The translations under genes were made by a program, and so were the position numbers. The notes below the pieces were generated by a model, which saw only the letters and a list, made by a program, of their open reading frames with translations, was not told the DNA's origin and ran no database searches. A stretch of 54,489 bases of DNA from a virus. Its lineage: Duplodnaviria; Caudoviricetes. Every line of letters starts with the position of its first letter. Position 1 is the first letter of the stretch. The DNA lies in IMG/VR virus record IMGVR_UViG_3300012952_000028, positions 1 through 54,489 of that record; one strand, given 5' to 3'. Positions 1-54,489 of this stretch are shown piece after piece.

Positions 1-294
1 CTGCGCCCCTTCAGGAAAGGGTGCCTCTTCCACTCGCACCGGACCTTCTTGGGATTCGTACCAGCGATTGAGGTCAAGGATGTCTTCAGGTGTTGCGGTC
101 TGAAGCCACTCCCACACCTTTATAACGCGCTCATCGCGGTCGATTCCCACCCCTTGAAGGCGGTGGGAAAGTGTGTATGCGCCCGACCCTAAGAAGGGTT
201 CCCAGACTCTCTCCACCCCGAGTGGAGGGGATTCTAAGTAGCGCAAAAGCCTCCCCTTGTTACCGGAGTATCGAAATGGGCTGGTGGGCCTCAC
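1..294 (-). CDS. Dam/D12-family DNA adenine methyltransferase, N-terminal part (runs off the window)
   Basis: Absent from the ORF track. Manual translation from GTG at 294 gives MRPTSPFRYSGNKGRLLRYLESPPLGVERVWEPFLGSGAYTL..., open to base 1. PFRYSGNK (motif X) and EPFLGSGA (motif I) are typical of alpha-class Dam-like enzymes. Confidence 0.8.
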   Translation of the reverse strand, partial: MRPTSPFRYSGNKGRLLRYLESPPLGVERVWEPFLGSGAYTLSHRLQGVGIDRDERVIKVWEWLQTATPEDILDLNRWYESQEGPVRVEEAPFPEGAQ

Positions 295-297
295 GAA

Positions 298-383
298 TGG
301 TACCTGAGGCGGGACTCGAACCCGCACACTCTATGAGCGAGAGATTTTAAGTCTCTTGTGTCTACCAATTCCACCACTCAGGC
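298..383 (-). tRNA. trnL: tRNA-Leu (anticodon UAA), CCA encoded
   Basis: Reverse complement GCCTGAGTGGTGGAATTGGTAGACACAAGAGACTTAAAATCTCTCGCTCATAGAGTGTGCGGGTTCGAGTCCCGCCTCAGGTACCA. Acceptor stem GCCTGAG/CTCAGGT, anticodon arm AGAGA-CTTAAAA-TCTCT, long variable arm, GGTTCGAGTCC T-arm. Confidence 0.96.
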
Positions 384-563
384 TTGATCTTTTATCGTTA
401 TCGCCCCAGCTTCTACGAGGCGCATTGCTGTCCTTCCAAACCATCCTTGTAGTTGCCAGGCCAGCCCAGTATCTATGAGATGCTGCCAGGCCGCCAAGTA
501 CTCTTCGGAGCTCTCCGGCTCGGTGAACCCTTCGGCAATATCTATGGCTTGGGAGTTTGTCAT
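378..563 (-). CDS. small conserved phage protein (AWQHLIDTGLAWQLQGWFGRTA motif)
   Basis: The WQxLIDTGxAWxLQGWFGR pattern is recognisable from small uncharacterised phage proteins. ATG 563 chosen; alternative TTG 572. Confidence 0.75.
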   Translation of the reverse strand: MTNSQAIDIAEGFTEPESSEEYLAAWQHLIDTGLAWQLQGWFGRTAMRLVEAGAITIKDQA

Positions 564-644
564 ACTAATCAACCTATACCCTTACTGTATGTAGAATGCC
601 CCCCCATACGAACATCAACCCTGGAAAGAAAGTTGGGAAAACAA

Positions 645-920
645 GTGGATATCTCCAACCCTAAAAACATTGTCATTGGAGCCTTCGCCCTTCTGGCGGC
701 AGGTTCCGCAGGATCAATGTTGGGCATCACTATCGAGCCACAGGAGACCACCACTTTGCGGGTAGAGAGAGCGCAGCTGGAGATTCAAGTTGCCTCCCTG
801 GAAGCGCAGTTAGAAACTCAGGAGAAGACTTCAGAGGAGCGGGTTGTGTTGTTAGAAAGCATCATTGATGATTGCCAACGTCTTATCAATGTCTCAAAGG
901 AAAGGCTGGAGGACCAATGA
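645..920 (+). CDS. membrane-anchored coiled-coil protein
   Basis: Probable GTG start at 645 within ORF 453..920. Hydrophobic IVIGAFALLAAGSAGSMLGI followed by a heptad-like E/Q/L helix; ATGA overlap with the next gene. Confidence 0.65.
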   Translation: MDISNPKNIVIGAFALLAAGSAGSMLGITIEPQETTTLRVERAQLEIQVASLEAQLETQEKTSEERVVLLESIIDDCQRLINVSKERLEDQ

Positions 921-1171
921 AATTCCGCTTCATTCCCCTGTTAGTGTTAATGATGTCACCCTATTGGCTGGGCGCAGCTACAGCCGATGATGATGCATAT
1001 GAGTCCGAGTTAGATACGCTCCAACAACGGATTGAGGCGGCCAAGCAGGGGGAACAGTCCCTAAGTGCCAGGGAACGGGAATTAGAGGCGCAGCTGGCCG
1101 CGATGCAGAAGAGAGCCGAGGAAGCTGAGGGTAAGCTGGCAACTTGTCAAGCCCGTTTGAAGTCCCCTTAA
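917..1171 (+). CDS. secreted coiled-coil protein
   Basis: ATG 917 overlaps the upstream TGA. Signal-peptide-like MKFRFIPLLVLMMSPYWLGA, then a coiled coil. Confidence 0.7.
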   Translation: MKFRFIPLLVLMMSPYWLGAATADDDAYESELDTLQQRIEAAKQGEQSLSARERELEAQLAAMQKRAEEAEGKLATCQARLKSP

Positions 1172-4100
1172 AGCTCTTCTATCACCAAGTCTATCCACGC
1201 GGACCCGGTAGGGCCTAAATCCTTGATGGTGATGGCATCCTCCCCCAACCCTTGCTCTAAGAGATATTCCCGCACCACATCGCTCAAGGCTTGGCTATAG
1301 CCCTCTTCTTTGCCCTCTTGAGCGTGAATCTCTACCCTCACCTTTATCTGGGGATGTTTTTCAACCAGGCTGGCTACTTGTTTGAGGTTGGCGAATACGC
1401 TGTCTGGAAGTGCCACCACTTGGGGTTTGGGAGGTACCACTACGGGGGTGGGGACAACGGGCTTAGGTTGCGGACGCAAACTGAAGGAAACAAGCCCTCT
1501 CAGTTTAGGCGTGCCCGGTTGATTGTTGATGCCTATCCCTATAGCGGGTTGCACCACCACCGGGCCTTTCTCGAACCTCCCTCCCAATATCACTTCCGAG
1601 GGTTTAAACTCCCCGATCACTTGGACCCATTCGGCGCTAAAGCGAGCCTTTTGAGGACCCAAGTACATACCGGCCTTAGCACGGAATTGAGGTGCGCCTT
1701 TATAGAGTGCGCCTACCGATCCGGCCACCCCCCACTTAGGGCGAAACACGCCCACGGTAGCGTCCCCGTCTACCCCCCAAGGGTCGCCTGGAATGGCGGG
1801 GAGTAAAGCGCCTGCCCGTAAAGAGGTGCCGACTACAGAGCTTGAGGCTGTAAAGCCTGCTGATAGTCGGGGAGAGATGATGGAAGGTGCATTGCCAGGA
1901 ATGTATTGGAGGGGGGCGTCACCACCTACCACAAAACCCGCCTTTGAAGGTCCGAATCTCTTTTGGAACCGAAAATCGGTATGGGCCAGATGGTCCACAA
2001 AGGCTTCATCACCGGTTTCAGAGCGGTACACTAAGGGAGCCCACGCATAACCCCCCGTCACTCGAAAGGAGGAGGGGGCGCTATCCATAGGGGTGTCTAT
2101 GGCATTAAAACCATCGCCAAAGGGTACGCGGTAGGTTTGAGCGTCCACCCCCATGAGAAGGGGGACAATCAGCAGAAGAGGCCATTTCCTTTTCGGACGC
2201 CTCACTAAGAGACCGATCAAAAGCAGCCCAGTCAAAGAGATAGGCCGCATGCGGGAAGAAGTTGAACATCCCCAACCCCCGGCTAATTCTTTTGGAGGCT
2301 CAGGAGCAACATCATCTGAGGTGTCGGGCTGCCCGCTATCGGTGGGGAAGCCTGTGTCCTCGGTCTCTCCGGTGTCTCCGGTGTCGGATATTCCGGTGTC
2401 TCGGTCGTCGATTGGATCGCATGGATCCCCGATTCCATCTCCATCCAAGTCTTCCTGATCCGGGTTTGGATCTTTCGGGCAATTATCAACATCGCCGCAG
2501 ACATCATCGTCATCAACATCATTTTCAGGGTCATCGGGACATTCATCTTCAGCAGTGCAGATTCCATCGGAATCGCGGTCATCAGGATTATCTAAAGGAC
2601 ACGGATCGCAACCCCAAGGCTGGCCGTCCCCATCAGCGTCGATGGCGTCGTCATAACCGGGACAAACGTCCACGTCTCCGCAAACACCATCTTCATCCTC
2701 ATCATTTAGCGGATCATTAGGGCAGTCGTCTACGTCATCGCATAAAAGGTCGCTGTCAGTATCCCCGTAGGCGTCATCACCGTCGCAAATATCGCAATAG
2801 TCGGGAACGGTATCTCCATCCGCATCACTTAAATCATCCCCGCCAGGACACGCATCGTCTGAATCGCAAATCCCATCCCCATCCGAATCATCTAAGGGGT
2901 CAATGGGACACGGATCACAGCCGTCTGGAACTGAGTCTGCATCACTATCTGTAGAATCATCGAACCCAGGGCAAATGTCATCCGAGTCGCAAGATCCGTC
3001 ACCATCGGAATCGTCTGCGGGATCCGCAGGACAAGCGTCACAGCCGTCTGGTGTTCCGTCAGAGTCACTGTCTACAATATCGGAAAAGCCAGGACATACA
3101 TCGTCTGAATCGCAAACGCCGTCACCATCGGAATCGTCTGCCGCGTCCAAAGGACACGGATCACAGCCGTCTGGAACGCCGTCCCCGTCCCCATCTGCGA
3201 AGTCATCAAAACCGGGACATATATCGTCAGAGTCGCACGAACCATCGCCGTCCGAATCATCAGTGGCGTCTAACGGGCAGCTATCGCACCCATCGGGAGC
3301 GCCATCAGAATCGGTATCCACAGTATCCGCATACCCAGGGCAAATGTCATCTGAATCACATACGCCATCCCCGTCTGAATCGTCTGGGTTATCTAACGGA
3401 CATGGGTCACAGCCATCAGGAGTCGCATCGCTGTCCGTGTCCACGAGATCATCGAACCCAGGGCACAGATCATCACTATCACAAGAACCGTCACCATCAG
3501 AGTCATCGAGAAGATCCAAGGGGCATATATCACAAAAGTCGGGTACGCCGTCCCCATCAGCGTCATCACCGTCTGTCCCACCTGGACAAATATCATCTGA
3601 GTCACAGACGCCATCCCCGTCTGCGTCATCAGGGTTGTCCAGAGGGCACGGGTCAACATCCCCGCACACACCATCCCCGTCAAAGTCGTCTAAGGAGTCA
3701 AACGGGCATACATCGCAATCATCAGCAACACCGTCACTATCGGCATCAGCTAAGTCATCAAAGCCAGGACATGCGTCCACACCGTCCAAGACAGTATCTC
3801 CATCATCGTCCTCATCGCGAATAGAGGGGATACCATCCCCATCTATGTCAGTGGTGAAGTCCTCGTCGGAATCCAAAACCCCGTCGTTGTCCGAATCGGT
3901 TTCCAGGGCGTCTAACACCCCGTCCCCGTCGCTGTCCACGCCACTTCCAGCGTTCTCCCCCGCCACACAGGTAGGGGATACGTCCACATCTCCGTCGCAC
4001 CACCCGTCCCCATCGGAATCAGGATTAGAGGAGTCAGTGCCTATGGAGTCCTCAATTGTGTCATCTATGCCATCGTCATCAGCGTCAAGGTCAAGAGCAA

Positions 4101-5067
4101 TAACACCACTTTCAAAAAGTAGAACCCCAATATCTTCCCCGATGTGGCTTCTTTCGGTGTCATTGTACCAATCCTCGTCTATGGCGTAGCCTAAAGAGGT
4201 GGAGCTGAGAGAACATACGATGGCCCACCCGCCGTCATCTTCATTCCTACTATTCATCGACACTACAGCAGGAACCGTAGAGCTGAAGGAGGATATCAAG
4301 GTCTCGGTGGCACAACCGTCATCCTTACCAATCGCACTGGAAGATGCGCTCACCACAAGGCTTTCCCAGAGAACGGTTGAACCGTCTGTTGCGGTTAGAG
4401 ATCCCGTGGCGTTAGGTGTGATGGCGATCCACCCAATATCCTCATCAATGGTTACCGAGCCGGGAATCGCTTCGGAGCGTTCCAAGGCCACGTCGAACCC
4501 TGTAGTGCTCACGCTCTCAACTGCAACCGTTAGGAAGGGGGTGGAGTAGTCTGAAGGGACCGCCCCTGTCTCATTTTCCGTGGTTTGAACCTGGGTAAGG
4601 ATCGCCGGAGGGTCGGCAAATGATGCCCCGAAAGTGACCGGGTCCCAAGATCCTGAAAGGCCATGATTTGAAGCGTACTGCTCGGTTGTGGTAGAGGTGA
4701 TCCCAGCAATAATAAGGGAGCCGTCAGGAAGGCCGTGTACCCCTTCCTCCATAGCGATGTAAGTCATGTCTACGGCGTAATGGGTAGGCCCGGAGGTTCC
4801 TTGGGCCTCGACGATCTGAGCCTCAAATCCGGTCGTACTTACGTTTTGAATGCGAATCGTGAAGGGCTGGCCTCCGGTGCTGGGGCCTGGTGAAGCGATA
4901 ACTACTGGGGGCGCACTAAAGGTAGTCCCAAAGGTGACCGTTTCCCAGAGTTCGGTGGTAGCCGACGTGGTAGAAGGAAGGGCAACCTCAGCAGAGTCCA
5001 CTTCCAAACCCCAAGCAGGGGAGGAAAGCAAAAGCAATAATAGGCAACTCAGCCTATTCATCTTCAT
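1168..5067 (-). CDS. large surface protein: signal peptide, H-type-lectin-like repeats, thrombospondin type-3 repeats, internal MYXO-CTERM-like tag, OM beta-barrel-like region, degenerate OmpA-like C-terminus
   Basis: Signal MKMNRLSCLLLLLLSSPAWG; repeated VTFGxxFxxPP...VSTTGF units; many DxDxDGxxDxCDxCP repeats; GGWGCSTS...LLLIGLLVRRPKRK; aromatic/Gly alternating strands; LKQVASLVEKHPQIKVRVEIH...LSDVVREYLLEQG. Confidence 0.85.
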   Translation of the reverse strand: MKMNRLSCLLLLLLSSPAWGLEVDSAEVALPSTTSATTELWETVTFGTTFSAPPVVIASPGPSTGGQPFTIRIQNVSTTGFEAQIVEAQGTSGPTHYAVDMTYIAMEEGVHGLPDGSLIIAGITSTTTEQYASNHGLSGSWDPVTFGASFADPPAILTQVQTTENETGAVPSDYSTPFLTVAVESVSTTGFDVALERSEAIPGSVTIDEDIGWIAITPNATGSLTATDGSTVLWESLVVSASSSAIGKDDGCATETLISSFSSTVPAVVSMNSRNEDDGGWAIVCSLSSTSLGYAIDEDWYNDTERSHIGEDIGVLLFESGVIALDLDADDDGIDDTIEDSIGTDSSNPDSDGDGWCDGDVDVSPTCVAGENAGSGVDSDGDGVLDALETDSDNDGVLDSDEDFTTDIDGDGIPSIRDEDDDGDTVLDGVDACPGFDDLADADSDGVADDCDVCPFDSLDDFDGDGVCGDVDPCPLDNPDDADGDGVCDSDDICPGGTDGDDADGDGVPDFCDICPLDLLDDSDGDGSCDSDDLCPGFDDLVDTDSDATPDGCDPCPLDNPDDSDGDGVCDSDDICPGYADTVDTDSDGAPDGCDSCPLDATDDSDGDGSCDSDDICPGFDDFADGDGDGVPDGCDPCPLDAADDSDGDGVCDSDDVCPGFSDIVDSDSDGTPDGCDACPADPADDSDGDGSCDSDDICPGFDDSTDSDADSVPDGCDPCPIDPLDDSDGDGICDSDDACPGGDDLSDADGDTVPDYCDICDGDDAYGDTDSDLLCDDVDDCPNDPLNDEDEDGVCGDVDVCPGYDDAIDADGDGQPWGCDPCPLDNPDDRDSDGICTAEDECPDDPENDVDDDDVCGDVDNCPKDPNPDQEDLDGDGIGDPCDPIDDRDTGISDTGDTGETEDTGFPTDSGQPDTSDDVAPEPPKELAGGWGCSTSSRMRPISLTGLLLIGLLVRRPKRKWPLLLIVPLLMGVDAQTYRVPFGDGFNAIDTPMDSAPSSFRVTGGYAWAPLVYRSETGDEAFVDHLAHTDFRFQKRFGPSKAGFVVGGDAPLQYIPGNAPSIISPRLSAGFTASSSVVGTSLRAGALLPAIPGDPWGVDGDATVGVFRPKWGVAGSVGALYKGAPQFRAKAGMYLGPQKARFSAEWVQVIGEFKPSEVILGGRFEKGPVVVQPAIGIGINNQPGTPKLRGLVSFSLRPQPKPVVPTPVVVPPKPQVVALPDSVFANLKQVASLVEKHPQIKVRVEIHAQEGKEEGYSQALSDVVREYLLEQGLGEDAITIKDLGPTGSAWIDLVIEEL
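2400..4090 (-). repeat. thrombospondin type-3 (Ca-binding) tandem repeat array, about 123-nt (41-aa) period in the core
   Basis: Alternating 21-aa and 20-aa Asp/Cys units. The DNA word gtcaccatcggaatcgtctg recurs at 2998 and 3121, 123 nt apart. Boundaries approximate. Confidence 0.85.
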
Positions 5068-5821
5068 CCTCTTCCATCGCTCTACGCCATTTCTCCAACT
5101 TTCGCACTTTCCGCTCTAAATCATCGCCGTCAAAGTCAGCATTTAGCGCGAGCTTCTTATCCATCTTGCCCATGCGAGACTTGAGTTCCTCTACTTCTGC
5201 CTTCAACTGTGCATGAACAGTCTGACAAGGTCCAGGAGATTGTCCCTCCATTCCCTTAGACTTTGCGTCCATCTTCATTTGAGCCATTTTCTGCTCATGC
5301 TTCTGCTCTGAGTGCTGCCTATAAAACTTCCATGCAGCTCCGCCACCAACTACTGCCAATATGGCGAGCACAATAGTTAGCGTGGGATCGGCTCCGGTGG
5401 CTTGCGTCAGCTCGCTGAATTGCTGGGTAAGGGGGTCTTCGGAAGGTTGGACCTCGTGGGCTGTGGTCTCTTCCACCTCGGTTGAGTTTTCGTCAGGCAT
5501 GGCATCTCCATCTTGTATAGGGGTTTCATCTATTCCAGAATCTGCCTCAGCAGGCTCGGGTAGGGGTTGCGAATTGGTGGCACCCGGTGGTTCAGGCTCG
5601 GGTTCGGTCTCTGGCTCTGGCTCAGGCTCGGGTTCTGTTTTGACTTGCGACTCAAGCTCGTCAGCGATTTCGTCTGGGTCGTAGGGAATGCGAATTCTTG
5701 CGCCCCCTTCCAGTTCGCAGTCAACACTCCATTGGTCTACCCATTCAGAAGACTCCCCCAATTTCAAGGATTCCTGAACTAATACAGACGTTGAGCCATT
5801 TAGGAGTTCGCACTTTTCCAT
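5054..5821 (-). CDS. single-pass membrane protein with Pro-Glu linker and C-terminal coiled coil
   Basis: Acidic N-terminus, (PE)n tract, TM segment LTIVLAILAVVGGGAAW, basic coiled coil; overlaps the start of the adhesin gene. Confidence 0.75.
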   Translation of the reverse strand: MEKCELLNGSTSVLVQESLKLGESSEWVDQWSVDCELEGGARIRIPYDPDEIADELESQVKTEPEPEPEPETEPEPEPPGATNSQPLPEPAEADSGIDETPIQDGDAMPDENSTEVEETTAHEVQPSEDPLTQQFSELTQATGADPTLTIVLAILAVVGGGAAWKFYRQHSEQKHEQKMAQMKMDAKSKGMEGQSPGPCQTVHAQLKAEVEELKSRMGKMDKKLALNADFDGDDLERKVRKLEKWRRAMEEDEDE

Positions 5822-5833
5822 TTACTTGGAACG

Positions 5834-5849
5834 ATATAAGATTTTCACC
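5834..5849 (-). promoter_or_regulatory. candidate phage (late-type) promoter motif GGTG-N6-TTATAT
   Basis: Reads ggtgaaaatcttatat just upstream of ATG 5821; matches copies at 23662 and 52368. Confidence 0.45.
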
Positions 5850-5878
5850 GGGTATTGTTCCGAGAAGGGAGGTGTGTA

Positions 5879-6229
5879 ATGCACCGTGTTTTAATGGTGG
5901 CAACCTTAGTTTTCTGTATGGGCTGCCCTAAGAAAGATGTTATCCGAAACCTGGAAGTCTACCAGGCTGAGGTGAAGCAATGGGATACGTGGGCCGTTAA
6001 GCAGGCTTCCCACCTACGGACGTTTGTAGAGACCCATTGCGATTGCGCTGAGGCTAAATTTGCTGAAGCTCAGTGCGAGGAGGCAGCGGATTGGTTGCTT
6101 ACAGTAGAGGCTCGCCATGAATGGCACCGTCAGATGGCCTTATACAACGCCTACCTGATCGAAGAAGAGCCACCATCCAACCCCCCCGAAATCTCTCCCT
6201 CCACCTGCCCCCTCTCAGAAAGGAAGTAG
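5879..6229 (+). CDS. lipoprotein
   Basis: ATG 5879 after SD GGAGGT. MHRVLMVATLVFCMG-CPKK lipobox; Cys-containing body; Pro-rich C-terminus. Confidence 0.75.
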   Translation: MHRVLMVATLVFCMGCPKKDVIRNLEVYQAEVKQWDTWAVKQASHLRTFVETHCDCAEAKFAEAQCEEAADWLLTVEARHEWHRQMALYNAYLIEEEPPSNPPEISPSTCPLSERK

Positions 6230-6232
6230 AGC

Positions 6233-6631
6233 ATGGCCCACCCTATTGAAGCTCTTTTAGATACGGTCATCGACCAGGCGGGTGATAGGAGTAAGGATCT
6301 CTTAGAAGAGGCACAAGAAGCCCTGCAAGATTTGGCGCTGGACTCCGATGACCCTACTGGCAAGGTAGTCCTTTCCCTCCTTTCAGACGCTGTAGCCCAA
6401 TATGGGCCTATGGGTATTGAGATGGGACAAGATGCAGTGCGCCAGTTGTTGGCTGGGAAGTCCCCTGATATTGACTGGGCTAACCCCCGCACCGCATCGG
6501 ATGCCGTAGCCCTTCTCCAGAACGCGGAGCGCCATCAACGTAAGAGGGCGCGAGAGGCTTCTCGAAAGGCTGGCATTATCCTTCAAACCCTGGGATCCCT
6601 TCTCCTCCAAGCAGCGTTGAAAAGCCTTTGA
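6233..6631 (+). CDS. hypothetical helical protein
   Basis: 132-aa ORF in a tight + strand operon. Confidence 0.7.
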   Translation: MAHPIEALLDTVIDQAGDRSKDLLEEAQEALQDLALDSDDPTGKVVLSLLSDAVAQYGPMGIEMGQDAVRQLLAGKSPDIDWANPRTASDAVALLQNAERHQRKRAREASRKAGIILQTLGSLLLQAALKSL

Positions 6632-7203
6632 GACAAGTCCTTTGCCAATGCGGAACCGTCGTTGAGGTGTTCGAGGGAACTACGCGCCAATGTCGCATTT
6701 GCGGCACCACTCATGGCTCGGTTCCAGAACGCCCTCCCCGACCCCTGCCTCACTTAGTAGAGACATGGTCGCCTTGCGTGACTTTGAGGCGAGATGGCCG
6801 CTCTTTAGTAGTGGTGGCTACCCAAGATATTCCTAAAGGCCAAATCTTTGAGAAGTCTCCCACTATGTGGTTTGACCGCCCTTCCGAAGTAGCCAAGATG
6901 GTCCAATTGAACATTACTATCGGAGGGCCGAATCCTAAGGGCGTGTATTTGGCTCCCGCTGTCTATCAATGCAAAATGGTAGACGGGACTTATGAGCCCA
7001 ACGCACTCTCTCAAACGTGGGAGGGGGCTGTTATACCCTTAGGGTACGGTGCTCTATATGAAACCGGGGTAGGAAGCACCGTTAATGCTAATGGGCGACT
7101 CCTCTTTGAACGTCACCATTTGTTTGTCGAGTGGTACGCCACTAAAGACATAAAAGCTGGGCATCAGATTCGTCAAGGTATGGGAGCATACCCTCGTGAG
7201 TAA
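6628..7203 (+). CDS. SET-domain protein (degenerate) with N-terminal Cys/zinc-ribbon motif
   Basis: VVATQDIPKGQIFE, LGYGALY and YATKDIKAGHQI match the bacterial SET pattern. The canonical NHS is replaced by ETG and the EELTxxY Tyr is not evident. CQC...CRIC at the N-terminus. Confidence 0.7.
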   Translation: MRQVLCQCGTVVEVFEGTTRQCRICGTTHGSVPERPPRPLPHLVETWSPCVTLRRDGRSLVVVATQDIPKGQIFEKSPTMWFDRPSEVAKMVQLNITIGGPNPKGVYLAPAVYQCKMVDGTYEPNALSQTWEGAVIPLGYGALYETGVGSTVNANGRLLFERHHLFVEWYATKDIKAGHQIRQGMGAYPRE

Positions 7204-7408
7204 GGTGTGGAGCACAGTAGTAGAGTTGGACTTCCCCATCGAAGAGGCTGACATAAAGCCCATTTTCGATGACGATGATCTGATCGACTACATGGGAAGA
7301 GCGCACAGACGTTTGCAAGATATTATGGGAAAGATGAAGAAAGATGGGGCCATTACGCATTTCCGAATTCGCAAGGTTCCACACCTACACCCGCCGGAGA
7401 TTGAATGA
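7196..7408 (+). CDS. hypothetical protein
   Basis: 70-aa ORF overlapping both neighbours. Confidence 0.6.
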   Translation: MSKVWSTVVELDFPIEEADIKPIFDDDDLIDYMGRAHRRLQDIMGKMKKDGAITHFRIRKVPHLHPPEIE

Positions 7409-7638
7409 AGCCGCCATCAAAATGGGACAAGGATCAACTGGTTCGAGTTCGCGTTAATCTTCCGCGCCGCGAGTACGAGGAGTTGGAGCATATGGCAAAA
7501 CGAGAGGGCATCTCGGTGACTGACGCTATTCGACGCGCTATCACCTCGGAGATGTACTTCAAGCGCAAGGCTGATGAGGGTTGTAAGCTCCTCTATGAAG
7601 ATCCCCGAGGGCAACTCTTTCAAGTGAAGATTCGGTAG
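7405..7638 (+). CDS. ribbon-helix-helix (CopG-like) DNA-binding protein
   Basis: VRVRVNLP strand, then EYEELEHMAKREGISVTDAIRRAI helix-turn-helix typical of RHH proteins. Confidence 0.75.
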   Translation: MKPPSKWDKDQLVRVRVNLPRREYEELEHMAKREGISVTDAIRRAITSEMYFKRKADEGCKLLYEDPRGQLFQVKIR

Positions 7639-7639
7639 C

Positions 7640-7972
7640 GTGTCGGATGGGATTACCGAGAGTCGTCGCACCGTAAGAGAGCCTCAAGAGGAGCCTTACG
7701 TTGTTGACTTGAGCACGGAAACTCCTGCTGAGGTTTGGGTTCCCTCGGCAAATACCTATGATCCCAACCCGAAGCGAGAACAAGTAAGAGGAACCATCGC
7801 CTGGTTCCTCTTAGGGATCTTGTTGCTAACCATTGTCTTTGCCTTTACCGCTCTCGCCCGCACTTGGACCGAATACGATAACATCAAGGACATGTTAGGC
7901 ATTCTCCTACCCCCTATTACAGGGTTGGTAGGATCAGCCATTGGTTTCTATTTCGGAAGGGGCACCGACTAA
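7640..7972 (+). CDS. two-TM membrane protein
   Basis: IAWFLLGILLLTIVFAFTAL and MLGILLPPITGLVGSAIGFYFG hydrophobic segments. Confidence 0.7.
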   Translation: MSDGITESRRTVREPQEEPYVVDLSTETPAEVWVPSANTYDPNPKREQVRGTIAWFLLGILLLTIVFAFTALARTWTEYDNIKDMLGILLPPITGLVGSAIGFYFGRGTD

Positions 7973-9045
7973 GCGGTGGCCTGCGCTCCGTTTTCTGACA
8001 CGGGGATGTAAGTGCAATCATCCTTCTTGGCGTGTACTGCTGTCTCCAACATCTCAAACGCTACGGCATAGGGGCATGCATTAGCGTTAGGACGGCGATC
8101 CTCTAAGTAGCCGTACCCATCCTTAGCCGTACCCAGCGGGATGCGGATAGAGGCGGTACGGTCGCTCACGCCATACTTGAAGTCCTGGTAGGAGCAAGTC
8201 TCGTGTTTTCCGGTGAGGCGCATCTCGATCCCGTCCCCATACACGGCCAAGTGGGCCTGAATACGCTCTACGTCTGCGGCAGCTTCACACCATGAGGTGA
8301 TCTCTTTCATGCCACCCTCTTCCCGCATAGCTTTGGTCGAGAAATTGGTGTGCATGCCGCTTCCGTTCCAATCTCCGGGAACAGGCTTGGGGTCGAGAGT
8401 AGCGTTGATGCCGTAGTTCTCCCCGATGCGGTAGAGAAGCCAGCGAGCCATCCAAAGATGATCCCCTACCTCAAGGGCCGTGCAGGGTCCGATCTGGAAT
8501 TCCCACTGACCGGGCATCACCTCTGCGTTTACACCACTGATCTTGATTCCTGCGTCATAACAAGCCTGAAGATGCTTCTCTACCAACTCACGTCCGTAGA
8601 CCTGATCCGCACCCGCACCGCAGTAGTAAGGGCCTTGGGCCGGGGGGTAGCGACGATCATCGCCAAACCCCAGGGGTCGGGAGCCATCAAACAAAACGTA
8701 CTCTTGCTCCATGCCGAACCAAGCATCCTCGTACCCTTGTCGAGCCGTGAGAAACTCACGCACCTTGGCGCGATTATTGGTAGGGTGCGGGATTCCGTCA
8801 GCCGTGAATACTTCACACATGGCCAAGTAGTGGCCCTCCCCCCGTACCGGGTCGGGAATCACGCAAACCGGCTTCAGTAAACAATCCGAAGAGTCCCCAT
8901 CTGCTTGCTCGGTTGAACTTCCATCAAAGCTCCATTCAGGAAGATTCAACTCCTCCCCTTCCTTAAGGTCGGGCAAAACCTTGGTCTTCGACCGAATAGC
9001 GTGGGTTGGGGTGGCTCCATCAATCCAAAGATACTCTACAAACAT
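7969..9045 (-). CDS. glnII: glutamine synthetase type II
   Basis: EYLWIDG, WSFDGSST, WFGMEQEY, QGPYYCG, NAEVMPGQWEFQIGP, PKPVPGDWNGSGMHTNFST, RLTGKHET, DRTASIRIP and GYLEDRRP all intact. ATG 9045 follows SD GGGAGG. Confidence 0.95.
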   Translation of the reverse strand: MFVEYLWIDGATPTHAIRSKTKVLPDLKEGEELNLPEWSFDGSSTEQADGDSSDCLLKPVCVIPDPVRGEGHYLAMCEVFTADGIPHPTNNRAKVREFLTARQGYEDAWFGMEQEYVLFDGSRPLGFGDDRRYPPAQGPYYCGAGADQVYGRELVEKHLQACYDAGIKISGVNAEVMPGQWEFQIGPCTALEVGDHLWMARWLLYRIGENYGINATLDPKPVPGDWNGSGMHTNFSTKAMREEGGMKEITSWCEAAADVERIQAHLAVYGDGIEMRLTGKHETCSYQDFKYGVSDRTASIRIPLGTAKDGYGYLEDRRPNANACPYAVAFEMLETAVHAKKDDCTYIPVSENGAQATA

Positions 9046-9094
9046 ACTTCCTCCCAAAGTGTGCGGCCCAACTAACTTTGAAACCGCACTTCGA

Positions 9095-10519
9095 CTAAGC
9101 ACTTTCAGCTTTTTCTATCTCTTCTAACAATTCTCTAAGAGTAGCCGACCGGAATCGCTTTGCCACCCTCCTACGGGACGCTGTGCGCGCCACCTCTACG
9201 AACTTGAGAGGGTCGAAGGACAGCTCATCTTCCCCGTCCAGTAGAGCCTCTCTAAGACTATTTGCGGCCCTCCCTTGGGAGAAGAACCTCAATAAGATTT
9301 GGGGGTTGATGTAGCTTCCCCGCGTGACCGCGTCAGTATCATGACTGAGAGCCTTTTGAGCCTTCCCGATAGCTTGGTCGAGTGTTCTCACCAAAGCCTC
9401 TACCACCTTGGCTCTCAGCTCTTCCTCTTCCAAGTCAATAAATTCCCGTACCTCGGCTTGAAGGTCAATCTGGGCTTTTCGGATCTCATCAAACACCACC
9501 TCTGTAGCCCGCAGCTTCCGAAAGTCGGTGGGAGAGATCCCCTTGAAGTTCTGCCGGAAGTAGGCACTGAGGTCTTTGGCGGTGAAACGATGGCCGTCTG
9601 GGGTGACGAAGATGAACTTGGAGCCACTCTTCTGGGCCGACTCGACCAGGCTCTTCAAGATTTTAATGACGTTCCCATCACTCAGGGTGGCGACATTAGT
9701 AGAGCTGGCCTTCCCCACGAACTCCAACTCAGCAAAGTTGTCTCGAATGAATCGAACATGGGCGGGTCCCAACGTCACCGCTCCAAATGTCTCCACCGGT
9801 ACCTTTTCCCCGTTGATGGGGTCTCGCACTAAGGTCACGTTGCCCAACTTGCCGGGTCGGATTCCGGTTTCCATGATAATAGCGGTGACCAACGCAGCCA
9901 AACGGGTGACGGGGTCTCCAGAGCGAATGTCTTTCTTGACCTTGGCGACGATTGAGTTGTAACGCTCAAGCAAGTCTCTCATCGTCTCGATCTTCTTAGC
10001 CATGGTCTTGCGCTGGGCTACAAAACGGTCAGTGATCTGCTGAACCTTTCCGTCTTCGTCTACCTCGACCACCAGATTGTCGGGAAGGAATGCCCGCAGC
10101 TCCTCTGGAATCATCGCCTTTAGGGGTTCCTGGGCCTTCCCCAACTCCCGGGCACGGTAGGCCAGAATCATGATCCCTTCGAGTTTCTCGAATGCCTTGT
10201 TGATTCCCAGCGTTCCCAGCCCCAGGTCTCGAATCATATCCATGGTGCGGTTGCGCCATGAGTAGGCTTTGGGGTCGATACTGTCCGGCCCTACCCACTT
10301 ATCAATAAATCCGAGTACGTCACCCCGCTCTTTGAGTGCAGCTTTCAAGAAGCGGGCTTGCCTCTTAGGGTTGTCGGGATGGGCAGCTTGGGCCTCTAAC
10401 ACTACTGGGTCGAGGGCTTTGACAAGCGCACGTAAGTCCCGCCGAGCGATCTTCTTCTTATCCGAGTAGGACTTTACATCCTCTTTGGACCAACTCTTTA
10501 AGCCAGGGTGAAGTGGCAT
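9095..10519 (-). CDS. DNA topoisomerase IB (bacterial/poxvirus-like)
   Basis: Catalytic pentad in order: ETGIRPG (R), LEFVGK (K), DFRKLRAT (R), LSH (H), TRGSYINP (Y); TFGAVTL matches the Topo IB xxGxxTL motif. Confidence 0.85.
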   Translation of the reverse strand: MPLHPGLKSWSKEDVKSYSDKKKIARRDLRALVKALDPVVLEAQAAHPDNPKRQARFLKAALKERGDVLGFIDKWVGPDSIDPKAYSWRNRTMDMIRDLGLGTLGINKAFEKLEGIMILAYRARELGKAQEPLKAMIPEELRAFLPDNLVVEVDEDGKVQQITDRFVAQRKTMAKKIETMRDLLERYNSIVAKVKKDIRSGDPVTRLAALVTAIIMETGIRPGKLGNVTLVRDPINGEKVPVETFGAVTLGPAHVRFIRDNFAELEFVGKASSTNVATLSDGNVIKILKSLVESAQKSGSKFIFVTPDGHRFTAKDLSAYFRQNFKGISPTDFRKLRATEVVFDEIRKAQIDLQAEVREFIDLEEEELRAKVVEALVRTLDQAIGKAQKALSHDTDAVTRGSYINPQILLRFFSQGRAANSLREALLDGEDELSFDPLKFVEVARTASRRRVAKRFRSATLRELLEEIEKAESA

Positions 10520-10526
10520 CTACCAC

Positions 10527-11309
10527 CTACTTGCCCCATTTCTTGACGTACTCTTCAATGCTCTTGAAGATGTCTTGGGTGGGAGTTGAGAGGGGGAAAT
10601 TCTTTTTGTACTTGCCGGGATGGGATTCCATTCCCCCCACCACTTCCAACTTACCGCTTCTCCAGAAGATGTTGAAAAAGTAAGAGTCACCCTTCCCCTT
10701 CACCTCGGCGCGCACGCCGTAGGTTCCAGCAGGAGCGGTTTGAACCTTCCCTCCCAGTAGGCGTCCCAACTTCTTAGCTTCTCGGCCCCAGTAAGCGGAA
10801 AGGGCTTCAAAGGATGAGCTGGGCGCAGCGGTCTTGCTGCTGGCTCGCATGTCTCGGTGAGCTTCCATACGGCTCACATCACGTGCGATATCACTATCCC
10901 CCTTGAGGTCAGCAATTAGGTTGCGACACATCTTACTAACAGACTTCAACTCTCCGACATGGAAGCCTGCTCTCTTGAGTTGGGCGGCCAACTGATCACA
11001 CTTATTGGCCGCCTTGACAAGGTCTTCTTCTGCGGACTTTAAGAGCTTTTCAGACTGGGAGGCGTGGCGGGTGGCCAATCGTTGAGCAGCTTTCTTGAGG
11101 TCGGCTACCTCTTTCTTCATCTCACCCATCTCTTTGACCTCCTTCTCGATCTCTTTCAAGACCTCTTCCTGCTTGGAAGAGAGATCGTGACCTTCAGCCA
11201 TTTGCTCTAAGACGGATTTGAGAAAGTCATTGTCTGGCTTTTTCTCTGCCAGGGCTTTAACTTCCTCGAATTTCTTTTTGATGTCGTCAGCTGTGCGTAG
11301 CATAACCAT
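10527..11309 (-). CDS. hypothetical Lys/Glu-rich protein, possible head-associated protein
   Basis: ATG 11309 (or 11303) is more plausible than 11378, which lies inside the upstream gene. Modular, with RLATRHAS and KTAA linkers. Confidence 0.7.
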   Translation of the reverse strand: MVMLRTADDIKKKFEEVKALAEKKPDNDFLKSVLEQMAEGHDLSSKQEEVLKEIEKEVKEMGEMKKEVADLKKAAQRLATRHASQSEKLLKSAEEDLVKAANKCDQLAAQLKRAGFHVGELKSVSKMCRNLIADLKGDSDIARDVSRMEAHRDMRASSKTAAPSSSFEALSAYWGREAKKLGRLLGGKVQTAPAGTYGVRAEVKGKGDSYFFNIFWRSGKLEVVGGMESHPGKYKKNFPLSTPTQDIFKSIEEYVKKWGK

Positions 11310-11333
11310 TCCTAATGAGGTTACACCTAAATG

Positions 11334-11349
11334 AGATAGCCGTTTTATT
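11334..11349 (-). promoter_or_regulatory. candidate promoter motif AATA-N6-CTATCT
   Basis: Reads aataaaacggctatct upstream of the 11309/TopoIB/GS run; same spacing as the other copies. Confidence 0.35.
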
Positions 11350-11536
11350 GACCGCCGCCGTAGCCGTCTGCTGCCCAACCTCCTCCTTTTAGGGAGAAAG
11401 AGGTTCGAGAGATCATCTTGGTCGCATTATCCCCCTTACATTTTGGGCAGGGAGGGACCACTTCTCTCTCATCATGCTTCATAAGCCTCTCAAACTTATG
11501 GCCGCAGTCTTCACATTTGAATTCAAATAGGGGCAT
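11345..11536 (-). CDS. FmdB-family zinc-ribbon protein
   Basis: MPLFEFKCEDCGHKFE...CPKC...SFSLKGGGWAADGY is the classic FmdB pattern. Confidence 0.9.
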   Translation of the reverse strand: MPLFEFKCEDCGHKFERLMKHDEREVVPPCPKCKGDNATKMISRTSFSLKGGGWAADGYGGGQ

Positions 11537-11819
11537 ACCAGTGCGCCTCCTCGTCTACATCATCAATACCCTCTTCGTCCTCCTCATCCTCTTCGCAGTC
11601 AAAGGGGTCTTTGAAACAATCCCTCACTTCCCACTTAGCTTGGAGTTGGTGAAGTTCTCGGGCTTCGCGGGTGAGGATGGTAGCACTTCCATCCTCACCA
11701 ACACTTTCCATATAGATGCTCAAGGCATCAAAGAGGCGAGAATAGTTGTCCTCTTTCGCCCGATCTACCCTAATTATCAAATCTGATACAGCATTCTTCA
11801 AATCAACGAGAGGGTCCAT
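11523..11819 (-). CDS. hypothetical protein with acidic C-terminus
   Basis: 98-aa ORF in a minus-strand operon. Confidence 0.65.
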   Translation of the reverse strand: MDPLVDLKNAVSDLIIRVDRAKEDNYSRLFDALSIYMESVGEDGSATILTREARELHQLQAKWEVRDCFKDPFDCEEDEEDEEGIDDVDEEAHWYAPI

Positions 11820-11826
11820 TCCTCAT

Positions 11827-12240
11827 TTATCCTTTGGCGTCGCAACGCTCCCAATCAGCTTGCGCTTTTTTATTTTGCATAAGGGTTTCAGCTACAGAAA
11901 AATCCCAACTAACCTTTCCGCACGGGTTGTCTTGTACTGGGTCGAACCAAGAACAGGTGGGGCAATATTGACTCGGCCACACCACGTTCTCCTTGCCCAC
12001 CCCTAACAATGATAGGCGTTCTACCTCTTGCCCCGAGGTCTGGCCTTCCATTAAAGTGAGGGATACCGTACATCCCCCCTTTTCCAACAGGGACTTAAGG
12101 TTAGCCGCTTCTTGGGTAGACAGGACCAAATGACTGACGGTGGTTCCCCCGTCGTGGTCCACGGCAGGGTTCGCAGGAACCGCTATTTGAAAAGCACTCC
12201 CTCCTTGAATCCACAAGGTGTAGAGTTGTTGGTCAGTCAC
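11827..12240 (-). CDS. hypothetical protein with CxxC motif
   Basis: 137 aa; YCPTCSW...PCG. Confidence 0.65.
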   Translation of the reverse strand: MTDQQLYTLWIQGGSAFQIAVPANPAVDHDGGTTVSHLVLSTQEAANLKSLLEKGGCTVSLTLMEGQTSGQEVERLSLLGVGKENVVWPSQYCPTCSWFDPVQDNPCGKVSWDFSVAETLMQNKKAQADWERCDAKG

Positions 12241-12586
12241 TACTCCGTGCCCCGTCTCTCCATCTCTCCAACCACTCTACTTCTTGAGGGGTATGGGACT
12301 GCCCGCCGTTGCACACTTTGAGGTCAAACCCGCCGGGATACTCCGGAATGGGATCGGAATACGCCTTCACGCTTATGACGCGCCCATGTTGATCCCTCCA
12401 TGACGATCCGTAGCACGATGCTCTCGTTAAAGTGGCTGCCACTGTATTCCGCACGTACTTCAACTCACTTTCAGGCGTGAGAAATACCAAGGGGCGCGTA
12501 GACCCCTTCTCTTTATGGTGGATGGTTCTGCATACGCAATCGGATGAAAGTCTCATGATGCCCTCTTGTAAAGATTCAAAGTCCAA
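12233..12586 (-). CDS. hypothetical protein
   Basis: 117-aa ORF filling the operon gap; start uncertain. Confidence 0.55.
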   Translation of the reverse strand: MDFESLQEGIMRLSSDCVCRTIHHKEKGSTRPLVFLTPESELKYVRNTVAATLTRASCYGSSWRDQHGRVISVKAYSDPIPEYPGGFDLKVCNGGQSHTPQEVEWLERWRDGARSSD

Positions 12587-13518
12587 CCAAATTGCCGATT
12601 GGAGATGCCGTCAAAGCGAACCACCTCCACTAAGAAATGGTCCAGTCCTTGGCTGGCCGCTTCCTGGGCAAAGTAAGCTGTGGCTAAAGTGATAGGATTA
12701 CACCCTTCCGAGATGTCTTCCGAGCCGAACACTTGCAGCACCCACCGAAAGGATTTCAGAAGGGTGTCAGAAGCGCCAGCTGAAACCCTCAAGCCTCGTT
12801 TTTCCAATTCCCCCACCAATTCTCTTTCGATAACCGGGGCGACAGAGCGGCGTCCTTGGGTGGTGGCTATCGCCAGATAGACGCACTCTCTTTGTTGCTC
12901 AGGCGCAAGTAAGGCTGCTTCTGTAGGGAACGCATCCACTTGTCTTAAGGAGGGTAGCTGACCCGCCTCATAGCCAGGAACCCCCGTAGGAGCCGGGAGC
13001 TGGGGTTGGCCTGAGGGAATGAGGGCTGTCTCCTTAACATGTTCCTCTAACGCTAATTTCATCTCTTCTCTCACTTCCTCAGACGCCCTTTTGAGCATGA
13101 GCCCAATCAAAACTGGATCGGAAGAGGTTGCCTCTACAGGCACTGCGGGAGTGGCGTCTGGAGGGAGAGGTCCCGAGCGAAACTCTGGAACATCCCCATC
13201 TACTGATGCCCTCTCCATCAAGGCTGCCTCATAGACTGGGTTGAGCTGAGGAACGCCCGTGGAGGTTTCCATTTCTATGGGGCGGCCCACCTTTTCCATG
13301 TCCTGAGGGGACATCAACGCGGTGAGCTTAGACCCTTCTTTAGCCACGTCTTCTAAGAGTTGGGCTTCGGAAAGCAGGGAGAATAGATGGGGGACCGCCT
13401 CCTCCATCGTCAGCTCCCCCGACCTGATTTGCTCGTAAATCTCTTCCGCTCCGGGTACCCTCGCAACGAGGTCGCTTACCTTCCCCAAGAGTTGTAGAAT
13501 ATCGTCTTGCTGGCTCAT
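12553..13518 (-). CDS. hypothetical protein
   Basis: 321-aa ORF; no motif recognised. Confidence 0.75.
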   Translation of the reverse strand: MSQQDDILQLLGKVSDLVARVPGAEEIYEQIRSGELTMEEAVPHLFSLLSEAQLLEDVAKEGSKLTALMSPQDMEKVGRPIEMETSTGVPQLNPVYEAALMERASVDGDVPEFRSGPLPPDATPAVPVEATSSDPVLIGLMLKRASEEVREEMKLALEEHVKETALIPSGQPQLPAPTGVPGYEAGQLPSLRQVDAFPTEAALLAPEQQRECVYLAIATTQGRRSVAPVIERELVGELEKRGLRVSAGASDTLLKSFRWVLQVFGSEDISEGCNPITLATAYFAQEAASQGLDHFLVEVVRFDGISNRQFGWTLNLYKRAS

Positions 13519-13520
13519 GG

Positions 13521-14603
13521 CTATTCCGCTTTGAACATGTCTAAGACAGGGGTGGATTCCCCTCGTTGCCGTACCTTTCTACTTTGAGAGATACCCTCCA
13601 AGCGGCTCTTAGCTTCGGGCAAAGAAGCAATATTCACATCTATTCCGATGTAATTTCTCCCGTGGTCCAAAGCTGCACTTCCCGTGGTAGCGGTTCCTGA
13701 AAAGGGATCGAGAACCGTGGCGGGCCGAAACCCGTCATTATGCCCGCAGCTGAGAATCCAACACCCATTCTCAACACGGGGAGGCGTGCCGCAAGTGGCA
13801 CAAACCCCCTTTTCAGGCGTTGAGGCTAAGATCATCGGCTCTACTAAGTCATAGGGCCACGGGGATACTGACTTACCCAAGTAGGAGCCCAAATTGACTT
13901 TCCAAACTGTTCCCTTGTTCTTCCCCTTAGGGTGCCATGCCTTTTCTAAGTCAGGGCGTTTAGCCCACCCTCCAGCCATAATTGTCCCTTTGTTGTAGCC
14001 CTTTACGTGCTTCTCATCTTGAGACTTATGAGCCTCCCTCAAAGGATCGGCGTTGTAGAAGTATTGACCCCCGCTCTCCGGGTGTGCCAATAAGAAGAGG
14101 GTTCCGTGGGATTGGGATAATCTATCGGTATGAGCGCCAAACCCTGTCGGGTTGTCGGGAGCCCAGATAATGTCATTACGAACAACCCACCCATCTGCCT
14201 GAAGAGCTAAGGCTACGCGGGTGGGGATGAGGCCGAGTTGCTTGTTGTCAAGGTAACGGTCCCTCACGTAAATCCACGCCGTCCCGTCCTTTCTCAAGAA
14301 TGTCTGCACTTTTCGCATAGCCAGGACGCAGTGGCCGATAAACTCTTCCACTGTGGCTTCCATCCCCAGCACGCTTTCTTGAGCGGCTACTTTGATAGGC
14401 CTGGAATCGACAAAGGGGGTGTATGAAAATCGGGGCCATTGGACCGCCTCTCCATCCGATTGTCCAGGGACGGGAAACTCCGCGCAAACCACATGAACGC
14501 TATGGTCGGGCAAGCGAGCGTCCAGTACAGATGACCCATAAATAAGGGTAGCTGTAGGGGACTTATCGCCTAATTTCGGCTTCAAGTAGATGGGTTCAAC
14601 CAT
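13521..14603 (-). CDS. beta-class N4/N6 DNA methyltransferase homolog with degenerate catalytic motif
   Basis: Collinear with phage beta-MTases (LPDHSVH, LGMEATVEEFIGH, LRKDGTAW, IPTRVALALQADGWVVRNDIIW, VLDPFSGTATTG, YIGIDVN), but TSPPY is replaced by AEFPV. Confidence 0.85.
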   Translation of the reverse strand: MVEPIYLKPKLGDKSPTATLIYGSSVLDARLPDHSVHVVCAEFPVPGQSDGEAVQWPRFSYTPFVDSRPIKVAAQESVLGMEATVEEFIGHCVLAMRKVQTFLRKDGTAWIYVRDRYLDNKQLGLIPTRVALALQADGWVVRNDIIWAPDNPTGFGAHTDRLSQSHGTLFLLAHPESGGQYFYNADPLREAHKSQDEKHVKGYNKGTIMAGGWAKRPDLEKAWHPKGKNKGTVWKVNLGSYLGKSVSPWPYDLVEPMILASTPEKGVCATCGTPPRVENGCWILSCGHNDGFRPATVLDPFSGTATTGSAALDHGRNYIGIDVNIASLPEAKSRLEGISQSRKVRQRGESTPVLDMFKAE

Positions 14604-14621
14604 GTGACCTCCACTTAAACA

Positions 14622-14792
14622 TTAGGGTTTAGGGGTGTCGGACAACCCCCCAACAAAGACTATTCTCATGGTGTTCCGCTTCCCGTTCCGTCGAATACGA
14701 ACTGCGGACTTTTCAGGTACTTGCACCCCTCGCGCTTCCAGGGCTTCCTTGAGGAGTTGGACTATCTCGGGTTGTTCCAAGACGATTTCCAT
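14622..14792 (-). CDS. small hypothetical protein
   Basis: MEIVLEQPEIVQLLKEAL...; ATG 14792 overlaps the dioxygenase TGA. Confidence 0.6.
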   Translation of the reverse strand: MEIVLEQPEIVQLLKEALEARGVQVPEKSAVRIRRNGKRNTMRIVFVGGLSDTPKP

Positions 14793-15946
14793 CACTCTTC
14801 CCCAAACAATTCTTGTAAGTAGGCCACCTCTTCCTCCATCTTTTGAAGAGTCTCTTGATGCCTCTCCCGGTTCAAGGCAGCCTTTTGCTTGGAGGTGAGG
14901 AAAGTGGACTTCCACTTCGCATATTTAGCGGCCTCCTCTTCTTGGGAAGCGCAATGTTTCATCCTTACTCGGGCATAACACACCACGCTTATGCGCTCAT
15001 AATCATCCCCTACAGGTACCATGGGGGTGTTGCAATGCCACTGATGAACGTCCATCGCAAGGAAGTCTCCCGTCCTGACATCTACAGCCACCCGAAACTT
15101 GGGAAAGCCTGTGTAGCCCCCTTTGTAGGGGTCTCCCTCAATAACGGTGAGGTTCCCAAACCCTTGGGGGAAGTCTCCCGCGTCTTTGTGGGCGGCGGTT
15201 CTCCAGTTACGGTTCACAGTAATGGTGGTGAAGACAGTATCCCCTAAGGTCCAGCCGTTAGGGGAGATACCCGTATCCTCCACGAATTGCTTTTGGGCCA
15301 GCCATCGTTGGGGAGCTTGGTTACGAAAGCACTGGCTCACCGCTTCCAAGTATGGCACTGCTGCTTCAGTGCGGCCAGGGTTGGCTTTGGTGTAGCCAGT
15401 CTGACGACAGAACGGGTGCCTCTCTTCGGCGTTGTAGTATCCGGCAACCCCACTGTTAGAGAGGTTAGCAATATCTACTTTAGACACGGTGCCGTCCTCA
15501 AGGACATATCGGGCGCGAGTGCCGCTGCCTCCCAGCATGACCAACTTCCCTTTGGCGGTAGCCCGAACTCGAGAGGGGTCAATCTTGCCGCTGGCCAACC
15601 CTCGGTTATCGGCTTTCTTGGCTGCTCCCCGAAGGTGCTCCGCAGCAGTGTCGCATAAGTCTTGGGGGATCACCCCTTTCCGAAAAGAGAGTAGGAGGCG
15701 ATCTTCCACGTCCTCTTCACTAAACATAGAGATGGCATCAGATGCCCCTGGCCGGTAGATGTCGCAATCGCGGTTTACGATGATAGCATAGTGATCCTCA
15801 TCAATAAACTCCCCGCCTAAGCGATCTACCTCATAATCGGGGAGGATGCCAGGACCGCTCAACTCTATCTTGAGGATGCCTTGCTCTTCCCACTCCCAAC
15901 CTTCCAGGTCCCCCCGTCTAAAGGGCGTGGCGTCAGATGGCCTCAT
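14792..15946 (-). CDS. TET/JBP-family 2OG-Fe(II) dioxygenase (5-methylpyrimidine oxygenase)
   Basis: TVFTTITVNRNWRTAAHKDAGD (HxD), GNLTV, GGYTGFPKFRVAVDVRTGDFLAMDVHQWHCNTP (distal H), ERISVVCY (2OG-binding R): the phage TET/JBP signature. Confidence 0.88.
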   Translation of the reverse strand: MRPSDATPFRRGDLEGWEWEEQGILKIELSGPGILPDYEVDRLGGEFIDEDHYAIIVNRDCDIYRPGASDAISMFSEEDVEDRLLLSFRKGVIPQDLCDTAAEHLRGAAKKADNRGLASGKIDPSRVRATAKGKLVMLGGSGTRARYVLEDGTVSKVDIANLSNSGVAGYYNAEERHPFCRQTGYTKANPGRTEAAVPYLEAVSQCFRNQAPQRWLAQKQFVEDTGISPNGWTLGDTVFTTITVNRNWRTAAHKDAGDFPQGFGNLTVIEGDPYKGGYTGFPKFRVAVDVRTGDFLAMDVHQWHCNTPMVPVGDDYERISVVCYARVRMKHCASQEEEAAKYAKWKSTFLTSKQKAALNRERHQETLQKMEEEVAYLQELFGEE

Positions 15947-16218
15947 TCCTTCCCCATTAAGGTGCGGGCACTTTGGAGAATGAGCGTGTCTTCCTGATCC
16001 AGGGTTTCCAAGACTGATGGCTCTACCTTCTCAGCCAAAGTGCATAAGACTTTGGCGAATCCCCTCACCTGCTTAGTTTCAGAAGTGATTTCAGCTATAT
16101 CCTGCTTGTGCTCTTCTACTTGTTTGAGGAGGTCAGCGACTTTTGAAAGGTCATTGCTCTTCAATGAAGACTTACGCGCAAGGCGTTGTAAATTTCGGCG
16201 TTGTTTGCGATTGGCCAT
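15943..16218 (-). CDS. hypothetical basic coiled-coil protein
   Basis: ATG 16218 (MANRKQRR) after SD AGGAG; ATGA overlap with the dioxygenase. Confidence 0.65.
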   Translation of the reverse strand: MANRKQRRNLQRLARKSSLKSNDLSKVADLLKQVEEHKQDIAEITSETKQVRGFAKVLCTLAEKVEPSVLETLDQEDTLILQSARTLMGKE

Positions 16219-16260
16219 AAGTACTCCTACCTCCCTCATTACCCGCACCAGTCCATCCCC

Positions 16261-16284
16261 CGCCCCCCAATAGAGGGTTTATTG
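16261..16284 (+). promoter_or_regulatory. candidate promoter: CGCCCCCCAATAG box plus TA-N6-TTAT motif
   Basis: The 13-mer cgccccccaatag is identical to 20732-20744; both lie in divergent intergenic gaps. Confidence 0.5.
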
Positions 16285-16310
16285 CCAGTCAAGGCGAAGG
16301 AGTTTCCCCA

Positions 16311-16967
16311 ATGAAAAAGTTCTCTTTATTGCTTATCGGCCTCATTCTTACGGGCTGCCCTAAGAAACCTCTGCCTACCGGAGTGGCTCCTGATCCTACC
16401 CCAATCATCATTGTGGGCCTCGACACGGGTGCCCAGTTGAGTGCCGCGTCAGGTAAGATGGCTGAGGAATCGGAAGACTATGTAGGTTGTATGGTCGGCT
16501 CGGTGCTGGCCTCGGCCCTTGAGACTGCCAAGGAAGGAGTTGAGGGCAACTTAGACGGTGGGCTCTTACCCAGCGTAGATGTGGATATCAGTGGTTGCCT
16601 ACCTTTGGCAGAGAAGATGCCTGAAGGTCAAGACGTTCCGGCTATTGTTCAACCCATGTTTGACATGGCCCTTCAAGCATCAAAGGCAGCTGTTGCCGTT
16701 TATGGGGAAGACATGGCGTGTGCGCCTAAAGCGTGGACGATGGGAGGGCTGGAGTATGCCGAAGGACTGGTACCAGTAGTTATTGCGGAAGTTGCCAGCC
16801 CTGATGGAGTTCTCTCTATCCCGCAAGTTGCGGTGAACTTAGAGCCTTGCGCTCCAGCCGAACCTGCTCCTGAGCCAGAGGCAGAAGGTGATGACGATGA
16901 CAGCGCCAGTGATGAGGAGAAAATTGAATCAGAGGAAGAGGCTGCTGAGGCACAACCTGCCGAATGA
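16311..16967 (+). CDS. lipoprotein with acidic C-terminal tail
   Basis: MKKFSLLLIGLILTG-CPKK lipobox; SD AAGGAG; PEPAPEPEAEGDDDDSA tail. Confidence 0.8.
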   Translation: MKKFSLLLIGLILTGCPKKPLPTGVAPDPTPIIIVGLDTGAQLSAASGKMAEESEDYVGCMVGSVLASALETAKEGVEGNLDGGLLPSVDVDISGCLPLAEKMPEGQDVPAIVQPMFDMALQASKAAVAVYGEDMACAPKAWTMGGLEYAEGLVPVVIAEVASPDGVLSIPQVAVNLEPCAPAEPAPEPEAEGDDDDSASDEEKIESEEEAAEAQPAE

Positions 16968-17386
16968 TTGGTAACGCCCCTAAGTGCCCGAAGAATGGAA
17001 AGCGGTCCAACACCGTCTTCATCATTCAGATTACGTGCGCCTCCATCCTCATCACTTTCGTAGGAGCGTCGTTGACGCTCATCTTTGGAAAGCCAGAGGA
17101 TCCCAGCAACTACCTGGACTTTGCGGGTCAAGTAGTGTTATGGCTGGGCGCAGCGGGGGGCATAACCGCACCAGCTAAGAAGCTGGGGGATGCGTGGCAC
17201 GACAAGGGGAAGGCCCAGCCTACTCCCCCCACCCCGGCTCCAAGGCCTGCCGTCAGCAGCGCACCCGCACCTCCCACAACGCCTACAGCAGAAGACACCC
17301 CCACCGAACCTGAAAAGCAGTGCAGTAACTGTGGAATGCTTAATCCCGGTGACCCCTGTAGCAACTGCGGTGCCGCACAGTCATAA
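16964..17386 (+). CDS. two-TM membrane protein with Pro-rich linker and C-terminal zinc ribbon
   Basis: Two hydrophobic segments, PTPPTPAP linker, CSNC...CSNC. Confidence 0.7.
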   Translation: MIGNAPKCPKNGKRSNTVFIIQITCASILITFVGASLTLIFGKPEDPSNYLDFAGQVVLWLGAAGGITAPAKKLGDAWHDKGKAQPTPPTPAPRPAVSSAPAPPTTPTAEDTPTEPEKQCSNCGMLNPGDPCSNCGAAQS

Positions 17387-17411
17387 AGGGTAGAGTCAAG
17401 GGGAGGCTACT

Positions 17412-18305
17412 GTGAAGATCCCCGACTTATGGAATAACTGTTACGATGGCGAACATCGTAAAGCGATGTCTCCGGAAGAGTTCAAAAAGACCTTCTGCGA
17501 TGTGTGCATGAACTCAGGCTGCACTAACTCTAAAGGTGCGGGTACTCAGTGGATGAAGAGGATGATGACCCAAGAGGATCGTCTCCTAAACAATCCTAAT
17601 TTCGCCAACACAAGTGATCCCCGCTTCTCTGGCTTCGCCGAGATGGACTTCAAGAACATGATGCAACAAGCGTTGGCCATTGAGATTGCTGACCGCAAAG
17701 GGGATTGGGAAATTCCCACCCAAGAGGAGATCGGCCAAGCAGCAGCCGAGATGCTGGGGATGATCCCTCCACCTGCCTTCCAACCAGAACCTGAACCTGA
17801 ACCAGAACCTGAACCCGAACCAGAACCTGAGCCAGAACCGGAGGCACCCCCTCAGCGTCTGGTAGATGAGGTGGGGCAGACTGACATCGAAGGGAAACGG
17901 GTCCAACCTGAGCGTGAGTCTGAACCTGAAGAGGATGAGGTAAAGGGACGCTGGAACGTCAAAGGGGACAGCGGCAACCTTTACACCGTAACTCAACACG
18001 AAGACGGCTCATGGGACTGTACTTGTCCGGCGCGGAAAGAGTGTAAGCATATTCGGGGCCTGCAGACTAAGTTGTCGAGAATTGCCCCCGAGCCAGTCAC
18101 CGAAAATCCAACACGTCCTCCTCCTGGAGCTTTCACCCGAACCCCTCAGGCTATGAACACCGCGCAACCTTCGGGCGGCGTGCTGTTAGGAGGACCACCG
18201 CCTCCCCCCACCCCCGAAGTGGATCCTTGGGCTGCTCCCCCCACCAAACCTAAAGAGCGAGTCATTGAGGTTGGGGGAAAGGTGACGTTTGGAAAGAAGA
18301 GTTAG
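17412..18305 (+). CDS. SWIM zinc-finger protein with (PE)n linker
   Basis: VKGDSGNLYTV...WDCTCPARKECKHI (CxC-xn-CxH SWIM); N-terminal Cys cluster; SD GGGAGG before GTG. Confidence 0.8.
   Translation: MKIPDLWNNCYDGEHRKAMSPEEFKKTFCDVCMNSGCTNSKGAGTQWMKRMMTQEDRLLNNPNFANTSDPRFSGFAEMDFKNMMQQALAIEIADRKGDWEIPTQEEIGQAAAEMLGMIPPPAFQPEPEPEPEPEPEPEPEPEPEAPPQRLVDEVGQTDIEGKRVQPERESEPEEDEVKGRWNVKGDSGNLYTVTQHEDGSWDCTCPARKECKHIRGLQTKLSRIAPEPVTENPTRPPPGAFTRTPQAMNTAQPSGGVLLGGPPPPPTPEVDPWAAPPTKPKERVIEVGGKVTFGKKS
17784..17843 (+). repeat. (Pro-Glu)10 coding repeat
   Basis: ccNgaR hexamer tandem array in frame. Confidence 0.85.
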
Positions 18306-18775
18306 CTCAAGCTGAACTGATCTCCTACCACTACTAAAGTATGGCGATCCTCTTTCCATGCTTGAGCTACAGTGCGGAAGAGAGCGAGAGTTGTTTCGCT
18401 TCCTCCTAATATAGGAGGGTCATAACATGCTGGTGGTCCCGGTTGCTTACGGGTTCCACCGGGTCGGCAGACACCCTCATTCCAATCAATACAGTTACCG
18501 GCCATAGCGCACTCTCCCTCGGCCTTTAGGACGCGCCGTGCCGAGTCTTGGGGGCTACGCCCTAAGACTTCTAAGAGGGGCTGCATAAAGCCGTGTAGGG
18601 CGTGAGAGAGGACTTCCCCCGGTATTACCCCAACCCCCTCGGCCCAGCTGGTCCCTCTTAAGGGTTCCAACTCCCCCCAATCCTCATCGCTTCCATTAGT
18701 GATGAGAAGGAGGACCTTCTCCGAATGGGCGCGACCATCCCCCATAGGGTCATCGGTGAGGTCAATCTCCCTCAT
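18302..18775 (-). CDS. hypothetical Cys-containing protein
   Basis: 157 aa, four Cys; overlaps the upstream MTase fragment gene. Confidence 0.65.
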   Translation of the reverse strand: MREIDLTDDPMGDGRAHSEKVLLLITNGSDEDWGELEPLRGTSWAEGVGVIPGEVLSHALHGFMQPLLEVLGRSPQDSARRVLKAEGECAMAGNCIDWNEGVCRPGGTRKQPGPPACYDPPILGGSETTLALFRTVAQAWKEDRHTLVVVGDQFSLS

Positions 18776-19169
18776 CAGCTTTTACCTGTTTGAAGAAGCG
18801 GGATGCCCCGCCCGTATCTGAAATCGAGGAGGTAGGAGCCGACCTTCCAGACCCCCAAATACTACTTACGCCATTTGCCTTAGACTCTCGGTGGTTGTCG
18901 CCCAACTCTCCTGTTTGCTCATCTAAGGCTTTTACGGGGCATCCCTCTACGCAGATCCAGTTGGTCCCTGTGACCTTCTTGACCCCCTCGCACCTACAAC
19001 CATCGAGATGCTGGAGGATCAGGTTGGCGGGCCATCTTCCCCCCACTGGCCTTTCCCCTGTTCCGATGCGGGAAGCGTCAATATTCAAAGCCCCGGTGCC
19101 GTGCTTCAGCACGTTCTGGGCTACGGACCCTTCAGACTTAGGTTTACGGAGTACGTGGATCACTTTCAT
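18762..19169 (-). CDS. split DNA methyltransferase, middle (TRD/insert) subunit
   Basis: MKVIHVLRKP..GSVAQNVLKHGTGALNIDASRI...GRWPANLIL...GGASRFF is the central segment of phage beta-class MTases. ATG 19169 in ATGA overlap. Confidence 0.8.
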   Translation of the reverse strand: MKVIHVLRKPKSEGSVAQNVLKHGTGALNIDASRIGTGERPVGGRWPANLILQHLDGCRCEGVKKVTGTNWICVEGCPVKALDEQTGELGDNHRESKANGVSSIWGSGRSAPTSSISDTGGASRFFKQVKADEGD

Positions 19170-19759
19170 AGCTTGTAGCCGATCACTACGGGTTCCCAAG
19201 CAGGCTTCAAAGCGGTGCCCCAGCCTTCCCACTTTTGGCCTTCTTTAGTCGCAGCGGTTGTTACCCGCATGGGGGCTAAGGGCTTATCCTCTCGCAATCC
19301 GTGCGCCACCAAATCTCCATCGAAGCCTCTACTGCCATGACGGTGGGCGGGTCGATGGTTAGGGTTTGGCCCCACCGCGATAGATTGCACTCCTAATGAT
19401 TTGTCGATAGCCTTCCCAATATTCAAAGACTTGGGGAAGCCGGAGCCATAGGCCCAGGCTTCGAGAGATATGTTCTGAAATCCCACGTCCTCCATAGCAG
19501 CTGCTAAGTGATGTAAGGTACGGGTTCCACCGAAGGCTTTGATAATCCCTCCGGGCTTCAAAACCCTGTAGGCTTGTTCCAGCCAATCCTTATGCCATAA
19601 CCGTTGGGCTTCTCCCTCCCCTAAGTCGTCAAACTCTTTCCCCATAAACTTCAACCCGTAGGGAGGGTCACACACAAAAGCCTCTACGGAGCCTTCCGAA
19701 AGCTCTTTCATCACGTCAACGCAGTCACCGTGCCTCAAATCAATCGTCTGTAAAGCCAA
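19166..19759 (-). CDS. split DNA methyltransferase, catalytic (DPPY) subunit
   Basis: HGDCVDVMK, VCDPPYGLKFMGK, RVLKPGG, FGGTRTLHHL, WAYGSGFPKS, WEGWGTALKPAWEP; no FxGxG motif. Confidence 0.88.
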   Translation of the reverse strand: MALQTIDLRHGDCVDVMKELSEGSVEAFVCDPPYGLKFMGKEFDDLGEGEAQRLWHKDWLEQAYRVLKPGGIIKAFGGTRTLHHLAAAMEDVGFQNISLEAWAYGSGFPKSLNIGKAIDKSLGVQSIAVGPNPNHRPAHRHGSRGFDGDLVAHGLREDKPLAPMRVTTAATKEGQKWEGWGTALKPAWEPVVIGYKL

Positions 19760-20510
19760 AGAACTCCCCCATTGACATTTCAGGTGCCTCTTCCATTACC
19801 ACTTCCCGGTCGGATTTTATTACAGCATTATCCCAAGCCATCGCTCTTTCGTTCCAATGGCGAACACGGGAGTCTGCTATGGCGTGGTACTCCTCGCTCT
19901 TTTCGATCCCGATCCCGTCATGGCCGGTGGCTAAGCAAGCGATCATCGTAGTACCGGAACCCATGAAAGGATCTAATACCACGCCCTCCACGCCGTCTAA
20001 GACCTTCTCCATGACCTCTACGGGCTTTACCGTAGGATGGATGTTGCGACGTTGCTGAACGCGATTCATACCCACTGTTCCCGGCTTGTCAAACTCGTAG
20101 TCTTCGCCGTCTTCAATGGCTTGGCGTGCCCCCCGAGACATTCCAAATGTCTGAACCGGAAGGTGGGTGAGGCCCTCTTCCCTCTCAGAGCGCGATGCTT
20201 TGGGCGTATAGTGAATGGTGCTCCCCTCCTGAGCCAAAAAGATCGCATCCCTCACCTCAAACCCCAAGGATTCCGCTTCCGATGCCCCCGTATGTCCCGT
20301 GGGCTCATCGTCTGGGGCTATTAAGAATAGGTGCCCGCCCGGTTTTAAGACACGGTACGCCTCATCTACGGCTGACGCATCCTCTAAAACGATAGCGTGT
20401 ATAGAGGCATCGTCATGCTGACCCCACCCGTACCCTTCCGAAGCATGGATACAAATGCCATCTTCAGGGGTCGCTAAACCTTCCAGATAATTACCAATTG
20501 ATTGGGTCAT
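19740..20510 (-). CDS. split DNA methyltransferase, SAM-binding subunit with degenerate catalytic half
   Basis: YTPKASRSEREEG, NIHPTVKP, VLDPFMGSGTT, GIGIEKSEEY. The N-terminal half keeps RVLKPGGH and GFEVRD but has no DPPY. Confidence 0.85.
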   Translation of the reverse strand: MTQSIGNYLEGLATPEDGICIHASEGYGWGQHDDASIHAIVLEDASAVDEAYRVLKPGGHLFLIAPDDEPTGHTGASEAESLGFEVRDAIFLAQEGSTIHYTPKASRSEREEGLTHLPVQTFGMSRGARQAIEDGEDYEFDKPGTVGMNRVQQRRNIHPTVKPVEVMEKVLDGVEGVVLDPFMGSGTTMIACLATGHDGIGIEKSEEYHAIADSRVRHWNERAMAWDNAVIKSDREVVMEEAPEMSMGEFFGFTDD

Positions 20511-20679
20511 TAGCTGGTGGCGTGGGCCGTTCCTTATCTTGACGCGATTGGAGCGCCGAGCGGATGGCCTTTAGAGGGGCATTGGGAAACTGAGCTTTGG
20601 TCTGTTTTCGGGTAGGGCATACCTTTTGTGCATTCACCCACTCTTCGACCTCATTTCTCATGTCACGGCTTTCAAACAA
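20491..20679 (-). CDS. small basic hypothetical protein
   Basis: TTG start 7 nt after SD AAGGAGG; first gene of the MTase operon. Confidence 0.6.
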   Translation of the reverse strand: MFESRDMRNEVEEWVNAQKVCPTRKQTKAQFPNAPLKAIRSALQSRQDKERPTPPANDPINW

Positions 20680-20731
20680 GGGTTGTCCTCCTTCATTAGA
20701 CAGTCTACATTACCCTCGACGCTACCTCTCA

Positions 20732-20755
20732 CGCCCCCCAATAGTTTGTCAATAA
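20732..20755 (+). promoter_or_regulatory. candidate promoter: CGCCCCCCAATAG box plus TA-N6-CAATA motif
   Basis: Shares an identical 13-mer with 16261-16273; upstream of gene 20800. Confidence 0.5.
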
Positions 20756-20799
20756 AGCCCGAGGATGGGTGAGAGCCTCTTTACTTTTGGAGAACTATA

Positions 20800-21585
20800 A
20801 TGGCCAATGCATATATCTGTCGTATGCGGAGTGATATGGGCTCGGGAGCTGCCGGTGAAGCTGCCGGAAACAGCAGCTTTCAGTTGACTGACCTCACTCC
20901 CAACTCTTCTCAATACTCTATCTACGAAGTCCCTTCTCGGGGTTTCTATGAGTTTGGTGGCACGGATCTGTCCGCATACGGACAGAGCGGTTACATCGGA
21001 CCTTTTGTGGACTTCTTGAACGGTCCCAAGGCTGATTGCACCAACACCACCGTCAACCCTGCTCCCCAATGGGCCACTGACGGAACGAACGGCGTGACGC
21101 AGTTTGCTTACAGTGGATTGGCTGCCTACTTCTTGGATAACATCGACGCTGGAGCAGGCGGGGTTGCCCTCACTCCGGCCCAAGCTGCTAACTGCGCGGC
21201 CCGCGTTATCGTGATCATGCAAGCCGGAACCGCTCTTAACACAGCTGCTATCAACGGCGCACTGGCTGCTGGTGGCGGTGGGGGAACCGGACTTGCTCTT
21301 GGTGCCTCCACAGGAACCGTGGAAGAGGTTCTCTCGATCTGCTCCGGAGCGGTGTACAACCTCCCTGCAAGCTCGCAAGTGGAAGCCCCCATGGGAGCGT
21401 TCAACGCAAGTCGTCAGGGATCTTTCAATGCCGGCAAGTACCGGACTTTCTACGACACATCGGAGTTAGATGAGTCCTTCAGCGCGGGCGAGCTTTCCGT
21501 GTACTCGGATGCTTCCTTCTCTTACTTAGGCACTACTGGTGCTGCGGTGGTGGTCTACGAAGCTGACGGCACTGTTAAGAGCTAA
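20800..21585 (+). CDS. Gly/Ala/Ser-rich putative virion structural protein
   Basis: Stand-alone gene with SD GGAG, candidate promoter and strong terminator. Low-charge composition typical of virion proteins; function is inference. Confidence 0.65.
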   Translation: MANAYICRMRSDMGSGAAGEAAGNSSFQLTDLTPNSSQYSIYEVPSRGFYEFGGTDLSAYGQSGYIGPFVDFLNGPKADCTNTTVNPAPQWATDGTNGVTQFAYSGLAAYFLDNIDAGAGGVALTPAQAANCAARVIVIMQAGTALNTAAINGALAAGGGGGTGLALGASTGTVEEVLSICSGAVYNLPASSQVEAPMGAFNASRQGSFNAGKYRTFYDTSELDESFSAGELSVYSDASFSYLGTTGAAVVVYEADGTVKS

Positions 21586-21604
21586 GGTACTCAGGCTCTA
21601 AGAG

Positions 21605-21632
21605 AAAAGCCTCCCTTCGGGGAGGCTTTTTT
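21605..21632. terminator. bidirectional intrinsic terminator
   Basis: AAAAGCCTCCC-TTCG-GGGAGGCTTTTTT, a perfect stem with a C(UUCG)G loop, between convergent genes. Confidence 0.92.
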
Positions 21633-21888
21633 ATTTCCTGTGGCGGATGGCTTTAGGAGGGGTGGAGTCTAAACGCTTTACGCAAGCACATGTCTTGCAC
21701 TTGTCGCCCATCTCGGTAAGCCCACAGACGCGCTCCCAAACCTTGAGTTGCTCGTATACGTGCTCATTTACTCGGGGGTCGTTGACGCGAGCCACCTCAC
21801 TACTTCCCCATCTCTTAATCTTGAAGGGGGGCCATACTTTCTTATGAATGCAAGACCACGTAATGGGGCCTTCAACAACGTCTTTCAT
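21631..21888 (-). CDS. small Cys-rich hypothetical protein
   Basis: 85 aa; VCG...KCKTCAC; ATGA overlap with the upstream gene. Confidence 0.6.
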   Translation of the reverse strand: MKDVVEGPITWSCIHKKVWPPFKIKRWGSSEVARVNDPRVNEHVYEQLKVWERVCGLTEMGDKCKTCACVKRLDSTPPKAIRHRK

Positions 21889-22697
21889 AAAGTCTCCTGA
21901 TAAGCAGAAGCTACACGGGAAGCAGATGCTAACCGCACCGCCCCATATTGAGCCTCATACCAATCAAGATACCCGTCCTCATCAAAGTCATCGACTTGAG
22001 AGCGTCCCAGACGCTTCACCACAGCGGCAAACACCACATCGTTAAGAGGGAGCCATGCGAAAGAGCCAGGTGGTATAGGGGTGCCGGTGATTGCGCTCAG
22101 GGCAGCCGGGAGGACGATGTTCTCAATCACCTCTCCTATTCCGTAAATGACGCCCACTTTCCACCCGTGTTGCTTCACGGCTCTCATGACGGTCTTGAAG
22201 ATTTCCCGAGGGTTGACAGCTTTCCAAGCTGACTCCATGGCTTTGATGGCTACTTGCTCGGTGACCTCACTCCGGAACTCTTTGATCTGCTCTTGGACTA
22301 CTTGACGCTTGATGCCTGAGGGGAGGTCTCTCCCGTCCCACTTATGAGCGTTTTCCCAACCCCAACTGTAGCCGAGGTAGTAGTCGTCCGAGTTTCCGCG
22401 CTCGGGGTCTTCCCCGGCCCACCCCCGGAGTTTCTCAAAGCGACCTTCCTGAGCGCCCTCTAAGAACTCGGTAACGTCCTCGTCAATCTCTTCCTCGCCG
22501 ATCCCCTTCACTAACTCAGGAGCGAGATCCCTGAAAATCTCATCCGTCAAGTCATCAATGGGGCCAAACACCAAATCTTTGTATTTCTTGGAAAGCACGC
22601 TCCAAGGCTGGACCATCCACTTCAGCCACTCTTTGGCGGCGGCTTCTTTGATCACATACCTATTAGCTACTCGGAGCGGACACGTTCTCACGATCAA
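21885..22697 (-). CDS. hypothetical protein with RVANRY / RVASAY tags at both termini
   Basis: 270-aa ORF with a hydrophobic segment near the C-terminus. Confidence 0.75.
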   Translation of the reverse strand: MIVRTCPLRVANRYVIKEAAAKEWLKWMVQPWSVLSKKYKDLVFGPIDDLTDEIFRDLAPELVKGIGEEEIDEDVTEFLEGAQEGRFEKLRGWAGEDPERGNSDDYYLGYSWGWENAHKWDGRDLPSGIKRQVVQEQIKEFRSEVTEQVAIKAMESAWKAVNPREIFKTVMRAVKQHGWKVGVIYGIGEVIENIVLPAALSAITGTPIPPGSFAWLPLNDVVFAAVVKRLGRSQVDDFDEDGYLDWYEAQYGAVRLASASRVASAYQETL

Positions 22698-23584
22698 TCC
22701 ATATAGATGAAGTCCATCTCGTCTTGGAGGGAGCTAAAGGACTTCCACATCACTTTAGCCATATCACCCAACCGATGGCGTTCTAAGATTTGCTTGATCT
22801 TTTGAGCTACGTCGGGACGCCCTGCTAAGGCCAATCCTAACTGACGGAAAGCTGCTAATTGCTTGGGCTTGGACAGGAAGCCTGGTCCCCACGATTCCAC
22901 AAAGCGGGCTGCTACGCGACAACTTCCGGCGCATTGACACTGGCCCCCGCTCTGACAAGGATGCTCCTCTTCTTCTGAACCGTAGTCCGGTTGAAGCATG
23001 AGGGGTTGAAGTAAGACCGCTTCCTTTCGGCCCCTCCAAGCCTTGTCGATTATCTGGGGGACTTTCTTCATCTTGAGTTGGTTGACCGCCTCGTCGAGGC
23101 CCGCCTTTTTAAGAACGGCCATCAACTGGGACACCAATTCAGGAGCGTTGTATTTGTTGAAGGCGAGACGCTTCCGGCTAATCTCGGGATCGCTCAGATG
23201 GGTGTTGATGTTTAAACCCCGACCCGTACCGCGCCTAAAGAGGTGAGCTACTTCTTTGCGGGAGAGTTGATTATCCGGTGCAGTACTGGGCTTGCCCCTT
23301 TCCAGCAGAGACGCGGACCCGTCCTCGTTAACCAGGAAGGGGAGGTTCATCTTTGAACTGTACTGCCCCATGCCCGCAATGTCAGTGTAGTGGGACAAAG
23401 CAGTAAACACGGTGCCGGGAGGGGGAGGAGATGCCGCACTTTTGAAGTTGTGGTCGGGCTTCATACGCTTATAGATTCCCATAACATAGGCGTAGTTGCC
23501 CTTTTTGCCTTGGGATGCCGCGATGGCCTCTGCCTTCTCCCACTTCTTTTCGTCTTCGGGGGTCTTGACTACATTAAGGGGCAT
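22694..23584 (-). CDS. modular hypothetical protein with short N-terminal helical domain (possible head-associated protein)
   Basis: MPLNVVKTPEDEKKWEKAEAIAASQG..NYAYVMGIYKRM domain, then KSAA, KEA and RVAARF linkers. Confidence 0.75.
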   Translation of the reverse strand: MPLNVVKTPEDEKKWEKAEAIAASQGKKGNYAYVMGIYKRMKPDHNFKSAASPPPPGTVFTALSHYTDIAGMGQYSSKMNLPFLVNEDGSASLLERGKPSTAPDNQLSRKEVAHLFRRGTGRGLNINTHLSDPEISRKRLAFNKYNAPELVSQLMAVLKKAGLDEAVNQLKMKKVPQIIDKAWRGRKEAVLLQPLMLQPDYGSEEEEHPCQSGGQCQCAGSCRVAARFVESWGPGFLSKPKQLAAFRQLGLALAGRPDVAQKIKQILERHRLGDMAKVMWKSFSSLQDEMDFIYMD

Positions 23585-23661
23585 ATGAAAACCTCATGAC
23601 CCCATTTAGCCCCCCAGGAACGCGGATTAAGAGGGGGAGCCATGAGGCTAACTACCGGCAG

Positions 23662-23677
23662 ATATAAGGAATGTACC
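23662..23677 (-). promoter_or_regulatory. candidate late promoter motif GGTA-N6-TTATAT
   Basis: Reads ggtacattccttatat in the intergenic gap upstream of 23584. Confidence 0.5.
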
Positions 23678-24546
23678 TAAACAGTAGAATTATTCTCTTC
23701 CGGCAGGTCAGAGATCAGGTTGGTAAACCCGCTCAATATGGCGATATTGGGGGAACCTGGCTCTCCTGCTTCCGCACTATTGTTATAGTTCACCGTATTG
23801 TCCTCTTCAGGAATACGGAAAATAGAGTCGAAAAAGTAAGCCACGCTTCCGGCGCACATCCCGTCGGTGAATCGTTCACTGTCATAAACATCATCTTCAT
23901 TTAACATGTCGCCATACGTGGCCCATAGAATCGCGAGGGACTCTTTATCCAGTTGCTCCCTCAGATCCATCAGTTTGATGATCTGCTCTTCCATTTTGGT
24001 CCGCTTAAAGTGGATCTCTTGCTTGATCCAGTTTCTTGCTTGATTGGTCATGCGCAAAATCTGAACCTCCTTAACTGCAATGATGGCTCCCGCCCCTCGG
24101 CTTTCCCTGTAGGCTAATAGCGTGCCGTCTCGATCAGTGTTGGCCGTATCAAAGCTGTATTTGATAGGCAGAGGGGTCAACATACCGCGTCCTGGTGAGG
24201 AGTGCCCATCACTTTCCTCCACCTCTTCTGGAGAGTTGTTCTTGAAAGGGACATCATTAGGACTCATGAAGTAAGAGATGTCGAGAGGGTTGCCGCCCAT
24301 AACCACGTATGCCCTCACAAGTTTCTCTAAGGCGCTTCCCTCGGGGCCAACCTCAAAGCCTATGCGATTTTCTGTTGCATAGCCGTCCTCATCCACTTCC
24401 CAATATATTTTGATCTCTCCAATTCGCTCTCGTTCCGCATTGAGAACTTCCCACCGATTAGAGGCATCACGCCTCTCTTCCAACATAAACAGTCGGAATG
24501 CTCTCCACTGCCCCTCCCTAAAACGTGATGAGATTGCGAAAGCCAT
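23677..24546 (-). CDS. hypothetical protein of the tail/baseplate module
   Basis: 289 aa, translationally coupled to the upstream gene. Confidence 0.7.
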   Translation of the reverse strand: MAFAISSRFREGQWRAFRLFMLEERRDASNRWEVLNAERERIGEIKIYWEVDEDGYATENRIGFEVGPEGSALEKLVRAYVVMGGNPLDISYFMSPNDVPFKNNSPEEVEESDGHSSPGRGMLTPLPIKYSFDTANTDRDGTLLAYRESRGAGAIIAVKEVQILRMTNQARNWIKQEIHFKRTKMEEQIIKLMDLREQLDKESLAILWATYGDMLNEDDVYDSERFTDGMCAGSVAYFFDSIFRIPEEDNTVNYNNSAEAGEPGSPNIAILSGFTNLISDLPEENNSTV

Positions 24547-27389
24547 TACTCCTCCTTACCCATAATGAGCGCCAATAGTTCCAACAGGAATAAGGGAATG
24601 CCTCCCGCCGCTACTAACACCCCTGCGGCGTAAGCGCCAGCACCGTCTCCTGGCTTGTTCTCGGCCATCATGAATTCAGACATGATCCCGGAGGTGCCGC
24701 TACCCACTACCACTAAGCCTCCAAACGGACCAATAGCAAAAAGCTCCAAGGATCTCAATAAGCTACGAATCCATTCGATCAACGCTTGAAGCTGATAGAT
24801 TCGCGCTTGAATGCCCTCGATAAACGCAATGATGCGGTCAATAAGCCCTTGAAGCATATCCAGAATTCCGTATAGAAATTTCTCGATGGCGTCAAGGATC
24901 TCATCAGCCCCTGCCAAGGCGTTTGGCATCAGTCGAATCGCTATCCACTGGGAATCAGGAACGGGCCGCGTGAGCGCACTGGATGCGGCATTTAGAACCA
25001 TTTGGGCTTTGGTTATCAAGTCGGGTTTAGAGGTGCGCACCAAATCTCGGATATAGACGAACCCCCCATCCTCGTTCTCATAATTATTGAATAGGGTAGG
25101 GGTCCAGTCAGCTGTCCCCTGGCCCATGATGAAGCCGCCCATCTTTAGTTTGGATTGAGCCTCCAGATACGCCTGGTGCTTCGCTGTCTGCACAGGAGAA
25201 AGTTCCATAGAAGATCCGGCAGATATTTTCGCCCCAGGGGAAGCCTCATTCTCCCACAGATCATTGTCAATGTTAAAGCCGCTGGCATTGTTAGGACGCG
25301 CTCTCAGCGCCAATGCCTTATTGGCCATCATTTGGTTTTTGAGTTCCCTACCGGGAATGCCATTGCGGCAAAGAGGATTGGCACCCACGCCCTTTTGCTC
25401 ATCCTTACCCGCATTGTCTGGACCCCAAGGGTCACTGGACGCAAGGCCAAAGGATTGGAGAAGGGTCAACCCCGCGCCATACGTGTCTTCTACTAAGGGC
25501 CATGTCTCCAGATCTTCAGTCTCGTCCAAAATGGGTTGGGTGACCGAGTCCGGGAGTTGAAACCCCTTCGACATTTCCGTTGCGACCAAGTAACACAACC
25601 GCCGTACCTTGCGCCTAAACCCCATGGGGTTCTTGGTGCGGTACATGGCGTCTATTTGTACAGCGTTCAACCCACCCGTAGCTCGAAGGATCCCCAGAAC
25701 TGTAGACTCAAAATCTCCATTTTCTGTTAGGGGGACGTTTACCGACCCCTTAGGGAAAGCTGTTATGCTTTGATCGTAGGGTTTTTTACCAGCATCGCTA
25801 ATTGAGGTTGGAGTCGCTGGGGGAGATGTGTAGTCACACCTCAACAGGATTCCCAGTGCAAGTGCTGCCTGGACTCGCTTGATAAACTTGATCTGGGTTT
25901 CGCTCGGGTATTCGACAGAACACGGAGGGGAGGCAGCGCCAGCGAGCCCAAGAGATCCGAAGGGCAGCTCGGACTTCATAACTCCGGTTTGAGCATTCCT
26001 TACTGTGGACTTGTTGTACACATAAGGACCACCGGAGAAGGTCTTTCCGATAGGAGTGCCGCCTGGACCCAATGGAAGAGGCTTCCTCAAGTTGGGGTAC
26101 GGGGTCATGTCTTCTGCAGCGTTAAAGAGACAATTTGGCCAATCTTCAGGTTTTGAGTCCTCCGAGTTATCAAACCCCAAAGCTCTCACCCGTACCGTGA
26201 AGCTACTGTTCTGCGGTCCCGGCGCATGCACTGCAGACGGTGTGGCAAAGCCGTCACCACCAGCTACCCAATCTACCTTGAGTGGCAACATCTCTTGGGG
26301 AATGATGGCTTGGTACTTGGCGCCAGGTCCCAGAATCTTTGAAGCAGGTGCCGGGGCAAAGAAAGTGCGCCCCACTAAATACTCTCCGATAGGATCTTCG
26401 GAACTTCCCTCAGCCTTAGGGTATAGCTCTGCAGTCGGGATCCAAGGCGTGTTCTCATCTTGGATGAGGAACACTTTACCGGCTTGTTGATTCGAGGTGT
26501 CACATATCTTTTGAAAAGCGGCCTTGTTTTGCTGACCGGATCCCGGAGATAGATCGCAGATACCCCCATACAAACGCGCCCCCGCATTATTCCACGGGTC
26601 GATTCCCGCTGCAACGGTGGTAGGGAGGTTTTCTACTTGCTTGGTCGAACCGTCTTTGGGTTGGACGCCCATTACGCGCAAACCGTCCTTCACAGTAGAT
26701 ACATGGATAAGAAACCCATCTGGCGCAGGCCCAAACAGCCCTAAGGGGTTGCCCGGAGCCGGAGGGGGCATTTGCCACTCAACACACAGACCTTTGGGGG
26801 CAACCTCTAAGTTGCCGGGCTTGAACATCTTCCCAAACTTACCTTCCCACAGCTCAGTTTCTGTAAATTTGACAGTAGGGGTAGTGGGTACGGGGAAAGC
26901 ACCCCCGCTCAAGGCCCAGTCCTGACCAAAGAACTTTTTGATCATCTGAATGAGCTTAATGATGATCCAGATGTCGCCTGAGGACGCATAAAAGAATGCG
27001 CCCATCGCCGCGCTGGACGTAGACCAATCGGGCCTGCCTGGATCGCGAGTGTCTACCAAACGAGCCAACATTCGACGCTCAAAAGCCGCATACCCTCCCT
27101 GAATGTCAGTAAAGGGTGGCTTAACAAGGTCCCAGTCCCCGGTGATGTATACGCCCAGTTGCCTTAGGTCATGAATAAACTGCCTTATCTCGTTGATAAT
27201 GGCTTCAATGATGGGTCGAATAGGGTCCAACAGCCCGAGCAAGAAGGCTTTGATGACGTTTAGAATGGCATTGATAATGTTTAGAATGGCAATAATCAGC
27301 GCCAACACACTATCAATAGCAGCCAAGATAGGTTGGATAGGCTCCAACAATGGATCTAAGTCAAGCTCTACTGTGGACCATGTAGCCAT
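24546..27389 (-). CDS. large virion-module protein with long amphipathic Ile/Leu helices at both ends
   Basis: N-terminal ILAAIDSVLALIIAILNIINAILNVIKAFLLG; C-terminal ILDAIEKFLYGILDML...IRSLLRSL plus a hydrophobic tail. Confidence 0.75.
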   Translation of the reverse strand: MATWSTVELDLDPLLEPIQPILAAIDSVLALIIAILNIINAILNVIKAFLLGLLDPIRPIIEAIINEIRQFIHDLRQLGVYITGDWDLVKPPFTDIQGGYAAFERRMLARLVDTRDPGRPDWSTSSAAMGAFFYASSGDIWIIIKLIQMIKKFFGQDWALSGGAFPVPTTPTVKFTETELWEGKFGKMFKPGNLEVAPKGLCVEWQMPPPAPGNPLGLFGPAPDGFLIHVSTVKDGLRVMGVQPKDGSTKQVENLPTTVAAGIDPWNNAGARLYGGICDLSPGSGQQNKAAFQKICDTSNQQAGKVFLIQDENTPWIPTAELYPKAEGSSEDPIGEYLVGRTFFAPAPASKILGPGAKYQAIIPQEMLPLKVDWVAGGDGFATPSAVHAPGPQNSSFTVRVRALGFDNSEDSKPEDWPNCLFNAAEDMTPYPNLRKPLPLGPGGTPIGKTFSGGPYVYNKSTVRNAQTGVMKSELPFGSLGLAGAASPPCSVEYPSETQIKFIKRVQAALALGILLRCDYTSPPATPTSISDAGKKPYDQSITAFPKGSVNVPLTENGDFESTVLGILRATGGLNAVQIDAMYRTKNPMGFRRKVRRLCYLVATEMSKGFQLPDSVTQPILDETEDLETWPLVEDTYGAGLTLLQSFGLASSDPWGPDNAGKDEQKGVGANPLCRNGIPGRELKNQMMANKALALRARPNNASGFNIDNDLWENEASPGAKISAGSSMELSPVQTAKHQAYLEAQSKLKMGGFIMGQGTADWTPTLFNNYENEDGGFVYIRDLVRTSKPDLITKAQMVLNAASSALTRPVPDSQWIAIRLMPNALAGADEILDAIEKFLYGILDMLQGLIDRIIAFIEGIQARIYQLQALIEWIRSLLRSLELFAIGPFGGLVVVGSGTSGIMSEFMMAENKPGDGAGAYAAGVLVAAGGIPLFLLELLALIMGKEE

Positions 27390-27679
27390 TAGCCCCCTCC
27401 CCCGCTTTTCAAGCGTTGAAGTTGGATGTGGAGGTCTGCAAGAAGTTCCTTATCTTTGTCGATTTGGCCCTGCAGAATTCCCTCCAGCTTTCTCAAGTGC
27501 TCTTTTTGGCGATCCATCATGGGAATACCTTGAACCACTTTTTCTTCATGTTGGGTCCAACCCCCTACATGAATGCCGTGATCCTCCAGAACTTTCTTGG
27601 CATCCTCAACCGAGATGTTCTCATAATCTCCACCCTCTATGGGAGTTTCGACCTTTCTCTTGATATCACGAGGATCCAT
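27389..27679 (-). CDS. hypothetical coiled-coil protein
   Basis: 96 aa; SD GGAGGGAAGG. Confidence 0.7.
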   Translation of the reverse strand: MDPRDIKRKVETPIEGGDYENISVEDAKKVLEDHGIHVGGWTQHEEKVVQGIPMMDRQKEHLRKLEGILQGQIDKDKELLADLHIQLQRLKSGGGG

Positions 27680-27709
27680 ACACCTTCCCTCCTAAGAGCC
27701 ACTCTACCG

Positions 27710-30700
27710 TCAGGACTTGTTCAAGGCTTCTTGCTGCAAGAGTAAGCGCCTTTGTTTCCGGAGTTTCCGAGGCAGTTTGCTTTCAGCTCTCTTGGCAGCT
27801 TGAATTGAGCCGTCAGTGCGATCTGCTCGGAAAGCGATCCATGAGAAGCGTTGTTCACGGAACTTGTCTTGAAGGTCCAAAACCTCATCAATCAAGTCCG
27901 GTAGGACAGGGCGCTGGTTATCAGTATTCTCTGCAAATGTGGCATAGGGGGTGGCACTTGTCGATGGGGTTTGGCTGTCCAGGTTGAAGTCCAAAATCCA
28001 GAACCGACGATCCAACACGGAAACGCAGTCATTTACGTTGGCGAAGGGGGCGAGAGTGGTAATCCCACGAATACTCTCTACCATCGCATTGGTCCAAATT
28101 CCCACCCCTGTCGTGATACTGTTGGGGAATCCGATGTCGTCAATCTGATCCTTCTCTTGGAAGATGAAGTAAGAGCCAGTGGTGTCCGTGTATACGAACT
28201 CCACCTCTTCCATCCATGAGAGCATACGCTCTCTCATGAACAACACCAGCTCTAAGGCATCTGTAGAGAAAACGGTGTTGGGGCGAATAACGCGGAACCC
28301 GAATGGCTCAATACTCTTGAACATATTTTCAGGGGTGCGGTCCAAGTAGAGATTGCCCACGGGAAGGGCCGTAGGGCGCAGGGCTTGTTGGCCTTCTGGA
28401 TCTGGCCCAGTACCGCTCCCATCAATCTGAGAATCATGAACAGTGGGGAGAACCGCGTACTCCGCTCCAGGCCCACCAAAGGTAACAGGGGAGGCCCCAT
28501 CTTCAGTTCCATCGGTGAAGCGTGAGGTCCCATCTACCGTGAGGGTGTTTGTATCAATGGCTGTAACTTTGTAGAACCCTCTATTATCATCTAAAGGTTC
28601 GGGGCCACCTTCGCGGTACACATCCGTACCATCTGGAAGCACGTCAGTCCGTGCCTCTACCGAGCGGTCTCCCGTGGGACGCGAACCTTGCTCTTCCACA
28701 TCGTATAGGACGCCAGCGGGATCGATAACTACATAGTCCCCCTCTAACACCTGCGAACCGTTCGGAAGAACACTCCAGCTTGTGACATCAGGATCTTGAA
28801 TAGTGTTGTAGGCGGGTACGGTGCCCCCTGGGTCCGTGGGAGATCCGGTGTAGTCTACCGTGCGACGGTATAATGTCTTATCGGTGACCAGATCTAAGAG
28901 TTGCTCGCACGATTGCTCGTGGGGAACCATCGCCTGGTTGAGCCACACCTCAAACTTAAGACCTGCCAGGGAGGTGGTCGTTGTCAAACCGGGCCTACTA
29001 AGAATAAGAGTGGAGGCTCCAGAAACTTGTTGGATCTCGGCCGAGTCTAATAAGCTCCCGTCTGCAGCGTACACCCTGAGCGTGTCGCCGGGATTGATGT
29101 TCACAGACGCATCATTAAATGGTCCTACGGTCGTGCCCAGGACGGCGCTGGTGAAGGTACGGGAGGCTGAGGCGTAAGAGCCTACCGTCCCTGTTCGCAT
29201 AGAGTAGACATACTTCAAAGGCTTCATTAAAGCGGCGATGTCCATTTGAACAGGTTGGAACCTTCTCATTCGTCGGACGAAGAATGACACGGTCTCCATG
29301 AATACTGTTCCTGCCGTTGCGGGATCCTCGTCCCAGTCAATCACTTGACGCATCCCCACTTGCGCTCCGGAGTGGCTTGCTGATACCACTTGGGGGATGA
29401 GCCGGTTCAAATCGGCTGTGGGTAGCGGGAACGATGGCTCCAGGAAGACGCCTGATAAGGCATGAAAGCCAGGTATCGTGGGTTCTGTAGGGTGGCCCGG
29501 TGTCGTCACGCGGTTTCCAAAGGTCCACACATCTCCAGGCAAGACACACATCAGAGCGGAATTTGGGGTGGTGACGCTCGCAGGTGGCCCATTGCCCCAA
29601 CGCAGCCTCTCCCACTTAACTTCGCCAACCCCGGCCATGGATACCCATAAGTCCAGAGATTGGGCCACTCCTTGAACGCGCCCATATTCCGTATTGGCAC
29701 CATCCAATCCTAAATCATACCACTTAGCGTACACGGGACGGCGAACGTCATCTTGGAAAAGCCAGGGGTTGGGAACCGTGTAGTCCATGTCAACAACTAA
29801 ATCCCCGCCATTGGCACCGGCTCCAGTGTCGATTTCTTGGGCGAGCACCCCAACTGTGTTCGGGGGAGTAGAGGGTCCGATGTTCAACCACTGAGCTCCC
29901 CAGGTAACAGTGTTGTCAGAGTAGCCTGGTGCGCCGGAGTGGATGGCGGGATTCACATTTCCACATGCAACGGCAGCGAACCCGCCGTAGAGGGGATCAC
30001 CCACTGAGGTGCTGATCGCACCAACGCAGTTATTATCAGGAAGGGAGTCTCCCGACGCAGTTGCGCTTCCCAAGTTGTGGATTGGCAGGTACCTCATCCC
30101 TGATACCTTCACCCCTACCTGAGCGGCAGCCCACCATGCGTCGGTGGAGAAGGCGTCCCCATTGGCGTCATAGGCGTCAGTCCCGCCTGGGGTTCCCGCC
30201 ATGGTAAAGGTGAGTTGCCCATCCCCATCATAGACAAGACTTGTTATGTCCAACTTTACGACACTTACAGGATTCACATCGTAATCGTTGGCGAGGGGGC
30301 CTGTCCAAGTGGCGTAGGTGGAATCCAAGATAAGGTGTACCGCCCTGTTACTCGCACTTAAATTCCAACCGTGCTCCCGATTAGGAACGTGAGGGGAGCC
30401 TTGGATAACTATGGTGTTAGTCGATTGATCGGCTGACAGGATGGTGGGGAAGGTAAGGTCCAAAGCCCCATCGTTACCGCCGATGGTAGATGCATTACTC
30501 CTCAACACGGGTTGGCCGTCTGCATCTGTGACTGCGCTGTTGGCCACGGAATGGCGTACTAAATAGGTGCCCGCTTTGATCCCCCCATCTGTGAAGGCGG
30601 CTCCCGCTCCTGCTGAGTTCGTTCCTTGAATTACCAAGGAATCTCCCGAAAGGATGGTTGCCGTGTCACCCTGCTCATTAGTTACATTCTGAATCCAGGT

Positions 30701-33700
30701 TCGGGGACCGGTGAGGGTTCCCGTAAGGGCCGCATCAAGTTGATTGTCATGGCAATCCCCACTTCCTTTGCTGATAATGTCAGTTTTGTTGAAGTGGGAA
30801 GAGGGAACTCCTGACAAAATGATGTTGGACGCCTCAACGGTTAACGGTGCGTTGGCCCCACCTTCCCAAGCCATAGCTCGGAAATAGGCCACATTATCCG
30901 CCCCCGAAGGTACGTTGTACGACACGTACTCCACCCCTGGGCTCATGTTTCCAGTGGCCGTGGACCCTCCCAACCGAGTGAGGAAGGTGAAAGGTTCAGC
31001 CCCGTCCGGGTAGGGTTGTGTGGCATCTCGATTCACGGACTTCGGGGAGTTCACCCCTGAGAAGGGACTTCCTGAAGTTTTAGTGAGATGGACCGAGAGT
31101 TGAGCTTCCATCGATCCTGGCGCAAAGAAGGCACTCACGACGCCGTTGGCGGGCTGAGCACCTCGCGGTAGAGAATACGACACATCCGTTCGAGACACCG
31201 TGAGATGCTCGCAAAAAGTGAGGCGGTCATCTCTGATGAATGCGGTTTCGGAACCTGTCCCCGCCCCAAGGGAGATGGCGGGGAGGGCGCTTCCTGACGC
31301 GGCAAAGGTGTCGTCGTCTATGTATGTGTCTAAATCTAAGGTGAAGTCATAGCGTTGGCCATTCACTAAGCCCAGAATAGAGCAAATGTCTTGGCCAGGG
31401 TAAAGGGCAGAGAAATTAAGGTCCATTTGCAATAGGCCAGGGGCGGGTGCAACCCCACCGCCGGTGGCCGAAATGTTCAAGGCCGCCACCGCTCCCACGA
31501 CTGGCTTCACATACACGGTGGAAGCTAACCCAAGGGAGGCAGGAGTTCCCGTACTGGCGTCATTGATCTGAGGAATGAGAATGGAACCTTTGTAAGGGTC
31601 TCCTACAGCAGCGGGATCCGGGTCAAAGATATTCACTTGTAGGGCAGCAATTTTGTCTTGGGGAGTGATTCCCCACACTCGTACCAACTGGGCTACTTCA
31701 TTGAAGGAAAGACCGGGAAAGTCACTCACATTAATGACGGATTGGAAATCAACGCCAGGGATTCCGCTGGCTACGTCTGTAATGATGATCCCGGTTCCGT
31801 CAGCATCCCCCGTGTTACACCCGGCGTAGCCTCGAAGAGTATATGCGAGATTTCCGTGTTCCGCTGAGGTGGTGGCCGGCATTGTTCCGGCTATACCGGG
31901 GGCCGATTGGGAAGCGAAGCGGGGAGGCTCTAAGGAAGACCAGTTAAAGTCCCCAAACGTGTCGGCATACACATCCCCTACAGAGAGAATTCCCTTCATC
32001 CCCATAAACAGATCGGTATTAGAGGCGGGGTCAGCCTCTACTAAAACGAGGTCATAGGGGCGAAGAGACCCCACCCCGCTATCCGTCCCATAAAGCCAGG
32101 GAGCTACTCCCTTAACGGGTTGCAAGTTAGAGGATTTGGTGTAGAGAGTAGCAGGGTTTCTCCAGGGGGAGGTGCCCGGATCCACTTGATTGGTAAGGTA
32201 AATCTCTCCATCCGAAACTCGAATCTCATTCGGGTAGATGGAGTCCCACATTTGCTTTAAACCGGTGGGGGCACCAGTGGGATACCCTGTCGTAGAGGGG
32301 AGGGGGGAATAGGAAGTGTCTCCCAAAAGGGTACGGAAATAAGGCTCGATGGCTCCCAAGATGGAAAGCTCGCACTCCGAACTGGCTAAGTAGGGGATGG
32401 AGTAGTCACCTGAATCGTTTTTGTCCTGGCCCAGCAAGCAAGGAAGTTGTACAGGTTCTTGGTCTGTATTGACAAACCCCACCGGCCCTTCGATGCAGGA
32501 TAGGGGTGTTGGGGGATTTTGTCCGAAAAGCTCTTTCAATGGGAAGGAGTCGTCTGCAGCCGAGGGGAGGGAGTTGTCCGTAAAGACGCCCTTTCTCTTC
32601 TTGGCACGCAAATCGAACTGCATGTTGTAGTCGGGAAGTCCTAACCCTCCCGCCGCAATCTCTTCTAAGGTGGGGGACTCGCTATCGGAAAGGTTCTCTA
32701 ACACCTCGTTGAGAGGCGCTACGCTATAGATGGTGTCCCCATAGCCGGTCTCGTTGCTTACAATGCTTTCAAGGGGCACTGTGCCGTTTACGAGGACGTT
32801 GAGGCCCGACACGTCCCCGTCGTAGTTAGCCAACGTGATGACGCAAGCAGCAGGCATATCCCCTACTAAGATGGGACCGCCAGAAATATCTTGAAGAATG
32901 TAGTTACTTCCCAACACCCCTGGTGGCTTTCCAAAAGCTAACCGTTGCCCCACCTTAAATCCAGGGGTGGAGAGGTTGAAGTCTCCCGACACCAGATCAG
33001 CCTGCTCACCACCTCCGCTTACTAATTTAGAAAGATCAGGGAAGCCGTCATCCCCTAAGTAGAACTCCGAAAAGGCGACAGGGGTAGCGACAATGGTGGC
33101 TTTCCCCACGGTAGAGATAGAAAGAGCGTCATCTAAGTCGGCTGACCCTTGAGGATAGTATGCCCAAATTCGTGCTCTTGCGCGACGGTCTGAAGCCTCC
33201 ACGCTCACCACGCCTGTGATCTCTCCCAGAGCGGGATTAGCAACGACCCCGATTTCAGACCCCCTGGTCTTGATGACCTTTTCTTGGGTCTCACCGGGAT
33301 TGGGACCAGGAACGGTTTGTAAGCGCCCAGCACTGTAGTAGCCCCCGGAAGTTACGGCCCCATCACTATTGTAAGAGGCCTCCAATCCAGGGTACAACTG
33401 AGAAAAGTGAGTTGTGGCTTCGGGGAATAGCCGCGAATAGGAGTGGTCCTGCCACATATCCTTGAACCGCCCCCTTGAGGTAAAGAGGGGGAAGATAGAG
33501 GGCCAGCCCTTGGGACGGCGAAGTCCAATGAGAACGCGGTCATCCATATCATTACGGACTCGGTACCGTTGCCGGGCCAAGAAGAAAGAGAGGAGATCCG
33601 GGTCCATAGGTTCGCCGCTGGGATCACCCGGCTTATCAGTGGGGTCGGGAACTGTGGCTGTGAGAGGGTTGAAAATAGAATCCCGTTCCGTGAGGTAGCC

Positions 33701-36700
33701 GTCTGCAGCCTCGAAGGAAGAGGGAGCCCAACTGTCTACAACCTCTCTCCAAATGAGTCTCTTGTTGAGATCTCCGGACACTGGGTCTTCATATCCCGGT
33801 GGGGGGTAGACCTTATCACGCCCGATGAAGAATTTGAACTTACCATCACGGTCCCCGATGATCCTTCCGTCAATGGTTTCAAGAACTTGCTCGAAGGCGA
33901 GGACTATCTCATTGAAATACTGAATGTATGCCCTGGCCGCCCGATCCTGATCTCTTAGGTTTTGGACTTCGGAGCGCAATCCAAAGTTTCCTTGTTTAGC
34001 TATGTCAGTCTCTCCGGGGGAGGTGACAGGGGGTCCTGATCCCGGAGTAGTTACTTGACCCTTGGTCGCTTCTGAAACCTGGGGCAAATAGTCCTTGAGG
34101 GTCAGAGTCTCATAGAAGTAGCTATCAGGATTCCTAAAGGTGTATTGGGCTTTGAGGAAGGACCCCAGAATCCGGTTTTCCACCGTAGGGAACGTCATAG
34201 AAAGATTCTTGGCCAGGAACACAGGCGCAATCACCGCACCCTCTACCAACGCCGGAGATATTGTTCGCAAAGAGGTGTACCTCAACCACAAAGTCTCATG
34301 GGGAGCAAGACCCCCCTGGTTGGGGTACTTGAAGAGAACGGCCCCGGAAGTGGGATTGATCTCGTACTCAATTCCTTCCTTAAGGACTCTCCCTGGCAGC
34401 TCTCCCGTGCCGTCCCTCTCCCCGGTCAGAAAGAGAGCATACTCTTCCGTCCCCTCTAAGGGGAGGATTCCCGTGAACTCTACGGGATCAGGCTTATATA
34501 CCGCTCGTGCAGAAAACTTAGTGACATCAGTCCCGTAAGTGTGTTTCGTGTACAGCGGATTGGCCAGATTGACTATCGTGTATCGACCATCAGTAGTGAG
34601 GTTGGAATTGGCTACTAAATAGGGGTAGCCTCCAATCTCCAAAATGTGGTTGGGTCGAGTGAATTGGGTGGCATCCCCTTGGAAGATGATCTTGAGCTGG
34701 CCCTTGTCAGCAACCTCATACGGGATGTCCACTTCCATCAAGAAGCCGAAGCTCCCTCGGTCTGCTGCTGAGGGGTCAGGCCACGCTACAGGAAGATCGG
34801 AGATAAGAAGGGGGACATCGTTTCCAGGAGACCGTGAGCCAGCCTCCCTTTGGGTAGGCGGGAAAAAGTTGACCGTGGTTCCCGTAGCACTATCATAGGA
34901 GGTAGAGGTGATGTAGAAAGGGGTTGGCCCTATCAACATTAGGGAGTTGGCGGGAAAGTCGCTTTGTCGGTCCCCCTCTAACACAAAAGAGCTTTTCTCC
35001 TCATTGATAAAGAAGGGCTTACGGTAGACGGGCAAGGTGCTCACCGAGTAGGCATGCTCCCCTCCAAATGCCTCGTACACTCCGTAGGTGATTTTTACTG
35101 GCTCATGTCGCCAAGGATCGTAAGGATCCACCGGGGGCGCACCTTCCGCCACCACATCCGTGTTGAAAGTAAGGGTACTTGCGGCGGGGTCAAAAGCGCA
35201 GTTTTCTTCACCGGCGTAATTCTGAAGGTCGGAACCGGCCCAAATCAAAGGTTCAAACTTATCTGTGGTAGCGACAGTCTTCCCATCAGGGTTGAAGGCG
35301 AACACCTTAGCATTGTCAGGGTCCACCCGCGTAGCCACTTCCAATCGAACCGGGAGGGTCAGGAACTCCACGATCTCGGTGGTGTTCCCTTCCTCATCTA
35401 CCTTCTTGTCGCCATAGCCGTCAGCTTGGTAATAGGCCGCCTCTACAACTTGCCCTTCCCGGAGCGGTTTCATGAAGAACATGGATCCGGCCATGGGGGA
35501 TATTTGTACATCCTTGGAGGACCCGGCCACCATCCTCTCCATAAAGTAGGCATCCGCGCTCGGGAATGCGACTATCACGCTTTGGGCTACCGCTAACTCT
35601 CCGGTGGTGGGGTTACACCCCACGTAGGAAGCCGGTTGAACCGTGGGAGGGAAGAGGGTTTGGTCGAAGTAGACAGAAGAGCCGCCTAAGTCCGTCACCA
35701 CATCTTCAGCTACCGTTATAGCGCCCGACGTAGTGTTCACATCTACAAATCCCGCAGCGACCGATGCAGCGTTGAGAGAAAGGTTCCCCTCAGCAGTGCT
35801 GTACGCATCAGCCCCAATACGAATTTGAAAGTAGGACGAAGCTGACCCGGACGCACTCACGTGAGGGTCGGAAGGGTCTACAAAGAGTCCCGTGGGGCTG
35901 AGAGACCCTAAGGCCGAGCCAGTAGTGAGGTATTGAACGGGAATTTGGTTAGTTCCTGTCTCATTGAGGCTCATCCCCAAACGCAAGAACGTGGCCCGGT
36001 CGGACTCTAAAGCATCAGCCACGTCGGCAATGAGGGTGTCAGTCCCTAACACTCCCAACTTACTCAGGACTCGAATCTTGAACGGCTCTTCGGGGAGGTG
36101 GTTAGTCTCCACCATTAAGACATCAGCGACAATAGAAGGGTCGTAGGCATCTTTGCTGATGCCATCGTACACAGCCCACGTACACCCTCCAGACACCGTA
36201 TTGCGGAAAGCGGGGGCCACCGTCAAGCTCACGGCACTCCCGGAGCTATCTACATCTGTAATGGTGTAGAGTCCTTCGTTATCCCCGGACTTAACATGGA
36301 GCTTATCGTCTGCCGCCACGGAATTGGCGAAAGTGGTTTGGTTTACATTAGCATCCGTGAAGGTCGTGCCTGTTTGAGACCCATCGCCGCCTTCAAATAT
36401 CACTCCCCCGTAAACATTAATGAGAGAGGCTTGGCCCGGTGCACCGCCTGCGGCCATGAGAAAGTCGGTACCTTCCGTTAGCTGCGTAGCCATAGGGACG
36501 GGATTAGAGCGGCTGGGAGCCTCTTTGAGGTACAATCCGTACCCAGTCCCCGTAGGTTCCATCGCTGCCGAAGAGAGGGTCTCCACTAAGACGGATTGGT
36601 GGTCTAATTGAAGGATGTTAGCCGGAGTGAGCACCTGAGTTGGGGAAGTCTTCGCCTCCTTTGTCCACATAAACTGGTTATTTTCCCACACGTACTTGAT

Positions 36701-38854
36701 TCCAATACCATTGGTAGATCCGTAGTTGGGAAGGTCCACTTCCAGCAGCCCCAGCTTCATCCTAAAGTGTACGTTTTGAGTGCCCGGTAATGTGTTGAAT
36801 CCGGCCACGTTCTCCAGAGGATGGTTGTTGATAAGGTAGGTGGGAGTGCCCGGTATAGAGTCTGTGAGGATCTTATCCTCGAAAGTGGAAAACGCCCTAA
36901 TGTCGGGAGCGTCCAAATCTCTCCCGTTGAGGTTGACGGGACTTCGGTAAAGCCCAATTGACACGCCATTATCCGACAGCCAATTCCAACCGTTACCGAT
37001 GTCTACTTTCCAACCCGGCAGAAGCCCCAGCGCCGAATGTCCTGACAGGTCCCCTGGATCGGCGTTCCACCCAATGATGACCGATCCCGTGGGATTGGTG
37101 TCTGCCAGCCAAACGCGACCCCTAAAACTTCCCACCGCCCCTGCTGGGAGGGGTGGCGTAGTGTTTGTTTCGAGAGAAGAAACGATTTGATCAGCGGTGT
37201 AATGCGTCCCAGCCCCTAAAGTTGTGGTCCACGTATAGTCGGTGGTCCCCACCCTAAAACGCAGCACATCACCCCCACTCAATGTGAAAGGTTGTTGATG
37301 GCGGCTGTATATTTTAGGAGTGGTGCAGTAATGAGAGGGGAGGGCTTCGGCTTGCATGAAGTACAAGCCATGACCCACGATCTTGCGAGGCTTCACTACC
37401 CCCTTAGACAACCCCGCAGAGGGAGCCGGGTCTGCTTCTTCTTGGCATATCTCCGACTTATTGTTGCGCACGAGGAATGAAAGACCGGGAAGATCCACCT
37501 CGTACTCATGAACCTCTAAGGTGGCAAACGCTTTCTCATCTTCTGGCTCGAGCGCCACAGTAAAGGGGAAAGTGTCTCCCACTCCCTCGATCCGGCGCAC
37601 AAGTCCGCACCCGTTAGGGCGTGTAGTGGGTGTTCCAATTACCGGCACCTCTCCCGTACCGTCTGGCAGATAGCGCACCCCGCTAATGGGGGTGGGGAAG
37701 GAAACTGCCTTGGGGATGAAGAAATCTCCCGTGACAACACCCGCGCCTCCTGCTGCTATCCCGATAAGGTTCTCCCCACTGGCATTTTGCGTAACCACGG
37801 GTGACTTAACGGGGAGTGGGATGGCATTAAGAGCAACCCCAAGGTAAAATATATCAGCCTTGAGGTACTCAATATTGTAAAGGGCATCCCCTGGAATAGC
37901 CTTTTTGATGTCATTTGTTGAAAGGACAATCTTCCCAGTAGTTTGGGACCAGGCGAAGGTTCCCGCCACCACAGCTGAGGGGGACGGTAGAGAGGCATCA
38001 TTAGCGCATGGGATAGGGGTAAGGTAAGTCCGATTCCCGAACGTCAGGAAGGGGCGCTCTGTAGGTCCAGGGATGGGAGATAGAGAGGGGAACCCGATAT
38101 TAGAGTCAAAGGTGGCTTGAGTCTCAAAATCGGACAAAGCGCCGAGCTTCCCCTTATCATCCTTGGTGAAGGATTCCCCGTTGTACCAAAGGGTCAATCC
38201 CGAATTAGCGGTCACGTAGGTGGGACTCAACATCATGATGCCATTAGAGGCACCCACCACTGCATCATAAGTAGTGCCCCAAATCCACACCCCATCTTCG
38301 ATGAGAGTGTCGGCAACCACGTAAACATTTAAAGGTGTTGAGTCCGAATCCGAATACTGCCCCGCTCTCACCAAAGCAAAATCATCTGGGTCCGAGGGGT
38401 TGAAGGGAAGGGTCTCCCCTTGAGAGTAGGCGGGAGGGGGTCCTAAGGTATAGGTGGTGTCCGCTTTAACTGGCCCCAAATTGATAGGGAGCCGCCCTTT
38501 GAAGGGGTACCACCGACCTGCTTGCCCGTCCCATCCAAAGCGCGTAATGCGGTCATTACGAGTCCACCAAAAGGTGGGAAGGTCATCTAAATCCGACAAT
38601 GACCCATTGGAGGCCGCGAATAGGCAAAATTGCTCAGTATCTTGACCCGCGTTTTCTAAGACCGCTGCGCGATACATATCGGCATAGGGGGCTGTGGGCC
38701 GGGAGGGGGCCATTCCCGCCGTGAACCACCCGTCTAAATCCGCCACCTCTTCATGGTGCTGGTCTACAGAAGTCGTAGCCTCGCCAGTGGTAGCAGAGTT
38801 TGAGGTCGCCACCCTGCCGGGCCGCAGTACCGAGCCTTCCAGATTAAATCCCAC
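27710..38854 (-). CDS. giant (3714 aa) putative baseplate/tail structural protein
   Basis: 11.1-kb uninterrupted ORF; beta-rich G/T/S/P/D composition; located after the hub and spike-like genes; SD AGGAG before GTG. Confidence 0.75.
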   Translation of the reverse strand: MGFNLEGSVLRPGRVATSNSATTGEATTSVDQHHEEVADLDGWFTAGMAPSRPTAPYADMYRAAVLENAGQDTEQFCLFAASNGSLSDLDDLPTFWWTRNDRITRFGWDGQAGRWYPFKGRLPINLGPVKADTTYTLGPPPAYSQGETLPFNPSDPDDFALVRAGQYSDSDSTPLNVYVVADTLIEDGVWIWGTTYDAVVGASNGIMMLSPTYVTANSGLTLWYNGESFTKDDKGKLGALSDFETQATFDSNIGFPSLSPIPGPTERPFLTFGNRTYLTPIPCANDASLPSPSAVVAGTFAWSQTTGKIVLSTNDIKKAIPGDALYNIEYLKADIFYLGVALNAIPLPVKSPVVTQNASGENLIGIAAGGAGVVTGDFFIPKAVSFPTPISGVRYLPDGTGEVPVIGTPTTRPNGCGLVRRIEGVGDTFPFTVALEPEDEKAFATLEVHEYEVDLPGLSFLVRNNKSEICQEEADPAPSAGLSKGVVKPRKIVGHGLYFMQAEALPSHYCTTPKIYSRHQQPFTLSGGDVLRFRVGTTDYTWTTTLGAGTHYTADQIVSSLETNTTPPLPAGAVGSFRGRVWLADTNPTGSVIIGWNADPGDLSGHSALGLLPGWKVDIGNGWNWLSDNGVSIGLYRSPVNLNGRDLDAPDIRAFSTFEDKILTDSIPGTPTYLINNHPLENVAGFNTLPGTQNVHFRMKLGLLEVDLPNYGSTNGIGIKYVWENNQFMWTKEAKTSPTQVLTPANILQLDHQSVLVETLSSAAMEPTGTGYGLYLKEAPSRSNPVPMATQLTEGTDFLMAAGGAPGQASLINVYGGVIFEGGDGSQTGTTFTDANVNQTTFANSVAADDKLHVKSGDNEGLYTITDVDSSGSAVSLTVAPAFRNTVSGGCTWAVYDGISKDAYDPSIVADVLMVETNHLPEEPFKIRVLSKLGVLGTDTLIADVADALESDRATFLRLGMSLNETGTNQIPVQYLTTGSALGSLSPTGLFVDPSDPHVSASGSASSYFQIRIGADAYSTAEGNLSLNAASVAAGFVDVNTTSGAITVAEDVVTDLGGSSVYFDQTLFPPTVQPASYVGCNPTTGELAVAQSVIVAFPSADAYFMERMVAGSSKDVQISPMAGSMFFMKPLREGQVVEAAYYQADGYGDKKVDEEGNTTEIVEFLTLPVRLEVATRVDPDNAKVFAFNPDGKTVATTDKFEPLIWAGSDLQNYAGEENCAFDPAASTLTFNTDVVAEGAPPVDPYDPWRHEPVKITYGVYEAFGGEHAYSVSTLPVYRKPFFINEEKSSFVLEGDRQSDFPANSLMLIGPTPFYITSTSYDSATGTTVNFFPPTQREAGSRSPGNDVPLLISDLPVAWPDPSAADRGSFGFLMEVDIPYEVADKGQLKIIFQGDATQFTRPNHILEIGGYPYLVANSNLTTDGRYTIVNLANPLYTKHTYGTDVTKFSARAVYKPDPVEFTGILPLEGTEEYALFLTGERDGTGELPGRVLKEGIEYEINPTSGAVLFKYPNQGGLAPHETLWLRYTSLRTISPALVEGAVIAPVFLAKNLSMTFPTVENRILGSFLKAQYTFRNPDSYFYETLTLKDYLPQVSEATKGQVTTPGSGPPVTSPGETDIAKQGNFGLRSEVQNLRDQDRAARAYIQYFNEIVLAFEQVLETIDGRIIGDRDGKFKFFIGRDKVYPPPGYEDPVSGDLNKRLIWREVVDSWAPSSFEAADGYLTERDSIFNPLTATVPDPTDKPGDPSGEPMDPDLLSFFLARQRYRVRNDMDDRVLIGLRRPKGWPSIFPLFTSRGRFKDMWQDHSYSRLFPEATTHFSQLYPGLEASYNSDGAVTSGGYYSAGRLQTVPGPNPGETQEKVIKTRGSEIGVVANPALGEITGVVSVEASDRRARARIWAYYPQGSADLDDALSISTVGKATIVATPVAFSEFYLGDDGFPDLSKLVSGGGEQADLVSGDFNLSTPGFKVGQRLAFGKPPGVLGSNYILQDISGGPILVGDMPAACVITLANYDGDVSGLNVLVNGTVPLESIVSNETGYGDTIYSVAPLNEVLENLSDSESPTLEEIAAGGLGLPDYNMQFDLRAKKRKGVFTDNSLPSAADDSFPLKELFGQNPPTPLSCIEGPVGFVNTDQEPVQLPCLLGQDKNDSGDYSIPYLASSECELSILGAIEPYFRTLLGDTSYSPLPSTTGYPTGAPTGLKQMWDSIYPNEIRVSDGEIYLTNQVDPGTSPWRNPATLYTKSSNLQPVKGVAPWLYGTDSGVGSLRPYDLVLVEADPASNTDLFMGMKGILSVGDVYADTFGDFNWSSLEPPRFASQSAPGIAGTMPATTSAEHGNLAYTLRGYAGCNTGDADGTGIIITDVASGIPGVDFQSVINVSDFPGLSFNEVAQLVRVWGITPQDKIAALQVNIFDPDPAAVGDPYKGSILIPQINDASTGTPASLGLASTVYVKPVVGAVAALNISATGGGVAPAPGLLQMDLNFSALYPGQDICSILGLVNGQRYDFTLDLDTYIDDDTFAASGSALPAISLGAGTGSETAFIRDDRLTFCEHLTVSRTDVSYSLPRGAQPANGVVSAFFAPGSMEAQLSVHLTKTSGSPFSGVNSPKSVNRDATQPYPDGAEPFTFLTRLGGSTATGNMSPGVEYVSYNVPSGADNVAYFRAMAWEGGANAPLTVEASNIILSGVPSSHFNKTDIISKGSGDCHDNQLDAALTGTLTGPRTWIQNVTNEQGDTATILSGDSLVIQGTNSAGAGAAFTDGGIKAGTYLVRHSVANSAVTDADGQPVLRSNASTIGGNDGALDLTFPTILSADQSTNTIVIQGSPHVPNREHGWNLSASNRAVHLILDSTYATWTGPLANDYDVNPVSVVKLDITSLVYDGDGQLTFTMAGTPGGTDAYDANGDAFSTDAWWAAAQVGVKVSGMRYLPIHNLGSATASGDSLPDNNCVGAISTSVGDPLYGGFAAVACGNVNPAIHSGAPGYSDNTVTWGAQWLNIGPSTPPNTVGVLAQEIDTGAGANGGDLVVDMDYTVPNPWLFQDDVRRPVYAKWYDLGLDGANTEYGRVQGVAQSLDLWVSMAGVGEVKWERLRWGNGPPASVTTPNSALMCVLPGDVWTFGNRVTTPGHPTEPTIPGFHALSGVFLEPSFPLPTADLNRLIPQVVSASHSGAQVGMRQVIDWDEDPATAGTVFMETVSFFVRRMRRFQPVQMDIAALMKPLKYVYSMRTGTVGSYASASRTFTSAVLGTTVGPFNDASVNINPGDTLRVYAADGSLLDSAEIQQVSGASTLILSRPGLTTTTSLAGLKFEVWLNQAMVPHEQSCEQLLDLVTDKTLYRRTVDYTGSPTDPGGTVPAYNTIQDPDVTSWSVLPNGSQVLEGDYVVIDPAGVLYDVEEQGSRPTGDRSVEARTDVLPDGTDVYREGGPEPLDDNRGFYKVTAIDTNTLTVDGTSRFTDGTEDGASPVTFGGPGAEYAVLPTVHDSQIDGSGTGPDPEGQQALRPTALPVGNLYLDRTPENMFKSIEPFGFRVIRPNTVFSTDALELVLFMRERMLSWMEEVEFVYTDTTGSYFIFQEKDQIDDIGFPNSITTGVGIWTNAMVESIRGITTLAPFANVNDCVSVLDRRFWILDFNLDSQTPSTSATPYATFAENTDNQRPVLPDLIDEVLDLQDKFREQRFSWIAFRADRTDGSIQAAKRAESKLPRKLRKQRRLLLQQEALNKS

Positions 38855-38926
38855 GCCTACAACTCCTACAAAACATCTTACCCGCAGGCGTCCAATAAAA
38901 GACCCTCATGCTTCCCCACAAAGATG

Positions 38927-38942
38927 GGATAGGAACCTTACC
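38927..38942 (-). promoter_or_regulatory. candidate late promoter motif GGTA-N6-CTATCC
   Basis: Reads ggtaaggttcctatcc in the gap upstream of the 3714-aa gene. Confidence 0.4.
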
Positions 38943-38944
38943 GC

Positions 38945-39517
38945 CTACACCAGTTTACAAATGCTCGTTCCTACAGAGCCGGAGGGGGAAGGCGGCCCCA
39001 CAACAACCCCGGCACCACCTCCCATCATAACTAAAGCGGCAATCCCTTCCGCGCAGGCTTTTGAAAACAGCAGGGCCTGCGGCCCTATAATCCCCTGGGC
39101 TGCTAAATTGACCGCGATAAGAGGAAGGAGGGTGTAAGGGTTTGCCACCGTTACTTTAGCGACCACGCTCCCAGTCCCCACTCCCGCCGACACGCCGGTA
39201 AATTGAGCAGTGGCGTTAAGTGCTGTAGAGACTCCAATCCCCACTGCTGCTGACACTTCCAACCCCATGGGGCCTAACAGGGTGTTGGCAGGGAACGTGC
39301 CCGGCAGAGGTGCAACAGGCATCGCAAACTTCCCGTTGGCACTTCCCGCCCCAGCTGTTCCGGTTGTTACCCCATTGAGGACCACGTTCCCTGGAAGTTG
39401 AATCCATTGAGTAACGGCCAACCCGATAGCAGCGGCTACTTGTCCAAATACGGGACCTTTAAGTCCAGGCCCTGCCGCTAAGATCGCAACCGTAATAGGG
39501 GGAGGTGCCACCGCCAT
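38945..39517 (-). CDS. Gly/Ala/Val-rich hydrophobic virion protein
   Basis: 190 aa, nearly uncharged; directly after the spike-like gene. Confidence 0.65.
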   Translation of the reverse strand: MAVAPPPITVAILAAGPGLKGPVFGQVAAAIGLAVTQWIQLPGNVVLNGVTTGTAGAGSANGKFAMPVAPLPGTFPANTLLGPMGLEVSAAVGIGVSTALNATAQFTGVSAGVGTGSVVAKVTVANPYTLLPLIAVNLAAQGIIGPQALLFSKACAEGIAALVMMGGGAGVVVGPPSPSGSVGTSICKLV

Positions 39518-41877
39518 TAGAATCTACACGTCGGAGCGCCAAACGTGCCGCAAGTGACGAAGGGGCGGCCAGCGAACCCGTCAATGCACCCGTCACCCAG
39601 AACCCCTCCCGGAATGGTGGGGACATTAAACTTTACAAAAGCGGAAGTGATGCCCACCAAAGCGGGGCTGGTCATAGTTGCGGTCATGCTCCCTAAGATG
39701 GCCGCACTTCCTGTGGGGGAGAGGAGCTTCGCGGTGCCCCCTGGAGCCATACAAGTGGCTCCCGCTCCGATAAGGTCCGCATCAATAGAGTTATTTATGA
39801 AGGGGAGACCCGTACTGGCCTTGAACCCTTGACCCGGCCCAACACTGGGGAGTGGGGGGGACATGGTAGAAATCTGCCGACTTCCGACGGCGATGTTGGA
39901 GTCCCACTTACCCATGGTGGTGATGCTATCCGAAATGCCGCCGAACAAGACACTCCGACTGATCTCCGCAGCCCCGATTCCCATAGCAGATACGGAAATG
40001 TCCAGGGCAGCGCCCTCTACTGGTTTGAGAGGGCCACCACCACCGCATGTGATAGTGGTCTTCTTCATAGAAGTCTGAGCTACTGTTTGAGCGGTCTTCG
40101 TCGCGGTCCCGGCTTGAACGTCAATGCTATGTGAGTCCGAACACGCATTAACAATGTTCTTGGCGTCTTTGGTGAGGACATTTACGCCGGAAACATGAAC
40201 GTCTCCCACAGCCCCCATCTCTAAGCTCTTACCGCTTTTCATACTCAAGGCTATTTGCTTAGAGCCTGGACTCAGATCAGGATTATCTCCAGCATTAGCA
40301 CTTCCATTAGCGTCCAAACCACCGGCATAGATAGATACGGGGGCACGGTCGGCTTTCATTTTAATGCCCTCGCCAGTTCCCGTGGCCTGTATGTTGTGGC
40401 TGGGGGCATCTACGGTGGAAGGCCCTTCCACTTTCTCGTACTTGCCTGTGGCGTAGTAAGTTTGGGCTGTGTCGGAACCTGTACCAGGGAAGTATTGGCG
40501 CAATGCCCCTCCCTTTGTGATAGACCAAAAAGCCTCTGGCCCCCCATTAGGGTTTTTGACCCTCAAAAGGACGGCTGCGTGTTCCGTTACTGGAGTGTCA
40601 GCCGTGGCCGCTTTCAAGGAGGGGGACAGAGTTCCCTGGTCATCAAAGAGCGAAGGCACTAAAGGACGGGCATAGGCAGTCTTCCCCTCTCCGAAAGCGT
40701 CATTACCGATAGCAGTTCCCAGAACAAACTCTACATGGGCCGCATTAGGGGAAGTAGCTGACGTATTAGGAGCGCCATCGGCACCCATCGCCGGTGCCCG
40801 AGGAAAACGGTCAATGTCCACCCCATCCGTTTGTTCCGTTACTGGAAGCGTGCCATCATTATTGTAAGACACCTCAATTCGGTACTCAGAGAAATTGGGT
40901 TGATCGCTTACTACCCCGTTTCCACCCCCCGTTGCCACCCGAAACATGGGCTTACCGCCATACACGGCATTAGTGAAAGTGGTCGCTTTGGTGCCGGAAA
41001 CGCCAACTAATCCCGCATTTTGCAAATCCTGTAAAGGGTTCAGCCCCATGCGGATTCCTGATTTCAGGGCCGGATTGGCGATAAACTTCCCAAAATCTGC
41101 GGAGGATGCAAACTCTCCGGACACTAAGGGCTTCCCTTCCTCGTTTAGCTGCCTCCCTGCGGCGTAGTCCTCCGAACCTCCAAAGGCTTGAGTGGGGAGA
41201 AGTTGCGCGTCCCTTTGGACAGCGCCCCCGTAAATACGAAAACCTGCGCCTGCGTGAAACTGTTGAAGAGATCGGATCACTAAGGCTTGGTCTTGATCTC
41301 GAAGGATAATCTCATTGCCCCTTCTATTTGCAAAGGTGGCGCTTTCATTAAGCAGTAGATCCGCACCCTGAGAGGAAGAGGCGCAGACGTTCCCTACTTC
41401 AAGTTGCTTCAACTTATGGCGGCGATGCCCAGCCAGTCCGTCCGTTGCCAAATCCATAGCCGGGGTTTGGGGAAGCTCTTCTGGCGTGAGAGGTCCGGTG
41501 GTAAGCCAATCGTATCCAGCCTTAGGCCCAGGCACCAACCAACCCACAATATAAGGGGTGCGGGTGGCGCCAGACTCGGCGGGAGAGTACCCCACCACGC
41601 ATAAGTCATTGACTTCAGGAATACTTCCCAAGAAATGTCGAGCGCCTGCATTAGGGAAAGTGAGAGCTACTTGCTCTTTAGGATCCCCGTTACCCGTAAG
41701 CATATAGAGGGACACCACCATCTTAACGGGATCTACCCGCATAACTTTAGCTACCCGGAGGGGGTAAGTCTCAGCATCACCGCCTGCTCTCCCCTTGCGG
41801 TTCTTTCGAGCAGCCTTTTGATTGGAAGCTCGGCTCAGTCCGTTGCCCCCGAAAAGATTTAAAAGTGAGTTTAGCAT
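39517..41877 (-). CDS. putative baseplate central spike (gp5/VgrG-like OB fold plus beta-strand repeats)
   Basis: LRVAKVMRVDP...GARHFLGSIPEVNDLCVVGY resembles the spike OB fold; the C-terminal region has short S/T/G beta repeats; follows the hub gene. Confidence 0.6.
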   Translation of the reverse strand: MLNSLLNLFGGNGLSRASNQKAARKNRKGRAGGDAETYPLRVAKVMRVDPVKMVVSLYMLTGNGDPKEQVALTFPNAGARHFLGSIPEVNDLCVVGYSPAESGATRTPYIVGWLVPGPKAGYDWLTTGPLTPEELPQTPAMDLATDGLAGHRRHKLKQLEVGNVCASSSQGADLLLNESATFANRRGNEIILRDQDQALVIRSLQQFHAGAGFRIYGGAVQRDAQLLPTQAFGGSEDYAAGRQLNEEGKPLVSGEFASSADFGKFIANPALKSGIRMGLNPLQDLQNAGLVGVSGTKATTFTNAVYGGKPMFRVATGGGNGVVSDQPNFSEYRIEVSYNNDGTLPVTEQTDGVDIDRFPRAPAMGADGAPNTSATSPNAAHVEFVLGTAIGNDAFGEGKTAYARPLVPSLFDDQGTLSPSLKAATADTPVTEHAAVLLRVKNPNGGPEAFWSITKGGALRQYFPGTGSDTAQTYYATGKYEKVEGPSTVDAPSHNIQATGTGEGIKMKADRAPVSIYAGGLDANGSANAGDNPDLSPGSKQIALSMKSGKSLEMGAVGDVHVSGVNVLTKDAKNIVNACSDSHSIDVQAGTATKTAQTVAQTSMKKTTITCGGGGPLKPVEGAALDISVSAMGIGAAEISRSVLFGGISDSITTMGKWDSNIAVGSRQISTMSPPLPSVGPGQGFKASTGLPFINNSIDADLIGAGATCMAPGGTAKLLSPTGSAAILGSMTATMTSPALVGITSAFVKFNVPTIPGGVLGDGCIDGFAGRPFVTCGTFGAPTCRF

Positions 41878-44800
41878 CAGTCCTCCTCGTCGCCTTCCCG
41901 ACCTGGATCTGTTCCAAGATTTATGCGGTCTTCATCCCGCTCTCCGGTTTCGGTGGGAGCCGCACCTGCAAAAAGATTCAGAGGGGTGGTGGCAGTATCC
42001 GCTAAGGCTTCAGAAGTTTCTGCACTCACCTCACCCTCCTCGGAAAGCTCTTGCATCATGTCGAAAAGAAGAGTGTCCCCTGAAGTGGTAACGCTCTCCG
42101 TTGTGAGCTTGTCCCACCAATCGCTATAGCTCTCATACTCCCCGCCCCACAGGTCGCCTGGAAAGTCTAAGGTGTCATCTAATACCGCATCTGGGTCCAT
42201 CTCTTCCAAGTCTTCGAGGGTTCCCCTGAGGTTCGCGGCATAATCCCCGTACAGGCTGGCCCCACCCGTTCTAATGGCCTCATCAATGAGGGCAACAGCA
42301 GATACCCGAGGCTCTTCAATCTTACCGGCCAACGCATCCTTTGTAACTTGCCAGGGAACCGATACAGCTTCAGCCATAGCCTTTTGAAAGTCCGTGACAG
42401 GCTCTTCGTTGGCGGTAACGAAATCCTTGCCCATGGAAACAAGAAAGATAGCGCCGTCCGATCCCTTACAGAAAAACTTAGTGCAGGTGGAGGAAGTGCC
42501 TATATTGGCTAAGTTAGTGGCTGCGGCAGGGTTGTAAATAGCTTGCCCTCTTGTGAAAGAGGTGACAGGAGTGTTGCGAATTTTGGCTTGTAGGGAAGCG
42601 TTCCCCGCCAGCCCTTCGAGATGCTCATCCACACTTTGACTAAACTCGCCAATGCTGGCCATCCCCGCACTGGCTAAAATAGCGGCCCTCTCAGCGTCTG
42701 CAAGGCTATTTAAAGCAGCAGCAGCATATGTTGCATTATCCGCGCCACCCTCGGTTACCTGCACATTTGTGGCCTTTTTTCCCACATTTTGATTCCTTTC
42801 AAAGTCTCCTGCTAAGAACTTTTCTAACAGAAACCTGGACCAAAACTTGGATGTCGTCTCCATGCTCGAGGCATTACTGCCGAAATCTCCAATATTCACC
42901 GTGGACCCCTCAGCCCGCGTAAAGCCATCCGCGCTGTCAGCGGCATTTCCCTCTTGAGAGGAGGAGATAAGGTCAGCGTAGGTTTCGATAGAAACGCCCC
43001 GCCCGTAAGGAAGTGACCCGAATACCTCATAGCCGGCATGGTCTGAAACGGGAAAGATGGGCGTGCAGCGCGTGGTGGTTTTTTTCGTGACAGCTATGGC
43101 AGAGGCTGAAGGTTGAGGAGTATCGTCAAAATCTACATCCCCCACTAATTTGTCAATCACTTCCGCTCGGGCCTCTCTTGCCAGAAGAAGTTGAGTGCTG
43201 CTCTCATAGTAGGGAATGTCTGGCTTGCTGACTTTGAACGAGAGAGCTATACCGGCGGCCATTCTGTATAAACACTCAGCTGTTTTTTGTGCTAAGATTT
43301 CCCAACCGGCAGGTGTTCCCCCCTCGTTGACCACGGCATAATCCATGTACGATCCCTGAAGGATCACCTCCCGCTCCCCAGTCAAGGCAAGGAAAGTGGT
43401 CAACCCTCCCAAGGTAGGGAGCCATGGGGGCTTACCCCCGTCCCCATCGACCACTCCATCCCCCCAAAATCCAGCGTCATCATTAAACTCCCCCTCTTCA
43501 ATAGCGTCCACTTTAGTATACTTATCAATAGGGCACGGCAGGAAAGTGGCCCAGAGCCTCCCGGCCCGGTTTCCAAAGTACTGGACATCCGAGGAATTGG
43601 GCCACCACGGAGTGGCTATTGCGCCCAGGGTCGGGTCAGGCCCGAAGAGGTTACCAAGCCCCCCGGCAGGAAAGCCCGATTGGTACTGCGTGCCTGGGAC
43701 TACCAGCATCTCACCGTAGCAATCAGCGTCACCTTTCTTCAAGTGCACCGCCACTCCACCAAACCAGTCCCACTTGAGAATAGCGCCATCCTCATCACCA
43801 GGCCAGCTCCAAACTTCCGGTGGTCCTACCATACCTTCATAGCCGAGCTGACCGGCTTCAGTGTTTCGCATTGTGCTTCCCGCCATAGGGCGAAGAGCAT
43901 TAGCAAACTCCCAAACCGCCTTAATCATGTCCCACACCTTGGCCTCTGCAAGGGCTTCCGTCGCCTTCTTGGAGCCGCTAAAACCATTGTTTAGAAGGTT
44001 CTGCTTAATAGCCGAGATGATGCTGTGGGGGATTTTCCATCCCGTAGTGCCCAAGTTCCAAGCCGGAACGTCCCTCTTTACGGGCCTGAGCTGGGTGATG
44101 GTTTGGACCCCAAATGTCAAAAAGCGAATGTCGGACGTGGCACAGGTAACCTTCTTGGTGTTTTGTTGAAGGTTGATGTCTCTCCACCCCTCTTTCATAG
44201 AAGGGGTGGCAATAGTTATGCCCCTGCTGATGTTAACTTCTTTGGTTCCCATTTGAATGCCGTTTTGCTTATCAGACTCAAAGCGCGTACAGCTGGAGGT
44301 CCACCCGTCTGTGGGCCTATCAAACTCTATCACGGTGGTGTAGTCCACCGTTGTGTTTGTGAAGTCCCCCCCTTGAGCAAGGTCCAGAACGATAGAGCCA
44401 GGGGCCTGGTCCTGCTCGGCATCAGCATTAGAAGAGTAGTAGCGGTAATTTCCTTGAATATCTAAGCCTGGGGAAAACAGCCCTTTGGTGGAAGTCATGA
44501 GGGCTAAGTAGTTCTGCAAAGCCGCTCCCCCTTCGATGTCTGTCACGTACTTTTCGTAGACCATGGCGACTGCCGCCCCTAAGGGGTCGGATTCAGCCAG
44601 TTCTGCAGAAGAGGTTTCCCCGGCAATTAGGGCCTCTCTCACTTCAGTGAACTTAACTTTAAACTCCGTGGCTGTGAAGCTCAACACGTCTGTGTTGGTG
44701 GTTCGCAACATCAGGGTTCCTGCTTCAAGATCCCCAGTAGAATCCGCGCCACCCGTCACTTCCCACTGAGGGGCGGGGCCATACTCAATCCACCCCTCCG

Positions 44801-46784
44801 CTAATGCGGACCTAATGAGCTGGTCGGGACTCCAGGTAATATCGCCGTCTTCAATGTCTAAGCTGCGGAAATTGACCTTGGTGGGGTCAAAGGCCATTAC
44901 CACATTTGGGAATCCCTGCATTATAAGGCGCGATCCCGTCTGGTCATACCCAATCATAGGGCGAGGGGGGAATTGCCCCGGTGCATCTAAGCGGACGTGG
45001 CTCGTTTGGGGGAGGCTGTTATCCTGGGGCGGTTGCATAGGGGGAAGCCACTTAGCACGTTTGGCCACCCCATTGATACTCGTCGTGCACTGTCCTCCAA
45101 ACTGGAACGAGTGGCTGATAGACTTAGCATAATAGAAGCAGTCCTCACTCTCTATGTAGACCGGATACCCTGGGCGCAATTCTGGACGAACAGGAATTGT
45201 AATGTTGGCTGACTTGATGCCCGCATTCGCCACGTCCAGCCGATTGATGGCTGACAGGAAAATGGCTTGGCGATTGGAGAGGTAATTCGCCTCGAAAGTC
45301 TCTTCTTTGTACCCGTACTTGGCTACGAGCCGGTAGTCCACATATACGCCGCCTACCCCCATCCACCCCTCAATACCATGACCTGACACGTTAGCCCAGT
45401 GGCTACCAGTGCCCTTCATCATCGTGACTTCCGGCTCACTCTCAGTTTCTGACAGGGAGATAAGGTCGCGATCCTTAATGACGTACACGGGATCATCGCG
45501 AGTATCCATATTGTACATGGGAGGCTTAAACACCAAGTCACCATCCACATCTTGGTAGAACTCAAACCCGGTGACGGCTTTCACGGCCTCGGCGATTTCC
45601 ATTTTAGACATGTACTCAGTCTCGAACATATTGACATTTCCCATCTTGCCAATATCGAGCGTGAAGGCTTGCATAGCCAGTACATTCTCTACTACAAAGT
45701 CCGAGGCGTCATCACTGTCAGTATTGTAAACGGCAGCTGATGTCATTAAGGGATCGTAGAGAGTTTCCCGAGCAAACTGAAGATAGGAGATAAAGCGGTT
45801 GGGGTTGAAGTCAAATGAGTGGTTCTCATCAACATAGCTTTTGATTGTTTTGTAGAAATAGTTAGCCTTAGAGAGGGCCTCAGAAGATGCGCCGGTGCTC
45901 ACTCCCACTGACCCTGAGGAGATCCCCTGATTTCGGGTATCGTACCATTCCCCCAAATACGCTTGGGTGGCGGCTCCGAAGAGATTGCCGTTTACCCCGT
46001 ACATGCGCAAGTTTCCAGAGTGCTCTTGCCACCTCCTCTCCCACCATTCAGCGGCGTGTTTAAAGAGAGAGTTGCTGTCAGTCTCGGACTTGGCAGCAAT
46101 GCTGGTAGACTGTGCTCTTTGAAAGTCCACCCCGAAGGCGGCACCAAATCCCACCTTTGTTAAGGTGTAGATGATGGCGTAAGGGTTAGCGCCCGTGAAC
46201 TTATGGCCGATCATGTGAGGTTTGACCATCGACGCGTCAGGACGCTTTCCAAACACCGAACCGTTTACGCTCAACTTTAGGTTCTGCCAGAAGTGCAGAA
46301 GATTCCCGCATTGCATCGTAGCGGTATAGAACCCGCCGCTGAATTCGTGAGAGACTTCCGTGACTACTCCTCTGAACACTTGGTAGTAGGGATACACTAC
46401 AGGCGTAGAGTCCTTAGTATTCACAGCATTCGAGAGGCTTTGGGCAGCATCCGAGTCCAGGTAATCCTGCATGGGGAAATATCCCCGCATCAAGATGACC
46501 ACCTCTAACCCAGTTTGAAGGACGTAGTTGCCGTCATAGGAGTACATCCCTGTCTCATGTTGAGGGATGCTCAAGGTCATGTTTGCCGTGGATATGCTTT
46601 CTGTCGTGGCATCAACACTTACCTGAGTGATGTACTTTTGAAAGTCCATCCTCTTAGGACACGCGGAACACGAAGCGAACTCGGTGTACCCATTGATGTA
46701 CACAATAGCGTCAGGGGTATGTCTGACAACTGTCTGTTGGTTCAGCTGCCAGTTCCCCACATAAGGGCGATCCCCAATAGACAC
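41877..46784 (-). CDS. putative baseplate hub protein (gp27/gpD-like) with large insertions
   Basis: QVFRGVVTEVSHEFSGG, SKMEIAEAVKAVTGFEFYQDVDGDLVFKPP, ANITIPVRPELRPGYPVYI...YAKSISHSF are hub-like motifs; position after the tape measure. Confidence 0.65.
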   Translation of the reverse strand: MSIGDRPYVGNWQLNQQTVVRHTPDAIVYINGYTEFASCSACPKRMDFQKYITQVSVDATTESISTANMTLSIPQHETGMYSYDGNYVLQTGLEVVILMRGYFPMQDYLDSDAAQSLSNAVNTKDSTPVVYPYYQVFRGVVTEVSHEFSGGFYTATMQCGNLLHFWQNLKLSVNGSVFGKRPDASMVKPHMIGHKFTGANPYAIIYTLTKVGFGAAFGVDFQRAQSTSIAAKSETDSNSLFKHAAEWWERRWQEHSGNLRMYGVNGNLFGAATQAYLGEWYDTRNQGISSGSVGVSTGASSEALSKANYFYKTIKSYVDENHSFDFNPNRFISYLQFARETLYDPLMTSAAVYNTDSDDASDFVVENVLAMQAFTLDIGKMGNVNMFETEYMSKMEIAEAVKAVTGFEFYQDVDGDLVFKPPMYNMDTRDDPVYVIKDRDLISLSETESEPEVTMMKGTGSHWANVSGHGIEGWMGVGGVYVDYRLVAKYGYKEETFEANYLSNRQAIFLSAINRLDVANAGIKSANITIPVRPELRPGYPVYIESEDCFYYAKSISHSFQFGGQCTTSINGVAKRAKWLPPMQPPQDNSLPQTSHVRLDAPGQFPPRPMIGYDQTGSRLIMQGFPNVVMAFDPTKVNFRSLDIEDGDITWSPDQLIRSALAEGWIEYGPAPQWEVTGGADSTGDLEAGTLMLRTTNTDVLSFTATEFKVKFTEVREALIAGETSSAELAESDPLGAAVAMVYEKYVTDIEGGAALQNYLALMTSTKGLFSPGLDIQGNYRYYSSNADAEQDQAPGSIVLDLAQGGDFTNTTVDYTTVIEFDRPTDGWTSSCTRFESDKQNGIQMGTKEVNISRGITIATPSMKEGWRDINLQQNTKKVTCATSDIRFLTFGVQTITQLRPVKRDVPAWNLGTTGWKIPHSIISAIKQNLLNNGFSGSKKATEALAEAKVWDMIKAVWEFANALRPMAGSTMRNTEAGQLGYEGMVGPPEVWSWPGDEDGAILKWDWFGGVAVHLKKGDADCYGEMLVVPGTQYQSGFPAGGLGNLFGPDPTLGAIATPWWPNSSDVQYFGNRAGRLWATFLPCPIDKYTKVDAIEEGEFNDDAGFWGDGVVDGDGGKPPWLPTLGGLTTFLALTGEREVILQGSYMDYAVVNEGGTPAGWEILAQKTAECLYRMAAGIALSFKVSKPDIPYYESSTQLLLAREARAEVIDKLVGDVDFDDTPQPSASAIAVTKKTTTRCTPIFPVSDHAGYEVFGSLPYGRGVSIETYADLISSSQEGNAADSADGFTRAEGSTVNIGDFGSNASSMETTSKFWSRFLLEKFLAGDFERNQNVGKKATNVQVTEGGADNATYAAAALNSLADAERAAILASAGMASIGEFSQSVDEHLEGLAGNASLQAKIRNTPVTSFTRGQAIYNPAAATNLANIGTSSTCTKFFCKGSDGAIFLVSMGKDFVTANEEPVTDFQKAMAEAVSVPWQVTKDALAGKIEEPRVSAVALIDEAIRTGGASLYGDYAANLRGTLEDLEEMDPDAVLDDTLDFPGDLWGGEYESYSDWWDKLTTESVTTSGDTLLFDMMQELSEEGEVSAETSEALADTATTPLNLFAGAAPTETGERDEDRINLGTDPGREGDEED

Positions 46785-48313
46785 TACTCACCGCCAATAA
46801 GGGCAAACGGGTAGCTGCCCTCCGCTTGAAAGCGGGCCGCTAAAGACGCCCCTCCGCTGGTTACCACCTCTTCACGCCCTTGGTCAAGACCTGCAGCTGA
46901 ACTCGTCTTCGGAGGCAACCCCGCCTCTTCGCGCCCTTGGTCAAGACCTGCAGCTGAACTGACCTTCGACAACTCCGCCTCTTCGCGCCCTTGATCAAGA
47001 CCTGCAGCTGAACTCGTCTTGCCCGCGTCCGCAACGACAGATGAGTTCACTCTCTTTAAGGCAGTAGAGATGGACATGTCTTGGACCGGCTTCATCGGAA
47101 GGACGAAAGTGGGAGCCGAGGCATGATCATACATTTGGGATACGGTAAACTCCATAGACCACTCTACCCGGTGGGGCAGTCCTTCCTGAAAGCTGAAGTT
47201 AAAACTCTCAATGGTTCCCACGTAAGTCCATTGATCGTAGTCAATGGCAATAGCGCCCACCCCGAGATGGGCGCAACTTTCCCTTACAGTGTCGTATACG
47301 ATGCCCCCGCTACGGTAGAAGTGGTAAAGGGCCATAAAGTTTTGCCACGCGGCCGAGTCCCTTCGAGAGGCCCACTGCACCCCTGTTGCGCAGGGAATGC
47401 CTTGGGTGGAATTAAACCGCTCGAACAACTCCCCCTCATTCAACCCTTGTCCATCAACATCTGACCCGATAGTTCCGGGAGGGGCACCGGTGATAAAACT
47501 CCCGGTGCTCCCCTTAATGCTTAGTTTGGGTTGCTCCTCTCCCCACCGTTGGAAGATGTACCCCTCCCGGCCCCGGTTTTGGTATTCTTGTATGCTGGTG
47601 TATGTTATGCTCAACTCTTGCGGGTTTATAAGCATTTGGAGAGGGGGAGTATTAATTAACCTTTGCACCTGAAGTGCAATATCGGCGTAAGTGTAAACGT
47701 CCGTGATAACTGACACTTCTTCCATATTGCCGCCAACCGCGTTAATTTCACGCCCTGCGGATACGATCTGTTGAAGGGCCGCATCGTTGCTCATGTACCC
47801 CTCTCCCGCCACCGGACTCTGAGTGTCGTTACTAAGCTGGAGCCATTGAGAGCCAGAGTCTATGGCCCCTGTATACGACGCTGTGTGGATAAGGTTGACG
47901 TCAAAGTCGGACCCCCCGTTTTCAACATTTGTACCTACGAATGCCTCCGGAGGGATGATGCGCACCACGAAAGGCGATAAATTTCGGAGTTGGGGAGAAC
48001 TCCCATCTATAGGCGTGCCCACTTGTGTTTCAAATTGCCACTGAATCCAGGTGCCGGTGGCTACGCCGTCATACACGGAGGCCGGGTCATAACCCAGATC
48101 CCGCTGCCATTCATCCAGGCTGGCTGAGATGAGCACATCGTCAGCCGCACTGAGCCGCCGTGATCTCGGCGAGTCTTCCACCGCTCGCTGACGCGAACGA
48201 GGCATCCCTCCATCCACAGACTGACCGGCCCGAAGGCGCTCAACTGGCTCGCCATCCACAGTCACGTCCTCCACAGTCACGTCCAAGACAAAACCGTCCG
48301 TATCACCAGTCAT
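46784..48313 (-). CDS. putative tail tube initiator / baseplate protein
   Basis: LQMLINPQELSITY...QRWGEEQPKLSIKGSTG...YVGTIESFNFS...WSMEFTV, a tube-fold-like pattern; paralogous to 48318..48920. Confidence 0.55.
   Translation of the reverse strand: MTGDTDGFVLDVTVEDVTVDGEPVERLRAGQSVDGGMPRSRQRAVEDSPRSRRLSAADDVLISASLDEWQRDLGYDPASVYDGVATGTWIQWQFETQVGTPIDGSSPQLRNLSPFVVRIIPPEAFVGTNVENGGSDFDVNLIHTASYTGAIDSGSQWLQLSNDTQSPVAGEGYMSNDAALQQIVSAGREINAVGGNMEEVSVITDVYTYADIALQVQRLINTPPLQMLINPQELSITYTSIQEYQNRGREGYIFQRWGEEQPKLSIKGSTGSFITGAPPGTIGSDVDGQGLNEGELFERFNSTQGIPCATGVQWASRRDSAAWQNFMALYHFYRSGGIVYDTVRESCAHLGVGAIAIDYDQWTYVGTIESFNFSFQEGLPHRVEWSMEFTVSQMYDHASAPTFVLPMKPVQDMSISTALKRVNSSVVADAGKTSSAAGLDQGREEAELSKVSSAAGLDQGREEAGLPPKTSSAAGLDQGREEVVTSGGASLAARFQAEGSYPFALIGGE
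46867..47020 (-). repeat. three-copy in-frame tandem repeat encoding SSAAGLDQGREE
   Basis: cctcttcRcgcccttgRtcaagacctgcagctgaact at 46867, 46924 and 46978 (periods 57 and 54 nt). Confidence 0.92.
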
Positions 48314-48317
48314 GATA

Positions 48318-48920
48318 TCACCACTGCCAACTGGCAGCCGCTACGCTCTTCCAGTTCTGAATTTCTGAGTCAATTGTCATCTTACAATTCAAGCTAAACA
48401 TGAAAGGGTTGGACGCACTCTCCGTGACCGAAAAGTCATCGAACCACCCTAAGTAAACCCCTCCATCAAAAATGACTTTGATGATGCCCTGGAGGGCTAC
48501 CTTCCCCTGAGTGTCATAAATCGACCCATTATTGTGGAAGAGGGCCAGCATGTCCAAGTAGGAGTCATAAGCGAGGGTTTCTCGTCGAGACCCCTCCACT
48601 CTCGACGGGTCCGTGATGTTAGAAAGTCCTGAGTACAACCTCATAAACCCTCCGGTGACTGACTCCATCGAAAGGCTCTGGGTGTCGTCTCCCCAGTGTT
48701 GCTCTACAAATCCTCCTCGCGTCTGAATTCTCTCAACCTTACGAGTGTATGCGAGTTGCATATTACTGGGATTTACATGACACACTAAACGGTGATCAGT
48801 GGGAAGGATGCTGGTCTCTCGATCAGGCCCCAAGATGTCAAATATGACGGGCCTTCTACCGGACTCCGGAAATTCTTCCGAGGCCCCTGCCGGAAAAGCA
48901 CCTGTAAAAACTTGGCCCAT
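48318..48920 (-). CDS. putative tail tube initiator-like protein
   Basis: HVNPSNMQLAY..IQTRGGFVEQHWGDD...YLGWFDDFSVTESASNPFMF; immediately after the tape measure. Confidence 0.6.
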   Translation of the reverse strand: MGQVFTGAFPAGASEEFPESGRRPVIFDILGPDRETSILPTDHRLVCHVNPSNMQLAYTRKVERIQTRGGFVEQHWGDDTQSLSMESVTGGFMRLYSGLSNITDPSRVEGSRRETLAYDSYLDMLALFHNNGSIYDTQGKVALQGIIKVIFDGGVYLGWFDDFSVTESASNPFMFSLNCKMTIDSEIQNWKSVAAASWQW

Positions 48921-48928
48921 TAAACCCC

Positions 48929-51900
48929 CTAATATGTCCGTGCTTTGTCAAGACCCCGCGCCTTGGCCCAGGAGTCCATCGCCCGCCAGATCGTTGCAGG
49001 ATCCCCGTTAATCACTACTGTCCCAATCATCGGCCCACCGCCACCGCCACCTACGATACGGCTTAGAGCACCACTGGGCAGACCGGCAATCAAGTCCTCG
49101 CTTCGGAAGTTTACGAACTCCCCGCCCATCATACCAAAGTCATTGGCCTTGATCTCTCCTCCTGGCCCTGCCTTGATGCCGGCCCCGAAGCCAGCTGCGT
49201 TCAGTTGGTCGTAGGTGATGCCGAGAGCGTTCATGCGGTCGAGTTCCGTCTGTGAATAGCCACCCTTCGAGAAGTGAGACCCAATGGCGGCAGCCTTGGG
49301 TTTTCCATCTTTAAACATCGCCCTAATGTCGGCACTTGAAGCTCCTTGGTTGATGGCCAAATCCAAAAGTTGGCGGGCGTCTGCCTTATCGAATCCTGCC
49401 CTCAACTCATAAACAATGTCTTCTCGCACCTTATCAATGGCCTTGACCTCGGATGCTGACTCACTCTCTCCTGCCAACATCCCTCGAGTATTTTGGGCGA
49501 TGATCTCATCTAAGGCGTCAGTTTGCGGCTCATATACGCTGACGCCTTTACCGTAACCGGTCCCCAACCCTCCACCAGCGGCCCAACCTTGACCTCCAGT
49601 GTTAAAATACCCACCATTATCGAGGGTTGTCCAATTGCTACTCCCATAAGAACCTCCTCCCTCACTCGCGAATCCTGAAACTTTCACAAACGGGTTAAAC
49701 GCCTGACCCGTTTCCGGGGAAATGAGGGTCGTACCTTGAGTACCCATGTTGCCAGTAGTGTCACCATCACCAACGTGGATCTGTTCCCGATTCACTGAAG
49801 CTGTTTGGGCAATATTGGCCGCCACGTTGCCCTTGCCCATCTGATTAAAAGCATACAAGGCGGCTGGAGAGAAAATCTCCTCTTCGGTCAAATTTAAACT
49901 ACTGGAATCAACCTGAAGGGCAGAGAACTCCACATTGCCGAACTTTGGGGCTGCGGCGCTCTTGCCCATGGAAACCCCTTCAGCAACAAGTTGGTGGAAC
50001 TGCCGCTGAGTTCTCAAGTTACTTTCTACTACGTTACTCCTCTCAAGTTTCTCTTCATCTACTTCGCGCCCTTTCTCGGTCTCCCTTTTTATGTACGCAT
50101 TTCTTGCTGCCAGTTCCGCTTCTATCTTTTCGTCAAAAAACTTGACTGCGGCGTCAGCCTCACTCTTTTGCGCAACCAGATTCGCTTGGCCGGTGCTGGT
50201 TCCCAACATACGGCCAATAAAGGAGACATTCCCATTTAAGAAGTCCAACGCCCCTGCGATCTTCCCCTTTAAGGTAGCCGTTATCTCACGGGTCTCGACG
50301 AGTTGCTGATTCGCAAGCATCTGAGCTTTAGTCATCTGCTCCTCTTGGGCTTGCGCCCACGAAGGATCGTCATTGAGAGCGCCACTTGACACTGCATCTA
50401 CGAACCGCATGACGTCGCCGTCCTCATCTTTGATTTGATCGGCCCCCTCTGCCACTAACTGCTCATACTTACCTCTGAGGCCCTCGTCCAACTTCTTGAG
50501 GGTGTGGAACTCGTCTCCGGAGATCCCTGTGACACTTTCAAATTGCATCGCCCCCATCCCCTCATAGGAGGAAAGAGGAGCATTCCCCAAAACACCATAA
50601 GCGGCACTCAGGTTCTGGGCCATTTCCCCCTGCCGGCTCAAGGATGCCATACCGGTAGTGACTGACCCTTGGCCCGTTCCACTACGGGCTAACTCATAAA
50701 GGTCTTGAAGGTCACGCGCTGCCTGCTCATCCTTTGCTAACCCGCTGTCTCTAATATCGTGTATGAGCTTCCGCATATCCTTACGAGTCATGGCACCCAA
50801 CTGCTGGATGTCTATGCCCAGCGTATTTCCACCCCTGATGGCACTTCCCGTGAGGCTGCCTCCAGCGGCATTAGTGGTATCAGTGAGGGCCGCGTTTGCT
50901 ACCCCACCTTGGCCAATTACCAGACCGCGTTTTCCGAGTTGGCTCCGATCACTCAAAAGTTCCCCATATTTTTCAGCAAAATCCTGATTAGAGCTCATGA
51001 AGTCAGAACGCTGAATGCTTCGAGTATTTCCAAACCCGGCTTTCATAGCGGTGCCGAGTTTGTCTTCCTCGGACATTTGACGGAATTTCCCGGTAAGACC
51101 CAGTTGGGTCTTCGCCATATCCTCACCCAGTATGTCTACCATGTCGCTAAAGAGTGAAATAGTGTCCCCTAAACGGAAATTGTAGAGAGCCATTCCCGAA
51201 GAGCTTTGATTGATAGCGGCAAAGAAGTCTTTGGTACGCATACCGGAATTTCTGGCCTCCTCAGCCATCTGAGTGAAGGCCCCCATCAATTCTTTTGTTC
51301 CCCCGCCCAAATCCTTGAACATCGTTTTAGTGAATTCGCCAATCTCAGAGGCACTCGCGCCCAAAGTATGAACCCCAAATTTCATTAGGTTTATTTGGTC
51401 AGTCAAGGCTTGCGCTGTGGATCGAGACCCTCGCATCTGCATTTTGAACTCATGCAAGGTCAGCCCCGCCTCATTAAAGGCTCCCGTCCATTGCATAATC
51501 TCTCCCTTGGACATCCGCATATCGGTTCCCAATTTAATGACCGCTTTGCGATAGTCGGCAAGAGCGCCTGCCATGTCTTGTGACCTTTGAATGTTCATGT
51601 CCATCGCAGTTTGCGTAGACAGGATCTCTTTGTTCATCTCTTTGGTTTGGCCGTAGGCTTTAGCGAACAACCCAGCTACGGCACTTAATGTCCCCATGGC
51701 GGCTCCAGCGCCCATGAAAAACTTGCCCAGGCCCATTCCCGCCTTACCTATAGCCGCTCCCCCTCTCTTGGTAACCGAGCGAACCTTCCCAATCTTCCCC
51801 CTTGTCGCACTTCCGGCTTGACTGCCCCTGGTAAACGCACCTCCACCCCCACCTGCACCTCCACCCCCACCTGCCACGAACCCTTGGCTCTGTTGGCGGG

Positions 51901-52345
51901 ATTGTTGTTGCTCTTGGCGCATGGCTTGACGTTGGGCTTGCTTCAGCAGCTTATCCTGATGCTGCTCCCTCATCTTCATCTCTTTACGGAGATACTTGGC
52001 GCGTTCTTGGTGGTGCCTCTTCTCTTCAATTTTGAGATTCTTAGTGCGCATCTGCAACTCTAAGGCCGCTAAGTTTTTCGCGGCCCGAGTGCGCTCTTGA
52101 GCCAAGCGGTGGTACTCTTTACGGGTGGCGGTAGCTGTCTTCTTTAGACCCGCCTCGTGGAGCTTCTCAACGGCACTTTGAAGTTGGGGAAAAGCCTTTT
52201 GAGCGCCTTTCTTCATCCCCTTAGTGGTTCCGGCGCTCAGGGCATCAATTGTGCCCTTCTCCACCGTGGACATGGCTTCGCTGACACCTGTTACGCTTCC
52301 CCAAACAGTATTGAGGTACACTGTAGCATTTAAGTCATTAGCCAT
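48929..52345 (-). CDS. tail tape-measure-like protein
   Basis: 1138 aa, helical A/G/M/K-rich; N-terminal coiled coil and hydrophobic segment; canonical position after the chaperones and before the tube/hub genes. Confidence 0.7.
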   Translation of the reverse strand: MANDLNATVYLNTVWGSVTGVSEAMSTVEKGTIDALSAGTTKGMKKGAQKAFPQLQSAVEKLHEAGLKKTATATRKEYHRLAQERTRAAKNLAALELQMRTKNLKIEEKRHHQERAKYLRKEMKMREQHQDKLLKQAQRQAMRQEQQQSRQQSQGFVAGGGGGAGGGGGAFTRGSQAGSATRGKIGKVRSVTKRGGAAIGKAGMGLGKFFMGAGAAMGTLSAVAGLFAKAYGQTKEMNKEILSTQTAMDMNIQRSQDMAGALADYRKAVIKLGTDMRMSKGEIMQWTGAFNEAGLTLHEFKMQMRGSRSTAQALTDQINLMKFGVHTLGASASEIGEFTKTMFKDLGGGTKELMGAFTQMAEEARNSGMRTKDFFAAINQSSSGMALYNFRLGDTISLFSDMVDILGEDMAKTQLGLTGKFRQMSEEDKLGTAMKAGFGNTRSIQRSDFMSSNQDFAEKYGELLSDRSQLGKRGLVIGQGGVANAALTDTTNAAGGSLTGSAIRGGNTLGIDIQQLGAMTRKDMRKLIHDIRDSGLAKDEQAARDLQDLYELARSGTGQGSVTTGMASLSRQGEMAQNLSAAYGVLGNAPLSSYEGMGAMQFESVTGISGDEFHTLKKLDEGLRGKYEQLVAEGADQIKDEDGDVMRFVDAVSSGALNDDPSWAQAQEEQMTKAQMLANQQLVETREITATLKGKIAGALDFLNGNVSFIGRMLGTSTGQANLVAQKSEADAAVKFFDEKIEAELAARNAYIKRETEKGREVDEEKLERSNVVESNLRTQRQFHQLVAEGVSMGKSAAAPKFGNVEFSALQVDSSSLNLTEEEIFSPAALYAFNQMGKGNVAANIAQTASVNREQIHVGDGDTTGNMGTQGTTLISPETGQAFNPFVKVSGFASEGGGSYGSSNWTTLDNGGYFNTGGQGWAAGGGLGTGYGKGVSVYEPQTDALDEIIAQNTRGMLAGESESASEVKAIDKVREDIVYELRAGFDKADARQLLDLAINQGASSADIRAMFKDGKPKAAAIGSHFSKGGYSQTELDRMNALGITYDQLNAAGFGAGIKAGPGGEIKANDFGMMGGEFVNFRSEDLIAGLPSGALSRIVGGGGGGPMIGTVVINGDPATIWRAMDSWAKARGLDKARTY

Positions 52346-52367
52346 GAGTACCTCCTACCCCTACCAC

Positions 52368-52383
52368 ATATAAACACACTACC
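52368..52383 (-). promoter_or_regulatory. candidate late promoter motif GGTA-N6-TTATAT
   Basis: Reads ggtagtgtgtttatat upstream of SD AGGAGG and the tape-measure ATG. Confidence 0.5.
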
Positions 52384-53569
52384 CTTCCAAGGAAGGCTTA
52401 CGGTTAGTGATCTTGTCCTGCAGACTTCCCCCTTTTGCTTCGCTCCCCTCTCCCGAAGGCTCCCGATCTGAGATCATTACCTTCATATCGGGGCCTAAAA
52501 CTCCGGGCTTGATCTCATTCTCGATGTAACGGGAGTAGACTGCATCAAACTCAGGGTTGGAAGAGGTACGGGTGGTTGTCCTTCTTTTCGCCAATTCTGG
52601 ACGTAGCTCGCTCAATTGCTGCGGAGAGTACCCCACCAACGCTTTCTGAGAAACGGGTAACTCGGCTTCTCTCTTGCTCCGCTCTTTCTGAGCTTTTCTC
52701 TTTTTCTTCTCCACACCCTCTCTAATGCGCTGGTAGTAATTGTCCACTAACAAATCATGGTAGTCCTTATCCCCAGAGAAAACTCTATTCATCTCATCAG
52801 TAAGATCCCCAAAGGTTTGCGCAAAGTTCATATTCTGCACCTCTACCTTTTCACCGTTCACCTCGATAAAGACTTTCTCCTTAGGCTCATCCCCGCGAAT
52901 GATCCAGTTCACTGTCTCTTCAATTTTGCGCCGCTTTCTCTCGTCGCGCCTCTCCCTCTCTCTATCGGCGTCATCGTAGAGCTTCTTAGCGCCCTTGGTC
53001 GCCATAGCGGACACTACCATTCTTGTGTGGCTCCATTGCCGCTCATCCTCTTCTACGCGATCTGTGTTCATGTTATAAACACACCACCACCTAAAAATAC
53101 GATTGGCCGATTTCAAATGGCCGGGGTCAAACGGCTTTCCTAAATTTTGCCAGGTGGACCTTCCAAAATCTTCGTAGCAATAGGACTCCACCAACCTGTA
53201 GGCTCGATCTATGCGAAACTTAAAAGCGACGATAACAGCCTTGAACAACTCGTCTACGAATTTCAAGGGGAGGTGGAGGAAAGTGAGGGCAACGTGGTGC
53301 TTCAGCTCCTCCGGAATGGGGAACCCGTCGATCTCACATAAAGAAATACCTAAGCAATGCGCACGAAAATAAGGGCGTCGTGCGGCAGCTTCAAACTCTA
53401 ATGGGTTCAGCGACCGAAAGGTGTAGTAGGTGTCCCCGATTTGGAACGAGTGGTACAAATAGCCATTTCGTATGAGCTGCTCAACGTCCCTATACAAGAA
53501 CCTGCGAGCTTCTCCTTGTTCGAGGAGGCGCTCCTCGGCCATTTCCCGGAGAAGTTCCGCACGATCCAT
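52379..53569 (-). CDS. putative tail assembly chaperone-like protein
   Basis: YTFRSLNPLE...CLGISLCEIDG; directly upstream of the tape measure. Function inferred from synteny. Confidence 0.5.
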   Translation of the reverse strand: MDRAELLREMAEERLLEQGEARRFLYRDVEQLIRNGYLYHSFQIGDTYYTFRSLNPLEFEAAARRPYFRAHCLGISLCEIDGFPIPEELKHHVALTFLHLPLKFVDELFKAVIVAFKFRIDRAYRLVESYCYEDFGRSTWQNLGKPFDPGHLKSANRIFRWWCVYNMNTDRVEEDERQWSHTRMVVSAMATKGAKKLYDDADRERERRDERKRRKIEETVNWIIRGDEPKEKVFIEVNGEKVEVQNMNFAQTFGDLTDEMNRVFSGDKDYHDLLVDNYYQRIREGVEKKKRKAQKERSKREAELPVSQKALVGYSPQQLSELRPELAKRRTTTRTSSNPEFDAVYSRYIENEIKPGVLGPDMKVMISDREPSGEGSEAKGGSLQDKITNRKPSLEG

Positions 53570-53577
53570 GCCAACCC

Positions 53578-54489
53578 TTACTCGGCTGGTTTGAAGTTAG
53601 GATTTCTGGAATCCTTCCGGCTTTTGCCTTTCTTGCTCTTTTTTGGGCTTTTCCGTGGCGACAGCTCTTGTGAGGGGAGCCTGTAAGCCTCCGCCCCTTC
53701 CACGGTCCCCGCTGCCACTGCTTGAGAGAGGGGGTCTCTCAAATCCTCCTTAGCCAACATCGCCGCTCTCTCGCGTGCCTCTTTAAGGGCTTGAGCAGAC
53801 GGTTGGGGGGTAGGGGGTGGCGCGGATGGGGGGACCACGCTCTCCCTTTTAGGGGCGGCACGACTCGGTTCCGGTTCTGGCTCGGGTTCCGGTTCTGGCT
53901 CAGGTTCTGGCTCCGGTTCCGGTTCTGGCTCAGGTTCTGGCTCTTCCCACTTTTCAACCGGGGAGTCGAAGCTCACCTTACTCACTTGACTTGCCAATTC
54001 CTCGTCTTGCTGAGTTTGACGGACGGACTCCTCAATCTCTTCCTGAACTGCGCGACCCGCATCCACCAATGCGGTAATTTGCTGGGCCGTGACGCTTGGA
54101 TCTCCAGCAGCCCGCTTATCTAACTCTTCACGAAGGTTGGAAAGCCTTTCCTCAACACGGACAATCTCAGCCTTGAGGTCAGCAATAGAGTCTTTGGCGA
54201 TCTTGTCAGCAGTGTCGGTAATCTTTTGTACTAAATCCCCGTAGCGCGCAAACGCAACAGTGACCATCCCTCGGGACCACGTGTCGTTGATAATTCTGCG
54301 AATCGCAACGCTCTTAGGAATCTTTACAGCAGTTCCATTATCGAGGGTTTCCCCGGTTTCAATGGTCTTGACCTCACGAAGGTCTGTGTCATTAATTTGC
54401 ACAATGGCGCAAGCCAGGATGTCTGCGCGAAACTCATCGAAATATGAGAGGGCAGCTGACCGGCTGAGCTCATCATCATCTTCCAGACC
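53578..54489 (-). CDS. putative tail assembly chaperone-like protein with (PE)n tract, 5'-truncated by the window edge
   Basis: The frame stays open upstream of 54402 to the window end (GLEDDDELSRSAALSYFDEFRADILACAIVQIN...), so the true start is outside the window. Confidence 0.6.
   Translation of the reverse strand, partial: GLEDDDELSRSAALSYFDEFRADILACAIVQINDTDLREVKTIETGETLDNGTAVKIPKSVAIRRIINDTWSRGMVTVAFARYGDLVQKITDTADKIAKDSIADLKAEIVRVEERLSNLREELDKRAAGDPSVTAQQITALVDAGRAVQEEIEESVRQTQQDEELASQVSKVSFDSPVEKWEEPEPEPEPEPEPEPEPEPEPEPEPEPSRAAPKRESVVPPSAPPPTPQPSAQALKEARERAAMLAKEDLRDPLSQAVAAGTVEGAEAYRLPSQELSPRKSPKKSKKGKSRKDSRNPNFKPAE
53866..53943 (-). repeat. (Glu-Pro)n coding repeat
   Basis: Tandem hexamers (gagcca/gaacct/gaaccg) in frame. 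Confidence 0.85.

What the first reader, a model, noticed from the sequence alone, without database searches (positions are those of the whole stretch)
9095..23584. Recurrent R-[VL]-A-x-R-[FYH] peptide tag on unrelated proteins: candidate capsid-cargo addressing/processing system
Seen: RVAKRF (9152-9169, tail of Topo IB), RLATRH (11064-11081), RVANRY (22656-22673) and the variant RVASAY (21900-21917) at the two ends of one protein, and RVAARF (22901-22918). They lie at termini or domain junctions, usually next to [KR]-x-A sites (RTAS, RSAT, RHAS, KTAA, KEAA, RLAS, KSAA). The four proteins are otherwise unrelated and fall in two operons, each behind the TA-N6-YTAT motif shared with tail genes. 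Known: T4 and phiKZ head proteins carry capsid-targeting propeptides removed by the prohead protease. Inference: this is a portable packaging tag plus protease site marking proteins for loading into the head and injection.
Basis: partly seen in the sequence, partly recalled or inferred. Interest (0 to 1): 0.78.

Follow-up and report, generated by a model that had tools for sequence, protein, structure and literature searches.

The report
Portable peptide tag in huge phages
A ten-residue peptide (about S-A-x-R-V-A-x-R-Y-L) recurs at the ends and domain joints of many unrelated enzymes in a group of uncultured, very large phages, and most likely works as a shared address label whose destination is still unknown.

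Summary
Inside the window alone the recurrence is not convincing. It is 4 hits against 0.04 expected, but 200 of 200 shuffled proteomes hold some equally extreme pattern when the post-hoc choice of motif is allowed for.

Comparison with relatives settles it. The motif is kept at the N- and C-ends of the P0003 family while the flanks drift. It is enriched about 30-fold in the Topo IB family tails over the cores. It follows a common 50-residue module in P0004-like proteins (48 hits against 0.9 expected). It recurs in neighbouring ORFs of eight related viral contigs (21 against 0.86).

Tagged proteins include Topo IB, 2H/LigT, CCA-adding-type, HAD_SAK, GNAT, zincin and papain-like peptidase domains. 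The tag is predicted helical and amphipathic and works at either end or between domains.

My best reading is a docking or address helix for one common receptor, possibly the prohead interior (confidence 0.4). Processing by a protease, or a cytoplasmic hub, remain open. No virion evidence exists.

The parts
9095..10519 (-). Topoisomerase IB gene (474 aa) with a tagged C-terminal tail
   Evidence: Pfam PF01028 Topoisom_I, E 7.6e-14, 52.1 bits against a cut-off of 23.7. 146 homologues at E<=1e-20, on contigs up to 392 kb.
9152..9169 (-). Tag copy RVAKRF, in the context TASRR-RVAKRF-RSATLRELLEE
   Evidence: The same position holds RVAKRF, KVARRY and RVARRF in the three closest homologues.
10527..11303 (-). 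Gene of unknown function. The longest ORF runs to 11378; the identical database protein has 258 aa, which gives a start at 11303.
11064..11081 (-). Tag copy RLATRH (off-consensus: L at position 2, H at position 6)
   Evidence: The four close homologues have RLATRH, RIATKF, RIATKY and RLATKH.
21885..22691 (-). All-helical protein of unknown function with a hydrophobic helical hairpin, tagged at both ends
   Evidence: AlphaFold2 gives mean pLDDT 69.9 and helices only. No PDB fold match.
22656..22673 (-). N-terminal tag RVANRY
   Evidence: 15 of 25 homologue N-tails carry the motif, against 0.04 in shuffles.
21900..21917 (-). C-terminal tag variant RVASAY, preceded by VRLASAS
   Evidence: 8 of 22 homologue C-tails match strictly and 18 of 22 loosely, against 0.02 and 0.9 in shuffles.
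22694..23584 (-). Mosaic protein (296 aa) made of small modules that recur in hundreds of other proteins
   Evidence: 389 library proteins at E<=1e-3, matching residues 1-53, 47-140 or 136-190 separately.
22901..22918 (-). Internal tag RVAARF, after a Cys-rich stretch and before the last module
   Evidence: In the 85%-identical P0039 the tag (RVAYRY) is kept but the module after it is different.
23426..23584 (-). N-terminal ~50-residue module (MP..VVKT..DE.KW.KA...A...G...NYAY.MGIYK.M.PD). In about half of its relatives the tag follows directly; here it does not.
23664..23675 (-). TA-N6-YTAT promoter-like site upstream of the 22694-23584 gene
11336..11347 (-). TA-N6-YTAT promoter-like site upstream of the probable start at 11303

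Best explanation
The window is about a tenth of the genome of an uncultured, very large phage. In this lineage a short linear motif, consensus [KR]-x-A-S-A-x-R-V-A-x-R-[Y/F/W/H]-[L/A], is attached to many unrelated proteins by flexible linkers. It occurs at the N-terminus (typically M-x-P-S-P-x-RVAxR-aromatic, residues 7-12), at the C-terminus, or between two domains, and sometimes in two copies.

I read it as an amphipathic helical docking tag that brings all these proteins to one common receptor. The most likely destination is the inside of the assembling head, so that a dispersed toolkit is loaded and injected with the DNA. That toolkit includes Topo IB, RNA-repair enzymes, peptidases, acetyltransferases and a membrane-active helical protein. 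Trimming at or near the tag is possible.

Shown: the motif exists, is conserved, is portable, is independent of position, is predicted helical, and is specific to this lineage.

Inferred: that it binds a receptor.

Speculative: that the receptor is in the prohead.
For: (1) Conservation against drifting flanks.
- P0003 family: 15 of 25 N-tails and 8 of 22 C-tails carry [RKN][VI]A.[RQ][FYHW], against 0.04 and 0.02 in shuffles.
- 28 of 29 members that could be anchored at both ends have a strict or loose tag at one end at least, and 21 of 29 a strict one. Members that lack it at one end usually have it at the other.

(2) Portability.
- Topo IB tails: 17 of 116, against 0.07 in shuffles. Density is 2.8 per 1000 aa in tails and 0.09 in cores.
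- P0004-like proteins: 48 hits in 46,060 aa, against 0.9.
- ORFs around P0003 homologues in 8 viral contigs: 21 hits in 51,496 aa, against 0.86.
- Back-translated pattern: 7 and 3 hits in two related records against 1 and 1 for the reversed control. In the cultured jumbo phage Motura it is 2 against 2.

(3) Junction position in fusions.
- The tag lies between the 2'-5' RNA ligase-superfamily domain and the Topoisom_I domain (L006).
- It lies before the PolyA_pol domain and again at the C-end (L011).
- It lies between extra domains and the P0003 core (P0027, P0030, P0021).

(4) Helix.
- AlphaFold2 puts the tags in helices: P0003 7-25 and 259-269; P0105 43-59 and the end of 126-154.
- The helical hydrophobic moment of the consensus is 0.56, against 0.28 for a strand.

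(5) Cargo-like repertoire. Tagged proteins carry InPase, 2H, HAD_SAK_1, NUDIX, RNA ligase, Peptidase_C39_2, WLM/YgjP zincin, GNAT and DUF4258 domains. This overlaps the domains that PMC5512222 (passages) assigns to proteins injected with phage DNA.

(6) Local context. In the window the P0004-P0003 pair directly follows the large structural-looking gene block on the same strand and shares a TA-N6-YTAT site with it.
Against: - There is no virion, proteomic or binding evidence of any kind.
- No capsid, portal, scaffold or prohead protease was recognised in the window or in two related records. Whether head proteins carry the tag could therefore not be tested.
- The large structural-looking ORFs of the window (24.5-54.4 kb) have no copy.
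- Adjacency to structural genes is not conserved in relatives.
- Many Topo IB tails hold only degenerate versions: 99 of 116 lack the strict motif.
- Within the window the recurrence fails a family-wise test.
- RNA-repair and DNA-topology enzymes could equally act in the cytoplasm.
- The AlphaFold2 helices at the P0003 N-end have pLDDT below 50.
Confidence: 0.4

Rival explanations
1. The motif is the recognition and cleavage site of a phage-encoded protease. That could be a prohead protease or a zincin or papain-like peptidase travelling with the cargo. It would cut modular precursor proteins into separate domains and trim termini, and need not have any targeting role.
For: - The motif sits at domain junctions in fusion proteins, and the same domains occur as separate genes elsewhere.
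- Small residues (S, A) precede it.
- Tagged neighbours include a WLM/YgjP-like zincin and Peptidase_C39_2 domains.
- PMC5512222 (abstract and a passage) proposes that zincin-like peptidases process polyvalent proteins.
- Known phage maturation systems reuse one short motif in many head proteins (PMC10052503, passages).
Against: - Many copies lie 4-20 residues from a C-end or 6-11 residues from an N-end, where a cut would release nothing useful. They are nevertheless conserved there.
- The motif is predicted helical and amphipathic rather than extended.
- The position after the invariant Ala is free, so no P1' preference is seen.
- About nine constrained positions is long for a protease site.
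Confidence: 0.2
2. The tag docks enzymes onto a cytoplasmic partner rather than the capsid. That partner could be a scaffold that assembles an RNA-repair and DNA-processing complex, a phage-made compartment, or an AAA+ unfoldase or adaptor that recognises terminal tags to control timing or turnover.
For: - It has the same features of a position-independent terminal helix as in the best explanation.
- Most tagged domains act on nucleic acids (Topo IB, 2H, PolyA_pol/CCA-type, HAD_SAK_1, RNA ligase, NUDIX) and could work together.
- Terminal accessibility is typical of unfoldase recognition tags (general knowledge, recalled).
- PMC7824862 (passage) notes ClpA-, ClpX- and BCS1-type ATPases in jumbo phages.
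Against: - No candidate hub or ATPase was identified here.
- The tagged set also includes a hydrophobic-hairpin protein and peptidases, which fit a repair complex poorly.
- The overlap with the injected-protein domain repertoire favours delivery.
Confidence: 0.2
3. The motif is a structural linker or helix cap that travels with modules when they are shuffled, and it has no dedicated receptor.
For: - It is always next to module boundaries.
- In P0039 and P0004 (85% identical) the sequence diverges completely right after the tag, as expected at a shuffling joint.
Against: - Five specific side chains are kept across more than ten unrelated families, with different codons.
- Copies at extreme termini have nothing to link.
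- The N-end or C-end distribution in the P0003 family is complementary.
- Some homologues have doubled copies.
Confidence: 0.1
4. It is a chance recurrence picked out post hoc.
For: Family-wise test within the window: 200 of 200 shuffles contain an equally extreme pattern.
Against: All the comparative enrichments, which are 25- to 400-fold over shuffles in four independent protein families and in neighbouring ORFs of eight contigs.
Confidence: 0.02

Closest known systems
T4 capsid targeting sequence (CTS) of internal proteins, and the prohead-protease propeptides of phiKZ/SPN3US-type giant phages
   Same: One short peptide element is shared by otherwise unrelated proteins. In those phages it directs proteins into the prohead and is then removed. 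Those phages also load many ejection proteins (PMC10052503, passages; listings).
   Different: - Those elements are N-terminal and end in a cleavage site after Glu (A-X-E in SPN3US; L/I-x-E in T4 is recalled).
- This tag has no conserved Glu and occurs at the N-end, at the C-end and internally.
- It is predicted helical.
- No protease or virion link is shown for it.
Cargo-loading peptides of encapsulins and encapsulation peptides of bacterial microcompartments (recalled, not tested here)
   Same: Both are short amphipathic helices at either terminus, joined by a flexible linker, portable between enzymes, and bound by the inner face of a protein shell. The encapsulin shell has the HK97 capsid fold.
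   Different: - The sequence is different.
- The carrier is a tailed-phage lineage.
- No shell protein was identified. PF05065 was not found in the three fragments.
- Internal junction copies are unusual for those systems.
Polyvalent proteins of phages and conjugative elements (Iyer et al. 2017, PMC5512222)
   Same: The repertoire of disparate conflict-related domains overlaps (InPase, 2H, zincin-like and papain-like peptidases, GNAT; against passages). Processing and delivery with the DNA are proposed for them.
   Different: - There the domains are tied together covalently in one giant polypeptide.
- Here most are separate or small fusion proteins, each carrying a short common tag.
- No MuF-type or other virion-anchoring domain was seen.
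Phage-specific type IB topoisomerases of jumbo phages (PMC7824862, passage)
   Same: The window's 474-aa protein is a PF01028 Topo IB. Five invariant residues (R221, K270, R334, H393, Y403 in 43 aligned homologues) have spacing compatible with the catalytic pentad. The assignment to the pentad is recalled and was not tested structurally.
   Different: - tblastn found no match in 50,697 phage records.
- The Motura topoisomerase has no such tail.
- The tagged, acidic-helix C-terminal tail is particular to this lineage.

Membership tests
T4-type capsid targeting sequence / giant-phage prohead propeptide | Located at the N-terminus of the precursor | tested here: not met
   Copies occur at N-termini, at C-termini and between domains.
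T4-type capsid targeting sequence / giant-phage prohead propeptide | Ends in the prohead-protease site (cut after Glu: A/S/G-X-E or L/I-X-E) | tested here: not met
   The logo of 86 instances has no conserved Glu within 14 residues on either side. The A-X-E motif is from PMC10052503 passages.
T4-type capsid targeting sequence / giant-phage prohead propeptide | Tagged proteins are present in proheads or virions, and the tag is sufficient to load a foreign protein | not testable with these tools
   The lineage is uncultured and no proteome is available. No cultured relative was found.
Encapsulin / microcompartment-type cargo peptide | Short amphipathic helix at a terminus, joined by a variable linker | tested here: met
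   Predicted helices. Helical hydrophobic moment 0.41-0.56. Variable linker length after the N-module. Several of the helices have low pLDDT.
Encapsulin / microcompartment-type cargo peptide | A cognate shell protein that binds the peptide | tested here: inconclusive
   PF05065 and PF07068 were not found in G000, G001 or G002. These records are estimated to be 10%, 36% and 59% complete, and the PF07068 control rang nowhere.
Polyvalent proteins (Iyer et al. 2017) | Two to fifteen domains of disparate activity in one polypeptide | tested here: inconclusive
   Some tagged proteins are multi-domain: 2H+Topo IB, GNAT+AAT+GNAT, and N-module fusions of up to 1327 aa. The four window proteins are small, with one to four modules.
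Polyvalent proteins (Iyer et al. 2017) | Characteristic domain repertoire (peptidases, nucleic-acid and nucleotide enzymes) | tested here: met
   InPase, 2_5_RNA_ligase2/LigT, NUDIX, Peptidase_C39_2, WLM/YgjP and GNAT. InPase, 2H and zincin MPTase are named in passages of PMC5512222.
Type IB topoisomerase (PF01028), for the 9095-10519 gene | Match to the catalytic-core profile above the curated cut-off | tested here: met
   52.1 bits against 23.7, E 7.6e-14.
Type IB topoisomerase (PF01028), for the 9095-10519 gene | Catalytic Arg-Lys-Arg-His-Tyr pentad | tested here: inconclusive
   R221, K270, R334, H393 and Y403 are invariant in 43 homologues. Their identification with the pentad rests on recalled spacing, not on a structural alignment.

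The most novel reading that the evidence does not exclude
Very large uncultured phages use a position-independent, ten-residue peptide 'zip code' to load a dispersed arsenal into the capsid for co-injection. The arsenal includes topoisomerase IB, tRNA/RNA-repair enzymes, peptidases, acetyltransferases and a membrane-active protein. A common non-covalent address would replace the covalent linkage seen in polyvalent proteins. If so, the tag is a ready-made, transferable packaging signal, and scanning for it would list the injected proteome of an uncultured phage clade from sequence alone.
Probability: 0.3. Interest if true: 0.8.

Novelty: new variant of a known kind. Interest (0 to 1): 0.62.

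Why it matters
Shared short address peptides are known for T4 internal proteins, encapsulins and microcompartments. None has been described for the uncultured phages of several hundred kilobases, whose biology is known almost only from sequence. No paper in the searchable library contains RVAARY, RVASRY or RVAxRY, and searches on prohead cleavage motifs and capsid targeting returned only the T4 and phiKZ/SPN3US systems.

A conserved tag that marks more than ten unrelated enzyme families gives a sequence-only way to define a functional set of proteins in these phages. It points to a missing common receptor or protease that can be searched for. If it is a packaging signal, it offers a small portable tag for loading proteins into large capsids. 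It also shows that a Topo IB and RNA-repair enzymes belong to the same addressed set, which bears on how such phages start infection.

Tried and rejected
- DNA-level repeat or regulatory site as the cause: rejected, because the codons differ between copies.
- Close DNA or protein relatives among 50,697 phage records: none for the region, P0003, P0001 or the N-module of P0004. P0105 gave only a 39-residue N-module match in Achromobacter phage Motura, on a protein without the tag.
- Single-protein scan of viral contigs with P0003: nothing. The alignment-based scan worked.
- PHROGs and Pfam on the window's large ORFs: almost nothing, and no head genes.
- PDB sequence search with the 3714-aa ORF: nothing.
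- Protein atlas for the 396-aa ORF: no usable hit.
- Foldseek of the P0003 model against PDB: no match at E<=0.001.
- Capsid families PF05065 and PF07068 in G000-G002: not found. The PF07068 control rang nowhere.
- A longer shared upstream word, TTTAGGTRYA: 10 matches against 6.7 expected, not significant.
- Idea that the 50-residue N-module is the receptor of the tag: one complex prediction (N-module 1-58 with Topo IB tail 436-474) returned 'no answer' (score 0.01, controls not run). This says nothing either way.
- Idea that the tag is an integral third helix of the N-module: not supported. Only about half of the module's relatives have the tag, and the linker length varies.
- Conserved synteny with structural genes in relatives: not found.
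- Supplementary tables of the cited papers were not seen. They could list cleavage sites or domain architectures relevant to the comparison.

Full report
WHAT THE WINDOW IS

The window is the whole of its assembly: one linear contig of 54,489 bases. The collection's CheckV estimate rates it 10% complete. Homologues of its proteins sit on contigs of 150-392 kb, and two related records are rated 36% and 59% complete at 152 and 266 kb. It is therefore a fragment of an uncultured, very large tailed phage. No record among 50,697 deposited phages resembles it in DNA or in the proteins tested.

Most genes are on the minus strand. A block of very large ORFs without family matches fills 24.5-54.4 kb (947, 3714, 786, 1635, 509, 1138 and 396 aa). 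The region of the finding holds:
- a type IB topoisomerase;
- a DNA-modification set, made up of a glutamine-synthetase-like protein, an N6/N4 methylase and a Tet/JBP oxygenase;
- several ORFs of unknown function.

THE OBSERVATION

The strict pattern R-[VL]-A-x-R-[FYH] occurs four times in 45 greedily chosen ORFs (17,786 aa). Within-protein shuffles expect 0.04, and none of 2000 reached four. In the six-frame translation it occurs five times, four of them in the called frames. The codons differ from copy to copy, so the repeat is a protein feature, not a DNA word.

A relaxed scan finds no further convincing copy in the window, and none in the large structural-looking ORFs.

Two cautions apply.
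- The motif was defined after it was seen. When I asked how often any reduced-alphabet five-of-six pattern is as extreme, 200 of 200 shuffled proteomes had one. On the window alone the finding would be unproven.
- The neighbouring [KR]-x-A-[AST] sites are not more frequent than chance in the proteome (38 against 31.7, P 0.15).

COMPARATIVE EVIDENCE

(a) P0003 family (33 database relatives, 43-100% identical; 26 aligned).
- The conserved core is flanked by tails that vary in length and sequence, except for the motif.
- N-ends read, for example, M-S-P-S-P-V-K-I-A-A-R-Y or M-H-Q-P-S-A-S-R-V-A-S-R-H-L.
- C-ends read V-R-L-A-S-x-S-R-V-A-x-x-Y.
- 15 of 25 N-tails of at least 10 residues, and 8 of 22 C-tails of at least 8 residues, match [RKN][VI]A.[RQ][FYHW]. 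Shuffles of the same tails give 0.04 and 0.02.
- 29 members could be anchored at both ends; 4 of the 33 were dropped for lacking an anchor. Of the 29, 21 have a strict tag at one end at least, and 28 have a strict or loose one. Members without an N-terminal copy tend to have a C-terminal one, and the reverse. The loose pattern is permissive, matching 0.9 of 22 shuffled C-tails, and it will over-call in the 200-residue N-extensions.
- Some members have two N-terminal copies (P0022, P0026, P0035).
- In longer relatives the motif lies at the joint with an extra domain (P0027, P0030), or closes the extra domain (P0021).

(b) Topo IB family (146 relatives at E<=1e-20, best 120 read).
- After the conserved F-D-P-x-x-F comes a tail with a motif-like element, an acidic helix (T-L-R-E-L-L-E-E-L-E), and often a second copy near the end, such as P-S-P-V-R-V-A-R-R-Y.
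- 17 of 116 tails match strictly, against 0.07 in shuffles.
- Density is 2.8 per 1000 residues in tails and 0.09 in cores.
- Tryptophan is also accepted at the last position.
- 99 of 116 tails lack the strict form. Many of these show degenerate versions such as S-V-A-A-A-W.

(c) P0004.
- It is a mosaic. Library proteins match its residues 1-53, 47-140 or 136-190 separately: 389 at E<=1e-3, with the best 150 read.
- In those 150 proteins (46,060 aa) the motif occurs 48 times, against 0.9 expected and a maximum of 4 in 200 shuffles.
- Most copies come directly after the 50-residue N-terminal module, or directly before the 'F-N-K-Y-N-A-P-E-L' module.
- Only about half of the N-module's relatives have the tag, and the linker length varies. 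The tag is therefore a separate element.
- The 85%-identical P0039 keeps the tag but continues with a different module.

(d) P0002. The four close relatives (61-90% identical) read RLATRH, RIATKF, RIATKY and RLATKH. More distant relatives share only the N-terminal module and lack the tag.

(e) Neighbourhoods.
- A back-translated pattern hits two related records 3 and 7 times, against 1 and 1 for the reversed control.
- Read in frame, four hits lie 3-13 residues from an ORF end. Two lie at inner positions of long ORFs, one of them confirmed to be between Pfam domains. Two lie near the ends of very short open frames and two look like chance.
- In 8 viral contigs fetched around P0003 homologues, two of which are near-identical, ORFs carry 21 copies in 51,496 aa, against 0.86 expected. 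Seven are at residues 7-12 and five are within 20 residues of the end.
- The cultured jumbo phage Motura, which has the N-module on a NUDIX-like protein, shows no enrichment (2 against 2).

THE MOTIF

From 86 distinct instances (chosen with [RK][VI]A.R[FYHW], so those five positions are fixed by the selection), the flanks also show preferences:
- S 55% at -3;
- A 49% or P 14% at -2;
- K or R at -5 and -6;
- L 42%, A 27% or V 10% at +6;
- A or S at +8.
The position after the invariant Ala is free.

AlphaFold2 places the tags in helices. In P0003 these are helix 7-25 (pLDDT below 50) and helix 259-269. In P0105 they are helix 43-59 (pLDDT 84 falling to 68) and the end of helix 126-154. The consensus has a larger helical than strand hydrophobic moment (0.56 against 0.28). 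V, A, Y and L fall on one face and the two Arg residues on the other. The six strings tested gave 0.41-0.56 helical and 0.17-0.45 strand, and for two of them the values were about equal.

WHO CARRIES IT

- Topo IB.
- A fusion of a 2'-5' RNA-ligase-superfamily domain with Topo IB, with the tag between the two Pfam domains.
- A PolyA_pol-type (CCA-adding-like) enzyme with a variant before the domain and a copy at the end.
- HAD_SAK_1.
- A WLM/YgjP-like zincin with an N-terminal copy.
- Peptidase_C39_2.
- A protein with GNAT and AAT domains.
- SWIM.
- DUF4258.
- Among the N-module proteins: InPase, LigT, RNA ligase, NUDIX, KTSC, DUF3846 and PAP2.

Passages of Iyer et al. 2017 (PMC5512222) name InPase, 2H and zincin-like and other peptidases among the domains of 'polyvalent proteins'. 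They argue that these proteins are injected with phage or plasmid DNA and processed by peptidases.

HOW IT MOST LIKELY WORKS

The element is short and specific. It is joined by variable linkers and is interchangeable between the N-end, the C-end and joints. It is sometimes doubled and is predicted to be an amphipathic helix. That is the profile of a docking peptide for one common partner.

The overlap with the injected-protein repertoire points to the prohead interior as the destination. So does the presence of a protein with a hydrophobic helical hairpin (P0003). In the window, so do the position of P0004-P0003 directly after the structural-looking block and the shared TA-N6-YTAT site. I give this reading 0.4.

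What is shown is the motif and its behaviour. Binding is inferred, and the capsid is a guess. Against the capsid reading:
- nothing links any tagged protein to particles;
- no head gene could be recognised, so their termini could not be checked;
- the adjacency to structural genes is not kept in relatives.

RIVALS

A protease site (0.2) fits the joints and the tagged peptidases. It does not explain conserved copies a few residues from a terminus, the helical prediction, or the free position after Ala.

A cytoplasmic hub, compartment or unfoldase tag (0.2) fits the nucleic-acid enzymes and the terminal positions equally well, and it cannot be excluded.

A passive linker (0.1) and chance (0.02) are unlikely, given the residue-specific conservation across many families.

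COMPARISON WITH KNOWN SYSTEMS

In function the closest are the T4 capsid targeting sequence and the giant-phage propeptides. Those are N-terminal and end in a cut after Glu (PMC10052503, passages). The tag fails both features.

In form it is closer to encapsulin and microcompartment cargo peptides (recalled), but no shell partner is known.

In cargo it resembles polyvalent proteins, but with a shared tag in place of covalent linkage.

No paper in the searchable library contains the motif strings.

VERDICT

I rate it a new variant of a known kind (shared addressing or processing peptides), in a lineage where nothing of the sort has been described.

Noticed in passing
window 27710-38854 (-): A single 3714-aa ORF with no Pfam family at E<=0.01 and no PDB sequence match at E<=0.1. 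It sits in a block of other very large ORFs without matches (947, 786, 1635, 509 and 1138 aa).
   Followed up: partly
window 7969-9102, 13521-14603, 14792-15946 (-): A glutamine-synthetase-like protein (Gln-synt_C/N), an N6/N4 DNA methylase and a Tet/JBP 2OG-Fe dioxygenase lie close together next to the Topo IB gene. This looks like a DNA base hypermodification pathway.
   Followed up: no
window 19166-19759 and 19740-20510 (-): Two adjacent overlapping ORFs each match part of the N6_N4_Mtase profile in permuted order. The upstream ORF matches profile positions 156-219 and the downstream ORF matches 2-89. This could be a split, permuted or frameshifted methylase.
   Followed up: no
window 1168-5067 (-): A 1299-aa ORF with an N-terminal H-type lectin domain (PF09458, E 2.8e-10). 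It is a candidate receptor-binding or fibre protein.
   Followed up: no
window 7969-9102 (-) and L017 4527-5618: The glutamine-synthetase-like protein is 82% identical to one in a related contig where the P0003 homologue is only 48% identical. Either conservation is unusually strong or the gene was exchanged recently.
   Followed up: no
window 53578-54402 (-): A 274-aa ORF with an acidic proline-rich repeat region. The Pfam match to Trypan_PARP (E 9e-7) is far below that family's cut-off, so this is compositional only.
   Followed up: no
window minus-sense sites at 52381, 38940, 23675, 16281, 11347: TA-N6-YTAT lies in five upstream gaps of minus-strand gene groups. Four of the 15 minus-sense copies fall in the 1,277 non-coding bases. 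This is a possible promoter element shared by the structural-looking block and the tagged-protein genes.
   Followed up: partly
L013 4001-4813 (Achromobacter phage Motura, MN094788.1 108240-109052): The 50-residue N-module of P0004-like proteins also heads a Motura protein annotated as 'A/G-specific adenine glycosylase', a few genes downstream of that phage's topoisomerase. The module is therefore wider spread than the tag.
   Followed up: partly
P0003 and P0002 families (alignments A1, A4): A second recurring junction word, hydrophobic-R-L-A-[S/G/T], precedes linkers in two unrelated families: G-x-V-R-L-A-S before the C-terminal tag of P0003 relatives, and A-E-H-L-R-L-A-S before K-T-A-S-D-I-K in distant P0002 relatives.
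   Followed up: no
P0004 residues ~205-222 and relatives P0039, P0040, P0052: Cys-rich stretches (C-x-C, C-G-G-S-C) repeatedly lie next to the tag. In P0052 two tags flank such a stretch. A possible metal site is associated with the tag in this subfamily.
   Followed up: no

Follow-up and report, generated by a model that had tools for sequence, protein, structure and literature searches.

In a marine virus fragment, a gene for a TET/JBP dioxygenase lies just upstream of a gene for a DNA methyltransferase (MTase) homolog whose catalytic-side motifs have changed, which raises the question of what the altered homolog does and whether it works with the dioxygenase. The whole fragment, of 54.5 kb, is referred to here as the window. 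Its completeness was estimated by CheckV at 10%, so that about 90% of the genome lies outside it. The genes concerned, all on the minus strand, are as follows.

15943..16248, minus strand: o101, a 101-aa ORF taken from the ORF list
14792..15946, minus strand: TET/JBP dioxygenase (TET), 384 aa, assigned by PF12851 and phrog_24024
14622..14792, minus strand: orf56, a candidate 56-codon ORF, from direct reading and translation of the gap between TET and the MTase homolog
13521..14603, minus strand: MTase homolog of the "TELPV clade", 360 aa, assigned by PF01555, alignments, AF2/Foldseek and a tree
12553..13518, minus strand: o321, 321 aa, supported by synteny and alignment
12233..12586, minus strand: o117, a 117-aa ORF with synteny in loci L162/L163
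11827..12240, minus strand: o137, a 137-aa ORF with synteny in loci L162/L163

An earlier note, made from the sequence of the window alone, had described a coupled operon, and this description largely holds, with a tighter packing than that note had given. The ATG of orf56, contained in the 188-nt gap between TET and the MTase homolog, overlaps the TET stop codon (TGATG), a GGAGG stands 5 nt ahead of the ATG of the MTase homolog, and o321 starts 2 nt past its stop. The stop of o101 and the start of TET also overlap by 4 nt in the ORF list. The number of sites in a promoter and terminator scan was not above that in shuffled sequence. The TET/MTase-homolog junction was bridged by contigs from two other seawater runs, and in a third run a single 6745-bp contig covered positions 11500-17500 without joints, differing at 280 letters. 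Profile searches of o101 gave neither a Pfam family nor a ParB signal, its PHROG search returned a single weak match (E 0.0035) to a PHROG of unknown function, and no homolog of it was found in the related loci L162-L165. For orf56 there was no Pfam family, and comparison with the loci of relatives gave nothing significant. The large ORFs of the fragment displayed no structural or replication families in Pfam and PHROGs, and a 396-aa protein at 52379-53569 had no relatives in viral_contigs.

The TET ORF scored 63 bits against PF12851 (Pfam gathering cut-off 34.9; 65.3 bits in a six-frame search) and matched phrog_24024 at 3.1e-74. Positions H253, D255, H301, H304 and R318 were invariant in a 31-row family alignment; H253/D255 and H301/H304 are presumably the Fe(II) triad HxD...H, and R318 is taken to be the 2-oxoglutarate-binding Arg. 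The intact HxD...H...R enzyme read from the letters at first sight was thereby confirmed, and the ORF is assigned to the Fe(II)/2-oxoglutarate 5-methylpyrimidine dioxygenases of the TET/JBP family, with a predicted oxidation activity. The catalytic domain occupies approximately residues 168-326 and the N-terminal extension of about 150 aa is conserved. No PDB sequence matched at E <= 1. The closest match in a cultured phage was a homolog in Pelagibacter phage HTVC112P (36% identity), which is immediately preceded by a ParB_N gene. In one relative, of 43% identity, the protein is fused to PF18751, the family by which preprint 10.1101/2025.08.14.668559 annotates its P-loop kinases; the preprint counts these kinases among the known T-hypermodification machinery. 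The enzyme most likely acts after replication, on thymine (or 5mC) of the viral DNA itself. Indirect hints on the substrate came from the lack of a C5-MT in the window, from the kinase-fused relative and from the literature.

Like the 5mYOX enzymes (PMC8256090; PMC13229309), the window TET is a viral PF12851 protein with HxD...H...R, from which it differs in its 384 aa with the conserved N-terminal extension. The assumption of a C5-MTase as the usual neighbour of phage 5-methylpyrimidine dioxygenases has been superseded: according to the accessible text of PMC13229309, only 6% of the pathways mined from phages include a C5-MT, and most phage dioxygenases without one are predicted to be thymine dioxygenases, a majority that the window TET resembles in having no adjacent C5-MT. 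In keeping with the note's statement that no C5-MTase or glycosyl transferase is recognisable in the window, the PF00145 and TAGT searches were empty. Profile searches of this approximately 10% of the genome revealed no PF00145, ParB_N, TAGT, Ploopntkinase3 or ADDT; PF00145 and PF20691 gave 0 matches each in the 54.5-kb record, and ParB_N (PF02195) gave 0 at E <= 1. The record therefore displays neither the neighbours that mark the C5-MT/TET/glycosyltransferase cluster (Burke 2021), with PF20691 as the glycosyltransferase search, nor the co-located ParB of the ParB-dependent T-dioxygenase system (O'Toole 2026), and the visible part differs from the 5mYOX loci in having no ParB, glycosyltransferase, kinase or AADT. 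An absent C5-MTase is not unusual, given the 6% of mined pathways that have one (PMC13229309, accessible text) and a window of about 10% of the genome, and for the latter reason the absence of other modification genes says little. N6/N4 MTs are among the domains that co-occur with phage dioxygenases in the same text, and the window likewise has an N6/N4 MT-family gene nearby; this gene differs in its eroded motif IV, a feature not found in the accessible text on the 5mYOX enzymes.

The MTase homolog scored 91 bits against PF01555 (cut-off 26.7). In alignment with its canonical relatives, TSPPY is replaced by AEFPV, NLGDSY by YVRDRY, HEY by HGT and AHFA[TV]WP by SVSPWP. The SAM loop DPFSGTATTG differs from the DPFSGSATTG of the SPPY relatives by S to T alone. 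On the SAM side of the clade the residues D299, G303, T307, G308 and G320 do not vary, and D322 is present in at least 90% of the rows. The D115 residue within the NLGD/VRDR motif is the same throughout the clade and the canonical relatives. The motif I SAM loop is present, as is the acidic residue of motif II, but at motif IV the pattern (D/N/S)-P-P-(Y/F/W) is replaced by AEFPV, and the protein was therefore not filed as an amino-methyltransferase. The AF2 model (pLDDT 80) gave as best Foldseek matches CcrM (4.9e-15) and M.BceJIV (9.2e-15), along with MboIIA and RsrI. The fold, the order of motif IV before motif I and the SAM loop are shared with CcrM, M.BceJIV, M.MboIIA, M.RsrI and M.PvuII. 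In common with beta-class amino-methyltransferases the homolog also has the RN[DE]IIW and DR.T..H blocks and, as in the SPPY relatives, a Zn-ribbon-like CxxC...C.H insert; the clade differs by AEFPV/TELPV, VRDRY, HGT and SVSPWP against (D/N/S)PP(Y/F/W), NLGDSY, HEY and AHFAxWP. Clade homologs align from residue 1 with D13, P16, L20, P44 and W56 invariant, and a 280-aa form of the protein (P0002, from the window's own contig) is for this reason too short and 360 aa right. Alignments and PF01555 thus agree with the first reading of a full-length beta-MTase homolog with AEFPV, YVRD, HGT, SVSPWP and a kept SAM loop. Its motifs suggest that the protein binds SAM, and it should not perform textbook N6/N4 methyl transfer.

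These changes are common to a whole clade. In a quick tree the 28/28 rows of the TELPV clade formed one monophyletic group (SH-aLRT 98) that branches deeply within. Among 27 clade sequences, at 43-83% identity and with 70 invariant columns, the canonical motif IV was absent throughout (0/27), and T-E-[LF]-P-V, VRD[RK]Y, HGT and SVSPWP were maintained as far as 43% identity. A TE[LF]PV-type motif IV together with [RK]D[RK][YH] recurred among P0001-P0029, and T-E/D-[LV]-P-[VATG] was found in 25 of these 29 clade sequences; the four unmatched ones were the short forms P0002, P0020 and P0029 and the full-length P0016. A total of 47 sequences had no canonical motif IV by regular expression, 16 of which were mostly N-terminally short, and 12 of the 16 carried NLGD. 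The nearest outgroups display TSPPY, NLGD, HEY and AHFAxWP. P0277 has the canonical motifs, yet shares a WP..SY.P insert with the TELPV clade, and P0283 is a form intermediate between the canonical MTases and the clade. Judged by sequence, the clade derives from active SPPY-type beta-class DNA amino-methyltransferases.

Neutral decay of the MTase homolog, which the earlier note had named as a possible refutation of its own reading, does not explain a set of motif changes fixed across a deep monophyletic clade, and the alignments argue that the gene is under selection. No gene in its neighbourhood is better conserved: between the window and L163 the homolog is 48% identical, as compared to 38% for o321, 31% for o117 and 33% for o137. 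As a single-protein query the homolog found no relatives in viral_contigs; with the clade alignment as query only distant MTases (<=36% identity) were detected there, and in genome_contigs the full-length matches reached <=31%, a single 59% match spanning 44 residues only. A metagenome scan revealed at least 3 clade loci among the matches listed.

A lack of linkage between TET and the MTase homolog in relatives, which the earlier note had likewise named as a refutation, is partly borne out. In L162 and L163 the homolog is present with o321, o117 and o137, and no TET was found within 10 kb; in L164 there was no TET within 2.7 kb upstream of it. A 2811-bp contig of a relative contained TET and o321 and is too short for the MTase homolog to fit. 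Of 80 TET loci at a greater distance, none contained the homolog, and no MTase homolog was detected at 60-75% identity, compared to relatives of TET at 68-74% and of o321 at 58-65%. On the side of linkage, at least 8 further contigs were common to TET and the MTase homolog, as paired by equal bp size (3959, 7811, 13734, 39212, 51203, 55919, 84778 and 222049) and not by read sequence, a co-occurrence that may reflect the shared ancestry of one viral lineage only. The region upstream of the homolog varies: in L163 about 900 bp separate it from the homolog of the window ORF at 18302-18775, and L164 is organised differently, with part of the region inverted. The MTase homolog often has TET as a neighbour, but the association is facultative and not obligatory, and any joint pathway is dispensable, since the homolog occurs without a nearby TET and TET-o321 without the homolog. 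Complex prediction for the two proteins scored 0.00 in two runs, which gives no answer and is neutral as to binding.

The more constant neighbours are on the downstream side. o321 adjoins the MTase homolog in L162/L163, at 38% identity, and also in L164, at the truncated end of that locus, and its alignment revealed the conserved motifs LNPxYEAA..ER...DGDVPE.R.G and TTQGRRS. In L162/L163 the order homolog-o321-o117-o137 is kept as in the window, with tblastn matches at 31% identity (E 6e-9) for o117 and 33% (E 8e-15) for o137, and homolog-o321 is kept in L164. None of the three has a Pfam or PHROG family. The AF2 model of o321 (pLDDT 78) matched nothing in PDB or BFVD at E <= 0.001, the protein had no relatives in viral_contigs, and Atlas searches of o321 and o137 yielded no usable lead. 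As these downstream partners have no recognisable fold, it is their synteny that suggests a module with the MTase homolog.

The reading that we prefer, with a probability of roughly one half, is that the MTase homolog binds SAM and takes part in DNA modification with an altered acceptor or role, forming a module with o321, o117 and o137, while TET is a facultative thymine/5mC oxidase. TET, in a variable island just upstream of the homolog, would oxidise thymine (or 5mC) of the viral DNA post-replicatively. The homolog would retain its SAM-binding side (motifs I and II), whereas its target-amino pocket would have been rebuilt with the charged residues E42, R114, D115 and R116 and without the stacking aromatic, and the protein would act mainly together with o321, o117 and o137. 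Beside the observed fold, motifs, conservation, synteny and gene packing, we infer that the homolog binds SAM and acts on DNA, that TET uses thymine, and any chemistry at the locus. The E/R/D/R charged site could also be a self-filling salt-bridge network of a pseudoenzyme-like kind.

A bolder version, which we regard as doubtful, places the TELPV protein in an as yet undescribed pathway that acts on pyrimidines after replication and is completed by o321, o117 and o137. As an enzyme on the oxidised base, its Glu/Arg/Asp/Arg pocket might accept the product of TET and, for example, O-methylate 5hmU/5hmC or esterify 5caU/5caC; as an activator, an MTase-derived base flipper might replace ParB for a thymine dioxygenase. 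This is close to the interpretation first proposed, from which the enzyme pair, the motif changes, the kept SAM loop and the lack of decay survive, while the C5-MTase premise falls and the linkage to TET is only partial. Phage DNA hypermodification pathways are a source of epigenetic-sequencing enzymes and influence the conflict of phages with the restriction systems of their hosts. An MTase scaffold under selection with its SAM site kept and its acceptor pocket rebuilt is a candidate for new SAM-dependent DNA chemistry, or alternatively could be a second kind of dioxygenase activator besides ParB. Should both possibilities fail, the clade would still be a clean, datable case of a functional change in a DNA methyltransferase, and PF01555 annotations beside TET genes may mask proteins not expected to methylate amino groups.

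Among the other explanations, a homolog that transfers nothing and only binds DNA, flipping the base or opening the duplex to give TET access to thymine in dsDNA, appears unlikely. The eroded motif IV, the tight gene packing and the best fold match, CcrM in complex with double-stranded DNA, are consistent with such an adaptor, and there is a precedent in one subclass of phage T-dioxygenases, where a ParB-like protein has this role; 5mYOX176 requires its ParB on dsDNA only (PMC13229309, accessible text). The closest cultured-phage match of TET follows a ParB_N gene, yet the window has none, although a ParB could sit in the roughly 90% of the genome outside it. Invariant SAM motifs would be superfluous in a pure DNA-binding adaptor, and each of the two genes persists without the other nearby. 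About equally improbable is that the adjacency is meaningless, the homolog and its downstream block serving a process other than DNA modification and TET being an independent accessory gene. The variation of the TET region in L163 and L164 and the 0/80 distant TET loci agree with this, as does the absence of N6/N4 MTases, within the 25 families listed, from the 115 immediate neighbours of those TETs. However, the close relatives of the homolog are all DNA methyltransferases, further DNA MTase genes are present in the same neighbourhood, and the at least 8 size-paired contigs span about 51% divergence.

A role as the non-catalytic subunit of a dimer, in the manner of METTL14/MTA9, the eroded-motif-IV partners of MT-A70 enzymes, is still less probable. 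The homolog would then provide DNA recognition for a nearby active DPPY paralog, with TET incidental, and a DPPY-bearing MTase ORF is indeed present upstream of it, at about 5 kb in the window, where it occupies 19166-19759, and at 1.5 kb in L164. In the window, however, this DPPY gene is fragmentary, and no other PF01555-like ORF was found within 10 kb in L162/L163. Both METTL14/MTA9 and the homolog are beta-class relatives under selection with a Glu first in motif IV (EPPL in the former, E[LF]PV in the latter), but the homolog is viral and stand-alone with intact SAM motifs, whereas the METTL14-type SAM site is lost. Very improbable is an ordinary DNA amino-methyltransferase with an odd motif IV in which Glu replaces Asp/Ser. 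The full-length beta-class fold, the retained SAM motifs and the invariant D115 would fit such an enzyme, but the second Pro of motif IV is gone together with the aromatic, which stacks on the target base (PMC7544214, accessible text), and three more catalytic-side motifs are altered in concert.

A comparable neighbourhood was observed in another marine phage, Nonlabens phage P12024L, where a PF01555 protein is encoded two genes away from a homolog of TET (30% identity). There, the MTase differs from the window's homolog by a canonical DPPYG, and a TET-associated TAGT glycosyltransferase is located between the two genes.

The beta-class N6/N4 methyltransferase (MTase) homolog and the TET/JBP dioxygenase (TET) of the window are adjacent and tightly packed, together with a further small gene:

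13521-14603, minus strand: beta-class MTase homolog, 360 aa, PF01555 91 bits
14792-15946, minus strand: TET/JBP dioxygenase, 384 aa, PF12851 63 bits (cut-off 34.9), phrog_24024 3.1e-74
Upstream of TET, minus strand: 101-aa ORF, overlapping the TET start by 4 nt

The PF01555 search suggested in the earlier note returned the homolog. Alignment with canonical relatives showed AEFPV in place of TSPPY, W(I)YVRDRY for W(L)NLGDSY, HGT for HEY and SVSPWP for AHFA[TV]WP, with the IGID acidic residue retained and the SAM loop DPFSGSATTG present as DPFSGTATTG; the altered catalytic-side motifs and the kept SAM loop had thus been described correctly. A 280-aa form recorded for the window's own contig (P0002) starts too late, since the relatives align from residue 1 of the 360-aa reading. 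In its AF2 model (pLDDT 80) the homolog adopts a beta-class fold, matched most closely by CcrM, M.BceJIV, MboIIA and RsrI.

A word-index search with the homolog gave 729 relatives, and the canonical motif IV was missing from all of the top 29 (43-100% identity). T-E/D-[LV]-P-x or AEFPV was found in 25 of them, the other four being three short forms (P0002, P0020 and P0029) and the full-length P0016, which did not match the pattern; [RK]D[RK][YH] was recurrent among the 29. In this TELPV clade, the alignment (27 rows) had a mean column identity of 62% and 70 invariant columns. When 1.84 billion representatives were searched exhaustively with a profile, three clade clusters scored 572, 473 and 462 bits, and canonical enzymes came next as the score fell to 306 bits. 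A quick maximum-likelihood tree was made of 53 rows, 24 of them sampled canonical rows and with P0002, P0020 and P0029 omitted as short. All 28 clade rows fell on one side of a branch (SH-aLRT 98), with deep inner branching, and the nearest outgroups were SPPY enzymes. The neutral decay considered in the earlier note is refuted, and the homolog is, as judged from its relatives, under selection. Two further proteins may record steps in the motif change: P0277 has a canonical TSPPY, yet carries the clade-specific WP..SY.P insert after motif IV, and P0283 has TELPT without RDRY and HGT, looking intermediate but standing on a very long branch.

In PMC7544214 the first residue of motif IV is described as deprotonating the amino group and the aromatic one as stacking against the base. 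Given the rebuilt motif IV, clade members should by this textbook account not carry out standard N6/N4 methyl transfer, and an unusual but ordinary MTase is accordingly a very unlikely reading, although the SAM side of the clade looks like that of active relatives. Such a clade is described in no title or abstract opening among the 15 matches listed of 45, though supplements or other journals may contain a description.

The intact TET/JBP enzyme reported earlier was borne out by the PF12851 score and by H253, D255, H301, H304 and R318, invariant in a family alignment of 31 rows. Its closest cultured-phage match is an HTVC112P protein (36% identity), whose gene has ParB_N on one side and an FkbM methyltransferase on the other. 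In Nonlabens phage P12024L, the genes after a TET encode a TAGT glycosyltransferase and an MTase with canonical DPPYG, where the window has AEFPV. A 658-aa TET relative (P0148, 43% identity) is a fusion with Ploopntkinase3, PF18751, the profile by which preprint 10.1101/2025.08.14.668559 annotates the P-loop kinases in thymidine-hypermodification clusters. The HTVC112P context, the P12024L locus and the PF18751 fusion are hints favouring thymine as substrate, and TET is probably a thymine dioxygenase. Among its nearest relatives in IMG/VR (29-42% identity), many are in records named as giant-virus MAGs.

According to PMC13229309, of which the above is the preprint, most mined phage 5-methylpyrimidine dioxygenases (5mYOX) are predicted thymine dioxygenases, and one subclass requires a ParB-like activator, only on dsDNA. 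Co-occurring domains include N6/N4 MTs and O-MTs, methyltransferases being annotated in the preprint with PF01555 among other profiles. The same paper gives a C5-MT in only 6% of mined 5mYOX pathways, contrary to the view that phage dioxygenases usually sit beside one. PF01555 and PF12851 occurred together, in the literature searched, only in the preprint. The absence of a recognisable C5-MTase or TAGT glycosyltransferase was upheld: C5-MT, ParB_N, TAGT, PF18751 and PF18724 were all without match in the window, a record of about 10% of the genome by CheckV.

The 188-nt gap between TET and the homolog contains a 56-codon ORF (14622-14792), whose ATG overlaps the TET stop (TGATG) and which ends 18 nt before the homolog ATG, itself preceded by GGAGG; no homolog of this candidate ORF was found. 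The o321 ORF (12553-13518) starts 2 nt past the homolog stop and is followed by o117 (12233-12586) and o137 (11827-12240), overlapping, for none of which a fold or family lead was obtained. The arrangement is real: the junction between TET and the homolog is spanned in contigs from two further runs, and a third run has a 6745-bp contig that extends over 11500-17500, differing at 280 letters and showing no joints. The single coupled operon proposed earlier stands as to packing, but the two genes do not directly abut.

Linkage among relatives was uneven. A relative of the homolog (P0001, 83%) and one of TET (P0122, 79%) each have a longest contig of 3959 bp, and in a lineage of about 51% identity the clusters of both lie on contigs of equal size (51203, 84778, 39212, 55919, 222049, 13734 and 7811), from which we infer co-occurrence on the same contigs. 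No homolog relatives of 60-75% identity were in the database. In the near-identical contigs L162 and L163 the homolog-o321-o117-o137 block is syntenic (48%, 38%, 31% and 33% identity, respectively, to L163, the homolog being better conserved than its three downstream neighbours), but TET is missing from the 10 kb around the homolog, and in L164 (homolog 44%) the start of o321 follows the homolog, with no TET in the 2.7 kb upstream. TET P0123 (74%) and o321 relative P0245 (64%) are each on a single 2811-bp contig; with 2118 bp needed for these two genes, the 1083-bp homolog would not fit. Two further TET/o321 pairs have equal contig sizes, 11984 and 17971. Neither the homolog nor any other window neighbour was found within 8 kb in any of 80 IMG/VR loci with more distant TETs (29-42% identity). 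For 62 distinct TET loci the ORFs directly next to TET, 115 in all, were compared: Erv1/Alr was the commonest family (23), followed by CDO_I (6), and N6/N4 MTase, C5-MTase and ParB were absent from the 25 families listed. A comparison of gene orders puts TET inside a variable island, with a conserved gene (window 18302-18775; L163 8605-9093) on one side and the conserved homolog block on the other. Neighbourhood conservation holds for the block and only in part for TET, and an obligate TET/homolog pathway is not supported.

We consider it about an even chance that the homolog, a candidate SAM binder, descends under selection from DNA methyltransferases of the SPPY type and has had its acceptor pocket rebuilt, and that its primary association would be the block with o321, o117 and o137, TET being a frequent but dispensable neighbour. 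That the homolog is an activator for TET would fit their adjacency and the ParB-like precedent, but loci with either gene alone make it unlikely. An adjacency without meaning, for which the variable island and the distant TET loci speak, is likewise improbable in view of the 51% lineage. That the homolog partners an active MTase in the manner of METTL14, for which a DPPY-bearing MTase ORF about 5 kb upstream in the window speaks, is unlikely as well, and the bolder reading, in which the chemistry or the type of activator would be new, has a small though real chance. Taken as a whole, the earlier interpretation finds partial support, with decay of the homolog refuted and no support for an obligate TET pathway.

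Further MTase sequence lies in three overlapping ORFs in different frames (18762-20510, minus strand), permuted pieces of beta-class MTases:

19740-20510, minus strand: C-terminal part of PF01555 only (HPTVKP, DPFMGSGTT)
19166-19759, minus strand: N-terminal part with DPPYG
18762-19232, minus strand: middle part, RKP...GTGALNID...ASRFF

The N-terminal region of the first is motif IV-VI-like, with LEDAS at the DPPY position. The pieces look complementary; a split enzyme may be encoded here, or the sequence may have been rearranged or frameshifted. A conserved ORF (17412-18305, plus strand; L164 1227-2087) is rich in Cys towards both termini (CTCP...CKH) and has, in the window copy, a PEPEPE repeat; in the window as in L164 it is placed between the homolog and canonical MTase genes, but with opposite orientation relative to the homolog.

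The window, an entire IMG/VR virus record, is classed linear. For its 54,489 bases CheckV estimates a completeness of 10%, so that the virus itself, perhaps a very large phage or another large virus, would far exceed this fragment in size. Runs containing parts of it are labelled marine or seawater metagenomes. The ORF list shows dense packing, with overlapping stops and starts; Pfam/PHROG families are absent for nearly all large ORFs, and ten large ORFs tested had no PHROG family, the 3714-aa ORF being outside that set. This ORF and one of 1635 aa (27710-38854 and 41877-46784, minus strand) have no Pfam family. Downstream of the TET/homolog run and on the same strand, the genes of a glutamine synthetase homolog (Gln-synt_N and Gln-synt_C) and of a topoisomerase IB of eukaryotic type (PF01028) share 8 nt (7969-10519, minus strand). 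In a 1299-aa protein (1168-5067, minus strand), residues 42-106 form an H-type lectin domain.

Follow-up and report, generated by a model that had tools for sequence, protein, structure and literature searches.

A putative beta-class DNA methyltransferase encoded in three separate parts by a huge marine phage

The window, i.e., the whole stretch of 54,489 nucleotides of viral DNA analyzed in this work (IMG/VR record IMGVR_UViG_3300012952_000028), comes from a record that is approximately 10% complete and contains a compact locus of three overlapping genes, here named A, B, and C (Table 1). An earlier inspection of the letters alone (hereafter the sequence-only reading) had placed three ORFs there, and the ORF check found all of them, on the minus strand, where it had placed them. 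The same holds for the motif content, since by direct reading of the sequence B contains DPPY and lacks an FxGxG SAM motif, C is restricted to the middle segments NVLKHGTG, GRWPANL, and ASRFF, and A carries HPTVKP and DPFMGSGTT. B ends with an EPVV..K strand that recurs where C begins (..VLRKP), at the ATGA overlap, and this duplication is kept in relatives; an identical 4-nt overlap was found at B/C and C/B junctions of the loci L003 and L092. The choice of the upstream TTG as the start of B is supported by P0195 and P0196, two close relatives in which its first 16 residues are also found.

The end of C overlaps by 14 nt, as judged from the window sequence, with gene D. No Pfam, PHROG, NCBIfam, or PADLOC family was found for the D protein, and all its Atlas matches lie below 0.9 and are leads only. 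It comes after a C gene in the window and in L003/L004, L117, and L011, and it is possible that D is a fourth component of the system. The neighborhood is one of DNA modification, comprising a Tet_JBP oxygenase and another, whole PF01555 methyltransferase (MTase) at positions 13521-14603.

Table 1. Genes and sequence features of the three-gene locus (positions in the window)
Feature	Position	Strand	Description
Gene A	20510..19740 (19740..20510)	minus	ORF, 256 aa; putative hub subunit: pseudo-N half and SAM-binding C-half
Gene B	19759..19166	minus	ORF, 197 aa, TTG start; putative catalytic half with DPPY
Gene C	19169..18762	minus	ORF, 135 aa from ATG; middle module
Gene D	18302..18775	minus	157 aa, unknown protein overlapping the end of C
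A pseudo-N half	20175..20510	minus	A residues 1-112
HAIVLEDA in A pseudo-N half	20399..20376	minus	occupies the motif IV position
A SAM-binding half	19743..20063	minus	A residues 150-256: motifs X and I and GIGIE strand
A motif X HPTVKP	20039..20022	minus	direct sequence reading
A motif I DPFMGSGTT	19973..19947	minus	direct sequence reading
A end/B TTG start overlap	19759..19740	minus	20 nt; G-rich Shine-Dalgarno-like run just upstream
B motif IV DPPY	19669..19658	minus	B residues 31-34, direct sequence reading
B variable cassette	19244..19411	minus	B residues 117-172
ATGA overlap, B stop/C start	19169..19166	minus	4 nt; translational coupling
C variable segment 1	19041..19076	minus	C residues 32-43
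C variable segment 2	18816..18890	minus	C residues 94-118

Comparison with protein families, in which the matches were far stronger than expected by chance, distributed the parts of one enzyme over the three products. The Pfam family PF01555, alignment to which had been proposed as a check, was matched by B (E-value 4.5e-10, profile positions 2-89) and by A (1.7e-19, profile positions 156-219 of 221, A residues 152-212), with no match of C, for which no family was found in Pfam, NCBIfam, or PADLOC. In the NCBIfam and PADLOC models, too, the N-terminal part was matched by B and the C-terminal part by A. Among the PHROGs, phrog_6025 was covered by B end to end (6e-27, positions 10-190 of 192), and phrog_3008 was matched at its two ends, by C at positions 2-31 and by A at positions 141-215. 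Profile searches against the PDB linked B with CcrM (3e-14) and RsrI, and gave no matches of C to PDB sequences at E≤1.

In one-gene enzymes, i.e., gp11 of Gordonia phage Clown and gp101 of Mycobacterium phage Thresher, alignment revealed the order B, C, A tail. The gene order A-B-C of the window is permuted relative to that polypeptide, exactly as had been read from the sequence. By the same comparison, C corresponds to the part of a one-gene enzyme that separates motif VIII from motif X, which in beta-class MTases is the site of the target-recognition domain (TRD). The beta-class motif order IV..VIII - TRD - X - I is met by B, C, and the A tail taken together, with motif IV, i.e., (D/N/S)PP(Y/F/W) on the strand that follows the N-terminal GD strand, provided by the DPPY of B, and motifs X (HP.QKP-like) and I (FxGxG), both invariant, by A; the location of catalytic and SAM halves on one polypeptide is not met, the two halves being on separate genes. 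The view that three genes rebuild one MTase stands in so far as the parts map onto one enzyme, and needs the amendment that there is an extra half-domain in addition.

The DNA-level search of GenBank phages revealed only 52-66-nt patches, located in actinophage methylase genes, and there was no close A-type protein in isolated phages, the best tblastn matches being ordinary small MTases with 25-38% identity. C was found in isolated phages almost only as part of one-gene actinophage methylases, and the nearest relatives with an annotation come from actinophages, where the genes are called DNA methylase, a label and not a tested function.

The extra half-domain is the N-half of A, which aligns to the core of B and, by direct reading, has LED in place of DPPY; in profile-profile comparison, its similarity to B residues 58-106 reached an hhalign probability of 93% (E 2.8e-7). 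With HAIVLEDA at this position, the occurrence of motif IV in the same chain as motif I is not met by gene A alone. The sequence-only reading had regarded this segment as a decayed copy of the catalytic half, and this view has to be abandoned: the segment is conserved in alignments of 26 and 45 members, and DPPY occupies the motif IV position in none of the 26 sequences displayed in alignment A2. Its identity to relatives (40-61%) is similar to that of the A C-half (43-54%), LKPGGH and GFEVRD are conserved, and some of the 31 columns invariant among the 45 sequences of alignment A5 lie within it. Invariant are H60 and V86-R87-D88 (H38 and E85 nearly so), and in the SAM half H158, P159, T160, K162, F182, G184, S185, G186, T188, G201, and E203. 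Judging from these alignments, the N-half of A is a putatively non-catalytic module whose conservation equals that of the SAM half. A search with A residues 1-150 yielded a family of 73 clusters. One relative of A, P0001, is a 94% identical protein, whereas relatives at the DNA level have a protein identity of only 40-60%, a distance at which dN/dS is saturated.

A look for the three-gene layout in related phages had been proposed as a check, and the split is indeed conserved in relatives. A stand-alone A, or a C::A fusion, was identified in 12 loci on 11 contigs (among 161 IMG/VR loci), and each of these 12 A-bearing loci encodes at least one separate B and at least one separate C; in a further record, that of L011, three B and three C genes form a cluster at a distance of 3.6 kb from an A-B pair. 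As L003/L004/L009 and L094/L095 are near-duplicates, there are about 10 distinct arrangements, across which the break point, flanked on either side by the duplicated strand, persists at 40-60% identity. Since relatives use several orders (A-B-C, C-B-A, and B-C-A, plus the C::A fusions), the permuted gene order of the window is not a conserved feature. The natural C::A fusions (P0029, P0034, P0050, L005:3191-4633, and an ORF of L091) show that C is physically linked to A in some relatives. One A is accompanied in relatives by up to four B or seven C genes, e.g., 4 B, 3 C, and 1 A in L092, 7 C, 2 B, and 1 A in L117, and four stand-alone C-like ORFs plus the C::A fusion in L005. Additional insertions, located in conserved motifs, and breaks were also recorded. 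The A of L117 contains an intein inside HP|TVKP (LAGLIDADG_3, 1.4e-8; Hint_2, 1.8e-5, below its cut-off), the B of L005 has an intein-like insert inside YG|SGFPKS that is unrecognized by Pfam, and in L005 and L091 B is additionally broken by a stop and a frame change directly after DPPYG. In L032, a two-gene split places B beside a protein composed of C and the A tail, without pseudo-N half; this half is thus not required for the split as such.

The junctions of the window are confirmed in independent assemblies. Contigs from X2 and X3, two other runs from other studies, bridge both junctions without a frame-changing indel; the B/C ATGA overlap is bridged gap-free, and gaps near the A/B junction are limited to three 1-nt deletions, which together preserve the frame, or to a compensating pair inside the A tail. 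Runs X2-X4 do not cover parts of the stretch. No slippery heptamer was found by reading the sequence at the B/C overlap. Because relatives keep the split and independent contigs bridge both junctions in this way, the split is not a frameshift artefact or an assembly error. An indel fusing the genes, named beforehand as the observation that would refute the reading, is absent from these contigs, and the claim that this is not a simple frameshift holds.

Both B and C consist of a conserved scaffold interrupted by variable cassettes. In B, D31, P32, P33, and Y34 are the same in all 48 sequences aligned, and the scaffold (residues 17-116) is identical to three close relatives in 96-99 of 100 positions, in contrast to the cassette, for which identity to the same three relatives is only 10/60, 13/119, and 14/64. 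In C, R8, K9, P10, N19, G26, N29, I30, R34, R45, W46, P47, N49, and R124 are invariant; residues 1-31 are nearly identical to P0075 (29/31) and P0077 (30/31), segment 1 is divergent from both (5/36 and 7/34, respectively), and segment 2 is identical to P0075 (25/25) and shares only 7 of 28 positions with P0077. The same pattern is visible in independent contigs, in which positions 19231-19410 (B) are replaced by 154 other letters, positions 18964-19077 (C) by 322 other letters, and the C stretches 18806-18982 and 18813-18916 are replaced as well. In same-locus paralogs and close relatives, too, the scaffolds of B and C are almost unchanged, and it is the inner cassettes that are replaced. Such proteins are numerous, with 1050 clusters of stand-alone C relatives, and 7933 of the 8000 scored B-type clusters being stand-alone. 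The sequence-only reading had proposed a separately encoded, exchangeable specificity piece. The multi-copy occurrence of C with swapped inner segments supports exchangeability, but, to judge from these comparisons, C is not the sole exchangeable piece, as B is likewise hypervariable in its cassette and multi-copy in relatives, and a role in specificity is inferred.

A structural prediction of the complex, which had been suggested as a check, gave a positive result. In ESMFold2 models of A, B, and C with SAM, scored on partner B, ipSAE reached 0.88, 0.89, and 0.90, and the models pass the controls (0.89 vs. 0.41), the best control being the one with A replaced and B and C kept, and the other two scoring 0.00. 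Partner pLDDT was at least 81, and at least 75% of the contacts agreed between runs. Among 80 solved complexes, 58 attain the pass mark, as against 2 among 110 mismatched pairs, counts that apply here only roughly. The contacts with least predicted error are A178-180 with B28-29, A199-202 with B6-9, 13, and 16, A73/76 with B83/86/87, A99-100 with B101-102, and C28/30/48/49 with B180-184, and A residues 174-206 touch B. The model thereby places the B strand preceding DPPY against the A strand preceding FxGxG, and the A pseudo-half on the other edge of B, so that a Rossmann fold shared across chains A and B is predicted, but only modelled. The output consists of contact lists only, and SAM-to-DPPY geometry and contacts between C and A are outside this result. 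It should be stressed that the interface between B and the A C-half repeats intrachain contacts of the solved single-chain beta-class enzymes CcrM, RsrI, and M1.HpyAVI; this part of the pass may therefore reflect the memory of the model.

Modelled alone with AF2, A reached pLDDT 78 and pTM 0.53, with residues 89-103 below pLDDT 50, and Foldseek linked it to beta-class MTases at E ~1e-5, with a TM of only ~0.23. Deriving the domain arrangement from this model was rejected as unreliable, given its moderate confidence and low Foldseek TM. C alone (pLDDT 56) was too poor for a fold search. On these predictions, A and C do not look autonomous.

Taking these data together, we consider it probable that the products of the three genes assemble into a single modular hetero-oligomeric beta-class DNA amino-MTase of a huge marine phage, its activity being inferred. 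The hetero-oligomeric assembly, already proposed by the sequence-only reading, is supported by the conserved split, the C::A fusions, the model controls, the multiple copies of C with their replaced inner segments, and the lack of a fusing indel in independent contigs, and the intein in the A of L117 and the intein-like insert in the B of L005 fit it as well; there are no binding, methylation, or specificity data. Direct observation covers the anatomy of the genes and how far it is conserved, the occurrence of fusions, the numbers of gene copies, the mosaic cassettes, and the junctions left intact in independent assemblies; the subunit contacts are modelled only. In the proposed mechanism, B would give one half of the Rossmann fold, the catalytic one, with the strand that precedes motif IV, DPPY itself, and motifs V-VIII, and A the SAM-binding half (motifs X, I, and II). 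The pseudo-N half of A would dock on the opposite edge of B, so that A would grip B on both sides and serve as a hub, and C would bind the conserved C-terminal W.GWGTALKP..EP element of B. The DNA sequence would be read by the variable cassettes, one in B and two in C. DPPY is the signature by which N6-adenine specificity is usually assigned, and judged from it the target base is most likely, by inference, N6-adenine. Since a single A is combined in relatives with more than one B and C gene, this arrangement probably allows several specificities per SAM-binding hub, swapped by recombination, and its likely purpose would be the protection of phage DNA from host restriction. Methylation activity, specificity set by the cassettes, exchange on the hub, and the anti-restriction role are all inferred. 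We advance only tentatively the further idea of a combinatorial toolkit, in which a hub would grip its exchangeable partners through its dead half and take any of several B and C proteins with hypervariable DNA-reading cassettes, so that a few small genes would give many methylation specificities, rapidly reshuffled by recombination; the window has a single B and a single C, and combinatorial use is inferred from relatives.

The role of the pseudo-N half, which two-gene splits such as that of L032 do without, is the weakest step of this explanation. In principle, A, holding both Rossmann halves, could also fold up with itself, and B would then lack a SAM site. A might be a self-contained SAM MTase with a non-DPPY active site, possibly acting on a substrate other than a DNA base. 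B and C would in that case not be its catalytic partners; they might serve as decoys that bind DNA, as regulators, or as partners of some other enzyme, e.g., the MTase at 13521-14603. The presence in A of both a motif IV-VIII-like half and a SAM half, each with invariant residues, is compatible with this possibility, as are the stand-alone B genes that adjoin complete one-gene MTases in L114 and L119. We nevertheless regard it as improbable: DPPY is invariant in all 48 B sequences even though B itself lacks a SAM motif, A modelled alone with AF2 does not take up the compact MTase arrangement, the complex model brings together the pre-DPPY strand of B and the pre-FxGxG strand of A, and B and C are present in all 12 A-bearing loci.

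That DNA is the substrate is not certain either, because a related phage MTase with a separate subunit prefers 16S rRNA, according to the part of the source available to us (PMC10810198). A real holoenzyme might methylate RNA (e.g., rRNA or tRNA) or act without sequence specificity, with the cassettes serving other ends, such as the evasion of host inhibitors or immunity. As far as the accessible portions of the sources go, the Stx-prophage MTase in question needs its separate nucleic-acid-binding subunit (PMC10810198, 10.1101/2023.09.20.558713), some beta-class members act on ssDNA and RNA, and M.EcoGII is non-specific (PMC7544214). Stx-converting phages are among the tblastn matches to the N-half of the MTase family of the window. 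This alternative also has little likelihood in our judgment, since it is at odds with the DNA methylase annotation of the closest relatives (not a proof of function), with the DNA-modification neighborhood, and with the many cassette-swapped paralogs, which resemble DNA-specificity systems more than rRNA enzymes.

That the ORFs are remnants of a broken gene (by frameshift, assembly error, or decay) or one polypeptide recoded at the ATGA overlaps, as the contiguity of the parts in one-gene relatives, the offset of one frame between B and C at the 4-nt overlap, and the breaks after DPPYG in L005 and L091 (some recoding or decay in the family) might suggest, is hardly tenable in view of the same break and duplicated strand in about 10 arrangements, the C-before-B and A-last orders that read-through cannot convert to the canonical polypeptide, the intact junctions in contigs of two other runs, the absence of a slippery heptamer at the overlap, and the invariance of all catalytic and SAM motifs.

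No three-part split of a beta-class MTase and no hub with multiple half-MTase genes was found in the literature searched, and the accessible part of a jumbo-phage survey (PMC7824862), excluding its supplementary tables, describes methylase clades and no split form. If the modular hetero-oligomeric enzyme is real, small swappable subunits that complete a catalytic domain in trans could encode the specificity of a DNA MTase. Such an architecture would be new, both as a means of anti-restriction in phages and as a source of epigenetic diversity among the uncultured huge ones. It would also explain thousands of ~190-aa half methyltransferases and unannotated hypothetical proteins of ~135-230 aa in metagenomes, and methylome annotation (REBASE-style motif assignment) would gain a rule linking scattered genes to one enzyme. 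Fragments of M.HhaI, M.SssI, and M.EcoHK31I have been tried by engineers as split MTases, according to sources available in part; here, evolution itself would have produced a split MTase that has a docking hub, the type of scaffold sought in that work, and, if the tentative combinatorial reading is true, a natural template for programmable split methyltransferases.

Among known systems, the one-gene actinophage MTases (Clown gp11 and Thresher gp101; PF01555, phrog_67) contain the same three blocks in one chain: a DPPY half to which B is 45-50% identical, a middle block with NVL.HGTG, GRWP.N, and GGASRF, and a tail with HPTVKP and FxGSGTT. Unlike the window, they have a single EPVV..RKP strand and no pseudo-N half. 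Two-gene splits are represented in PHROGs by phrog_6025 (the N-half) and phrog_3008 (the middle and C-half), which are labelled merely 'DNA methyltransferase' and for which no literature was found; they resemble the window in the division itself and differ from it by the lack of a pseudo-N half and of a separate middle gene.

M.AquI and M.EcoHK31I are C5-cytosine MTases composed of two polypeptides. In the accessible parts of two papers, they are cited as naturally split DNA MTases (PMC3404938, PMC2836561). Like the putative enzyme of the window, they are assembled from separately encoded polypeptides; for A, B, and C, separate ORFs with their own starts are conserved, and a need for each part is inferred only by analogy. 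In contrast to the window, these enzymes belong to the C5 and not to the amino class, and no module multiplicity or pseudo-half is reported for them. A division of recognition and catalysis between protomers is described for M.EcoP15I, CcrM, MettL3-MettL14, and MTA1-MTA9, with motif IV of MettL14 eroded to EPPL (PMC7544214, available in part). MettL3-MettL14 and MTA1-MTA9 are similar to our system in the placement of a catalytically dead, motif-IV-eroded element beside an active one, but their protomers are complete folds and the active one binds SAM itself, whereas in the window A carries the sole SAM site together with the dead half, and the DPPY half is on B; the presence of two complete folds is not met here, the eroded element being only a half-fold (A residues 1-112). 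In the Stx-prophage enzyme M.EcoPA8orf6770P, substrate choice comes from a separately encoded, co-purifying subunit, PNB-2; unlike in the window, the MTase is complete, PNB-2 is a winged-helix protein, and the reported substrate is 16S rRNA (PMC10810198, as far as its available part shows).

An identification of C as an HsdS was rejected, as C has no Pfam, NCBIfam, PADLOC, or PDB-sequence match and is homologous to the middle of PF01555-type enzymes. Target-recognition modules that can be exchanged, their frames being conserved and their inserts variable, determine specificity in Type I HsdM2 HsdS and in the multispecific C5-MTases of Bacillus phages; phages stack several methylation specificities, and the TRDs of multispecific phage MTases lie in one polypeptide. 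The window system differs from the latter in that the Rossmann fold itself is split and, in relatives, the catalytic half and the middle are multi-copy. Its likeness to Type I HsdS is one of logic, i.e., exchangeable modules, HsdS itself being an unrelated protein, and if the tentative combinatorial reading proves true, the locus would represent an amino-MTase counterpart of Type I HsdS shuffling.

On the minus strand of the window, nucleotides 20510-18302 hold four overlapping ORFs (A, B, C and D), the first three of which had been taken, in the sequence-only reading, for pieces of one beta-class DNA methyltransferase (MTase). In Pfam, PF01555 matched B over profile positions 2-89 (4.5e-10) and A over positions 156-219 (1.7e-19), C and D had no match, and the NCBIfam and PADLOC models gave the same matching pattern. 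In PHROGs, phrog_6025 spans B end to end (6e-27), and phrog_3008 is matched at its start by C and at its end by A; families for such MTase halves exist there, labelled only "DNA methyltransferase". Alignment to the one-gene methylases Clown gp11 (Gordonia phage) and Thresher gp101 (Mycobacterium phage) confirmed this reading, giving the polypeptide order B, C and the last ~100 residues of A, and the EPVV..K / ..VLRKP strand was indeed found duplicated on both sides of the B|C break. By motifs and order the parts fall into the beta class of amino-MTases, the single-chain criterion of which they do not meet. The genes rebuild one such enzyme, with the correction that an extra half-domain is present in A. 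As the record (54,489 bp) was judged ~10% complete, the window covers only part of a phage genome of very large size; related contigs have 150-436 kb.

Features of the window (split MTase genes, their neighbourhood and large ORFs)
Feature	Coordinates	Strand	Remarks
A	20510..19740	-	256 aa
B	19759..19166	-	197 aa; TTG start 20 nt inside A
C	19169..18762	-	135 aa; ATG overlaps B TGA as ATGA
D	18775..18302	-	157 aa; overlaps C end by 14 nt
Tet_JBP 2OG-Fe dioxygenase	14792-15946	-	PF12851 2.5e-17; phrog_24024 3.1e-74
Complete PF01555 MTase	13521-14603	-	360 aa; PF01555 1.4e-25; adjoins Tet_JBP oxygenase
(PE)n-repeat protein	17412-18305	+	297 aa
Large ORF	27710-38854	-	3714 aa
Large ORF	41877-46784	-	1635 aa
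Large ORF	1168-5067	-	1299 aa
Large ORF	48929-52345	-	1138 aa

The extra N-half of A (pseudo-half, residues 1-112, preceding the SAM-binding C-half at 150-256) had been described as decayed, a view that could not be upheld. A query with A residues 1-150 gave 73 protein clusters (140-448 aa). In A-family alignments of 26 and 45 members, H60, K56/G58 (LKPGGH), G72 and V86-R87-D88 (GFEVRD) of the pseudo-half are invariant, H38 and E85 nearly so, and the KASRSERE strand is conserved, as are HPTVKP, F.GSGT and GIE in the SAM half; DPPY stood at the motif IV position in none of the 26 sequences displayed. Identity to relatives is 40-61% for the pseudo-half and 43-54% for the SAM half, and profile-profile comparison revealed homology of the N-half to B residues 58-106 (93%, E 2.8e-7). 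Being conserved like the SAM half and homologous to B, it is a copy of the catalytic half that is non-catalytic but maintained.

The A halves, B, C and D were mapped by tblastn over all 161 fetched IMG/VR loci, most of which carry the canonical one-gene form (122 ORFs with all parts in one frame, where the pseudo-half label is a mere cross-hit on the true N-half). The split layout, sought in relatives, was found as a stand-alone A or C::A fusion in 12 of these loci on 11 contigs (L003/L009, L004, L005, L091-L096, L098 and L117), all 12 with at least one separate B and at least one separate C; among them, A relatives at 51-56% identity (L003/L004, L005) have the same split genes. In the L011 record, too, A and B form a pair, and three B genes, three C genes and one D are clustered 3.6 kb away. 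Near-duplicates allowed for, there are ~10 distinct split arrangements; throughout these, EP....K is the closing strand of B, and C opens with M....LRKP. No close A-type gene was found in isolated phages of GenBank. A frameshift artefact, in which an indel would have broken a single gene, can be dismissed: contigs assembled from runs X2 and X3, which belong to two other studies, are ~5-8% divergent and span both junctions (A|B and B|C) without any frame-changing indel, their only gaps being three deletions of one base each, or a pair of gaps that cancel out, in the A tail. Run X1, identical and possibly the source sample, was not counted as independent. Runs of 17 studies, labelled as marine or seawater metagenomes, contain sequences related or near-identical to window 18300-20700, X1-X4 being the ones aligned (run shares <0.2 were left out of interpretation).

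The A-B-C-D order of the window recurs in L003, but other relatives have C-B-A (L094), B-C-A (L096), C-B-C-A (L098) or C::A-B (L091). The order does depart from that of one-gene enzymes, as had been pointed out, without being conserved, and since it differs among relatives, the permutation is incidental. Copy numbers are unequal, a locus having one A but several B and C: L092 reads C-B-C-B-B-C-B...A, L117 has six tandem C followed by A, B, B, C and D, and L005 has four stand-alone C-like ORFs (one short at the N-terminus) plus C::A. The scaffolds of paralogues within a locus are nearly the same, and the differences lie in a single inner segment in B and in two such segments in C. Compared with its nearest relatives, window B is identical at 96-99/100 positions over residues 17-116 and at only 10/60, 13/119 and 14/64 over residues 117-172; window C is identical at 29-30/31 positions over residues 1-31, at 5/36 and 7/34 in variable segment 1 against two relatives, and at 25/25 and 7/28, respectively, in segment 2. 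In independent contigs the same segments are swapped for unrelated sequence of other lengths, with joints at 19231>19410, 18964>19077 and 18806>18982. Stand-alone modules abound in metagenomes: C-type proteins form 1050 clusters, and B-type ones 7933 among 8000 candidates scored.

Several observations speak for the parts acting together. C is fused to the A N-terminus in proteins P0029, P0034 and P0050, in L005 (3191-4633) and in an L091 ORF. DPPY is invariant in 48/48 B proteins, none of which has a SAM motif, and 13 columns are invariant among C relatives. Inteins usually occupy indispensable sites; A of L117 (4468-6303) carries one inside HP|TVKP (LAGLIDADG_3 1.4e-8, Hint_2 1.8e-5, below cut-off), and B of L005 (6761-8614) has an intein-like insert of ~330 aa inside YG|SGFPKS, with Cys...Asn|Ser boundaries and no recognition by Pfam. 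Modelling of A+B+C+SAM with ESMFold2 (custom alignments, B as partner) gave ipSAE values of 0.88, 0.89 and 0.90, against 0.00, 0.00 and 0.41 in controls (the last with A replaced, B and C kept), with partner pLDDT of at least 81 and at least 75% of contacts shared between runs; the mark applied is reached by 58/80 solved complexes and 2/110 mismatched pairs, counts which are only rough here. In the model, B28-29 (strand before DPPY) is predicted to lie on A178-180 (strand before FxGxG), B6-9, 13 and 16 on A199-202, A pseudo-half residues 69-77 and 86-104 on B helix 78-90 and strand 97-106, and the C N-terminal strand with the NID and RWPAN motifs on B177-192. Because the contacts between B and the A C-half repeat intrachain ones of solved single-chain CcrM, RsrI and M1.HpyAVI, this part of the pass may be model memory; the C middle module has no solved structure relative by sequence. 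Modelled alone, the parts fared poorly: A reached pTM 0.53 (residues 89-103 below pLDDT 50) and, against beta-class MTases, a Foldseek TM of ~0.23 despite E ~1e-5; C alone had pLDDT 56. The proposal of a hetero-oligomer with an exchangeable specificity piece is supported by fusions, modelled contacts and mosaicism, except that B, multi-copy and with an inner cassette of its own, is exchangeable too.

We propose that the active Rossmann fold would be formed by B and the A C-half, with DPPY supplied by one chain and SAM by the other. The dead half of A would extend the sheet on the far edge of B, so that A would clamp B; this role is the weakest step, as two-gene splits without a pseudo-half exist (L032). 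C would bind the conserved C-terminal element of B and, as the C::A fusions indicate, also A. Target choice would rest with the B and C cassettes, in contact with DNA, a single A would serve several B/C sets, and the likely use would be shielding of phage DNA from host restriction. Anatomy, conservation, fusions, copy pattern, mosaicism and the intact junctions were established from sequences, and the contacts come from modelling; methylation activity, target base, cassette role and hub exchange are inferred.

D is found behind a C gene in the window, in L003/L004, in L117 and in L011, which are four separate contexts, and has several conserved cysteines; Pfam, PHROGs, NCBIfam and PADLOC assign it to no family, and it may have a regulatory role or be a fourth component. 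In two distant relatives (L005 6597-6790, L091 6624-6790), B is broken at the same spot, by a stop (TAG or TAA) right after DPPYG, with ..GLEFMGK.. resuming a few bases later in a different frame. B may be split once more there, into a DPPY peptide of ~40 aa and the remainder, or there may be recoding, through bypass or frameshift, where a Gly codon precedes the stop. A Cys-rich insertion follows FMGK in B of L005 and of L169. In L114 and L119, a stand-alone 188-aa B-type half adjoins a complete one-gene MTase without any A-type gene in the locus, which suggests that B-type halves may pair with full-length enzymes too.

The Tet_JBP oxygenase and the complete MTase, with the split MTase 4 kb off, look like a DNA-modification island; according to one survey, TET/JBP hydroxylases are absent from the jumbo phages analysed (PMC7824862). 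L003, the closest large relative, encodes, at 6479-7114 and 7470-8087, a SET-domain protein (PF00856 5.1e-5) and a putative thymidine kinase (by eye only), which lie between and after the two C genes. In the (PE)n-repeat protein of the window, which has no Pfam match, the long repeat is accompanied by tracts rich in proline and by a CxC...CxH motif that presumably resembles a SWIM-type zinc finger. The 1299- and 1138-aa ORFs, the only two of the four large ORFs scanned, have no PHROG family, and ORFs neighbouring the very large ones gave weak tape-measure-like matches only.

Natural two-polypeptide MTases are known in the C5 class (M.AquI, M.EcoHK31I). According to PMC7544214, the protomers of beta-class dimers divide the work between them, and in some heterodimers, e.g., those with MettL14 or MTA9, one partner has an eroded motif IV; in A, unlike these, the eroded element is a half-fold only, on the chain with the sole SAM site. 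An MTase of a Stx prophage is reported to owe its choice of substrate to a winged-helix protein that is a separate subunit, and to prefer 16S rRNA (PMC10810198); it sets a precedent for specificity residing in a subunit of its own and is a caution on the substrate of A/B/C. No description of a three-part, hub-and-modules beta-class design was found in literature searches, nor in the jumbo-phage survey, its supplements aside (PMC7824862). A, B and C represent a modular way of splitting a beta-class DNA MTase that is widespread and apparently undescribed so far, and of clear interest for restriction-modification and phage specialists.
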